From the NCBI RefSeq assembly GCF_000150275.1, contig NW_002060959.1, positions 494,371-558,370 on the forward strand: a stretch of 64,000 nucleotides of DNA. Direction: 5' to 3'. Below the pieces are notes generated by a model, which worked only from the letters and a program-made list of their open reading frames with translations, searched no databases and had not been told where the DNA came from. Positions within the stretch are counted from its first letter, which is position 1; the number at the start of each line of letters is the position of its first letter. This DNA comes from Trichoplax adhaerens. Lineage: Eukaryota > Animalia > Placozoa. The translations under genes were made by a program, and so were the position numbers. Below, piece by piece: positions 1 through 64,000 of this stretch.

Positions 1-7
1 GTATTAC

Positions 8-3000
8 CTTTTTGTTTTTGATAACTTTCATTAAGCCGTTGTAAATTGCATCAGCATACGTATGTAAGCTAGAAATTAAATGCATCATAGTTTTAAGAAT
101 TTGATATTCTATAATAATATACTTTCAACATGTACGCTATCGACAATGTATTAATTAGATAGTTTATCCAATTACTTCATGTGACGCAGCATTGCAACAG
201 CACTGATGATAAAACCTGTAGGATTAGCAACATCTTTTCCTGCCCCATGGCCAAAGCTATGCCTAGCACCCTTGATACATCAAAGTAGCCAACTTTAGAA
301 ATTATAGCCACAAATATAAATAGTGTCAATTGGAAATATTAACAACTAACTTGCTCGTAAAGAACATATTCACGGCCAATGCTGTATCCAGGGACAAACC
401 CTGCTCCACCAATTAGGCCCGCACCCAGATTGCTTAAGATACTACCGTAAAGATTGGGTACCACCAATACTTTAAATTGATAAGGATTGATAACCATCTA
501 CCAAAGTTATTTCAATATAGTAGTATATTAGGAAAAGTGTAGTAGCAACATTGAACAAATATTGGTCTAACCTGCATACATGCATTGTCTACAATCATTT
601 CGGTAAACTCAATGGCAGGATATAATTCGGCAACCTCTCGACAGCATTGCAAAAATAGACCATCGGATAATTTCCTGTTGAGGAAATATTGGTATACAGT
701 ACAATGTTAACCATGTAAAACCTTATGGTCAAATTAATGTACATCAATACAAACATTATATTGGCTTTATGAACTGCTGTCACTTTTGATAGCTTATTCT
801 TCTGTGCATAATTGAAAGCAAATTGAGCAATCTTTAATGATTGTTTCCTAGTAATAATTTTAAGATTTTCAACAACTCCAGGGACCGTCTGATAAAAAAC
901 ATGATTCAATTGATTAATAGCTAGTAGATGATCCTATTGATGGTTTTAAATGTACAATGGTTATTTACTTCATGCTCGAGGCCGGAAAATGCATCCTCTG
1001 TTTGTTCACGTATAATTGTAAAATCAATGTTACCATAACGTGTTTTAATACCAGGAATACTCTTGACGTTTACCACATTGGCAAAGAGTTCCAATTTATT
1101 AATAAGCCGCATGCCAACTGGTCTCTCTATTCCATGAACGGCAGTTTCTACAAAACCTGTTATTACATTATGCCGATAAAGGGTCAATTGATCAGTATTC
1201 TATTTTTCTTGAACATTGGTCAATAATTGCTATAGCGATATAAGCTGCAATAACAGCAGCACTAGCAGACGTAATCTATTTTGTATCGGCCATTTTGAAC
1301 TGAAAAGGTTACATTTTTTGGTACATCAAAATAATAATAATAATTTATCAAATGGACAGTTAGCAATTTTTAAAATATCGATATTATCAATTCTATTCAC
1401 TGGATATACGGGTATGATAAAGAGTTTGATAACCTTGCAAGCCAATCTTATTCTTTTGTACGGAATCGACAGCCTTATTAAGGGAATCACTTCCTCTTAG
1501 TCTTGATCCTGCTATATCACTATCAATGAGATTCGGATTATGTCGATATAATTGTTGATTATGATGTCGTACGATACAAGTGAGTTAGTACGAAGCCTCC
1601 ATTGACGTTAGTATAGCAATAATGAAGAACAGTAAGGCGCAGAGATCAAGTATGTACTGTATTATACGTTTTACTCATTCAAAAATCATGTTGGTCCTTT
1701 AAATCATTCATTTATAGAATTACAGCTTTTCGTTGGAATTACTTCTGCTTACCTAATTGGAACTTCTTCAAATTCAATCGGTGCATTAACATGACTAAAA
1801 AATGATGATGTCAAAAGTTTCAATTGAATTTACAAGCCATTGGTTTATTTATTTTATTGACAAAAGTACACGAGCGAGCAGCAAAGCAATCGATGGAGCG
1901 AGAGCCTGATATGAGGACAACAAAGTGGGTAAAATTGGTTCAACTATCCAAAAGCGTAATCAATTGAATTGACAAGCCACTAGTTTATTTCATTGAAAAT
2001 GTGTACGAGCAGCGAAGTGAATCATGGAGAGTAATCAATCAATCTATCGACAGAAAACTTCACCAGCCATTGGTTTATTTCACTGCAAAAACTACACGAG
2101 CAGCAAAAGTATCGATGGAGAGAAAGAAAGCCCGACATGAGGATAACTAAGAAAATGTAAAATGTGCTTGATTTGCATGCGCAAGCAGACATGATTCAAT
2201 AATCGATCAAGTAAAAGTAACACAACGATGGCAGTTGGAGTAGAAGATAAATTATTGGTTAATGAACGCATCTATGGAGACAATCATTTTTTTGGCTATT
2301 TTGGCTGATAAAACACTAGCGCTAAGAGAAGGAGAAATAGCCTAGAAGTAAAGTCCTATCACACAACTGGATCGATTCCACAAACTTTCGTCCATCTATC
2401 CATTGAATATGATTGTCATTACGGTAAATTGCAAAATCAAAGGTGAACGCTATTACTTCACTGATCCTATGATCCAACTTACTTACTTTAACAACGTTGC
2501 CACACTATCGATGAGTTCCGGTCCAATTCCATCTCCAGGTATGACTGTGATAATCCGTTTTTCTCCTTTCTGTAAAATAATGATACGATTGATTCTTGAT
2601 ATGGATAGAGTACATAGTTTCATTAATTCATGTTAGTGGTAATTTAATGGGTCGCATCCTGTACAGTATCACCATCCTTTTGTCGTTTACGAAGCAATGG
2701 TACAAGCTTATGATGCAGACTATTCTAGGTATAGACATGGTTGGAACGATTTGACTCCATTCGAATAAGTTGGAGTGGTAAGCTAGGTCATGATGGAATC
2801 TGTAGCAGAAAGATTTAGACTGTTATTTCTACTACGTCAACGACTGCAGACGACTGTTTTACATAGGTGGTCAGACTATAACGTGGGGGCAAGCACAATC
2901 ATGCAATGTTGCCCCTTGATGGCCTGTATAGCCTTATCCCTACAACCAATGCATCAATTTGTGGCTGACAAGGTGTCATCGATTCCTGCTATTACTATCA

Positions 3001-3281
3001 CTAGTCTGATGGGCATGGAATTGCTATCCATTGGATTGGCAAAGGAAGCATTTTCTCTGCCAATTTGCCTACCTGGCATGATGGCTTGCCAACATGGAGT
3101 GATCGTGTAGCCAAGGTTGTCACGCCGGGTAGTGACTAGAGAAAGAAAGAGAATTCACGTTATCGATGATACCGTCTCCTTCTAGCCATCCTCACGCTCT
3201 AGTCATGCATGATGATAAGTATTTCTTTCTTACCTTCTTGATGGTAAGATCACGTAAAGACGAAATTGCAATTCTGATCAT
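8..3281 (-). CDS. IDH3B: NAD-dependent isocitrate dehydrogenase non-catalytic subunit beta, mitochondrial (3' end beyond left window edge)
   Basis: GT-AG exons with consistent phases: 3281-3234 ([16 protein letters not shown]), 3135-3073 ([21 protein letters not shown], targeting-peptide-like), 2569-2487 ([13 protein letters not shown]), 1794-1753, 1519-1434, 1156-969, 888-755 ([11 protein letters not shown]), 674-572 ([19 protein letters not shown]), 497-351 (NPYQF..PNLYG), 270-176 (GARHSF..ANPT..MLRH), 68-8. EVAELYP, NPYQF and GARH-F match beta better than gamma. The two 5' exons are less certain than the core. Confidence 0.88.
1812..2165. repeat. Degenerate ~110-140 bp repeat, about 3 copies, in IDH3B intron
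   Basis: Recurrent agccattggtttattt...tacacgagcagcaaa...atcgatggaga blocks near 1835, 1975 and 2065. Confidence 0.75.
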
Positions 3282-3437
3282 TTCTAGTCGTCGACAACAG
3301 ATGCCTGTCCACTAATATCCACCAGGGGTAGTCGCAGTTTAGCAAGAAGAAATATGGTACACAACAATGCGGCGGACCGAACCGAACCGGTGCCACTTGA
3401 CGTAAACACGGTCACTTGGAATGATAGAGAACAATGC

Positions 3438-3735
3438 GATCTGGTGGTCGCGTGCTCTACCAGCCTCGACACCCTGTCTGACAGTAGCGGAGCTGAGTGT
3501 AGTTTCAGTAGCACCATTGAATGGCCTAGCCTGTACAGTGTACAATGTACAGTACATTAGGCAGTGGTACGGTACTAGAGTTTGTACTGTAGGACAGGAT
3601 TCAATGCTTGATTCCACCGCCTGCAGTGATGGAGAATGATACAATCTAGTGTGCGCGTACTCTACCTACCTCGACTGTCTATCTCACAGCCAAACTGAGT
3701 AGAGTTTCAGTAGCACTATTGAATGGTCTGGCCTG
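3438..3735. repeat. Degenerate ~95-bp direct repeat (2 copies, ~205 bp apart) upstream of IDH3B
   Basis: atct(g/a)gtg..cgcgt(g/a)ctctacc..cctcgac....ctgagt.(t/g)agtttcagtagcac(c/t)attgaatgg at ~3439-3530 and ~3644-3733. Confidence 0.75.
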
Positions 3736-5272
3736 AGGTAGCATACAGTCAACTAGATAGACAGTGCTGTACAAGCAATGGGTATGATACAGCAGTGAGA
3801 ATACAGAAGTCGCACTTCCTTTCCAAAAGTCGTTCTCCTTTTTACACAAGTCTCACTTCCTGTACCGTACAGTACAGAGTGTCCAATTTACAGTACAAGC
3901 GCTGCACGGTACTGTACACTGTACACTGTAAACTGGTCATGATGATGAAGAAATGACACAAGTATTGCACACGGTTCAATAATAGAAATCTTGGACAGGA
4001 TTCCTGTCCTGCACGCAGTTTTGTACCGTACACTGATGTGTCACGATAGAAGGAATCCCTCATGCTTGACTCTACAGTGACACCAGTATTGCACAGCGTC
4101 CAATAACAGGAATCTTGAACCTGTCCCCCCCCCCCGCACAATGGAAAGGCGATTTCATCAATCGACAGTCTACTGTATAGTATACTTGTGTAACAGGATG
4201 GCATGTCTGATACTAGTCTGCCATGGAGAAGTGATTTGGTGACAAGACAGGCCAGCTAGAGCAACAGGACGACCACCGTTTTCAAGCTGCAAATCCGGTT
4301 GCAAACCTGATTGGAAGCTTTCTTGAGGCAGTACCAAGCACCAAGCGTCGATGATTGCTGCACCCGCCAGCTTGATACCTGGGCGAAACGAATAGAATAA
4401 GATCAAATCCGAGCTGGATCAGCGCGTTTCCCTTTAAAGGAACGGATAGCTTGAAGTTGTTTATTGGATCAAAATTGCCGATCAACACTGCATTTTACCT
4501 GTTGAAAAATCGCTTTGACCGACTGATTCCAATTGCAATACCTGCTGAGTGCGGGCAACAATAATAACAAACTGCGATCAGACAGGTAAGCGCCTTATTT
4601 TGCCTACATCTAGCTCATTAAGGTTAGTTCCACGGGTCTATAGCTCTATTCTATTGCTGAATGAGTCCAAAGTCTTTCCTCGAGTATGACTACAAAATTG
4701 ACTAGGAAGACTCCACCCTGTGCCACTTCAAGATGGTCATGAACTTAAAGTAGTAACGTACGACTGTGACCAGCAGAATGGAGTTTCATTCTCCATTTCA
4801 TCTCATTCATTTACTTGCCAACACCCTCGGTAGCTTTTTGATCACTTTCTTCAAAAACTTGCATGCATCAATCTATGCAAGCAAAAGTCCTCCGAAGAAA
4901 TTGAGATCACTTCCATACTGTAGCTTAGGCATGGAATGCTTCAATATCGTCCATGAATCCGTCCATAGTTTTGCAGTCTAATCGTGAGCTATAAATCGAA
5001 GGCAGTATCTTGTATGTAATAATAATGACAATATTATTCGCAGCTACTTGATTACCGGTAGCCCATGGAATGATCCTACAGTACTGTACTCCTGATATGG
5101 AGCCTACGCGGGGATAATTTGGTAGACACACCTTCCAGTACTTTTAATATACTGAAGAAAATGAAGAATTTATAGAGATGGCATACGGGCCCGTTACTAA
5201 CTCTTCATAATGATGTTGCATACTCTCTATTATAGTGCACAGTAAAGAATACAACCGCAAGCAACGCCAAAA

Positions 5273-7448
5273 ATGTCCACCAATACCGATCGTATCGATA
5301 TTGATAAACCAAGATGGGATCAGAACACATTTATGGGCAGATTTAAACGTTTTTTCAATGTTACCAATCCCATGAATGGACTACACTCCGATAAGGAACT
5401 ATTTCAAGCCAAGGAACTCGTGGAGGCATACAGGTTCCTCAACTATTTTCAATGCATCGTTAATCAGAGTTGTGCTTACTTTGTAATAGCCTAGTCGTCC
5501 TCACCGATAGCAATACTGTGCATCTGTCAACACTAGGGAAAACCGTGAACCTCCAGGAACAACCTTACAGCAAATCCGCCAGGCTAAAACCATCTACGAT
5601 TCAGCCTTTCACCCCGATTCTGGAGATTTAATGAATGTTATCGGTAGAATGTCTTTTCAAGTCCCTGGCGGTATGATCATTACTGGCTGTATGCTGCAGT
5701 GGTACAGGTAAGCTTTGCAGCCTAGTATCATTCGACCCACACTCATGTTATATTTCGGACGTAAATCACTTACTGTATATTCGATAGTAGAAGAAACAGT
5801 AGACTAATCATAGTTGAATCATGCTTACAAGATGGTAATATGATTCTGATGTACTATAGCGTGATTATTTGATCGTCATGAATGATCAATTTAGGACGAT
5901 GCCGGCGGTTGTCTTTTGGCAATGGATTAATCAGTCTTTCAATGCCTTAGCCAACTATACTAATCGAAATGCTAAATCGCCTATATCCACCACGTAAGTT
6001 AGACTGCTTTATAGTAATAGGAGATACTGACAGACTGTACGTCTATAAACTGCAGAGTTTTAGATTAATCTTGCACCGTTATTAACATCAAACATATCCA
6101 ACCCTGAACTAGACAATTAGGTGCAGCCTATGTCTCGGCTACGAGCGCCGCAGTTGCTACCGCTTTAGCTTTAAATTCTTTAACCAAGGTAAATAAATAT
6201 CTTATATACGAGTACCAACAAACACTATATCATATTATCTGTAATTACTTCTTCTTCTGTACAACATATATCAATGCCAAATTAGCGAGCCCGCCCAGTA
6301 GTTGCTAGACTAGTCCCGTTTGCTGCTGTTGCTGCAGCGAACTGTGTCAACATTCCTCTTATGAGGCAAAGGTAACGGATACATTTTAAATTTCACTAGC
6401 AGTGCTAGAATAGAATATTCTATCTTATAGCGTTCTATTCTGTGACGTTGTTTAGGGAACTACTAGACGGTATTATAGTAACCGATCAAGACGGAAACAA
6501 CATTGGGGAGTCTAAGGTTACTCGAACTTGAGAATAACAATGTTGTTGATATGGCTAACTTAAAGACTACTGTATCACACAAATGTATATTGATACATCG
6601 ACAAACGAGCTACTACATCAAATTTGTATATTGATATTCAGACTCTATTGACTATTAGGTCGCTGCTAGAAAAGCAATCTCTCAGGTTTGCGTTTCAAGA
6701 ATAACTATGGCTGCTCCTGGGATGAGTGAGTTTCCTGAAGTGAATTAGGCAGTTTATAATTGTCACTCTTAATGAGTAAATGGCCCTTTAATAATTGAAT
6801 TAAACGCTTAAAATTTCATTGCTAGCTTTTTTACCCTTTTTTATGGAACGATTTGATAAGACACCATTCATGAAGGTTCGTTCAATGTATTCGTTTTGTC
6901 CAAGATGTAGGTAATGTAAAATAATTTCATTGAAATTATGTCTTATAGAGATTTCCCTTTCTTGGAGCCCCAATACAAACATTTTTCGTCGGAATGTTGT
7001 AAGTTTTAATTTCTAAGAGATGACCATCAAATTAAAAGTTTTCATAAAATACTATTATGATAGCTTAGCGTTCACTGGCATAGCGACTAATTATTTGATT
7101 CTTTGATCTGCACTAGCTTGTAGTTGTAATTTTGGTAAATCTTGTAAGTAGGGCTTATCATAATGTTTTACCGCTGTGTGTTTCAGCTTAATAGTAATGA
7201 CTCCAGCTGCTTGTGCCATTTTCCCTCAAAAAAGGTATGCTCATATTTCTATGAAATACCGAAAAAACCATAATCTTCAATCAAGATTGATTAATATACA
7301 CAAAGCACTTCTAAAAAAAAGTATCCCATTTCCATTCTCTATTTTTAGTTCTCTTCAAACTGACAAGTTGGAATCACAGTTGCAGGAAATTATTTCTAAA
7401 AAGTACGATAATTCCATTGAAAAGGTTTACTTCAACAAGGGATTATAA
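5273..7448 (+). CDS. SFXN2: Sideroflexin-2-like mitochondrial inner-membrane transporter
   Basis: 11 GT-AG exons in frame: 5273-5433, 5537-5707, 5895-5993, 6113-6188, 6286-6371, 6456-6516, 6659-6725, 6826-6875, 6949-6998, 7187-7234, 7349-7448. Family motifs [65 protein letters not shown] and C-terminal VYFNKGL. MSFQxPGGM is SFXN2-type. Confidence 0.93.
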
Positions 7449-9454
7449 ACAACATGCTGAAGATTGTTATTATTCATAGCGGTCACGATAGGTTGGTTTA
7501 GTACTATTTAACTTAACTTATATTATTTAACTCGCGTTTTACCTTCGAGTCTCGAGAAATTTTAAGTACTAGTGGAATATACTGCAATATCCGTTGGTAA
7601 TGGATATCTGCAGTTAATAACGCTTAATGTCGAAATCAGGCTACAAATCCCAAATGAAGGATTTCTAAATGCCTGTGAAATATTATGATGAAAGTAAAGA
7701 TGACTACTACATTAGTAGCTCGTGTAAATGAAAGCTACATAGGTCTAAATAATTGAATTTTACTATGTCATAAAAATTCTGTTTAATTATATTGAAAAGA
7801 TATCAATTCTTTTTGATGTGTATTTGTCAGTGTTACTCTTTGTAACGTCACATTGTACCTAGAATTATGACTTAAACACTCATCATCTTATAAGCGTAAA
7901 CCGCAGAATTTGTGCCATGTATACGTTTGTTTCATCAACTAGAACTTACGTATATAGCTAGAGTACATCAACTTTACATTAATTCATTCGTAGTAATCAA
8001 ATTATAGTGCTTTCCTAACTTGTAGAGCATGGTTAATTTTTCTGGTGGTTTACGATGAAATTAATTAAAAATTGCGTAGGTCTGTTTTTACAGTATTAAT
8101 AAATTGAATGAAAATAGTAATACAGGTTTCTAATCCAGCGTTTATATGCTTTGACACATGAAAATTATTATTATGTGCTAGCCGAAGTAGTTCCTGTTGT
8201 GTCACTATCCCAAATACTTTAGATTTTTTGCTATGTTGTATAATACCCTGCGCACTTTGGCCATCCATGTCTAAAATGTATTTCCTAAAAAGCAAATAGT
8301 ATATTGTGTTACTTTCCTAAAATACACGTAAGGTAAGTGTCAAGGTTGTTATGCAATGCCTTGCTTGCTGGTACTATCTAGATCTAGAATGTATACCGCA
8401 TGCAAGAGTAAATAGAGAAGCTCGATCCGACAAATACTGCAATCTATTTCAATAAACTCACAACGCCATTTTATCTAATTCATTCATTTTATTTCTTAAA
8501 ACGCAATTATCTATATAAATATGGACTGAATAATTTACTGAAGACCACTACCAATCATTAGTAATGAATAATGACAATAAATTACTCTTTACAGTAAATA
8601 ATATGGAAAGATGCAGGTACAGACTTCTTGTTATCTTTAACAATATTTCAAAACATACTAATTTATTTACTATTAAAACGGCAGAAAGCATACCAATAGC
8701 AATTACTAGTAATGCATTCGATTTTCTCAATATAATGAATATTAAACACAATTAAGTGCTAGTACAACATGCTACAATTCGTTCTAAATTTTCTTAGGGT
8801 ACTGAATCACGGCTCTGAATGCGCCCATTAGCTATTTTTATAATCAATGTTATTACATACAATGAGGCTTCAGCCATCGCTTATAATTAGCCACTAAACG
8901 GAATATCATAGCCGATAATTTATATTCTGACATAAACGTTTGACTATTTTTTCTCATACAAGCAATGGTGTATAACATGAGCTGCCATGATACGCAAAGT
9001 TAGGCGACACAAGCTTCAACTGTTACCATTTGTTAATATATCGACTTAATTTTGATTTAATATGTTAAGCGCTCTCGGTATGGGTACAAATTTTTCACAT
9101 GACTGCAATTAATATATTAATATCTTATGTTACAGCAGGCGATTAAAGTGAACTATTCCTATTACGCTATGAGCAAAATTTTGCTACGTAGGATTGTACT
9201 TTTTGATTTAACTTATAATTACTGTATCAAAGCAGGCAAAAATGTTAGTGTTTGTTGTTATTTAAATGGATAACAAGCTAAATACAATCACACATTCTAC
9301 ATTGATAAAACTACTGTATCATTAAACTATAAGTGATGAAAATAATCTTTAGCGACAGAATCACCAATTGAAACACGATTTCAATCCTATCAGCGAGCTA
9401 GTCCAAAACACTGTACAAATTGATCAACTTTCCAAGTAATTTAAAACCTGTCTG

Positions 9455-12400
9455 TTACCATAATTCAATGCCCTCGCCATTGGAACTTGCAAAACGTTTG
9501 CCAATAAAGAAACTGTATTAAATAGAATTAGAACCATGTTAATACCGATCCCTTTTTAGGTCTACGATTATGAAAGCATGAATGTGTTGATAATTAATAG
9601 ATATAGAATGGTATATTTAGTAATACAGTATAGGCTAATTGCAAGATTACATACCCAATACCAAGAGTTAACAAATGAGTTAGTATTAACGTTGGTAGCA
9701 AAAGTTTCCATCTGTCAAAATTTTAAAATTAATTACTATTTCTTCATTAGCAAGTATACTACGATAATACTTAATTCAGTAAAGAATGATACTTATAGGA
9801 AACATTGTACAAGTCAATAATTTGATACAAAAGTATACAGTACAGTAGATTATACTGTTCTGATAAAATGACTATCACAGTATACGCTATGGTGACTATG
9901 ATCAAATTTTACCGTCTTATCAGTTTACTCTTCCTAAAACTAAAGTTGTATATCTTTTCAGTTCCGCGATGATTAAATTTCCATGGTCTATAAATAAACG
10001 TCAGTAGGAAGAATCATAAATATCAATTTATAAACATTGTAGTCATCCAAAGATACCATGATAGTAATTGACAGCTGATATAATGATCGTATAGCAAGTA
10101 GTGCAGAAAAGTTGTTTTCTATCATTGCTACTTTATAAGAATGCTATATCGAATATCGATTATCTATAAAGACATTAAATTTATGCTCTAAAGCAATGAG
10201 TTTATTGATGAAGAGTAGACATACTGCATCGGTTCTGGCTCAGGTCTGCCCGACCAATCCCAGATCCAATCTGTACTTTCATTGTCGCTTTTCGAAGAAT
10301 GGAGATCTTCATCATCCTTTCATTAGAATAGATAAAATGAATGACCTTTTCATTATAAATATCAGCCATGGACAGTACGTGACCAGTAAAAACATAATAA
10401 AAAAGCTGAGAATCAAAAAGGTGGAGTCGAATATCCACATCAATATCAACAGAGCTTCATCGGAAATTAGATTAGTATTATACTGATCTACTGCTGGTCA
10501 AAGTATTACTACCATTGCTTTCCCATATGAAAATATCACTACACGGCATGATTAAGAAATTTGATAATACCACTGTATTAATCAAAAAGAATCAAAATAA
10601 TGAGAGTATACAAGAATCGGTATAATACTAGTTACAAAAGAAAAAAATTTTCTTGTTGTTGATCAATGTATCCTATTGGTAGCACCAATAGCAAATAAAC
10701 AATATACTTGTATAGTAATGGAACAATATTCAATCCATTAGGCGAACAGCAACATCTACAAGTATCAACTCGATAGTGATCGATCAACGAATAATATGTG
10801 GCTTTTACCATCTGCCCTGAGATGGTATTTTCAATTCATCGAGCTACCTATACTTTTATTAATTATCATCCTTTCTTCAATTTGCCGCGGAATAATAATA
10901 AAAACGCTCAATTCATTTTTATTCAGCCAATGCTATTTATACGCTACTTGATAATATCGATTGTAATTTGTTAAAATATTGACATGGCAAGCAGGTAAGT
11001 ACAAAATCATTTGCATTCAAACAGCATTCCACGTAATGGTAGAAAAAAATATCTAATCGATGTACCTACAGCTGCAGGAAAACAACATTCTCTATTTTTG
11101 ATGGCCGTTTTGCCATCAAGGATTGAAAAGATGACAATGCTAACTTGATATAGATTGATAAGATGAGTACAGGTTAATTCAGTTGGACCAGTTGGGAATA
11201 AAAAGATCAAGTAGGATTGGATAGAATAATACTGTGGGTACATTTTAAATTTAAATTTTATTTAACGTATAATAAGGAAGCAATATTTGGGATGAGTATA
11301 CTGTTCAACTACATTTCAACTACAAACACGGCGCTCACTACTTAGTTCCAAAAACTCGACTACGACTGTTGCTGCTATCAATCCGTCGATTGCGTATTAA
11401 GACAGCATGGTGTTAATGCTTCATCATCGTCAATGTGTTACTTGAAAAATTAAAAAAACATTGACAACGGCCTGTGGTCGAAATTGAATGTAAAATACAA
11501 TTATATATGTGTAAATGATAATATGATCAAGAATGAAATGAATGCACATTTACCGACAATGAAAGCTTATTACTGTATAGTATTATATAGGATTATGCGA
11601 TATGGAAGGAATCGACAGTGAGTGATCAGCACCATTCCCTCGCTTAGATTAGATTCAAGCTAAGAAATTGAGTATCATTATATGTGGGCAATAGAATTGT
11701 AAAGGGCTTAGAAAACGGATACAACACAGATTGTAGTTGATCATACTACAATCGCGGATTTAAAAGACTTTTCCTTTCTTGTTGTTTAACTCAATGCCAT
11801 CATGTGTAGGACATGACTAGACAAATGCAACTGATGCTATCATTTTTTTACTGCTTGTTACTTGGCTCGTGATGTTTACTATGCTCCAATATATGCTAAG
11901 TTTATTGACTATGTGGCGCCTAATGTACGGTAGTTGAGGATACAACTACTTCATTTACTGTCATGGCCGAAATCAATGTAAACATGAATAAATGAATCAT
12001 ACGGACGTGGATCGTATTGATAATTATCAATAGGCTTCATGCAAAAAATTGCAAATTTTTTATCATCAATACATACTAAAATGTACGACTAGCAGCCAAT
12101 GTTGTACGTAAACCTATTGGAAAGGAATGGATCAAAATAGTCAAGCTATGATGAGTTACTTTTAGCCAAGTTTTTTGGGGCAAAATAATCATTGGCAAAA
12201 GTCAAAGGAATACCTCTGATTCTATTTACAATTAACTTCGACTACGTAGCCTACTCTACGTTTCAATATATTGTATTGTCTTGGAAGTGATCACGAATTA
12301 ATACACTTGTAAGGCGTACAGACTTAAAAACAAGTTCAAGTTGTTGTCACATAAAGATCAAATGGTTGTCCCGAGATGAGGGAGAGGAAAATGAAAAGGA

Positions 12401-13511
12401 TTGAAAATAATAGCTTAAAGTTTAATTTTCTCGACAGTGCAATTCTTTGTTATTGCATTTGTTATACAATAGATCGAAATTAAAAATACAGTAAGAAATA
12501 ACGTAGCGAAATATGTGATAAAAGCGATTGAGAATTATCCATGCGAACCTGCACTAGAGCAATGGTCAAACAATTGATAATATAACTGTCAAAATTTACC
12601 TGAGTTGAATGTGATGGCGATGATTGCTGGTAATGGGTAGAATTCCTGTCGGATAAATAATTCCCCGCAAAATTTGAAGGGAAAAAGAAGAGAGAAAGAA
12701 TAAGCAATCAGAGATATTCCGCTGCCTTATTGACCTATACACTCGTTCATATGTGCATATTGATGATTATTATTGTTATTGATTAGATAGATCAGAAAAA
12801 TTGGATTGAAAATGATAACTTTATTGATAGTATCGATGATTGAATTTCAATCTTGATCCACATCTTGCTAGCCGCTTATTTATTTAGATTGAGTTTATTT
12901 TCTTACGTTTTGACCATCAACATTTCGTCCGAAGCTGCTTCAGCTAGCAAATCTTCAATGGACTTGAGTGGTTCATTTTCTACCTCCAAGTCATCATCAT
13001 CATCGATGCATTTTAATTCAACCCACGAATCTATGGAATCAAAATAACAAAAGTTACCGATGAAGAGAATGGATGCGTCTACACTCCGATTGGAATGATT
13101 GGATGAACATTTTGACAGCAATCAATAACGATAGCGTTACGTGCAACGATCGATATGAAGTAATGATGGAAAAAAATGTGATCTCATGGTTATCCATTCT
13201 CCACTCGATCGTGTCTTTTAGTTTAACAATCATCCATCGTTAGTGTACGCTGATCAACCTTGATAAAAGATAGATGTGTCAAGCAATCAGGCTATTTTTT
13301 ATTACAGTATCATTGATGTTGACCAAGTGCATCGGATGAAACAAAAGTATCGGTAGTTGTCACAATTTGCCTACTTGAATCAGAGGTAGAATTTGGACTG
13401 TTTTTGCATGGCATGTGCGGTGTACAAGGCTATGTTTCATGATGATTGAATGGGTAAAAAGGCGATTTAATTCATTGCTATCTTACCGGTAGTTAACGTC
13501 TCTTCTTCCAT
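9455..13511 (-). CDS. BNIP3: BNIP3/NIX-family mitophagy receptor (~158 aa, tail-anchored)
   Basis: Exons 13511-13487, 13030-12907, 12645-12600, 10316-10225, 9987-9913, 9711-9655, 9512-9455 splice in frame to MEEETLTTDSWVEL...SIEDLLAEA...TDWIWDWSGRPE...LLLPTLILTHLLTLGIGFFIGKRF...IELW*. The LIR (SWVEL), DWIWDWS-RPE box and TM with His plus GxxxG are diagnostic of BNIP3/BNIP3L. Confidence 0.9.
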
Positions 13512-14177
13512 AGTAAAGTAGAACAAGGAATATTCAACAACTCGTTTTGACCGATTGCTTGACCAATTAATGGCTGTCTACAGCGATCCAATCGCGATGG
13601 ATGACTACAATCAAACTGCAAGAATACACTAAAATTGGAATGGATGAATCCTTGCCAATGTGTTGTACGTACTAGTACCAGGGATAGTATCGTTCACACA
13701 ACCAAGTTGATCCAGTGGATGCTAATTGAACTCCTCTCGTCCAAAGCCAACTGATGGTCGGCTCTCGTTATTCTCAAAATTCTCAACAAGAAATGGAGAA
13801 AAATTTTTATAAACATTGCAATAGTAAGACGATGCCTTGCGCCATCTGTGTATGATACAGTCCATTGTGAGTCATAGCTATGACCGCAAAATCGCTATGT
13901 TTACAAATTTTTCTATGGACAACTTGTGATCGTCTCTGAGTATTGTCAACACACAATGGTTGCAACGATCATCAGCCTATTGTTCCCTTACAGTGAATAT
14001 ACTGTAGGCTACAAGCTACAGTGCCAGCAGCGCGTACTGTAGCATTGGCCGACTTTCTTTTCTTTTGTACTGGACTGTCAGGACTAGACCTGAGTTCGGT
14101 CCGGTTCGGTTCGAATTATTCAGGACTTAAGCTATTATGGACTATTGCAAGAAGATTTTCTTTCAGTAGTCCATTAC

Positions 14178-14790
14178 TCTGCCAGAGAATTGTATTCAGT
14201 TTAATCGAGTGGATGATCAATTCGGTAAGGCATAGCATCACATGATACTGACAGAGAGTAGCAATCCAATGCATGATCAAAATTAGTAAAGCATAGGAGG
14301 ACTGCCAGAGAATTGTATTCAGTTTAATCGAGTGGATGATCAATTCGGTAAGGCATAGCATCACATGATACTGGCAGAGTAGCAATCCAATGCATGATCA
14401 AATTAGTAAAGCATAGGATGACTGCCAGAGAATTGTATTCAGGTTAATCGAATGGATGATCAAATGGGTAAGGCATAGCATCACATGATACTGGCAGAGT
14501 AGCAATCCATTGGATGATCAAATGAGTAAAGCATAGGATCACATGATATTGGCAGAGTAGCAATCCATTGAATGATCTAATTCATAAAGCATAGGACCAC
14601 TGCCAGAGACTTGTAAGGCATAATATCGCATGATACTACAGAAGTAGCAATGGAATGGATCATCCAATTGGCATTCAGGTCGAATTGGTAAGGCATAGGA
14701 TCACATAATACTGGCAGAGTCGCAATCGAATGAATGATCAAATGAGTAAAGCATAGTATCACATGATACTGGCAGAGTAGCAATCCAATA
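14178..14790. repeat. Minisatellite with higher-order structure (~120-123 bp units built from ~57-64 bp subunits)
   Basis: gccagagaattgtattcag at 14181, 14304, 14424; subunit ..actggcagagtagcaatcc..atgatcaaat.agtaaagcatag recurs to ~14790. Confidence 0.9.
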
Positions 14791-14885
14791 GACGATTAAA
14801 TCGACAATTGACCGATATCAGTATTATATAAGTAAACATACCATTTGCAGTATTTGCAAAGATGTTTTTACACAGTACAGTACTG

Positions 14886-15158
14886 CAGCAGGGACTTCTT
14901 AATGATAAATCATACCCCAAAAATCGTAATAAAAATGTCTGCGACTTCTCAATGATAAATCATACCCCAAAAATCGTCAAATTTCAAAATCGTCATGAAA
15001 ATCTCTGGGACTTGTCAACGATAAATCATACCCAAAATCCTAATGAAAATCTCTGAGACATCTCAATGATAAATCATACCCTAAAAATCATAAAATATCA
15101 AAATCGTCATAAATTACAATTTTTGAGGTGTGGTTTATCATTGAGAAGTCCCTAACTG
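14886..15158. mobile_element. MITE-like non-autonomous DNA transposon (~270 bp)
   Basis: ~40-bp imperfect terminal inverted repeats: gggacttcttaatgataaatcataccccaaaaatcgtaat (14891-14930) versus reverse complement of 15113-15152 (gggacttctcaatgataaaccacacctcaaaaattgtaat). Three internal direct copies of the TIR motif; right end ...ctg|TA; no coding capacity. Confidence 0.75.
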
Positions 15159-16554
15159 TAGGTTGATAAAGGTATTCCGGATATCATCAGGACGGGATTA
15201 TGGTATACAAAGTTTTTACTGTACTAATATTGCTATACGTATCCTTATTCTACTGTATATTGAGTCAATCTGATTAGAGGCAACGAAACTCAAACTAATT
15301 TCACTCAATGAAGAAATACAACGACCAAGGATGGTAGTCATGCATGCTACGATATAGTCTCAAACTGGAGGAATACCGTAGTAAAGTAAATATCGACCGG
15401 TTTGGATCAAAAGTCGCCATTCTTTTCAATAGTTTCATATACTCGTATTACCGAGGCGAACCGGTGTACTGTAGGTAGGTGCATGGACGACTAGAAATTC
15501 TTACGTAGAAATGATGAGTAGTCGTCCATGAAGATAGAGCAGTGTCCTGTACTTCCCTTTAGGGTTGCATTTCATGAGCACGGATGAGTCATTGATGAAC
15601 TGGCACAACACTCTACAGTACTAGGATCTAATGGTGCAAATACACAATATGTTGCCCAATTTGGTACCATGGTGAGTTAGCTGTTTATTGACATTTCTCA
15701 AGCGAGATGACATCAATACCCTGTGGCCAGACATCTGCCTTCCAATATACCGTACCATGATGTCATCGTAGTTGTGTACTGCTAGGATAAAAGATGGCCA
15801 TTGGCAATAGTATCTATGATTTGCAAAGTAGAGTAGAACACTGGAGCTGAAGGTGAATCAGCTAAACTAGTGCAAACTCCCGTCGCTTTGCTGACGGTTT
15901 ACGATAATGTGCTCATTTAACAGATAGTATTACCATTTGATAGACCTGTCAGAGGTTCAGTAACTTTTTACCGTGTATCCGTGTACTAGTAGTAGCTCTA
16001 TTCAATCCATCAAATACCGCCTAAAACTCTACTGCTCATATTTGGTGTAGTGCAGTCCCAAAATAGATCATGTTTATAAGTTACATTATTATCGTGCTAC
16101 TTTAATATCCATAGGAATACAGCAGTAAAACCCACACTCGTTAACAATAAGCATAAACCTTGGTAGAACCGATTTATCCAATACAAAGAAGATGAACAAG
16201 AAATTCAAGTCTTGTCCTATTATTTTGCAAGCGCTGTCACCATCAACCCGATTTTGGCCAAGTTACTAATTTAATATTGGGGTGAACAACTTAAGCACAA
16301 TGAACAATATTATTGTTTGCAGCCCTGCCTGTAACTCATTCAGGCTCTTGCCATTCTCATTTTGACTTGAATGATCCAATCGACACCCTACAAGAGTATT
16401 GAAATTGATAGATATATATTTTTTACTACATTATCATCATCGCCGCTTAGAAATAGTAATAAATCAAGGGGCAGGATTTCGTCAAATTCTCTTGTACATT
16501 AGAACTTGCCTGTGGTGATCAAATGTGCCCAAAATACCTTAATCACGAGCCTTA

Positions 16555-16635
16555 TAAGCTGTCCTACTGATGTATTAGACATATAGAGTCATGTATTAAA
16601 AAAATAAAAAAATTATGGATTAGTAGGACAGCTTA
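16555..16635. mobile_element. Very short inverted-repeat element (mini-MITE or transposon deletion derivative)
   Basis: taagctgtcctact (16555-16568) and agtaggacagctta (16622-16635) form a perfect 14-bp inverted repeat beginning and ending in TA, around an AT-rich core. Confidence 0.55.
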
Positions 16636-19600
16636 AATTCAACGAAGTGTACCAATTAATTTATGCAAAATGGATAGGGCTACTGATCATTTCATGTAAC
16701 CTCTAGCAATACAGTAGAATCTGCTTATAGGGACATCTGAAGCCAAAGTTATATCTGCAAATCTGTAATATAAATCAGTCTGTGATCATGAAAAGCAGGT
16801 CCGTTTGTTTATTCACAGGCAACCACTTAGCTCTATCCGCTATGCTCAACGACGATTACTACTGAACTATAATTAAAGCCATGTTATTTTCGTATCAGAT
16901 ATTTTTGTAAAAGTATAAATGAAATTCATTACTATATCGGTATGAACTACAGATTTGCACGTTAGTTTTAGTTACATTTTTCTCAATTAAAATGTCTAAA
17001 ACGAAATTTAAGACGCTGTACATCGATCTTATGATTATATACCGACGTAAATCTTAGCAGCGCATACACGTGTAATCATACAACAACTAACATTATTCTA
17101 TATGCAGAGTAGAGTACGCAAGTAAGCTAACCTCGATATCTGCCCTTCTTTAAATACCGGCCAGGCTAGTGATAGTGCATTAAAATAAAAGTGAACTGTC
17201 GTTAATTAAGTTATTGCTTATATGAGCTTGCGACTGATCATGCAAAGATACCCGCTGCTGTAAAAAAATCAAATTGAAAGAAAATGCGTACCCGAAACAG
17301 CAGCTTGATTTTACTGCTATGGCTAATAATAAATATTAAATATATTGGATATCGATAAAGATCAGGCTATAATTTCCGATCCTACACCTAACTTATATAC
17401 ACGTGCAAAAATTCTATCTATAGTTTGTAGTGTCCTTAAAAAAAGGCAACCCGAAACCCGACTTGAGCGAGGGATTCGAGTTTAGTCATTTTGTGCTGAT
17501 ACTCCATTTAAGGACTCTAATAGTCTGTCTTCGTTCAGCACAGTTAAAAGCTAATTCAAGGTATTTACACTCTGCTGGTATAGAATCATATCAATTTGGG
17601 ATAGCATAAGGCACTACTCATGCTGTGTTATTAAACAGGCTGCAAGACTTAAGGAGCAAAGTGATTCACAAATTAATTACAGCACTCGTATCGCGAAATT
17701 AATCACTAATAGTGCCTGATGATTTAGAAATAAATCAAAATTAGCAATATTGATTTAGAGATAAGCAAAAGATAAGAGAAAAGGGATACAAAAATTGGCA
17801 TCATTATATGATATTTTTTTAATTCAAGAAATGTGGCGTTAAAGTAGCTAATTCCACTGAGAGTTACCTAGAATCTAACCTAGTTGTAAGTGTAATAATT
17901 ATAGCTATACAAAGTGCTTCAACCGTAGGCAAATTTTACACCTGTTTTTTAGATCTACGGCATAATACGCATACGAACTGGATTATAGGCAGTGTTAGCG
18001 GAAGCAACATTTTAAAAATTTGTAAAATTCTACATCTATTTTACTTCTCAGTCAATATTTTGTATCTGTTTCTAGATCTGCAGTACAGTATAGCATTGGA
18101 TGGGTGATAAAAGGCCGCGAAAGTTGTATTTTAAAATTTATAAGGTTTGCTCTTATGACTGCAAAGTCTTTGTCAATTTCAGCAGTTTGTTGCGCATATC
18201 TTGAGTATGCCAAGAAATTTTAAAACGGTACTAGCTGATTAAGCTTTGATAATGCCGAAAGCCAATTGTGGAATCAAGCAACGTCTTTAAAAGTGTGATT
18301 AGAACTTAAACTCAATGTCCTGGAGTTAATTAGTTTAACTTTAAAGCAATAAATCTAAAAGGATTGGATTATATTTTAATTAGTAGGAATAAAATTTTCT
18401 TAAGACATTAAATTGGTTAATTGTTAAAGATGAATTGGCTCATATAGCTAAACGAATTTAAGCACCCAGGTCGATTTAACCTGTGATCTGACAGTTTATA
18501 AAGTAGATTGTGATTTCCCCTGAGATTGGAATCCTTACTGTGTTTGCCTTGACATAATCTAACATTGGAATACCAACTGATTAATATTCCAATTTTCAGC
18601 AACTAATAAAACCCGTAGTCAGCACTGGTTGCAAGCTTAGAGCGCACGACGATTTATCTTATTAACATAATGGAATATTTTGAATCAGCTGCAGTGCTAT
18701 AATTTATTGGCAGGTTAATTACCATCCCAATTACCATAACGAAGTGAGCAGTAGCTTTTTACCCAATACTACAATCTTAAAATCAAAGCCTATAGGTTGT
18801 CTAAAACGATCGGTAACTACAAGTAAACTAACTCGACTAACTCCAATGAGTTCTTGATGTAATATGATCAATATTCGAGGTAATACACAAATAATTAATT
18901 ATTGTGAGGTATCTGACAATGATCAGTAAAAATGGAAAATCGATGGTCATCATGCTTGTTCATCATGTTTATAACCAATTTCTACAAATGGTTTCCGATA
19001 TCAGTAAGAAATCAAAGTTTATTTTCTGTCTTATAGCTTTAACGTCTAGCCGATCTTAGTAACTGACTTCCACAAGTAGCTTTCTGTTATCAAGAAGAAA
19101 TCAGGCCTATTAACTATGTTATAACTTAACGTTTGATCAATTTTAACGAGCCTTCTTTCAGACATTTCAGTACATGCTGTAGTATATGCCGATTAGATGT
19201 CTTAAGGGTTTCGGTTCACAATCAGTTCATATCGCCAAGTCAGATATGCTCTAATCGTTTAGATTATCATTCATTAAATATTCTCCAGTAGTAACACGTT
19301 GAAAGGACTTACAAGGAATGGGTAAAACTTGTAAACAGGCCGCATTTCAACAATAATTAGAAGTTTCATAACGTCCATAATTGAGTTCATTCTAGTTATC
19401 GGTCATGTTGACTATTTCAACAAGGTTAATTTTTTGCACGCTGGTATTCTTAACATCCAGCAAGTTCACTTTTTTATTCCCTATTTACTCTTCTTGTTAA
19501 AGATTCTTTACAGCACTATGAAATGATGACATGCTTGCCTGCTAATAACCTATGCTGAGCTTTCTTAGTAATACGCACATAAACCAGCTTTAAAGTTACT

Positions 19601-22600
19601 GGAAGTGCCGATATGCATGAGAAATAAACTAATTTGTGAAGTTGACATATTCAAATTAATGACTGCAAATAGATCTAGACCAAAGTCATCAAGACAGATT
19701 TATAGTAGCAAGATAGTACATGTAATATCAAATATAGCAAATAGTTTCTTAAGTTGCGCATCAGGATAAGAATAAATGATATTACCATTAATTGAATAAG
19801 GGATTTTATTCTACCAGTAAATCTGCCATGACTACCTCATAGCAATTTCGTTATTCCATAGCGAATTATACATAGCCAAAATGTTTATATGGAATGGTCT
19901 TATTAATCTTAATAAGTTCCTGTTGGCGTTAATTTGATGACGATGACAAAGGGTAATGCAATAGGGGGGGGGGGGGACTATACGAGGTAGGCCAAAATGG
20001 ATAGAAATCGAATAGCTCGTTTCTACTACCACTTAAACATTTGAATATATAACCACTGGCGCCATTAAAATTGTCTATTTGAGCGAAACATCAAGACCGT
20101 AAAATAGAATTAGATCATGACAGAATACTACCTATATATTTAACTAATTAAAATCACAATTGGATCTATCATTGGCAATAGAAAAGAAACTTTACTTACA
20201 ATAAAGACGTAAACTGTATATCGTTGCAGTATTTTACTATAAGTATTTATTAATCTGGGAGGAAACCGTATACATTATAGTTATACGTGTATTTTCAGTA
20301 ATGAGAGATTTTACTCACATTAAAATGTCATACTTTTAACGATCAGTGCTTACTATATGCGATAATATCGATCAATCTTTATCATTTACCGTTATTGTAA
20401 AATACTTAAAAGTACCTCCGAATTTACTACAGTTTACTATTTTGACGAAGCTATGACAGGACTAATTAGAGGGTGAAAAATCACTTTAATATATGAGCAA
20501 TATTTCATGATTGAAAAAAGAGCAGTAAGATTAAGGTATAAGCTTGAGATAATGTGTCTCTCAAATCCATAGACTAGACTAAGAATGATTAAGGTTGATT
20601 TGATAACATCAATAAGTTCTTCTCTTTAAAGCTGCAGTAGCTATCTCTTCATGAACAGAATCTCGTAGACACTTACCAATAAGCATGACCTATTGGAGGG
20701 CTATGTTAGCAAATTGAATAACTCGTTCTATCGTCTTTGTTAGCATTTGAGTCAGTTAGAGTAAATTTATGACACTGATTGCTCTACAAATAAAACACGT
20801 ATAAATGGGAGGCACGCCTTGGATAGTGATTGTAAAATAGGTTGATCTTTTGATTGGTTGGTAGTGTAAGTTAGAGCAACAGTGGAAGGGTTGCTAAAAT
20901 CATGGACAAGACTGATTTCCTCTCGTCATTGACAAGTTATTTTCTATCCGTAGTCTTTAGCTTATCCTTGTATAGACTCAGATGATGCTGAATTTCATTG
21001 CCAATGTTAGGTATCTGGATAAGGATTGTTTCAGCATGGCTACGGTGAAGAAAATTGAATCATCAAACGAGGTCAAAAGTTGGTATAACAGACCACGCTG
21101 AGACTAAAAATAGTAGCTGTTGTCTACTCTGAACTTAGAGTGTATTGGATCAATAGGTATAATAATGTCTCCATTAGTCAATCCTCTTGATCATTGTTAG
21201 TGAACAAACTGAATAGTTGATCGCGGTTGCAAATTAAGGATGAAGAATTTCCTAGTAGTGTAAACTGCACGCTGACTTAATCGTATTGGAGGGAGGCCAA
21301 ATCAATCAGCCATTATTTACTCCTATATTGTCATTAGTCGTCTTTTGTTGACAAGGTCCAACCCTTATTGGGTAGGCTAATTATTGACTTTAAGTAACGC
21401 ATTGAATTGCAGAAATGTATTGAATTTTAATTGATGCTTGTAGCTAAGAGACCGCCATCTTGGAATAGCTACACATTATATTAATTCATGAGCGAACAAA
21501 GGCGTTAAAGCAGCCGATCAAAAACATCTAGTAGGGACGCGTAAGAGGCTATTATTATTTTAATGCGACTTGTTTCAAGAAATAGAGTCTGCTAGTTTAT
21601 AGTCGAGTAGAGCATTCTTGAATGCTAAATTGAATTTTTTTCCTATACCACCATCACCATTAAATCAAGGTTTATTTCCATTGGGTGATTTATTTATGGC
21701 CACTCTTTCTTTCTAACGTGGTAAGTAAGTCCAATACTCTTCAACTAATTCAATGGATATTCTTGCTCTAACTGTTATTGATAAAGATAAATTTATCCTA
21801 CATAAGTAAAGTAAAAGCTTTTCAACCTGTCGTTGAATTCAATTCGGCGTTGTCCATCTATACTATCATATTCTTCCTAATCGTCCAAAATATAATTGTT
21901 TATTATCATGATTGGCTTCGATGTATTAGATACCCTGAACTGATCTGTCATCATTCCATCCAAATTGTTTCATCCATTACTAATAGTTGTTGTACATTAA
22001 TGAACCGAGAGCTAAGAATTCTTACTATTACAACTCAACTCATTTCTATCTGATCAATAGCGACATTCCTTACAGCCATTTTTTCTCGGCATAATTTCCT
22101 AATTTTTCAATCTCTAATTACGCTTTTGCAAGTCGTAGTATCACCTTGGATTTACTATCATTTCTTTTCATCTTCACTTATAAACGCCATCTTGAAGTCG
22201 AGGTTGTATCAACTCAGCACTTATGATGATCGTTACTTTTTTAATGGACGTTCAAAACATACTGATCTTGCTTGTGATGACTATCATGAATAGAGAATGT
22301 ACTCTTTCCATGCTTCATGATACCCATTTCCACGTTCGTCTATCCGATATGGAATAGCAGAGTGGCGAAAAATTGCTGACGTAGAGTCAAGATTAAACGG
22401 GAAAACCAAAAAAAATAAATAATGTTATAAAACTAAACATGATCATGATCTAGATTTTCACAGCGAATAGAGCTCTATTCTTTATATCAGCTATTTGAGA
22501 ATCAAATGAGTGAATGGTATTAATTAAATTAAACATGATCGCAATCTTGTTGACTAGCCATTCCTCTCTCTTCATCTCCTATGTACTCATACCTAGAATA

Positions 22601-22702
22601 ATTTTGCTATAGCTCCAGTTGCCAAATCACATTCTTTCTTCAACATAGTTACTCATTACATGGTTCTACTTTCCAATGATAATATAAACGATTAGTTTAT
22701 AG

Positions 22703-22990
22703 GATGATAACAATAAGTTATCCTATAGAGCTATTCCTAATTGTTACTGTAACCGTAAACGAAGCATAAACTCCCCCTCCAATTTTGACTATTCTGATTA
22801 TCGAGAACTTAAGCATCCATTCTTCAACTTAGACACTCATTTTACATCTCTACACTTCCGTGATAGTATAAGCACTTGTTTAATACGATCATGACAATAA
22901 ATTATCCTATAAAGCTATTTCTAATTGCTGTTGGAATGGTAAGAAAGCATCAATATCCCCTTGAATTTTCACTATTCTAATAATCAAGGA
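22703..22990. repeat. Degenerate ~100-bp direct repeat, 2 copies ~184 bp apart
   Basis: acaataa(g/a)ttatcctata(g/a)agctatt(c/t)ctaattg...aattt(tg/tc)actattct at ~22710 and ~22894. Confidence 0.7.
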
Positions 22991-23429
22991 GATCTGTGCT
23001 AAAGTCTTTTATTCTATGTTTAACTGTTCTTTTATAATTCTACTTTATCCGTAAAAAAAGCTCGATTATGTAGTTAACTTTATCTTTTATTGGTCATCGA
23101 AGATTGTTCTCTTTAGTCAATAGGACAAAGTCATTGATAAAATCATCAGCTTGATGATGGCTAAATGGTTCAATTTACTTTATCTCCACTTTTATATTTC
23201 TTTCCTGGGGTGTAATTAAATTAAAATGATTTATCCTATGTTTAATAGCATACCGCAGTCGACAATTTTCTATTCTCAGTTTGACGTAGTTATACCATAC
23301 TCAGTGCCAAACTTCCGGCCATGTTGAAAAATGATGCTGCTTAATTTGTAGGAAAAGATTAAATCAGGAGTAATAGGATATCGAACCGATGAGGGGATAT
23401 GCTTTCTCATTTTTCCGCCTTAGACAGCC

Positions 23430-24310
23430 CAGCTAAGAGTCACTTAATTTCACTCATGGAAGGGTTTAAGTAAGCTTGTAGGAAAGAGTTACTTTAATTT
23501 TATTCAATAAAACATCGATTTTAAGTAACATTAGCTTAGCCAAGAGTTGTTTAATTGCATTCAACGAAACAAACATAAAGTAGCGATATCTTAAGGAGGA
23601 GTTTTAATTTTACTCAAGCAAACAAATTTTTTAAGTAACATTAACATAGCCAAGAGTGAATTTCATTCCATTTAGCCAACACCGTCAAATAACAGCGTTA
23701 TAAACAAGAGCTAATTTAATTTCATTTAGCAAAGCAAATATTTCAAGTAACATTGCCCTAGCAAAGATTAATTTCAATCTTTGTTGAGAATCATTTTAAT
23801 TTTATTACAGCGTAGTGAACTAAAATGGCACTATCGAACACCTCTCTCTTTAATGTATTTGAGAACATAGAAATATAAAAAATAGTTTTGGGCTCCAATG
23901 TCTAGATTAAGAAATTCTAGCACCTAGTCAATCAGCACTTGATAAAGTTAGACGCGCGAACTAGACCTACTTTGCCATAACAATTTAACCTTATTCCAAG
24001 ACTATAGCTAGCAAACACAAACAGGAGAGGTTACTTCTTGTTGAGAGTATTTTAATTTTATTAGAACGTAGTGGACTAAGATGGCGCCGTCGTATATCTC
24101 CCTCCCTCCCTCATTACTATACTTGGGCACATAGGGATGTAAAAAATTAGTTTAGGTACGAATGTTTAGATTGAGAAATTTCAGTAACTAGTCAATCAGC
24201 ACTTGGTAAAATTTGATTAGTAAACTAGAGCTATTTTGCCTAAACCATTTAACTTCCATCAGTACTGCACAAAAATAGGCTTGGGCACGAATGCCTAGAT
24301 TGAGAAATTT
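23430..24310. repeat. Degenerate tandem repeats (~57/115 bp units, then a ~258-bp duplication)
   Basis: aagag..n.ttaattt.a(c/t)tc units with ttaagtaacatta.c.tagccaagagt at ~23521 and ~23631; ttgttgaga.t.attttaattttatta..cgtagtg.actaa.atggc at 23781 and 24038. Confidence 0.7.
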
Positions 24311-26064
24311 AAGCGCCATCATGCTAAATTAAAACATCAATTGAACGCTTGGTGAGGAGATCGATTAGCAAACTATATTAACCTAATCATTAAACTCTAT
24401 TTTAATACTGCCGTAAAATGCCGAAACAAATAGTTACTTCCTGTTAAGACTATTCCTCAAAGGAATCAAATAACCTGAAATTGGAATTATTCTTTTCTTG
24501 TAACTAAGCTTTATTAATCTATTAAACGAGCCAATATTTAAAAAGAAAGATTAGCAGGTATAGTCTAGTTAACACTGTTTGTCTTGTTCAATTAGATCTA
24601 TAACATTAGCAAATGATGAGAAATTACGCCATAGAAATCGCCATCTTTCTATCGATTAAAGTACTTTCTTGACTGAAAGGTCAATAGAAATGTTTCATGC
24701 TACACTAGCATAGTGTTCCCTGCCTACCAAAATATTGAATTGAACGTTGCTAATAAGAACCATAAAGTTTATTGAGACATGTGCCAATACTGTCAAAAGT
24801 TTTCTACAAACAAATTCAGTATATTTCATAACATATATAATACTACATAGTAACATCTATACACATCGATGATTTAAAAAGTGACTACCAGTTGAAAATT
24901 TCCAGCTATTCTCTAGGAGAGTTCATGACCAATCCTTTATAAAAGTCAAGCAATCATTTACAACCTTTGAAGGGTTTACTCTTCAAATGTCTTCCTCTCA
25001 CTAATCCGAAAAATGGTTTATTCATCTTGTTGTTTCCTCACGTTACCATGACTTATCCATTCCTAAAAAAAAACTTGTCATCCATTCCAGATGATGCCAG
25101 CAAAAGTCAATGGCTGTCTCATTTTAGCTATGACAACGACTCAGTTACGAATAGTTCATGATCATTATTAACTCATTCCATACTCCAAAAAAAAATAAAA
25201 TGCAGACAAATAAAGACTTTGAGTCTTGTTCCATCCAATATGGAGCAAGTCTATTTAAATAGAGGTGAAGCAAGGAATCAATACCACGCACATTCTTGAA
25301 ATTATTTTTAATACTATTATTGAGTTCCACTATTCCAAAACTTTTGTTATTTTACCTTGATACCACTATAGCATTCTGTTTCGTTTAAAATCATTAGTTG
25401 CCTCTATTTTGATCGACAGCGCTTCTAATTGGGTATTACTGTATCATAATTTTATCCACGACAATCAACTACAAATTAAAACTATTAAAGCCGTCTTTTA
25501 TTCGGTTATAGCAAGTTTAGTCAAGCTAATTTGGCTTATTTAGGATGTAATCTTGCCAATTCAACATGGACTAAAAAAATTTTTATGTCATTTGCTCTAA
25601 TATGGCTGTCATGACTACAGTAGCCATTCATTTAGACGGAGCTTCTTCTTATGCTGAGATATTTCATTGAAAAAAATGAAAAATCTCGTAGCGTATATTG
25701 TAAAGATGTAAAGCTTACGTCTTTATGCCAATAATTTACTTATTGTGGTCCTATATAGGCTTTAGTAATGTGTCAAAGTTATTTTTCCTATTTCCTAAAT
25801 GAAGCCATTATAAAAGACTACCTGTCCACTTGATTAAGATAGTCTTTTCCGGCCTGACTGATTTCGGCTGACTGACTTTGAAATCATTTCGTGCTCGATT
25901 GATAATAGATTCCCAATCCATTGTAATTATCAAACTAATACTTAACCTTTCAGGTGAGCTTCTATCCAAATAAACAGCCAAATATCAGACATGATACTAT
26001 TCTATCGATAGTTGTTGACATTGAATCTTAATGGATAGCCAAAAATAAAGCTATGGCTAAACAA

Positions 26065-26485
26065 GTAGCAAGTAATTCTACTATATTGCTAATCCTATCA
26101 GATCAAGCATGCAATCCTAGACTAATTATTTGCAATGATGGAATAAGAAAAGGATTTCGTTTAAGTCGATCAGAACAGCTGCTGATTCAGTAGGAAATTA
26201 TTATTAGCAAGTAATTCTTTGCTATTGCTAATTCGATCAGTTCAAGCAAACTATATAATCTCAATCAACTTTATACATACTGTTGAATCTTGGCCATAAC
26301 AATGTTAGGGTTAATGCCAGATTAACCGTAACAACGCCATTGAATCTTAAACTAATTATACGACTGTAGCTGGGAAAATAATTACTTTAAAGCCAATTTA
26401 GACAATTGTTGACAACTGGTGATGAAATTGGAAATTACATTAGTAATTAATTCTTTATTGCTAATTTCTATCAGCTTAAGCAGGC
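26065..26485. repeat. Dispersed degenerate ~40-bp repeat, 3 copies
   Basis: tagcaagtaattct...tattgctaat.c.atcag.tcaagca at ~26066, ~26206 and a variant at ~26442. Confidence 0.6.
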
Positions 26486-27822
26486 CACTTAAAGGTACTT
26501 TATTAACCAGCTATCGCTTGGGCCTAAAATAGGCCAAATCAACCTGATAGATAGAGTTGAATCTTGAAACTACAGAATTAATCGTCGACCACCACTTTCG
26601 GACTAGAACTATCCATAGCAAATAATTGGAAATGATTTTCCTTCAGTAAGCAATTAGTTCATCAACATCTTGACTTTTCTTATTAACAAGAATAAGAATA
26701 ACAACTGCAATGATTACAGTAAAATTATAGTAGTAACATGAAGTAGAATATCACTAGGAAATAGAATAGCCTGCTATACTTAATCGATAGGCCACGTTAA
26801 AGATTTACTCCGTTATAATGACCCCAATTTCGAGTTATTGGATTGTGAACCTAAAGGGTTAATGTTAGATCAACATCTTCGTCATCTTTTTTCCGCTCTC
26901 GCTGTCTCCTTACGAAAATAGTATATGCCATGCCTTTTAAAGAAGCTTTGTTAGACTGTTTTTTGGTCAAATATTATTGCTTACAGTCCAATATTTCGAC
27001 TATTAATGATCAACAACGATTGACATCAATGACAGCCAATTCAATCTTTCGTAAACCATAATTTGACAGAAAATCTATTTCTTTCGTCTCGATAATGGCT
27101 GTTTTGAAAAAGAATTGTCTAACTAGAAAAATAATAAGAGCAAACATTAAATTGGATTCAGACAATAATGACAGCTTTGGAATAATCTGATTGATATTTC
27201 CTTCCATTTAGAATGCGAATGGGTAGAAAGAAAGAAAGACTGGGCCAATTATTTTAAGTTGCAAAGATTTTAAATTTTATTGAAGTGATTAAAAATCGCT
27301 AGAAGAAACGGTCAGAAGACAAGGTAAACTCGAATTTCTAGTAGAATTGAACAAGTTTGAGCTAGATAAATCGAGTTCAAGATGTTAAACTAGCGTAACT
27401 ACGACTCATCTATTAGTCTATTTTGATTAAAAATAATGCTTTCAACAACTAGGAAATACTTAAGATAGGATATCGGCTACAAATAGAGCGATAGTCAAGC
27501 CTTATTTATTTTAGTAGGTTAATAAATGCAATTAGAAAATAATGTAATTAAGGAATGGCTTTTATTTTGAAAGCCATCGCACGAGTAAATGAATACTGAT
27601 CAAGCCAAAATGTTTTCATTAAACGTGTAAAAGTTACTATAAAATAACTCTACTCTTATGCTCAGAGTTCTTTGCTCAATTTTACCATAATTAAATTGAT
27701 TCTAAGACAAATCAGTCTTTTTAAACACCTTAGAAAGATTATCCATTTTCATTGATATTTTTAGATTTTAAATTTTTTGACTAATAAATATATAATAAAT
27801 TACTTTAATTTACTTTATAGAA

Positions 27823-30800
27823 ATGGAGTCCAAAACTTTAGATTCCAATCGTTACGAAATAAAAGGCGAAGAAACAATTAAAGATGTTAGAATTGGCTCC
27901 GAAATTTCTTGCACTTTTCTATTTTAATTGTTTGTAGTAGCAATTCTATTAGATGGAATATAGGTTATTAACGCAATTTGATATCATTTAATAAATTAGG
28001 AAGGAATGGATCTCGATGAACCATTGGTCTTAGATGATTCGGTAAGACTATAACGCATTACTAATCATTCTTCCAGAGTATGAAATAGCTTAAAATATTC
28101 TTCTTCTTTACTTTAAAGAGTGATATAGCTTAAAGATGTTTCTCTTCTTGTCTTACAAGAAGGATATACAGTAGCTTAAAGATATTTCTCATCTTGACTT
28201 AAAAAAGAAGGATTAAACTTAAAAGTAGCACTCATCATGACTTTAAAATAATGTAGTTTAAAAATGCTACTCATCATTGCTTAAAAATACTACTGTAGCT
28301 TAAAGAGAATTCCCATCTTGTCTTGGAAGTAGGATATAGATTAAGAGTATTTTTCATCTTGACTTGAAGTGATGTAGCGTAAAAATACTAGCCGTCATAA
28401 TTTAAAAAAGAATGATATATATTATTTCTCATCTTGCCTTAAACGAAGCATATAGCTTAATTGATGGAGCGTCAAAAAATACTACTTATCATGATTTAAA
28501 AGAATGAAATAGCTTAAAATTGGTAGTAATTAGTACTTAACGGAGTGTTGTAATTTAAAAAGGAATGATTTAGCTTTGAAACAGTGCTCGTCAGTTTTGA
28601 AAAGAGTAATAAGGCTTAAAAGTGCTCACTCCTTTCTCTTGACTCCTTTTCTGTTCAGAGTGACGAAGAAGTTACCGTTGAAGTAGAAACTTTCGACGAA
28701 GCTAAACAAGTAAGTCATTACAATATATATTTGCTACATCTAAAATATTCCAACTTAGCCTAGAATTTTATATTACAACCTATATAACATCAACTCATAT
28801 CTATTTTCCTTATTCAATAAGAAAATCGATCAACTGGTTCAGAACGAGAAGAAATTAAAACGCCAATATCGAAAACTGCAACAAGAAAAGGTAAGCTTGA
28901 GCAGCTGTAAGCCTTACTATAGTTTATTTATATTTATGCATGGCTTTATTCCATCCCACTCAATGACGGCATTTTATTTATAGTCTGCAGTTGATGATAG
29001 TAATCGACAATTAAAACAACAAGTAGAAGATTCTAACAAGGTAAAGTTTAGATCCATTTTGGTCCATTCCATTTTCAGTGATTGCTATAGAAAATAATCC
29101 CATCGAACCTAATTTCATTTGATGTAGATCATCGAACAAACTGAAAATGAAAGAAAAAAATTACAAGAGATTATTGAAAAACAATCCGCAAAACTGGGTC
29201 AAGAATATCTATCTGAGGTAATTCAAATGAGATATAGACAATCGCTAGCTTATTTTTCTCATTTTAATGAAAGCTAAAACGGATTATTTCAAATAACCAT
29301 CATAGAAAATTAAAGATCTAGAAAAGCAACGAGATCATTTAAAAGAGAAAAATGACAGCCAGAATAGAGAATTGCAAAGAAAGAGTATGGTCAGTCTTGC
29401 GGAAGTCTTATAAGCAATCTAGATTGAGATACGCATACAACCTATTTCTTGATGAGTGATATGACTCAATTTCAATTTCTTTTATTATGACGTAGATGAT
29501 TGATGAACTTAAAAATAGTAATTCCGACATGGAACTTCGATTGAACTTTGTCATGGAAAGGCAACAAAGACATGACAAGTTAATGGAGGAAAGAAATACA
29601 GATGACGACGCCATTGCTAAAGTAAGATATTCCTCAATGCGATGATACACTGATTAAATTGTTCGTCAATTTTACTTTACTATAAAAGGTCTGTTATACA
29701 ATCCATTAGCAGGGTTTAAAATATATTCTATGCATGAAATAGGTAACGTAATGGACAATTTATTCCATTATTGCTCTCATACATGATTTTTTTTCCATTA
29801 GTTAATGCAAGAAATTGATTCTTACCAAGATGAATTGCAAAACAACTTGCAAAATATTGCTACTACCGGCAATTCCACAAGTCAAGATCAAGATTCCTCC
29901 TTTCAAACATCAACCTCGGATGGGGTAAGTTGATTATTCGATCTCCTAATATGCAAATTTGCTCTCTATAATCCAAGTAATGCTGTAGCCATAGGTAATT
30001 GGCTCATATTTTCTCTCTAATCTTTGCTCAACAGCAAGCTTTGTCAGATGCTCGACTGCAAGAAACAGAAGCTCATTCGGTAGCATCAAGTGCTAGTCGA
30101 CCGGATAGCATTAGCAAGGTAATGAATGACTAATCATCTTTCCAACGATTACTTCTATGCTCTAAAAAATCGAAAATAGATCTATTCAAGATGACCTTCC
30201 AGAGATTGATTTTATTAATTTATTTAGTATTTCTAGTCATCGCTGGTACTTTCATAAAAGTAATGTCGCAATTCTATACATCAACTGAATGATTGATAAT
30301 AGTGCAAGTAGAGTGCATATTTAAAATATATATGGGGATATCAATGAAGATAGATTAAAGTACAGTACTGAAAGCATAGGCTTTAGCAGGGTCTTGTTTT
30401 CATCGTAGATGCAATGCAGACTATAAAAACATAGCATAGAATTGACTTTGTTAAAAAAGTTCCAGCATAAGTACTTCTAGCATATTAGTAAAATTCTTAC
30501 TCCCTATTGGAGAACAATCTGTGCTAGCTATAATATCGATTTTCAAGCATTACCGATGCAGAAGAAAAAGTTCCTTAATTAAAACAACTTGCACTTGATT
30601 AAAATAGGAATTAAATCGATAACCGTATCGGCAGATATTTATGCAACCAGTTATTTGTTGATTTGTTGTCTGATTTTGAACACATTCATGCCTCTTGTTA
30701 CACAGATTTTAGAAGACATCCAGAAAAATACTTCCCAAATGGAAGATGGAATCGATAGTGTTATGACAAAATATCAAGATGATGGACTATCGACTTTGAA

Positions 30801-33800
30801 CGTCGATGAAGATTTCTCTTCTATTATACGAACCAAGATTGAGCAATCTGACGAGGTAATATTAAAATAAATCAAGCATGTCAATGTCGCATTATTTTTA
30901 AATATAGTATTAAAAATATTAATCCAATTTCACGCTATTTCAACGTAAATCTTTTAGAAAATCAACGAACTGGAAAAACAACTCACTAATCTAAAATCAA
31001 GTTCTAATCAGCAATATGATCAAACTATGAAAGAGTTATCGCAAAAAAGTAAATTATTAGAAGAAGCTAGAAGCCAGGTTGACGAATTGCAAAAGGAGAA
31101 GGAAAATCTTCAGCTAGAGTTGCAAGATCTTGAAGCTAAAAGCCCACATGATGAAACCGATCAATTAGGCTTAAAGGATGAGTTTAAGAATAAAGAAAAT
31201 CAATTGCAGGGCGTTGCAAAGGTATTTGAAATAATGTTATTGCTTAAAATTACAAGTCCAGAATAATTGCTAAAATACTGCCATCATAATATCGATCGAT
31301 TGAGCGAATGAATGATTACCTTTTATCAACAGAAAATCGACGATCTCCTTAATTCCAAGGAGAAATTACAACAAGATGTAGAAGAATTAATTGTTCGAAG
31401 AAATTCTCAATTAGTAGCTAAAGAAACTGCCACAGCTGCGTCGTCACCAGTACCTGCAAACTTGAAAGACATTTCTATCGAGACAATTAAGAAATGCCTA
31501 ACTAAAGCGATAGCTATGAGAGAGGAGGTATGTTATTAGATATTATTGGAAAGTAGATTAACTTGTAAGGATATTAAGCTATTAAATGCCCTGATTGGAT
31601 TCAAATTAAATGGATTCTTGCCTGTTGCACATCATGACAGCTCATCGACAAGGTGAAAAAGCGAAGAGATATTTTAGAAGAAAAAGTATCTCTATTAATG
31701 CAAGAATGCGCTGTTGCTGATAGTGATCGCAGAACACAACTTGAAGAAGAAGCAATCAAAATACAATTGGAAATTGAAGAAATCAACAATGTAAAGCTTT
31801 GATCCTCTACTCAGTCTAAATGTAGATTCAGAATTTAGCTATTGCCGTAGGATAAGAAATCAAATAGTGTCACTAATATAGCACAATATCATGATAGGAA
31901 ATTGGTGATGCAGATGACGATATGACCTCGTTCCAAGCTCAATTGGAAAATATCGAAGCACTAGATTCCTGTCCTGATGTTCAAGAACTTCTTGATCAAG
32001 CTAATGATGAAATCGAAGAATTGGAAGTCTGTAAATCACAACTTGAGAAACTGCTAGTAAAGCAACCTGCTAGTGAATTAACAGACAAGCAAAAAGAAGA
32101 GCAACTTCATCAGCTGGAAGATGTAACCAAGGTATGATTGCAATGCTTATTTTTACATTGGAAATTGAATGTGATATTAACCTCAAATTTTGATATCAAT
32201 TATAGAATCTCTCTGAGTTACAAAATGCTGTAGCTGCTAGAAAAGGAGAAATTCAACAGCCCAAAACAGATACAAATGATCCAGAAATGGAGTCGTCATT
32301 AGCTGCATCAGCACTTCTTGCATCATTATATGCTTCCAAAAAGGTCAAAAATAATAACACTAATCAGAACTTTGTTATTTGGCGTTGTTATGCCGCGATA
32401 TGAACTCTCTACAGCTTGATTTCTACCATGTTCACCGAGTAAATTAAAAATATTTTCTTTTGGATTGATAGGCCATTGATATTTTATGTCTTACGAATGA
32501 TGAAAATGTTGAAAAAGAAGCTGAAAGGCCTCGGTCTATTTCGCAAATTAAAGACATTGTTGACAATATACGCGACGAAAGAAAGGTAAGATTCTACTCA
32601 AAGAGAGAGAGAGAGATTGATACGAGGATAATTGCATAGATCTAGAGATACTAGAAAGTCGACACGATTTTATTTTTAAAAAATTTTCCATCCTTGCCTT
32701 TGCAGAGAAGATCAGGTGGTAGTTCGCCTGCTTTATCTCATCACTCTCACGAGGATAAATCGAAAAAAATTGAACAGCAATTGAAAAAATTAAATGAACA
32801 ACTTGATCGCGAGCACAATCTACAAGAGGCAGTCATGTATGAAAAGAATAAAGAATTAATGCATTATCAGAAAGAAAATGCCGAATTACGTGCAAAATCG
32901 CAATTTGATGCTAGTCGCTTGGATGAATTAAACTATAAGAAAACATTGCTTGAAATGCAAGTGGAAGAATTACGTAAACGCTTAAATGAGTTAAATGGAA
33001 GATTTAAGGAAATGATTGGAGGATCCGACGATGAATTAGATCTATCACCAACTGCATCGAGGAAATCATCCGATTCTGACATCGTTTCCAATCGTATCTT
33101 GAGAGACCGTACTAAAGCATTGAGGCATGCTAACGACAAGATACAATTACTTGAGCGTAAAGTGAAAAATCTAGAAGCAAGTTTAGCTGAGGAAACAAGC
33201 CGTGATGAAGATACCTCCATTTCGGAAAGCCAAGATAGCTTATCTAAATTAGATAGTAAATCATTTTATAAACTACAATTAGATGAGAAAAATCGTGAAT
33301 TAGAAGATGCCTCCAAAACGATCGATAATTTGGTATATTCTAAAGCTGGATTGGAGCAAGATTTGCGCGATTCCAAGCATTTTATACGCAGTGATTTAAG
33401 CGGTGCTGTCCAATTACTGAAAGAGCGAACGCGTGCTTTGCAAGATGCAACTAGAAAGATTGCTCAGATGGAGAAAGAGCAAAGTACTTCAGAGACAAGG
33501 AAATTAAATCAACAATTGAAAGAGTTGCGCCATAAAAATGACAGTCTAATACACCAATTAGAGCAATTAAGTGCAGTTTCATCGCCGAATGATAATTCCC
33601 TTTTTGCTGTCTTAGAAGAATGCTATAGAACATTAAATGATTCAACACAGAAAACCAATCATTTGCATAGCCAGAATACCAAATTAACGAAAAAATTAAC
33701 CCAAGCACGAGATGATTTAGAGTTCGCTCAAGCTCGATTAGATGAATTACAATCCATATTAGCTAAAGGCAAAGATAACGATGCGCAGGAAGACGAAAAG

Positions 33801-36800
33801 AAACAAGATGGACAAGAATTTCCACCTCTTGGTGATTTAGCTTATGATCGCGATTCGTTACTTTTACGCTATCGTACTAAAAAATTACATGAGCTACAAG
33901 AGAAAGTAGATTTACTGGAAGAAAAGCTATCGCTAATTGCTAGCAATAAAGTGGAAAACAAAGGGGATAACATTGATACTCGAGAAGTACAGGATTATGT
34001 CTATGTGGATAAATCGGAAACTGAGCCATTAGTTGATAAATTGCGAGTATCACAAGAGCGATCTTTCCAATTAGAACGCGAATTAGAAGAGTTAAAAGCA
34101 ACACAACAAGTTCAAGTTAAGCAATTATTGCAATCTAATCAGCGTATCTTTGCTGTTGAAGAACAAATCGATTCCATAGTTACTAAACAAGAGACTGAAT
34201 TAACCGATCAAACTGAAATTATTACCAGTCAATCCATAAGAATTTCAGATTTAGAGAAAATGTTAAAAGAGAAAGATTCAGCAACCAGTTTTAGTAGTGA
34301 TAGCCGTAAGAGTAGTCCTGCTCCTGGAAAAGAGCACAATGATGATGTTCGATTTCGACGTGAATCTCTACTACAAGAAAGTGCTGATGCCATTAAAGTA
34401 TTGAATCAAGCGCAAGAAAGTGTTAAAACAAGTGGTGATGAAGATGAAGTAGAGAAACGTAATCGCGATTCGTTTATTGAAGATAGCGCTACTGTCATTG
34501 ATATTGTCACCAAGCATATGAGAGAATTAGAAAATGAAAGTGATGAAAGCTTAATCGTGACTGAAAGTGATCAAGAAAGTGCTGCAGCAAGCAATAAAGT
34601 TATTGAAGTGTTAAGCCATCGAATTGAAGAGTTGGAAAAAACCAATACAGAATTAAATAGTAAATTGGATCAATTTACCTCCAAAGGGCATATCCATCAT
34701 TTAGTGGAATCAAAAGATCACATTGAAGAGCTCGAACATCGTTTACAACAGCTTGAAATTGCTAAAGATCATCAAGAATCATTGGATAATGACAATTCAT
34801 TAATGGATCTACATAATGCTAAATTGGCCCAATCGCAGCAAAAGATTGAAGAATTAGAAGAGTGTTTAATTGAGCAAAATCGCCATATGAGCGAAATGGA
34901 AGCTTATATTGAACAATTTGAAAGTGCACCTGATACGATGATTGCTGATTTAAAGCAGCATGTCGATAGTCTCCTCAATGAAATAACAGCCATGAAATAT
35001 GAAAGATTAGCAAGTCGTTATGATAAATTACCATCCTTTGATGAAGGCAGTGAAGAATTGATGCAGAAAGTGCAATCATTGCAAGAATCGCAAGAACATT
35101 TGCTTAAAACGGTAGCTGCATTAAATGATGAAATTGAGAAGAAAACTGAGAAAGCAGCTCAAGCGGAAGTACTCCAACAACAAGTGGATGATTTATTGAA
35201 ATCAGATGAAAATTGGAAGAAGAAATATAAGGAAATGGAGGATTCTATTTCAGTTGTGCAAGAGGTAAGAAAATTGATAGGACAGTCGCGGTTTCTTAAT
35301 CATTCATTACCGTAGAAAATATAACTTGGCTTTGCACAATCTCCTTCCTCATTTCTATTCTACATAGTCGAGATTTTTCTAGTTATTTGATGAGTAGAAT
35401 TTTGCGGAAATGTTCAGTGAGGCTAAATGAGTAGAATACTGAAGGAAATGTAGACACCTTACCCGACAAAATGCGAGACTAATTAGTCGAGATTTTTTCT
35501 CAATTTCTTTAATAGCAAAATTTGGGGAATAACTAAATGAGGCTAGATAAATAAGATATTGAAGGAAATATAGACGCTTTACCCACCAAAATATGCAGGA
35601 TATTCGTAGAGATTTTCTAGTTTCTTTACAAACAAATTTTTTGTAATTGTAATATAAGGCTAGATACATGCACTAATGATTCAATTCATTATGAGAAGAT
35701 TTTGCCTTCATTGATAGTTACAACATTTCATTTACTTTATGATATTATTGATCAGTACAGTAGTGTAATTGAGCTCGAAAAAATATCGCTTTCAAGGATG
35801 CTAATTGTAGGCATTACTCTATGCACTAATGAATAAGAAGGGCAGAAAATTTGCCTCTATCTGTACTTCATTATATTCTAATTCTCGTCTATGTTGCTAA
35901 CATCCATTTCTACCATTCCAGCTATCATTCATGCAATATAATAATAATGAATCAGAGAAAGACAACCTACAGAAGCTCTACGATGAAGAAAAAGAAAGCA
36001 CAGATAAACTCCAATCTGAAATTGCTAAGAAAGAGAAAGATATCAACAAACGAGAAATAGAGAAGCAATCGCTATTGAAGGAAATTCAACAACTGCATGA
36101 GAAAATTGATGAATTATCCATCGTTATTGCAGAAATGGGTCGGCAATTAAATGAATTAGAAAGTTGTAAATCAGAACTGGAAGAGAAACTTGCTACACTA
36201 CGAAAATTAAAGAGCGAGCCAACATCAGCCGAGTTGTCCCCTCGTGATCGTAGCCTAAGTGAAGAATCATCCCGTAGTACTCCTCGTAAAATGGTGATCG
36301 AAGAGAAAGTTATACCGACGATATTGCAGACAGTAGAAGCTCCTCCATCACCACCCAATGTTGCCGATGTTACTCAAGAGCAATATGATGAATTATTGCT
36401 ACAAAATGAACAACTACGAGATGCATTAACCAGTGAAAGTGAGCGTAAACTGGAACTAGAATCGACTTTAGCGACTAAAGAAGAAGAATGTAGCCAATTA
36501 AAGCAACATTATGAAGCGATCACTGAAGAATATTCTCGATTAGTTGCTAAATTAGAGGATATGACTGCTATTGAAGAGCTTCTCAGCCATGATGCTACTG
36601 TCGATTCTAAATTAAGCGAGCGCGTCCAAGCTTTAATCGATGAATATGCTCGTATCTTTGAAGTAGTTTCTCATCAGCGTGATGAAATTGAATCATTGAA
36701 GGAAGAATTAGAAGCTAAAGATCAACATCTTGCCGAATTAATCGAGCAATATCGCAGTGTTTCATCAGCAACTGGATTCTCTAGTGATGATCAAGAAAAT

Positions 36801-39800
36801 CATACTGAACTCAATGAACAACTATTACTTAAATTGCAAGAATTAGAGCTTACTTTGCAAAAGAAAGATGAAGAATTAGCTAAAGCTACCGCTGATATGA
36901 AAACAATTGAGGAAGAATTTGCTGCATTAAGGAATGAATCAGAAAATTTAATTCGAATTGCAAATCTTGAAGAATCTGAAAAATTGTTGAAAGAACGAAT
37001 ACAAGAGTTGGTAGATCAATTACATGAGAAAGAGAAAGGTAAAGGTTCTAGCTTTGGAAGTGATCAAAGTCAATCGGATGAGAATAGCGATGAATTGAAG
37101 CAACATTTAAGCCAAGTTTTGGAAGATAATGAAACTTATGCTAAAGCTTTGCAGGAAATTATTAAAGAAAATGAAGACCTTAAGGCTGATATTCAATCTA
37201 AGGATGAACAAATGCTGACATTAATTGATAGTTATGAACAGTTGAAAGAAGAAAATGCTGAATTAAAAGGAAGCCTAGAACAAGTACTTTTAAAAAATGC
37301 TGAGTTAACTACCGAGCTAGATGGGTTAACTCAAGCTGAAATAGATTTGCAAAATAAAATTACTGCAATTCAAGAATCTTACCAAGACGTCCAAGATGAT
37401 ATTACTAATCTACAATCGGATATACAATCGAAAAATGATCAGATTGAAAAATTGACTGAACAATTGCAAGCTAAGGGTGATCAACCTGATAGTCAAGAAG
37501 TGGATAATCTTCAAAATGAAAAGGAAAGATTAACTGCTGTAGTAGAAGACTTGACCAATAAAGAAATGCAATATAACGATAAGATACAAGATTTAGAAAA
37601 TTCAGAGCAACAATTGCTAGGAAAAGTAAATGAATTAACAGAAGAAGTCAATGAAATGACAAAGACATCGGAGGAAGATCGTGAATTTATTGAACAGCTA
37701 GAGAACGATATTAGCACTAAGAATGATGAAATACAATTATTGATGCAAGAGAATAAACAACTTTCTGCTAAAGCTGAAGAAATAGCTCTTACTGCTGCAG
37801 TATCCGATCAAAGTAATGATGTACTAGATGTACTCAAGCAGGAAAATCAATCTTATGTGGAAAAGTTAGCAATTCAATCTGAAGAAATCAATGAATTACA
37901 AGAAAAATTAGCCTCCAAAGTCAATGAATTAGCGGATCAATCATCCTTAATGGATTCTATCCATGCTGAAAAACAAGAGCTTAGTACAGGATTAAGTTCT
38001 AAAGCAGATGAATTAGCTAATCAAACTTCATTAGCGGAATCAATGAAGACGAAGAATGATGAACTACTCGCTCAATTAGCAGCTAAAGTTGAAGAAGTAA
38101 CCAATCTATCTTCTACTCTTGATTCTATTAAGATTGAAAATGAAATGTTAAAGGCAAAAGTGGAAGAATACACAACTTTACAAAGTGAATTAGACGATAA
38201 AATAGGTGAAATAGAAGAAGAAAATGAAAATCTTCATGATAAAATTGATGAGTTAAATGAGGAAATCCAACGTCAACAACTACTACTATTAGAAGAAAAT
38301 GAGGCTACCAATAAAATTAAGGATAGCTTGCAAGAAAAGATTGAGCAAGTCAATCAATTAAATCGCCAATTGGAAGAATTGGAAAATGAAAAAGAAGCAC
38401 TATCCACTGTTTTATCACAATCGCGGAGTAGTGATGATGAAAAGCAACAATTGATGATTACTAATCAAGAAAAATTGCAATCTCTACAAGCTGAATTGCA
38501 GCAGAAAAATGAACAACTTGAAACTTATCATCAAGATATTGCATCATTACGAGATGAAAATAATACTTATGATAATAAAGTGAACCAACTTATAGAAGCA
38601 CAAGGGAAACTTGATGCTGAAATAGCTCTCTTACAAAATACTGAATTAGGGTTAAAAGATCGCATTCGAGAATTGGAAGATGATGCTCAACAGACTAGTG
38701 ATCAGATTGGAAAGAAAGATAATCAATATCAGCAACTTGTGGATGAAATGAATGGGAAGAATGCTGAAATAGATCGTCTACAATCAACATTAGCAGATAC
38801 CTTAGCTCGCAATACAGCTCAAGAAGCTTTTACCACAGAGCAGACAAATGCAAGCCAAGAGATGGAAGAAAAATTACAAAATACCATCGGTGAAAACAAA
38901 TCACTAGCTCAGATATTAACAGAGCACAAGCAACGAATCGACGAGCTCGAGCAAGCCTTAAATATTCGAGAAGAAGAGCTTGTCCATGCTACGGTGGAAT
39001 TAGATCAATTAAAAGAGGACAAAAATCGCTTATCCAGTGACCTACGAGAATTAGATGTGGATAAACAACAATTATTTACTAAATTATCCGAATTGGACGG
39101 TCGTCGCAAGATATTAAATACCACTGTTGAAGAGCTCATGTCACAAAATGCTCATCTACAACAAGATCAATCCATTATTTCTAATTTAAATAAGCGTATC
39201 GAAGAATTAGAAACGAAGGAAGCTACATTGAAAAATGAGCTATCTTCAGTGGAAGAATCTGTCAAGGTAAATTGGCAAATGAATTTATGTTTATATAGAG
39301 AATAATGTTATTAAAGTCGATTATAATAAAGTTACCGTCATATTAAGATGCAGCACTGTAGCTTAGCATGATTTGTGTAGATTGATAGATATAATTAGAG
39401 GTATTACATACTCGCATAAGATGCAAATTCTTGATATAGCGATGAGTTAGATAGTATTGTGATGCTTAACTACTTCAATAAAGTTATGCTTATACAGAAC
39501 AGATTTTGTCATGAAAGCTGGACTATCTTACCATTTGCAAAACCATCGACAAGTTGAAATAACGATGGCTTGTGATTTATATCTTTTGTTTCTTCTAGTT
39601 TACCTATTATCAATTAGCTAGTGAAAAAGAAGCATCTGACTTTACATCGGATCATGATCAAGTTGTGGATGGTAGTCAGCAAGTCGATCTTACTTCCGAA
39701 GATCAACCGGTAAATAAATTAGTTGATTTCATTAGGAAATTGCTCTTACGTGGGAGTGAATAGAATCCATTAATATCTGTAGTCTACTTTCTTTATCATC

Positions 39801-42800
39801 GATTTAATCTTTGGCTATCTAATGCTGCCGACTTTAATATTGAATTTTAATGTTAAGCATAGCAATATGCATATATCTTCCTACAATGGCGCGCAAGCTA
39901 TTTTAATTTCTTCCATTATAACTAAATTACATGTGCAATTCAGTTATCCTGTCTATGCAATTCTATCTCTTCGTGAAATAGCATTTAATATCAGTTAATA
40001 ATCAGCCGTTATTATACCACATACTTTATGGCAAAGACTGCTTTCAGTTGGTATAGCAATGTCCTCTCGAAATCGAAAATTGCTTATCGCTTTGCATCTC
40101 GATAGAGGCAAAATGAGCTGCACTTTATTATCTAAGCTTTGTATTCCACTTACATTTTAATGGAATATGCCACACTTAATTACCTGGATTTTACATCCTA
40201 ATGCCATACGCATATTACGATCTGCGTAGTGGTATCCAGCTATATTCTATTTATCATTTTGCTTCTCCATATCGATGAATTTGAAAATACTTTATTATCA
40301 GAATCTTGCATTTCATATACGTTCTAATGCCCAATAGTGATCCATGCAGTTGTAAATATCCCACCTTAAAATTTCGTTTAAATATAAAGATCTCTTATCA
40401 TTTTATATCCTGATCCAGACCAATTCAGTAATACTTTATTACCATGAGTTTATATTTCGCTTATATTTAAGTCTAGTATAAGCTGTATGCATGCTCATTA
40501 GCTCATAGAAAACATGATCATTACCTAATCTTTGCCGGCAAATTTTGGCGATGTATGAATAGATTGGGGAGTTTTCCGAGATAATTGATTTCCTTTATCA
40601 TCTTTCTAAATATAAATATATTACACATATGCTTTCGTCATTCAACCATATGGTTTAAGTGAAAAAGTAGCCGAAGGCTATATAAGATATCGTTTTACAG
40701 TTGCATTAATTGACAGTTTAAATCTGGCTTTAAAAAATGCAATTACTTTTACTAATATTCATGAATTCATTCAACGTTTCATAGCTTTAACATATCGATC
40801 GGTAGCATAAAAATATTTAAAAACGATCGTTCGTTGTCCTTTATTTTTAAACGTTGGTCCTTTCAACAGAGTTAATATCTTGAAATAGTGTTAGTAGTTT
40901 ACAGTCAATGTTTGCTATTCTAAAAATAAATCATGTCGTTTAAAAGCCTAACTCTTGTGCTTTTGAGTTTTGCCTAGTTATACTATAGCTAATGTTGCTT
41001 TTATTCTATACATTAGGGCCAAATTGATTTGGAGAAACTTACTCAAGAATCTATCGATACACAAACTCCACAGCAACCGGAATATCCATCCCCGAATGAA
41101 ATTGCCTTAAAAGAAAAACTTGAAGCTTTGCGTGATGAAAATATACAGAATGTAGCGATTATTACTGTCTTACGCGCCCGTCTTAATAAACTAGAAGAAA
41201 AAAATTTCGATCAAGAGAATGTCCAATCTCTAAAGGAACGTCTACAAGTTTTAGAAGTATCAGAAGCGGTACTTAAAGCTAAAATACAAGAACTAGAAAG
41301 GAAACTAAACAAGGTAATTTTGAGCTTATAAATAAAACGAAGGTTATTTTAAAAGGATTAATGACTATCATGGAGTATTTAGGTGTCTTTAAGGATGATT
41401 TTTAATTATTGTGTTTTTCATATTCAAGGAGTCTCCTGTTGTAGAAGATATTATCGTACCTGATCGAGCTATGGAAATGCTAGGAGGATCTGCGGATGAA
41501 GCAAAAGCTGCTCCTGCTGTTCCTGAAGAACGTGAAAAGCTGCTAGAGGTAGGATTTAGCATCATCATCATTCTATTTGTTTGATCATTTATACATTATT
41601 GCCCTTGTTATCGTTAAGTAAAAAAATAAACAATAAAGTTCTCTTTTCGTTGTGTTGGCTGACGAGAAATCTTTTCTATTGCAGCGTTTACAGAAACTTG
41701 AAGACATCAATGCTAACCTTAATGAGCAATTGAAATTGCTCTTGACTGAAAAAAATCAACGTAGACAGGACGATGAATTGGTTGCATCCTTAGCACATCG
41801 AATTGATGAACTGCAACGAAATAAAAGTACACTTCACGAAGAAGTGGATGATTTAAAAGAGACTATTCAGGTTATTTTAATTGACTATAGGAAAATGATT
41901 ATTTAGGGTATTGGAATAATATTCCAGTGGATCATTTCTTGTATCTTGTTGTTAGTTAATTATTAGTAAAAAATGGTTATTCAGGCTATTGCAATAATGT
42001 TCCACAAATTGAATATTTCTTTTTTTTGTAGTTAATTATTATCAAAGATAACTTGGCAATTTGATGATATCGAAATGATAGTAAAGAAATTCATTTTATT
42101 TTATTTTGTCATCATCTATGTAGTTCCAGGAATTGGAAAAAGCATCCGAAGTCTCAACGGGAGAAATTATTTCCACTGAAGATATAGATGACGATTTCGA
42201 AGCTGAACTACATGACAGTATTCGCTATAAGAATGAACAATCAGCTATTGAAGATTATAAACGCTTAACACAGGAATATGAGTCGAAAATTACTGAACTG
42301 GAAGATGTTAATAAGCACTTGGAAGAATCACTCAAGGTAAATTCATTTACTGACTATTTGACTAGTTACAGTAAATTGATTCTACTTTAGTTATAAGTAT
42401 AAACTAATATCATTGTTATTACTTTACTCGTTAGCTGAATAGTTACAGTAGTTACTTCAGCTCTAGGTATAAATTAATATTGCTGTTACTTCTTTACTCA
42501 TTAGTTGAGTAGTTGGAGAAAGTTGATTCTACTTTGGCTCTAAGTATAAACTAATATTACTATTACTACTACAGTAAGTTAATTCTACTTCATCTATAAG
42601 TATAAACTAATATTGCGCTATTACTTTACCTAACAGTTGAATAGTTGGAGTATGTTGACTCTACTGCTGCTCTAGATATAAAGTAATGTTGCTGTTATTA
42701 CTGTAATAAGTTACTTCTACTTCAACTATAAGTATAAATTATTATTACTGTTATTACTTTGCTCACTAGTTGAATATTTGGAGTAAGCTGATTCTACTTT

Positions 42801-45800
42801 AGCTGTATAAGTATAAGCTAATATTACTATTGATACTACAGTATGTTGATTCTACTTCGATTATAAGTACAAATTAATATTACTGCTATTATTTTACTTA
42901 CAAGTTGATTAGTTGCTATAAGTTTAATTCTACTTTAGCGATAAGTAGAAACTAATATTTCTATTCTTGGCGGCAAACAGTTTGCCTTTTTCCAAAATAA
43001 TACTTCAAGTAGCAGCGATAAATCTGGCAAAAATTCTATTACCGACCAGACTCATGGGCCTATTGACTCCGATACGGAGATACATATTGCAGCAGCAGAT
43101 GCAGATCAACACCTTCATGAATTGAAAGCATCGGAGTATTCTCTACGTGCAGAACTCGCCTATTTAACTCAAGAGAGTAACTTACAAGGATTAGATGATC
43201 CAGAAAGAGTCACTACACTGATTAATAGAATCCATGAATTAGAAGCTATTGAGGGAGACTTAATCAGCCAGATTCAAAACTTAGAAGATTCTCTCAAGGT
43301 AAGCGAAATCAATCCTTAACTTGAATAGATGATAGTTGGTTTTTAATACCTTGCCTATCATTGCAGTTTGCCTACTATCAGTACGCAACCAGCACAGGAA
43401 CACAACAAGATCCAACTGAAACTTCCAAAGATGATAGCAAGAAAAATCTCCATCCACAAATCGAAAGTAAACTTGTCGACTTGAAAGATTGCGAACTCCG
43501 TCTGAAGGATCAACTACAAGAATTACTTCGCAATGATTTCTTTGATGCTCCTTACTCTATCGATGCTACATCAGCAAAAGAACAACTAAAAGAATTAGCA
43601 ATAATTGAAGAAGAATTTATGTGCAAAATCGCTGATTTAGAAGGGCAAATTAAGGTAAAAGTTGTTATCATGAGTGATGTAGAATCATTTTAGTTATTAT
43701 ATTCCAGCTTTTCTGATCATCGCTCGGTAACATATTCCTGTAGTTTTATCAAGCCATGGCTGAAAATGCAAAAGAAGCCAATAAAATATCAGAATTAGAA
43801 AATGAAAATGATCGATTAAAGCATCATGTTAATCGATTACGAGGAGAAATTGACACAATGCGCAAAGAGATCCATCAACAAACTCGAGGGAAAATACTGA
43901 CTGTAGCTCAACAGGAAGAGCTCCAGCGTGAGAATAGCCAATTGAGATCAGCAATCGACAGCATGAATAGCGATATTAAGGTAATCTTGCAATTCTTTCT
44001 ACACAACCATAAGGTATCATCATTGTATGCCTTGACCATGATATCGTCTATTTCTAATTCAATATTTTAACGCGAAACTAGAGCGGTAGTATTAACTTAG
44101 ATAAGTACGAATATTTCATCAATCCGACATCCATCCAAACTAGCTCGACGCAAACACCGGCAGGATCCTCGTATGAAATTGAATGGAGTAAAGGTAAATT
44201 TCAAGTAGTAGCAATTTTATTCCACTTGTTTTACTCAGCTTGCATTGCTCGGCTTGCTTTGCTCAATTTGCTGAGCTCAGCTTGCTTTGCTAACATGCTT
44301 TGCTTAGCTTGCTTTGCCCTGCATACTTTGCTCAACTTTATTTGCTCTCCTTGCTTCGCTCTTTCCTTTGCTAATGCTTCCTTTCGCTATTGCCTTACCC
44401 ATCTCTAATTACGTAGATGCCAAGCTTACGCAAGATAGTGATACAAAAATCGTCAGTGCTCCTGACGATTTATCATTGAATGATAGTGCAGACACATTAA
44501 CTTCTGTTTCTGCAGCTACACCAACATCAGAACAAATTTACAGCTCTAAACTAATTAATAAAACCGATACTATGTTCCATACTGCTGTCAGTGATTCACT
44601 GAATAAGGAGATTGGTAGTATTCCTGATGAGGAAAAATATACACCAATTTCATCACAGCAGTATTACTTAACCAAGATGGAATCAGGCTCATTTGCTCCT
44701 GTTTCAAGCTCGAAAATTGGCTTAGGCCAAATGATAGTTGATTCATCTAGCCCATTAAGCTTTGGCGGTAAAGAAGAGGAACTTTCCTTAATTATTGAAC
44801 GAGAATTTGAATTTGGACCTGATCATGAGGAATTGCCTACCATCAATTTAGAAAGGGAACAACACGTTAAAGGCATTAGTAGTCCTTTCGATGCCATGCT
44901 AATTGACCGATTTGCCTTAGATATGACTGATACAATCTTAGATAGTGTCTTCCCTGTGGATTTAATGACAAGCTATGATCAAGAAATACGCCGTTGGCTA
45001 AGAAAAGCTCAAAAGAAATTAACCGATTTAGAAATTATGAAAGCGAAACGTAATCAAGAGATGATGGCCAAAGAAACCGCTGTCAAAGAATTCCTTCATC
45101 AACAATTTGTTGAACAACTAAAATCGTTAACAGAAGCAAATAGTCAATTGATGGAAGAAGAACAAGCAACATTGCAAGAAAATATCCTCAATTGGACCAA
45201 TGTTATCAAGATTGCACTCTTGCAGGTGCTCTGCAGGCCTGAACAAAGTAAACATGAGAAGGATATGAAAGAATTTTTCAAGACATCCTTTGAAGAATTT
45301 AAGCCTTTACAAGATAAATATGGCTCTAAATTAAATCAAGTTTCATTACAAATTTTAGCTGAAAATGATGGTCGCCATATTTTCCACGAATTAAAATGTG
45401 AAGAAACCGACTCCGATTTGAAAAATATGCTAGAAAATTGCTGTCAACGTATTCAGGAGCTCGAATCCATGCATCATGAAAGCGATTTAGACGATGATCA
45501 GTGGCAAAAATTACCCGATTATGGTAACTTAAATCGGCAATTATCAGCCATACAAGATGCTCTATCGCAATCTTTATCCAAAGAGAATACACAACAGTTG
45601 CAAATTTTCAATTTAGAAACTGAAAATTACAATCTCAAACGTGAGATTGAATTCGACGAGAAATTAATATTAGAATTGCGAACAGAAATGTCTAACTTAG
45701 AGCCAGTCAAAGCTGAAGCGGAAAGGCTGAAGAAATTATACGAAAGGCAAAATAAAGAATTGCGAGCGTTACTATCCAAAAGCGACTTAAGCGGTCCTAG

Positions 45801-48800
45801 TAGTGGATCAGGAAATAGTAGTGGCTCCGATGATGAATATTCGCAACATAGATCGCGTTCACCTGTATCAACCGGCAGTAAAAAATTAGCATCCCTACAA
45901 GAACGTTTATTGAAAGAAGATTTAGAAATTGCTGAAAAGAAAGTCCATGAACTAAAAGATTATAAACAGCTCTATGTCGTCCAAAGCAAGAGATTAACTG
46001 AATTGGAAAGGCGATTACAACAATTACATGAACAGCGTCGATTTGATTTCGAGAAAGAATTACAAATACGCAAAAAATTAGATAACAGTCGTGATAGAAT
46101 TCGAAAGCTCGAAGGTATGTTAAAAAATGCACAAGTAGATGAAATTGAAACCAAGGACGCTTTATGGGAAACCCAATCGCAATTATCGATGTTAGAAGAA
46201 GAACGAGAAGAACGTGAATCATCCTTAACAGAAGAACTACGCCAAGCTAAAGATCAACTCAATCAATTGATGCAAACCAATGATGAATTGAAAACACAAA
46301 TGGATGAATTAGAGAGCCTAGCTGGTAGGAAATCATCAGATTTAAAAGATGCAAGGGAAACTATCGATCAATTGGAAGAAATTAAAATGTCACTAACCGA
46401 AACATTAGCAACAACTTTACAACAACTTGATGAAACAGCTGAAGATTTAAATAAAACCAAGAGTGAATTAATGACTACCAAAGATGAGATTGACTATGTC
46501 AAAGAGGACTATAACAAAGAGAAGGAAGTTGCAACGCAAGAAATTGATGTTCTACGCCATTCTTATCAAGAATTAAATCGGTTATTAAGTGAAAAAGAAT
46601 TCACAACAAGCTCATTACAAGAGGATATTGTTAAATACCAACAAGATTATGCTAAATTTAGAGAGAAAGATTTCCTAACCACGGATATGGAACGAGATAT
46701 TGATGATTTACGAGAGAACTTAATCCAAGCACGCCATCAATATCAAGACTATGTAGCTGAAGCAGAAGAAGCTAAAGCTGATCTAATCAATCGATTAAAT
46801 AGTCAAGAAAATAAAATGAATGAATTGCAAGAAATAGAAGAGAAATTAATAGAAGTAGAGGAGAAATGTAAAGCCATCGAACAAGAAAATAACGATTATA
46901 AACAGCAAATTGCTGCTACACAAAATCGAACTGATGAATTACAACAGAAACTGGATCGTGTTGTTAAATTTACCGATAGCAATGCAATGGATAAAGAAAT
47001 CAAAGCTGGTGTTATCCAAAATTTATATGATATTATTAGTCATCTTCATGAAATGCGCGAAGAAATTGAAGAACTAAAAGACCGTCCATGTCCGATTATG
47101 TTTGAAAAAGATGATGATGGTGCAGCACATTCGACCATTATTTCTGATCCAGCTGAAAAAGAAGTAGTGCAAAATGTTGATGGACCAGCACAAAGAAGTC
47201 CAAGATTGCAAGATTTATGTAGTGCAATGGCTGATCAAATCTTAAATTCGGTTATGGACACCTTTAGAAATGCATCAGGTGTCAAATCTCAACCGTTAGC
47301 AAAAGTAGAAGAGAAAAAGGAAAACGAAGAAAACTTAGACAGTACCATTCACAGTATTGTTTCCGATGCCATTTCCGATGCTTTAGCTGAAATGGACGCT
47401 ACTAGTGAGCATGGGTTAGATTTAGTTAGCGAGAATGATCAATATAGCATAGTAGCTATCGCTGGAAGTGTTCTCGACGGTAGTGAATATTCTATACAAA
47501 CAAAACCAGAATCAGCCATGAAGAAAGATAGATCATTTATAATAGAGCATGCTATTACTGCTGAATCATTAGATGGATTAGAAACTAAAGTCCATCAAGC
47601 CACCACGATTACAGAAAATCTCTTATCTCGCATCATGAATATTTCTGAAGAAGATGAGCCAAAGGTGGCAGAGGTGGAATACCAAACCCTTCATCAACCT
47701 GATAGGATCGAGGCTATGGTAGAAGTAGAATGCCAAACCCTTGACAAACCTGATAAGATGGAAGCCACGATCGAAGCAGAATGCCAGACTCTTGATCCAC
47801 CTACAAAGATCGAAGCCGAGGCACAAACTTTGCCAATATCGGAAGAGCCAGATTTAATTTTAGCTCATGTCGATCCAAAAGAACAACATTTAGTTCCTAT
47901 AGAATCGAATATTGTTAAAGCTGATGTAGTTGCTGATAGTGCTACGCCGCTTGCTGCTGCTTCTGCTAATAGTAGTTCTGATAAATTGTTACCACTTAAT
48001 ATTTTACCACCAGCACTGCCTACTGCTAATCCTCCAACTTTAGATTCTTCCAATACCAAATGGGCAACTCCTAAAATCACTCATATTGGACCGCAGCCTC
48101 AAGATTTTGGTAGCCAATTTGACTGTACACAAGTCATGGAAAATGTTTATCCAGCAACAGCTCCCATTTCCGAATTGGATCGTCTTGATATGCTGTACAT
48201 TTCCAAGTCTGATTATAATCTTATCAAGGATAAAGTAATCACACTTGAAAAAGCAGTAAAAGATAAAGAAAATAAGTTATTTAAGACCAAGGTAAACATT
48301 TTCTATTTGTGCCTTGATGATTGGTATTTAAGTAGACGTTACTAGTTTTGTTATTGACTTTTTTGAATTTACTTGCAGCTGGAGAAAAAGGCACCAGAAC
48401 CAATTTATAATCCAACGATGGACGAATCTGCATTAAGTGTCATCTATAATTTGCAAAAGGAAGTTCAAGCTAAAAATAAAGAATTAGATAGCCTACGTGA
48501 TGAGGTTTGTTGATCTTGTAATTGAATTTACTCATAATTAATTCTATAATTGCATGCTAGAAGTGCGTTTACTCATATTAAAACCAATCTATGCGTGGAT
48601 AAAATAGTGTCTGTTTTTAACGTACACTTGTTGTATTAGATGGCTAAGCAGAAGAAGAAGGGCAATACTGATGATGAAGAATTTAAAAATCAACAACATA
48701 TGATTGATTATTGGCGTCGAATGACGAATACAGCTGAAGAAGAAATTCGACGATTGAGATCAGCTTTATATTCTATTAACGATCCAACGTATCGCAATGA

Positions 48801-51800
48801 CAATAGCAAAATATTGCAAGAGATCGAGGAATTACGGGAAAAGTTAAAGGAAAATCAAGCGACAATTAGTGAATTTGAAAGTCTTAAAGACGAGCTAGCG
48901 GAAATTACAGCTGAAAATCAACAGCTTCGAGATAAAATGCAAGAATTGGATAAGAATTTCCCTGAGGTTCAGCAGCAATCGCAATCCAATGTATCTGTTG
49001 ATGAGGCAAACTATCTGAAAGCAAAAGTTGCCTTATATGACGATGTTGTACGAGATAATAGTGAATTAAAGTCTAAATTAGTATTGACGGAAACCATTGA
49101 AGAAGAGAATAATTTACTCAAGTCCAAAATGAAAGTCTTGGAAGATATGCTAGCCGATAGCGACCAGATGAATTATAAGATTTCTTCCTTACAAGTAAGT
49201 AATGTATCATAGCTAATTTTTACTAAGGACATCAATAGTAATGATGAATACAGATTGAGCGCGATGAATTATTGCCAGTAATCTACGATATTTAAGAAAT
49301 AGGAATAGCTAATGATGCAATCGATCGTACAATTTCAGAGCGAACTAGCTAATCGAGTTGCTGCCGAGCAAGAACGCAATTTATTAAAGGAGAAATTAGA
49401 AGAAAAAGAAGTGCAACACTTAGAATTAGTAGATGCCCTGAATGAAATTACTTCCCTTCGTGCACAATTAGAACATTTACACGAAATTGAACAAGAAAAT
49501 GAAGATATTGTACAGCAAAATCTTTCCTTACAAGCTAAATTACATCGATTGCAAATGGTGGAAAATGATCGTGACAAGCTACAGAAACAAGTAGAAAATT
49601 ATGAAAAGGACGATACAATCATTCGCCATGAATACAATCAATTACAGGAAAATTGGACATACCTTAATCGACGCTATGACGAATTAGTAAAAGAAAACGA
49701 TGAACTCAAAATTCAACTAGACGCTGAATCAAAAGATAGAATTCAAGCTGAAAAGGATAAAGAAGACGTTGAAAGCATTTACGCGGTAAGAATTTTAACT
49801 TTCCATTAGAGTATCCAATCCTGTAATAGTGTAAATACGGGCAATCAATGCCATAGCTAGCGATCAAAATAGAACTGTTCTAATTCATTATTCTTCTTTT
49901 GCAATAGAATCGACTCAATGATTTACAAAAGGGCAACTCTCAAAAAGACGATGTTATTCATCATTTAAGTTCAGAACTTAATCGAATTAAATCCACTGAT
50001 AGAAAAAAATCCAATGGTAATAACGGTAGTCAGGAAACGATTCACGCAAGTACCTATTCCTTACCAATTTTAAAAGACAACAACAAGGTATGACTAGCTA
50101 GTCTTAAATTTGAATCTTATCGCTATAGTTAGCTGATCTACATGCTGGATGCATTTTATACATCCTACATTGGAACCGTTTTAGTAATATTTAGCTCTAA
50201 CTAGTCTGTAGGAACGTATCCTATTGACAGTAACACAAATTAGTAGGAGTTTCACGCTCTCTCTGACTAGTCTACATGAGTATACCTTATAAAAGGCGAA
50301 CAGTAGAGCTTTCAAGCTCTTTCTAACCAGTCTACACGGGTATATCTTATAAAAGCTAAATTAGTACCGTAGGGACTGCAAGCTCTCTTTAACTAGTCTA
50401 CGTGAACATGTCTCATAAAAGCCAAACTAGTAAGAAATACAGCTTTCTTTAACTAGTCTATATGAACATATTTTATAAAAGCCAAATTATTAGGACTTGC
50501 AAACTTTCTCTAACTAGTCTATATGAATATATCGTATGAAAGCCAAATTTGAACTATAAGAGTATTTTTACGCCATCATCACTAATAAAATAATCATTTA
50601 TTCTCAATTTATAGCCGCATCTCGATTCAACACCTGACCATTGGTTCCAAAGACAGCAGCGTGATTCTGCATCGAAAAGCAGAGAAAGGCATGCTTCTCC
50701 AACTAGACCAGGCAGCCAGTTATCATTTCAATCGACTGATCGAATGAAATTAATGTATGCATTGTTTGATTATGATCCTCAAACGCAAAATACTTCAGGA
50801 TATCCTGACGAGGAGCTTCCTATACGTCAAGGCGATCGAATTTATGTCTATGGTGATATTAATAGGAATGGCTACTACAAAGCTGTGCGAAATGATCGTG
50901 TCGGCTATATTCCTAGCACTTTCTTAGCTGAAGTTGAAACATCATCACGTCAAGATTCTCCCCATAGCGATACTAACTATAGTGGTCGAGTAAGTGTAAG
51001 TCCTGAAATGATCCTTAGCCTACCTAATGGTAACAACATTGATCAACATTATCCTCGATCAACCTTGAGCTATCCACAAGATAATAAACTACCTCGTAAT
51101 CTTCCTTCATCACCTGAATTAAAACGCTCCAAGCCTGAATTAAAGCAGCCATCGCCCCCAGCAGCAGTGCATATCATGAGAACTTTACGCCATGGTATTC
51201 TGCTTGGATGGAATAAACCGGTTATGGATTCTAGTGAAAGGAGTAACGGTCATAAAGTCATTGGTTATAAAGTGAAAGTTAACGGATTAGCTGTCAAATC
51301 TTGTTTTGGCGCTAATATTTGTAAAGTAGAATTAGAAAATCTCGATTTAACTCGGCCATTTGACGTTTCTGTGCAAACGTTAACCGAAGGTGGAATTTCA
51401 TCCACGCCTGCTAGTCTCTATGTCCAAGCTCTTGCTACTCCTGATCATCCACATTTAGATAAAAATCAAGATGGTAACGTAGGTCGAAGTTATGTTGCTC
51501 AATACGATTATCAAGCTAAAGGTTATACCGATGATACTGGTCTAACCGATATTACATTCAGAAAAGACGATTTAATTAAAATTATTAATACTGAAAGGAA
51601 CGATGGTTTTTATGAAGGACATGTTAATGGTGTTTACGGCTTAATTCCCCGTGATTTTATAACTGAATTTGGATTATCCAATGCCATTAAAGATCCTAAT
51701 TATCGACATGCAGAGCAATATAACGAACCTGCATCTAGAGTAACTTCATCAGCATTTGTTAGACGTAAGCCAAGCAAGACCAAAGGGCGCAAAATGATCG

Positions 51801-52542
51801 CGCTAAAAGATTATACACCCAACCGATATTCCAATGAAAGACGAGGTAGCGCATTAAGTTTTAAGAAAGGCCAGATTATTATGGCATTAGGCGAAGTTAA
51901 TCCAGACGGTTTTGTCCGTGGTATATGCAATTACAAGACTGGCTCTGTTCCAGCTAATTATTTGCAGGATTACGATGATTTTATGCGTTATGGCGAACAT
52001 GATCCTGCGGCACAAGAAATTCAACACACTCAATATCCACGAAACGTCGCTCCACCATTAATTAATGGTGCATCTAAAGATAGAGATGCTATTCCAACAT
52101 TACCTCATAATGGTCACGTACAAACTGGAAAATTCGCCAAATTATTAGATGTTAGTTCATCAGATGATGAAGTAGAACAGCAACAAATTCATCTAACACC
52201 AGAGCCAACATCGAAAGAATCATCACCTAGAATTCGATCAGATTCTCGCTTAGCTATGCTGGAAGAAAGTCAGAAGGAAAAGGAAAATCGTAAAGCTCAA
52301 CAAATTTTAGACTCAAATTAGTAAGTTTAAATTTGAAGTCTTTTATCTTTGATGCTCTATCTACAAGTGATAAAAGGCAGATTATGATAATAAAATTGAG
52401 TTAATCGATAAATATCAATCCTATTTTTAATCAACCACATCAATTTTTACTATTTAGCTACCGCCAAGATTCCACAGATAAACCGAAAAAATCGAAAGGA
52501 AGTGTCCTTTCATTCGGCAAACAGCTCTTTGGCAAGAAATAA
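27823..52542 (+). CDS. Giant coiled-coil scaffold with C-terminal RIM-binding-protein-like SH3-FN3-SH3-SH3 module (~5,600 aa, ~35 exons)
   Basis: Continuous in-frame GT-AG exon chain from 27823 (MESKTLDS; true start uncertain). It runs through small exons at 28000-32585, large exons at ~32706-35263, 35922-39266 and 44417-48291 with small exons between them, then 48379-48504, 48640-49194, 49339-49785, 49908-50087, 50615-52320 and final exon 52458-52542 (..KPKKSKGSVLSFGKQLFGKK*). E/K/L/Q-rich heptads throughout; SH3 and FN3 domains in the penultimate exon. Confidence 0.8.
28085..28625. repeat. Intronic degenerate minisatellite (~39-42 bp unit)
   Basis: Repeated (a/g)tagcttaaa.at...ctcatc.tg.cttaa over ~540 bp. 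Confidence 0.75.
35367..35670. repeat. Intronic ~120-bp tandem repeat (~2.5 copies)
   Basis: gagatttt..ct...aattt....gaggctaa/gata...ata(c/t)tgaaggaaat.tagac..ttaccc..caaaat at ~35368, ~35487, ~35609. Confidence 0.7.
42370..42960. repeat. Intronic degenerate minisatellite (~55-80 bp units)
   Basis: About 9 copies of gattctacttt.g.t.taagtataaa.taatatt.ct.tta. Confidence 0.8.
44236..44394 (+). repeat. Intronic (T)TGCT-rich low-complexity tract, 18 YGCY motifs
   Basis: Direct count of TGCT/TGCC/CGCT in 44245-44394, inside the intron 44194-44416. Confidence 0.8.
50190..50550. repeat. Intronic minisatellite (~60-65 bp unit, ~6 copies)
   Basis: ctc.ttaactagtcta..tga..at.t..tataaaagc.aaa.tag recurring. 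Confidence 0.75.
50747..50935 (+). other. SH3 domain 1 (RIM-BP type)
   Basis: ALFDYDP....EELP...GD.IYVYGD....GYY.......GYIPS.F; long RT loop and VYGD..GYY resemble RIM-BP SH3s (VYGD..GFY). Confidence 0.85.
51149..51426 (+). other. Fibronectin type III domain (single)
   Basis: PSPPAAVHI..ILLGWNKP...SNG.KVIGYKVKVNG...LENL....VSVQTLTEGGISS; the SNG-x-x-V-x-GY signature resembles RIM-BP FN3. Confidence 0.8.
51485..51973 (+). other. SH3 domains 2 and 3
   Basis: YVAQYDY..DITFRKDDLIKI..DGFYEG..GLIPRDFI and MIALKDY..ALSFKKGQII..DGFVRG..GSVPANYL. Confidence 0.85.
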
Positions 52543-55500
52543 ATAATATAGGAGAAGCAGTATCATATACTTTAATAGTCAAAGCATAAAGCTTGAAAAT
52601 TATAAAATAGTCGTAATCCTTCAAGATGATTGCTTTAAAGCTACTTGATTACAGTATAACATGGATGCCTCCTTTAGTTTAGAAAAGAAACTAGTCTACG
52701 AAAATACTGTTCGATCGGTCTTGTAATTGTATTGAAATTCACGGTCATCCAAACGTTTTGTATCAAATAAGTCGAATAGATGCAAATATGTCTCATTTTT
52801 TTATTTTAATAACTTTCAAAGCCATTTACTAGCTTTAAATTTGTAGTAAACTGCTACAATATACTAATATGTATAAATATTTTATATGATACACGTCCTT
52901 AATATAGAAACTCGTATATAACTACTCATGCTATGTCAAGAACTATTCTTCTTATATGTTATATTAACCTATAGATCTATTGATCTACGATGCTTTTTTT
53001 TGATATCGTAAGTTAATAATATAATATAACAGTTTTACTATATCAAGATATGATTTACACTTTTCTTTGTTCTATCATCTCCATTATGTTACCTTAAAAC
53101 TACGGCGATGACGCATCAAGTTTAGATTATTGGCATATAGGTCTGATAACTACAATATGGATTTGTACATAATCTAAACTCTATCATACTGTATATCGAA
53201 TATATTTGTTTTAATTCCCCTTACGTGTACAATAGAAACTGGTTTTATACAACTGATGAAATTATCCTTTCTAGAGTTATTTTTTACGATACCTTACATC
53301 ATGAGCTGTCAGTAGCCATATAATGATGTTTATCGTTAAATTTATTCCTTTCTACTTTGAAGAATTGATGATAGCAATAGTTAATCAATGTTATAACTAT
53401 TGATATCTGTTCTATTCTTATCAAGATACTAGTAGCTTGCATTTGTATTTTAAGTGAACGAATATTTGAATAAAGATATCATCTTTTAAATATTTATGTT
53501 GCGTGTAATTCTGTCTCGAATTGATTAAACATACTCAACCAGAATGAAGAAATTGGATTAAAACTTTTTGAAAATCTGCGTTCAATCTACATTTGAAACG
53601 AGATAGTTTAACTACTGAGAGCCCTAATGCCAAGTTTATCCTCTTTAACAATAGTCTATAATGTAATCCTAATACTATGAACGATTTCCTATCGTAAGTA
53701 GGCGATAGTAATCTTACTGTGCGGTCTGTACGACCATTCCAGACTAAACTAGGGTATATCACCCAATTTTACAGGAAAAACCCGGGCTAATGGGTTATAA
53801 TTATGATGCAGTCTCATAAACAATTACCTTATATAAAAGTAAATTTTCGTGATGTGTACATTATTTTTATGCTCTGTTCAATATATGCTTATAAGTCAGT
53901 CATGTTTACGATATTTTTAAGTGTAACTTTAGTGTTTAATATTTGATAAGTTAACAATCTTTAATTTAGAAGTGGAATAAAATAGCTGTTATCTACTAGT
54001 TTAACCAGACTGATTCTATCACTTCGAATGATACTAACATTGAACGTATGGTTTCTAAATTTAGATGAAATATCTTAGTAGGATAGGCTAATATATTTTT
54101 GTTAATTAAACTAAGCACTATTAGGAATTGATTAATTTGATACTGACATGATAAATTTAATACTGTAGGGCTAGAGTGTATTTAATCCTTACGCATGGAG
54201 GCTCTTTAGAGCACTGATTTGTTTAATGTCTAAAGAATAAGGTGACTCGTATAGTTAAACCAGTTTTAGGTACTCTTAATTAAACCTATAGGAATCGCGG
54301 CCTCGCTGACAATAAAGTAAATTAAGATTTTTATATAGAGAATAGAGGTCTTAACGAGCTAAATCTTAATTATATCTACATAGAAATATTTACTGATTGA
54401 TGTTATGATTTGCAGTAGTGCAGGTTCGAAAATACACTCTCAATCATTGTTGCAAGTTCGTGCTTTTTCTAGTTCGTAAATTTTAGTACTTTGATACCGT
54501 AATATTATAAAAGTATGACGTATCAATAAAAATATATGCGAATTATTAGATAACGGTTTTATCAGTAGCAATTAGGCTATGCTATCTATCTGTGCATATT
54601 ATAATGTCCGTTAAATGTTAGCAAGCTTCATCAAGGCGAATTAGTATATACGCAATTGGAAACAAGAGAAAATATTGCACAGAGTCAACATTCGCTATTT
54701 ATTGATTCATCCGCTTTTAATTTATGACTCAAAGCTTAGGTAAACTTTGGCGCGAATGTCTGATCGGAATTCAAGTTATTGATTATTGTTTATCTTCAAT
54801 ATGGTTTCCATATGTAAATACCAATTGTAACAATGCATATATACAGAATGTTCTTGTAGTTCAATGCGTTAGGGCAAACACGTTGATTTTCTTGGGTAAA
54901 AGTTTTGTTATCACTAACTATTATCTATTCATAAAAATGAATAGTTCAAATGTCTTTATCACCAATAGTTTATCAATTACAATTTACGGTGATACTTCAA
55001 GTATGATAGGATTGGATAAACGGTCGAAGATCTGGCTTTAGCCAGATCAGATCCACATCTTTAACATTTGTATAAATGTGTCGATATATCAATAAAATGG
55101 GTATATGGTAGCTATTTATAACAACACCACTAGTGTCTAGCTCCTATGAAAACGAAATACGTGCATTGAAATCTCGACTTTATCTTATAAAACGATAAAT
55201 TCAGATCTGTCGTATCTTGATACTCTCTAATCTTTCTACAATTTTCAATTTTTGCAAACCAATTCAAGAACTGCTGTTTATACTTGTGATGATCGGTTTG
55301 ACTAGTAGATGGTATACAAGAAGCAAAGGAAAACACTTATGATAAAGTCTGCCAAATCTGACAAATGATATCACATTCCATCTGAATTCCGCTATTAACG
55401 GTGATTGATATGATGTAAAAGGCAACAAGAATAAACTATTTCCAGATAATGCACTGACGAGATGAACAACTGAATAGTATTATCCCCTATAACAATTAAG

Positions 55501-56354
55501 ATAACTATCGAGAATTGATAATATCATAATTATAATTTAAACTCTTATTAAATTCTTAGCCTATATCTGCTTGCCTATTATATTACACGTCCTAGTACTT
55601 GCACAGTAATAAGGTTAAGTATTTTGTTCACATAAGAACATTATCTTAAGTCTATTGGATTAATTAATATACCATAAATTAACATCATGATGATCGTTGG
55701 TATACATAGTTTAAAGAATGTAGAATAGTGGTAATTAGCTGATGTTGTTTTATTCTTTAAAATTATTCAGGAAGAATAGTCTTAATTCCTTTTATAAGAA
55801 AGTGCCCATTCGGAAAAAATATTGCTTTACGCCTAAGAATTTTTATTATTATTTTATCACAACTATAGAATTGCACCGGAATGATCTACGTATGATAAGA
55901 TAAATAACAGTCATATTAAATTATTTATTTTATGTTGATTTAGCAGAATTTTTTTTTCGAGCATTCTTTATCGCAGTTTAAAAGATTTATTCTAGATCGA
56001 CTTGAATGCAACTAAATTACTTGATGTTGATCACCAATGTGTATGCATTAGAGAAACATTGTGAAAGTAGAATTCGCTGGTAAGGTAATCTTTAAGACCA
56101 GTCGTAGCTTAAACAAAGTGACTTTGATCCCATCTATAACGAAGAATCCATCTCGATTAAAGATTATTACTTCAATCCTTAAGATATGCATTTCGTGATT
56201 ATTTTACCCATATAAAATTCATTTAATTAGTACTATCTTACAGAATGATTATTGATAAAGCTCTTAACTACTGACAATTTTTACTTTTTTGTTTAGATAT
56301 TGATTAAAATGCATTTTATTTAGACATTTTTCTAAAAAGCTTGGAGTACTATGC

Positions 56355-57400
56355 TAAAGCTGGTAGAATAGTTTATGTGTAGTTATAGCAACAACTGTCG
56401 ATAATAGTAAAAACTTCGATTTACTAACTCATTTTATTCAAACAATCTATAATATCTCCACGGGAAGTGTTTTGATCAGCCTACAGTAACTGACTACAAA
56501 TTAATCCGTTATCGATGAATAATGTGCCTACATCTATTAAGTAGGCAAAATACGGAAGCTTTTAATATTAATGTGTGAATAAGTAAATTTCCCTAATATA
56601 TATTTAAAGAATATTATCATCATCGAAGTATTGAATTATTACTAGCTAGTAAATAGTTCATGCATGATGATAACAAAAATATCGACAATGGAAAAATTTT
56701 AATTTGATAACTTATTTTATTTATATACATTTCAATACCTCTGGGAATGTATTTAATCAATCTAACAACCTGCAAATTAATCCGGTGTTGATCACTAAAG
56801 TTCAGATATCGATTACCCAACCAAAATAACTTTTTATTCAACCTACAAATAGTGCACTTTCTTAATATTCGAAGAATATTATCATCGTCAAAGTTATGAA
56901 TTAATACTAGCTAAAAACAGTTTGTGTATAATAATCTCAATAACTATTGATGATGGAAAAGCTTTGATTTGCTAATTTATTCTGTTCAGATACTCTTTAC
57001 TACCTCTGCTCGTAATGTTTTTAATCGACCTAGCTGACTATAAATGAATCCTTTGTCGATCATCAATGTATCTGCTCCCATTGCCTAGAAAAAATAGCCT
57101 TCGATTCAGTCCATGAATACGGGTACTTTCATAAACAGTGTTATTTTAAATTTTAGAGCTTGCCACAATTGTTGTATCACCTTCAAAGTATTGAATTGGT
57201 AGTAGCTGGTAGAGCAGTTTATGTATGATGATATCAACGACTATCAGTAATAAATAGAACTTGATTGACTAACTTTTTCTAATCAGAGACTCTATTGCCA
57301 TATTCGACAATGGTTTAAAATCAACCTAGAGGCTTATAAATTAATCTAATGTCAATCATTGATGTATCTGTATCTATTACCTTAGCAAATATGGATTTCA
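56355..57400. repeat. Highly degenerate ~265-300 bp tandem repeat, 3-4 copies
   Basis: atcatc.tc.aagt.ttgaatt..ta.tagct...a.(t/c)agtt at ~56616, ~56881, ~57177; partial copy at ~56358. Confidence 0.6.
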
Positions 57401-60400
57401 TGTAATCTATCAGTACGCTAAGTCATCTTCAAAAAATATCATTTTAATATTAAGCATAACTCACCTGCACTGATCATCATTTTAAAATTATTGATATTGC
57501 TATTGACCGTCTAACAAATAATCCACAAGTAATAGCATAGTCAACTGTCCATTATCATACCATTGATTAGCAAATCACATTCTTTTCAGATCTTCTCCAT
57601 GGTAATATCAATGTCAGAGTGGCTATTATACTGCAAACTATGCCAAATAATGGAATCTATTGAAATTTGATCGTTATCTATTCACCATCAATGACAAAAA
57701 TATTCATTGTATCATTCAATAACCTAATAATTATGTCTTATTAATGTATTGAAATGAATTATAACGATAGATTTTTGTTCCTCATTATTTCTATTTGAAC
57801 TTAGAATTTTGATAATAGGAATAATAAACATTCCAATCACCTATAGCGTTATTTATTGTTCTTCTAACTATCTTATTAGGTAGTCGATCGACGCAGCTAG
57901 TGGAACTGCTAATAGTGTATATGATAGGTTCAATGCCTAGTCAAAAACTAAGTTGTACGATAATAAACAATGATATTAAAATTTTATTCTATGGATAATA
58001 GGATGGGCTTGCTTTTCTTACAATAGAGATGTAAACAATTTATATATCTATCGCTAAGTTGGTTGCTATGCATACCTATCGCTTAGCATATGTTATATTA
58101 TCAGCAATAACCTCATCTCAGCAACATTGGACAACTTAATTAATTGAATAATATCATCTGACTCATTTAGCTTCTTCAGCATTGATAAAATACAAGTAAA
58201 AGTATTTGGATAATGCGTATCCTAGAGCTGAGCACTATTTTTGAAGGGAAGACTCTAATTATTTTTTATCGTTATTGCAATAATAAAATATTTTAAAATT
58301 TATCGTACACCTAACCATCATTATATTGCAACAATACATTATCGACATAGGTATAAATCCTACAGCTTAAAATGAAACAGAGTAGGATGCACGTGTTGAC
58401 GAAAGACTGTATCAAATTAGAAAATTTGTAAAATTTTAAGGCAGAGCTAGCCATTATGATAGTAAAAGAGTAATTAATTTATACAAGTATCAATCTTACA
58501 GCTTTAAATATATTGGCTGATAATGCTCTATGCTAGATTAAAAGATATCCAGCTATACAGCTGAACTAATTAAGATGATTGTAAAATACTACTTAATCCA
58601 GAGATGTATAAATCCTATAACTTAAAATGAAATAGGATAGAATATGGATACTGATGATATGCTTGACTCGTAATTAATTGTATTAGTAATCCTCGTCATC
58701 TTTGCTATCCGTTACCATTCTTAAATTGATTTGCCAACATTGGCTATTCTTTTCTGACGATACGATTATAACTTTGTTGATGAAAATAGACAAAATCTTT
58801 AGTAATCAGCTTTGTTACAGATATACTTTCGTCTGCAATTTTTATTCAGCCTGTTATCGCTTTATTATACGCTCAAGTCCAGAATATTCTAAATCGTTCA
58901 TGTAGGATTCAATTAATGTCAAATTTTCCTTCTATATTATTCCTATTAATGAGTAGCAAATCAAGCTCTTTAAATAAGACGATATGTTGTTCGGATATTC
59001 ATCGCCATTTTTCAATTGGCTTAATATCGATCTTTGAGTAGTTTGTTAATATCAATAGATTTTAATTGATTTTTTCACATCTGTCGGTTTTGACGAAAAT
59101 TAATAAAAGGTTTAATTGCAGTACTGACATGTTTTATAAAAAGCTCTTCACGAAATATCGATATCAAGGGTGCCTTAGCAGTTATTTCCATTGCGATCAT
59201 CTAATTTATCTGTAAACTACAAGATATTAAAACAGCCCCTTAATATGATTGAACCATGCAATGATGATACAGGGAAAAGAATCGTCTACTGTCTGTAGGT
59301 TTAGCTTGCTACGTTGTAACGACCAAGTTACAGTATCGCATATTTCATGCTTATTGACTTTATCAGCAGAGCTATAGCAATTACTTGGCGTAATTCTCAA
59401 TCTGATTCAAGATACAAACTTATTACTTTTAATAGTGTTCTCCTTATTTCTTCCTTAGATCAAATTATAGATTAAATAAATAAACTTGATTTCCTCTTCA
59501 AATTATTGATAACTTTGTAGCCATACTATTCTATTCGATCTTGATACATTAGAAAAACTTTTCAGCATTATCTCGACTAAAATGAAGATCATTCCATTAG
59601 AAAATGATAATCATCTAAAAAATGAAATAGGATACCGTTATCAATCATTGGATTTTTTGATTGATCGAAAAAGAAGAATACAAAATTAGCTTGCTTTGGT
59701 ACTCTCTCACCGCCTTTAAAATTTATCTTCGTCATCTCATATTATTCTAATAAAGTGGAATCAAAATGGACTTGATACTTGGAAATTAAACGATAAAGTT
59801 AACTATAGTTACGGATAAAACAATATCACAACTCATTCTATGACAGTCTATGAAGTCATAGACAAAAGCTGTATCTGTTAAGGAAAGGGGAAAAGATAAA
59901 GAAGACCATTAAAATGTTCAATTTAATAGTTTGCATATTTATTTACTATTCCCAGTTCATAAACTAATACAAGCCATTTTATCATGAGCTATGATTAACA
60001 ACAGTCATCACTATAAATACTTGTCTTAAAATTACGTTAACCAAATGGATAATCTACTAATACGTGACCTATTTTTCTTACTAAAATATTTTGTACATCA
60101 ATGCGATCATGAGCACTAGAATAGCTTAGCTCATCCTATACCATTCAACGTTGAAATTTCTTACTCCACTAGAAAAGACATACTGTTGCATTAAATATTA
60201 GGTAAAAGTTGTGACTAATTTATTACAAGACATTTACAACATTAAAAATACGATAGAATGATTTTTATAATTTTTAAATTACGTTTACACTTTTAATAAT
60301 TATACTCGTATAAACAAAATTCATACATTGAAAGGCTAAAATAGGACTTTAACAAAAATGATTAACATAAAATTTCAAATAGCGATAGTAGTTACTACTA

Positions 60401-60626
60401 AATCCGAAAAGGAATAGACCATTTAATGTGAAATAGATTAAAAATAATGGTCATGATAGCAGTCTTTTACATAGAAAATTCAGCCATCGATTTGATGATG
60501 GCCTTGTCGGAAAGGAGAGCGAGGGGGAAAACAATTTCTTTATTATAAACTTATCAAATATTGCTGATTTTACTTCTGGCTGGGCTAGATGCTTCTTTTT
60601 CGTCTGTATTACGGACAATGGTGTTG

Positions 60627-61481
60627 TTAAGATTCCGCGGTGGCTTCTCCCTTTTCTGCCTCGCCATTTTCGGTCCCTCCATTTTCAGTCTCAGCTTTTT
60701 TGTCCTCTCCATTTTCGGCCTCTCCTTTTTCGGCATCTCCTTTTTCGGCATCTCCTTTTTCATCTCCATCATCTTCAGCCTCATCAGGACCATCGTCAGG
60801 AACATCTTGACCCATGAGTGCTTTAGCAAGATCTTTCAAATCTTTAATCGTATTTTTACCTTGGACAAGGAGATCTTTACATACCAGCGGAGCTTTACAG
60901 GTAGTCTTGATGTTGACCGCTACAGCTTTACCCGCTTTAGCGATACCCATCGGATTTAAGCCAGCATTTTTAGCTGCACTAACGATATTGTCTTTCAGTG
61001 CTTTAGCTTCACTAACCAATTCTTTAAAATCATTGACTAGTTTAGGACAACTTGTTACAATAGTTTTAATACCATTGAATAAATTCATAAATGCATCGTA
61101 GATTTCTTTAATTTCACCCGGTAATGTTTCCTCATCGATGCCTGCAAAGCGTACACCTTCGGTGGAAAATTCTAACTTGAAACCTATATCACCTAAACCT
61201 TCTTTTAAATCTTTCAAGCAGTTTCTTAAGGCTTCTTTCGGACTTTCAGCTGTTTTGGCTAATTTAGTCAATCCTTCAACGGCATCTTGTAGAGCTTTAC
61301 GCATATCAATCATGGTTTTAAATGGTTCAGCTACTTTCTCGAAGAAACTATCAATTTCTGGAATTTTAGATTCTTTCATTTCAATACTATCTAATGGTTC
61401 GCTTTTCTTTTTAGGTTTCTTTTCCTTCTTTGGTTGAGTACCATCAGCGGTCTCTGTACTTTTGGAAGCTCCACAACCCAT
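60627..61481 (-). CDS. Uncharacterised 284-aa N-myristoylated/palmitoylated helical protein with acidic repeat tail
   Basis: Uninterrupted ORF in good start context (acaagATGG). MGCGASK dual acylation motif, polybasic KKEKKPKKK, ~190-aa amphipathic helical core, (E-K/N-G-D/E-A)n tail. AATAAA at 60544-60539 downstream. Confidence 0.85.
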   Translation of the reverse strand: MGCGASKSTETADGTQPKKEKKPKKKSEPLDSIEMKESKIPEIDSFFEKVAEPFKTMIDMRKALQDAVEGLTKLAKTAESPKEALRNCLKDLKEGLGDIGFKLEFSTEGVRFAGIDEETLPGEIKEIYDAFMNLFNGIKTIVTSCPKLVNDFKELVSEAKALKDNIVSAAKNAGLNPMGIAKAGKAVAVNIKTTCKAPLVCKDLLVQGKNTIKDLKDLAKALMGQDVPDDGPDEAEDDGDEKGDAEKGDAEKGEAENGEDKKAETENGGTENGEAEKGEATAES

Positions 61482-61728
61482 CTTGTCGTTCTTTACTTAG
61501 GCTTGAATTAACGAAATGCAAACAACAAATCAGATTAAACCCTTCTACCTTAGGATGAAATGATTAGGTATTTTTCTTCTTCGATAACTACAAGATAACT
61601 CCAAAATCAAGTTATACTCTTGTAGATTTCGCTTACTAAGAAATACTACGGCAAGAACGTAGAATTTAATTCCAACTAACAAAGAATTGCCGAGTTAAAG
61701 TTGTGACCTTACGAAGGTAAATGCTACG

Positions 61729-61736
61729 TTTATATA
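61729..61736 (-). promoter_or_regulatory. TATA box for the 284-aa gene
   Basis: Minus-strand CC-TATATAAA-CG about 250 bp upstream of the ATG; plausible 5'UTR intron 61636-61502 (gtaagc...ttcaag). Confidence 0.5.
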
Positions 61737-61751
61737 GGACTTGAAGTTGCG

Positions 61752-61765
61752 GTAACCATGGTAAT
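61752..61765. promoter_or_regulatory. X-box-like (RFX) palindrome
   Basis: GTAACCATGGTAAT, one mismatch from the relaxed X-box RTHNYY-WT-RRNRAC, ~15 bp upstream of the TATA box. Confidence 0.35.
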
Positions 61766-64000
61766 TGAAGACCCTCTTGAGTCTCTGTATATATATACAT
61801 ATACCAATAGGCAATTTCAATAACATTTTAGCGATTTAGAATCTATTTATGGCCATACCATCCATATTTTTGTAGCCAGATAAGTCAATACGTGGACAAC
61901 AATAACGTCAAGGCGATAAATGATGTACTAGTTAGCGAAAAATAATCTAAGAACGCGGTCTAATTATTGTTAATGCTTTAGAATAGTGCATATTATTAGT
62001 ATATTGTTCGTATTGATTAGATTGTTATTTCAATTCAATGCAATCGAGCATGTAAAATATGTTAATTATGCCTTAAATTATCCTATAGAGTATAGCCGTG
62101 AACAAGAACTGTATCTAGCACATGGTATCGATAATTATTCTTTTCTTATTCATCTATTCAAAGCCCTTTGCGTGCCTCCTAATATCTATTTAACTTTACA
62201 TAGGTATAAACAATGAAATACAAAACTATTGTCTCATGGGTTCAATTTCTATCGAATTGGACGTCCACTTATGCCGCTAGGCCCAAGAATTACAGCTATT
62301 GATCACATAGTAATAAAAAAAGAGTGAAATGAGGACTATAATTATGACTCCGACAAATACAGGTATCTTCATAGAAGTGACAACTGTTGAATTAGGAGTC
62401 AAAAAGCAGTTGAGAAAATACTCTACAGCTTTACTCAATTCAATTCGACCTCGACCTACCCATTACTCTAAAATTCGATAATAGAAGGATTTATTCCATT
62501 GATTTTATACAAGATTATACTACTTTAAATCAGAGATACTAAAGTGATTTTCTTCTTTCCGACGAGGCCAAAATTCTAATCCAGACTGCGTAAACAATCT
62601 TGTCGCCTAGGATATCAATAAGAAAAGATGTGATCTTGCTGCTTCCTTTTGTTTCAAAGATAACTATTCACACTAGAACTTGGCTGGGTTTCCTTATCAT
62701 GTGATGAAAGCAGACAAAGAAATAGATTAGGCGTTTTTGCTTTTTTCGATTTCTTCAATGGCAATGTTACTAATGCGAATCAATGGCATTGAGTACAGTT
62801 GTAATGATCATTTTGTTGACGTGATTTATTCACTTCTGTTTTATTTAACGTTGCTAAGGAAAGAATAAATCCTCTTTCCATTTCTATGATAGCTTAGGTA
62901 TTTCTGACGATGGAAGATAGAAATAGAAAGTGGTAGAACATTTGGGTGCTATTAGTTGTAAAGGTGCATGCATTAAAATCAGTAGTAAAATAAGAGTTGG
63001 TCGCTCTTGTATCAGAAAAAATATATCCAGGCAATAGAAACTATCTTAAAATATAAGCTACTGCTTAACAGTGACGAAATGAAGGAAGAGTATTATCTCT
63101 ACAACGTTATTGGTGACTTAAAGTCTTTCTGGCATAATGCAATGGAATCTTGTTTGCGACTGATCTGAATTGCGACTGGATAGTTTTGTCTGCTTGACAT
63201 CTACTTGTATACTATATAACTTACCGTTGATGATTTAGAACTCCTTAGTACATGGAAGATTGCAACGACTACATTAATACTATATTTTTACTTACTGTAC
63301 TTAGGATTAATGTATAGCTATTTAACGATAAGCCTGTAATATATAAAGCTATCGATTTTATATTCTACATACTTTAGGCTTGGTAATAGCTCATTCAATA
63401 AGATATAAAAGCAAGGATTAACTTACCCGTTTTAGCTTGATCTTAGGTTTTACAAGTAAATTACTATCACTAATTAATTGTTTGGAATGCAGGATAGAAA
63501 GGATTACATTACACAATCGAATGTGATATTTCCGACTTACACGTAATATATCATCACTGTGCTTACAATTTTATCATATTGATGGATTAGATATTCATTC
63601 AGAATTACTTTACCTTTAGGCCTTTACAGTAGATTATTTTTATAAGATCAGAGTTAAGATTTGGACTATTAAAATTAACAGCTATCTTTTTAATGAGTTT
63701 TACTCATTTTTTTGCAACACCATTAAGTACAATTTTGTCTGTGGAATAGGGTAACAAAAAAATCTAAGCCATCATTTTATCATTTAATTATCTAGGTCTA
63801 CAAATAATACGCTACTTGTTATTAGATTTGTGCTTTTAATGAGCTTGTGCCCAATCCGCTGAATTTTTGTTCCCACAATCATTAAATTCAGCTATCCAAA
63901 TCCAGCATTATTTTTATTTTGTGGATATTTTTGCTAGCAGTAGCTAAGTTACAGTAAGATATTTCAATCATTACAGAATGATATACTGTGTTAAATAATT

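What the first reader, a model, noticed from the sequence alone, without database searches (positions are those of the whole stretch)
27823..52542. Giant (~5,600 aa) RIM-BP-like scaffold: very long coiled-coil rod fused to SH3-FN3-SH3-SH3
Seen: about 35 exons splice in frame from MESKTL.. to ..GKQLFGKK*, joining ~5,000 aa of acidic coiled coil to three SH3 domains and one FN3. Known: RIM-BPs (RIMBP2, TSPOAP1, fly Rbp) are ~1,000-1,900 aa active-zone proteins with SH3-(FN3)x3-SH3-SH3 that link CaV channels to RIM. Long filamentous tethers (Bruchpilot/ELKS, Bassoon, golgins, AKAP9) are separate proteins. Inference: one polypeptide combining a channel/RIM-binding head with a tether potentially hundreds of nm long. 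It could be a secretion-site, junctional or basal-body scaffold, which would be striking if the host is a neuron-less placozoan.
Basis: partly seen in the sequence, partly recalled or inferred. Interest (0 to 1): 0.85.

Follow-up and report, generated by a model that had tools for sequence, protein, structure and literature searches.

The report
Giant rod protein with RIM-BP-like head
This is a real, expressed gene that joins a very long acidic helical rod to a C-terminal SH3–Ig–SH3–SH3 head related to RIM-binding proteins, but it is a second paralogue from a widespread, unstudied animal family (vertebrate C4orf50 and giant invertebrate proteins), not the canonical RIM-BP, and only its last third is confirmed by RNA.

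Summary
The last large exon encodes SH3 / Ig_RIMBP2 / SH3 / SH3 (Pfam; AlphaFold and Foldseek).

Spliced RNA contigs from two runs confirm the six 3' introns. They put the head on the same transcript as the rod exons from 46800 onward. The weakest link is a 1.3-kb non-coding gap at 39710-41016.

The same genome has a separate canonical RIM-BP (SH3, three FN3, long linker, two SH3) on another contig. In trees the window's head sits at the base of a separate "compact head" clade with 100/100 support.

That clade includes 2,000-4,400-aa predicted proteins of a coral, molluscs, an annelid, a brachiopod, amphioxus, a crinoid and fishes ("C4orf50 homolog"). Six of the invertebrate proteins also carry an N-terminal JAKMIP_CC3 domain. 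In gar, a JAKMIP gene lies 570 bp upstream of the C4orf50 homologue.

So the rod-plus-head fusion is ancestral, not a placozoan oddity. Function is unknown; a PxxP-binding tether is inferred.

The parts
27823..32585 (+). Modelled exons 1-17, all joined in phase 0: 27823-27885, 28000-28041, 28659-28709, 28822-28890, 28984-29040, 29128-29217, 29306-29389, 29496-29621, 29802-29924, 30035-30118, 30706-30855, 30958-31221, 31333-31527, 31641-31790, 31898-32131, 32206-32343, 32472-32585. About 680 aa of short acidic, partly heptad-like modules. The start codon is uncertain, because an acceptor-like TTTATAG lies directly upstream of the ATG.
   Evidence: Exon chain; sequence read; no RNA test; no Pfam family.
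32655..35264 (+). Exon 18, 870 aa, acidic helical rod with linkers.
   Evidence: Open frame; exon chain; no Pfam family; about 60% heptad-like.
35922..39266 (+). Exon 19, 1,115 aa, the most regular coiled-coil part. Donor is AAG|GTAAAT, phase 0.
   Evidence: 85% heptad-like. AlphaFold model of 36522-38321 is about 96% helix, mean pLDDT 74.7. A weak, non-significant JAKMIP_CC3 match at 36750-37019 (15 bits).
39599..39709 (+). Candidate exon 20, 37 aa, acidic, with good splice sites (TTCTTCTAG| ... |GTAAAT).
   Evidence: unverified.
39710..41016 (+). Longest modelled intron, 1,307 nt. This is the weakest link of the one-gene model. It is single copy, with no ORF, tandem repeat or Rfam match.
41017..44193 (+). 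Modelled exons 21-28: 41017-41313, 41429-41548, 41685-41870, 42130-42336, 42981-43298, 43382-43654, 43744-43980, 44082-44193. Coiled-coil modules that mostly end ..K|GTAA. Exon 21 has no methionine, so it cannot be a first coding exon.
   Evidence: the intron 42337-42980 is filled by a 132-nt tandem repeat; no RNA test.
44417..48291 (+). Exon 29, 1,291 aa. It starts with about 400 aa that are not coiled coil, continues with about 500 aa of coiled coil, and ends with about 390 aa of mixed, Pro-rich tail containing a 51-nt tandem repeat (47677-47817).
   Evidence: RNA contigs cover 46800-48291 and splice at 48291. The 5' acceptor at 44417 is not verified.
47347..47400 (+). AKAP-like amphipathic helix ('IHSIVSDAISDALAEM'). 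A lead only.
   Evidence: It is the only strict-pattern match in the model, with 0.21 expected from shuffles; binding could not be tested.
48379..50087 (+). Exons 30-33 (48379-48504, 48640-49194, 49339-49785, 49908-50087), 436 aa of coiled coil directly before the head.
   Evidence: All four exons and their introns are confirmed by spliced RNA contigs in runs X5 and X7.
50615..52320 (+). Exon 34, the head: SH3-I 50744-50932, Ig_RIMBP2/FN3 51146-51430, SH3-II 51485-51667, SH3-III 51788-51970, a disordered tail, then a helix.
   Evidence: Pfam. AlphaFold gives four domains with pLDDT above 90. Foldseek matches Drosophila RIM-BP SH3-II with TM 0.91-0.93, rmsd 1.0 A and about 40% identity. RNA joint 50087|50615.
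52458..52542 (+). Exon 35, a 27-aa basic tail and the stop codon.
   Evidence: RNA joint 52320|52458 with 143 nt on the far side; frame check.

Best explanation
This is one protein-coding gene on the + strand. Its product is a giant acidic alpha-helical rod ending in a compact SH3-Ig-SH3-SH3 head and a short basic tail.

It is the placozoan-type member of an ancient animal family distinct from canonical RIM-BP. That family includes vertebrate C4orf50 and the 3,000-4,400-aa invertebrate proteins that combine an N-terminal JAKMIP_CC3 domain, a long rod and this head.

Inferred mechanism:
- The rod dimerises as a coiled coil and acts as a spacer or tether up to a few hundred nm long.
- The three SH3 domains dock proline-rich motifs of partners at one end.
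- The almost uniformly phase-0 exons allow rod length to be varied by exon skipping.

Shown: the domain content, the clade, expression, and the physical link of the head to at least the last ~930 aa of rod. That rises to ~1,400 aa if the RNA contig runs on collinearly.

Inferred: the full 5,607-aa length (my odds about 0.65), dimerisation, the partners and the cellular site.
For: - Gene model: 35 exons and 5,607 aa, with all six RNA-proven introns recovered exactly.
- Transcript: spliced RNA contigs link exon 44417-48291 through four small exons to the head and the last exon. The unspliced form of intron 50088-50614 has roughly 13- to 29-fold lower depth than the spliced contigs.
- Head: Pfam SH3 x3 plus Ig_RIMBP2. 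AlphaFold folds four confident domains, and the best fold matches are RIM-BP SH3 and FN3 structures.
- Paralogy: a separate canonical RIM-BP exists in the same genome. The compact head is single copy.
- Tree: the window head joins the 20 compact-head proteins on one side of a 100/100 branch, as their sister. The own-genome canonical Ig domain falls inside the canonical side.
- Family members: Stylophora 3,046 aa, Haliotis 4,296 aa, Owenia 3,892 aa, Branchiostoma 3,890 aa, Mizuhopecten 3,508 aa, Lingula 3,803 aa, Antedon 2,862 aa, and fishes named 'C4orf50 homolog'. Six of them have JAKMIP_CC3 at the N-terminus and the head at the C-terminus.
- For one gene rather than two:
  - The 25-kb block of same-strand coding exons sits alone between about 14 kb and 8 kb of non-coding DNA.
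  - 32 of 34 junctions are phase 0, on both sides of the gap.
  - Exon 41017-41313 has no Met.
  - An RNA-proven intron of 527 nt shows that long introns occur in this gene.
- Rod: a 600-aa sample is about 96% helix, and the net charge is about -430.
Against: - No RNA evidence exists for any junction upstream of 48291.
- The 1,307-nt gap at 39710-41016 is twice as long as any other intron of the model.
- At 5,607 aa the protein would be longer than any family member seen (maximum 4,362 aa). The 3' part alone (41017-52542, about 2,900 aa) would be a typical family size.
- In vertebrates the family is annotated as two adjacent genes, so a split is biologically possible.
- The N-terminal JAKMIP_CC3 domain and other conserved blocks of the invertebrate giants are not detectable in the window, either exon by exon or by tblastn.
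- The window head is a long branch (1.3-1.6 changes per site), so its exact position is soft.
- No binding partner was tested.
Confidence: 0.7

Rival explanations
1. There are two adjacent genes on the same strand. One is an upstream pure coiled-coil gene (27823 to about 39760, about 2,700 aa). The other is a downstream gene of about 2,900 aa (an unseen first exon in 39.8-41.0 kb, then 41017-52542) that alone carries the RIM-BP-like head. This would mirror the vertebrate JAKMIP1 / C4orf50 gene pair.
For: - The gap 39710-41016 is the longest non-coding stretch inside the block.
- The open frame of the candidate exon 39599-39709 runs into a stop at 39761 if its donor is not used.
- A 3' product of about 2,900 aa fits the family's size range, whereas 5,607 aa exceeds it.
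- Gar has separate JAKMIP and C4orf50-homologue genes only 570 bp apart.
- Phase-0 exons join in frame whatever the true structure is, so the in-frame chain proves little.
Against: - Exon 41017-41313 has a good acceptor and no Met, so a further upstream exon is needed. No coding-looking ORF lies in the gap.
- True intergenic spacers around this locus are 8-14 kb.
- In six invertebrate phyla or classes the N-terminal part and the head are predicted as one protein.
- Both halves share the same unusual phase-0 exon style.
Confidence: 0.25
2. It is this organism's canonical RIM-BP (orthologue of RIMBP2, TSPOAP1 or fly Rbp) with an unusually long N-terminal extension, working with RIM and CaV2 at release sites.
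For: - The head domains are most similar to RIM-BP domains among solved structures and named proteins.
- TSPOAP1 and RIMBP3 also have N-terminal coiled coils (my own knowledge, not tested here).
Against: - A separate gene with the canonical layout exists on contig C1405: SH3-I, three FN3, a linker of about 900 aa, SH3-II and SH3-III. Its Ig domain nests in the canonical clade.
- The window head lies across a 100/100 split from that clade.
- The window has one Ig/FN3 domain, not three, and no long linker.
Confidence: 0.04

Closest known systems
Canonical RIM-binding proteins (RIMBP2, TSPOAP1/RIMBP1, Drosophila Rbp)
   Same: They share three SH3 domains of the RIM-BP type (the 'DGFY.GE..G..G..P' motif) and an Ig_RIMBP2/FN3 domain between SH3-I and SH3-II. 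The best sequence and fold matches are to their solved SH3 and FN3 domains. Both paralogues of this genome have a similar short basic C-terminal tail.
   Different: The window has one Ig/FN3 domain instead of an array of three. SH3-II follows the Ig domain after about 15-20 residues instead of a linker of hundreds of residues. The head sits at the extreme C-terminus of a rod of thousands of residues. It belongs to a separate clade, and the genome has its own canonical RIM-BP.
C4orf50 (vertebrates) and unnamed giant invertebrate proteins, for example Stylophora XP_022782888, Haliotis XP_067656819, Owenia CAH1782831, Branchiostoma CAH1257702, Lingula XP_013405946, Mizuhopecten XP_021350814
   Same: They have a long coiled-coil N-terminal part and a compact SH3-Ig_RIMBP2-SH3 head at the C-terminus, and fall on the same side of the 100/100 split. 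Stylophora and one unnamed protein (P0004) also keep a further SH3 after the Ig-SH3 pair, as the window does.
   Different: The window protein would be the longest (5,607 aa against at most 4,362 aa). It has no detectable JAKMIP_CC3 (invertebrate giants) or DUF4527 (vertebrate C4orf50) domain. Outside the head no similarity passes BLAST or HMM thresholds. The family has no experimental characterisation; PMC13657826 calls C4orf50 'poorly characterized'.
JAKMIP1-3 (Marlin-1, NECC1/2)
   Same: They are long coiled-coil proteins. Their signature domain JAKMIP_CC3 forms the N-terminal part of the invertebrate members of the window's family. In gar, a JAKMIP gene lies immediately upstream of the C4orf50 homologue on the same strand.
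   Different: No significant JAKMIP_CC3 match exists in the window or anywhere in this genome; the best scores are 17 and 15 bits. JAKMIPs have no SH3 head.
Filamentous tethers (ELKS/Bruchpilot, golgins, rootletin, CEP250)
   Same: They share the general design of a very long coiled-coil rod with a binding module at one end. Automatic annotation names the window's relatives after these proteins.
   Different: There is no specific homology. Those names reflect coiled-coil composition only, and none of these proteins has the SH3-Ig-SH3 head.

Membership tests
RIM-BP superfamily (head homology) | SH3 domains flanking an Ig_RIMBP2 (PF25523) domain | tested here: met
   PF25523 scores 70 bits against a cut-off of 27, and there are three SH3 matches. 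AlphaFold gives four folded domains. The best fold and sequence hits are RIM-BP SH3-II/III and RIMBP2 FN3.
Canonical RIM-BP (RIMBP2/TSPOAP1/Rbp) | Central array of three FN3 domains and a long linker before SH3-II/III | tested here: not met
   There is one Ig/FN3 domain (residues 178-272 of the head exon), and SH3-II starts at about residue 291. The own-genome gene on C1405 does have the canonical layout.
Canonical RIM-BP (RIMBP2/TSPOAP1/Rbp) | Groups with named RIM-BPs in a domain phylogeny | tested here: not met
   The window head lies with the compact-head proteins across a branch with 100/100 support. Named RIMBP2 sequences (P0036, P0133) are on the other side.
Canonical RIM-BP (RIMBP2/TSPOAP1/Rbp) | SH3 domains bind PxxP motifs of RIM and CaV channels | not testable with these tools
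C4orf50-type giant proteins (compact head) | SH3-Ig_RIMBP2-SH3 with a short Ig-to-SH3 spacer at the extreme C-terminus | tested here: met
   Domain map of 150 homologues: 28 have this compact layout, and the window shares it.
C4orf50-type giant proteins (compact head) | More than 1,000 aa of coiled coil N-terminal to the head in the same polypeptide | tested here: met
   RNA contigs join 46800-48291 and four coiled-coil exons to the head. One contig runs a further 1,405 nt upstream.
C4orf50-type giant proteins (compact head) | Falls in the compact-head clade | tested here: met
   In the careful IQ-TREE run, window plus 20 compact heads form one side of a 100/100 branch, with the window as their sister. 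An AU test shows only that a basal position is as good as a nested one.
C4orf50-type giant proteins (compact head) | N-terminal JAKMIP_CC3 (PF16034), present in invertebrate members | tested here: inconclusive
   Present in six invertebrate giants at 50-154 bits. The window gives only 15 bits inside exon 19, and weak non-collinear exon hits. Exons were searched one by one, so a diverged domain split over small exons could be missed.
C4orf50-type giant proteins (compact head) | DUF4527 (PF15030), the Pfam signature of vertebrate C4orf50 | tested here: not met
   Present in the gar homologue but absent from the whole genome of the window. It is also not reported for the invertebrate giants, so it appears to be specific to vertebrates.
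A-kinase anchoring proteins | Amphipathic helix that docks the RIIa dimerisation domain | tested here: inconclusive
   There is one strict pattern match at 47347-47400, with 0.21 expected by chance. RIIa-domain genes exist in the genome.

The most novel reading that the evidence does not exclude
The window gene is the placozoan representative, and the longest, of an unrecognised ancestral metazoan scaffold. That scaffold has a JAKMIP-type microtubule- or motor-binding N-terminus, a rod of variable length built from phase-0 exons, and a RIM-BP-like triple-SH3 head. Vertebrate JAKMIP1 and C4orf50 would be its two split halves. In a neuron-less animal it would tether secretory or membrane sites (possibly CaV- or RIM-type PxxP partners, possibly PKA through an AKAP-like helix) to the cytoskeleton over hundreds of nanometres.
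Probability: 0.3. Interest if true: 0.75.

Novelty: new member of a known kind. Interest (0 to 1): 0.55.

Why it matters
- It shows that animals have two ancient RIM-BP-like lineages, and that a neuron-less animal with a small genome keeps both. The second lineage is unstudied: human C4orf50 is still described as poorly characterised, with only a co-expression hint towards regulated exocytosis (PMC13657826).
- Invertebrate members fuse a JAKMIP domain to this head, and in gar the JAKMIP gene and the C4orf50 homologue are immediate neighbours. Together these give a testable hypothesis for the function of both vertebrate genes.
- The placozoan gene, with an RNA-confirmed 3' end, is a tractable entry point for localisation, partner pull-downs with the SH3 head, and cell-type expression.
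- For the question of how presynaptic scaffolds arose, studies that count only 'RIM-BP' in early animals may miss or conflate this paralogue.

Tried and rejected
- Protein database searches with rod exons (35940-39302 and 37803-39302) found nothing.
- An exact look-up of a neighbouring ORF, meant to expose the public annotation of the locus, found nothing. The tool says records of this genome or a near one may be left out. I did not try to get round that.
- tblastn of 14 giant homologues against the window matched only the head.
- HMMs of the conserved N-terminal, central, pre-head and JAKMIP_CC3 blocks of the giants gave only weak, non-collinear exon hits. Pfam on 10 upstream exons gave nothing. 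I therefore could not use conserved N-terminal domains to fix the 5' end.
- PF16034's best genome hit (C1407) is not a JAKMIP gene.
- The 1.3-kb gap is not a repeat and holds no Rfam family.
- An AU test of 'window plus canonical' did not reject that grouping. This is because a basal position of the window satisfies both groupings.
- Complex prediction (AKAP-like helix with the RII-like docking domain) was not available.
- The protein-atlas search was busy.
- Supplementary tables of Najle et al. 2023 held as text had no Rimbp, Jakmip or C4orf50 entry.
- The joined protein was never built or searched.
Full report
**What is in the sequence**

The + strand between about 27.8 and 52.5 kb is a dense block of open frames. 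Four are very large: 32655-35312, 35901-39302, 44308-48342 and 50615-52318. On either side lie about 14 kb and 8 kb without coding-looking frames.

I wrote an exon-chain search using codon log-odds trained on the large frames, GT/AG sites and an intron penalty. With a moderate penalty it returns 35 exons, a 16,824-nt CDS and 5,607 aa, from the ATG at 27823 to the stop at 52542. It reproduces all six introns later proven by RNA.

Thirty-two of the 34 junctions are phase 0.

**The head**

Exon 50615-52320 gives Pfam SH3_2 (8.5e-32, three stretches) and Ig_RIMBP2 PF25523 (1.9e-19; 70 bits, cut-off 27). AlphaFold, run with a 15-sequence alignment, folds four domains at pLDDT above 90, separated by disordered linkers:
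- SH3-I, residues 44-106;
- Ig/FN3, residues 180-270;
- SH3-II, residues 291-351;
- SH3-III, residues 392-452.

Foldseek's closest single-domain matches are:
- Drosophila RIM-BP SH3-II (4z88; TM 0.91-0.93, rmsd 1.0 A, about 40% identity);
- Drosophila RIM-BP SH3-III bound to a Cacophony peptide (4z8a);
- human RIMBP2 SH3 and FN3 domains;
- the RIM-BP FN3 array (6q9m).

Sequence search of the PDB agrees. Named database hits in the allowed length range are RIMS-binding protein 2 and TSPOAP1.

**Transcript evidence**

Of the runs that hold 46800-52600, X5 and X7 are RNA libraries. Their contigs skip six GT..AG introns: 48292-48378, 48505-48639, 49195-49338, 49786-49907, 50088-50614 and 52321-52457.

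One X7 contig of 4,233 nt runs from the big exon, continuing 1,405 nt beyond the 5' edge of what I laid, through four small exons into the first 30 nt of the head exon. The intron-retaining form of 50088-50614 is present at roughly 13- to 29-fold lower depth than the spliced contigs. Runs X1 and X2 are unspliced and behave as DNA.

So head and rod are one message for at least about 930 rod residues. That becomes about 1,400 if the contig runs on collinearly.

Nothing upstream of 46800 has been tested with RNA.

**The rod**

- The model has 1,158 D/E against 726 K/R.
- A crude heptad scan marks 49% of residues, against 11% in shuffles. It marks 85% of exon 35922-39266.
- A 600-aa sample of that exon is modelled as about 96% helix, with helices up to 276 residues.
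- Exon 44417-48291 has two stretches of about 400 aa that are not coiled coil and match no Pfam family.
- If all the heptad-like parts formed one extended coiled coil, they would span roughly 400 nm. This is an inference from 0.15 nm per residue.

**Which family**

The same genome (105.6 Mb, 1,414 contigs) has a stronger PF25523 match on contig C1405. That gene has short coiled-coil exons, SH3-I, three FN3-like domains, a linker of about 900 aa, SH3-II and SH3-III, which is the canonical RIM-BP layout. The compact head is single copy.

I searched 1.84 billion representative proteins with the head. The best hits are only 33% identical. They include many proteins of 2,000-4,400 aa with the match at the extreme C-terminus. 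Their names are automatic: 'CEP250-like', 'golgin-like', 'rootletin-like', 'JAKMIP3', and in fishes 'C4orf50 homolog'. They come from Stylophora, Haliotis, Mizuhopecten, Owenia, Lingula, Branchiostoma, Antedon, Polyodon, Lepisosteus and others.

A domain map of the 150 best hits separates two classes:
- a compact class, 28 proteins, in which the Ig domain is followed at once by an SH3;
- the canonical class, in which a long spacer follows the Ig domain.

Two trees were built.
- Ig plus the next SH3, 100 rows, quick search. The two classes separate with SH-aLRT 100. The window is on the compact side, and the own-genome canonical Ig is inside the canonical side.
- SH3-I plus Ig plus SH3, 51 rows, careful search. 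Window plus 20 compact heads form one side of a 100/100 branch, with the window as their sister.

An AU test did not reject 'canonical plus window' as one side of a branch. That is what a basal position implies, so it does not contradict the trees. The window head is a long branch, so I treat 'sister to the other compact heads' as likely, not proven. That position fits a placozoan orthologue.

**An unexpected family trait**

Six invertebrate giants carry an N-terminal JAKMIP_CC3 domain (PF16034, 50-154 bits) as well as the C-terminal head. The gar C4orf50 homologue has DUF4527, Ig_RIMBP2 and SH3. In the gar genome, an 842-aa JAKMIP_CC3 gene ends 570 bp upstream of it on the same strand, and a CRMP-like amidohydrolase gene follows.

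This suggests that vertebrate JAKMIP1 and C4orf50 descend from one ancestral gene. I found no paper that says so. C4orf50 is described as poorly characterised, and in breast-tumour RNA it co-varies with regulated-exocytosis genes and with JAKMIP1 (PMC13657826).

In the window and its genome, JAKMIP_CC3 and DUF4527 are not detectable. The other conserved blocks of the giants are not detectable either.

**One gene or two**

Points in favour of one gene:
- the isolated block of same-strand exons;
- the same phase-0 exon style on both sides of the gap;
- the absence of a Met in exon 41017-41313, which therefore needs an upstream exon;
- a proven 527-nt intron, and tandem-repeat-filled long introns elsewhere in the gene;
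- the fused state of the family in six invertebrate lineages.

Points against:
- the 1,307-nt gap at 39710-41016;
- a size beyond any relative seen;
- the vertebrate two-gene arrangement;
- phase-0 exons join in frame regardless of the true structure.

I put the single 5,607-aa product at about 0.65 and the two-gene reading at about 0.25.

**Mechanism (inferred)**

I infer an acidic dimeric rod that acts as a spacer, with a triple-SH3 head that docks proline-rich partners and a short basic tail.

- The SH3 domains keep the RIM-BP-type motifs, as seen in the sequence.
- The partners are unknown. CaV or RIM binding is possible by analogy only.
- The symmetric phase-0 exons would let splicing vary the rod length. 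Relatives have many predicted isoforms.

**Limits**

- Records of this genome were withheld from two tools.
- Complex prediction and the protein atlas were unavailable.
All searches used single exons by reference.

Noticed in passing
G000:C1405:~493,700-503,400 (minus strand; loci L001, L004, L005): This is the canonical RIM-BP gene of the same genome. It has short coiled-coil exons, SH3-I, three FN3-like domains (PF25523 at 98 bits on the third), a linker of about 900 aa in a 1,019-aa exon, SH3-II, SH3-III and a basic tail.
   Followed up: partly
window 47347-47400 (+); weaker look-alikes near 45030 and 47260: An amphipathic helix, 'IHSIVSDAISDALAEM', fits the AKAP RII-binding pattern. It is the only strict match in the model (0.21 expected by chance), and ten giant homologues have none. 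The genome has six RIIa-domain loci, including RI-like, RII-like and SPA17-like ones.
   Followed up: partly
window 42467-42965, 50236-50549, 44225-44361: The longer introns of the gene are filled with tandem repeats of periods 132, 60 and 14 nt. The 60-nt array lies inside the RNA-confirmed 527-nt intron. The 14-nt array is the 'YGCY-dense intron' of another first-stage note.
   Followed up: partly
window 27823-52542: 32 of 34 modelled junctions are phase 0. Many exons end ...AAG|GTAA after a '...LE.S.K'-like motif. This suggests growth by exon duplication and allows frame-preserving exon skipping.
   Followed up: partly
window 52458-52542 and C1405 ~493.7k: The giant and the canonical RIM-BP of this genome end in similar short basic tails: '..KPKKSKGSVLSFGKQLFGKK*' and '..KKKKSPLSGKFSGKKLIQKISNKKGKKK'. 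This may be a shared membrane- or partner-binding motif.
   Followed up: no
L008 (spotted gar, CM082492.1:42,960,760-43,023,326): The gene order is a JAKMIP_CC3 gene (842 aa), then the C4orf50 homologue (2,288 aa) 570 bp downstream, then a CRMP-like amidohydrolase gene, all on one strand. Together with invertebrate proteins that fuse JAKMIP_CC3 to the RIM-BP-like head, this points to a gene split, or a split annotation, in vertebrates.
   Followed up: partly
window 60630-61481 (-): A 284-aa ORF starts 'MGCGASKS..', a myristoylation/palmitoylation-type N-terminus, followed by a Lys-rich stretch. It has no Pfam family and no exact database record.
   Followed up: partly
window 13500-27800 and 52600-60400: These are unusually long stretches without coding-looking frames on either strand, flanking the giant gene in an otherwise compact genome.
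   Followed up: no
proteins P0001, P0003, P0005, P0006 (JGI, ENA, Logan; organisms unnamed): These form a tight clade of compact-head proteins with up to four SH3 domains before the Ig domain, from environmental or transcriptome contigs. They are the nearest rows to the window head by path length, and their organisms are unknown.
   Followed up: no
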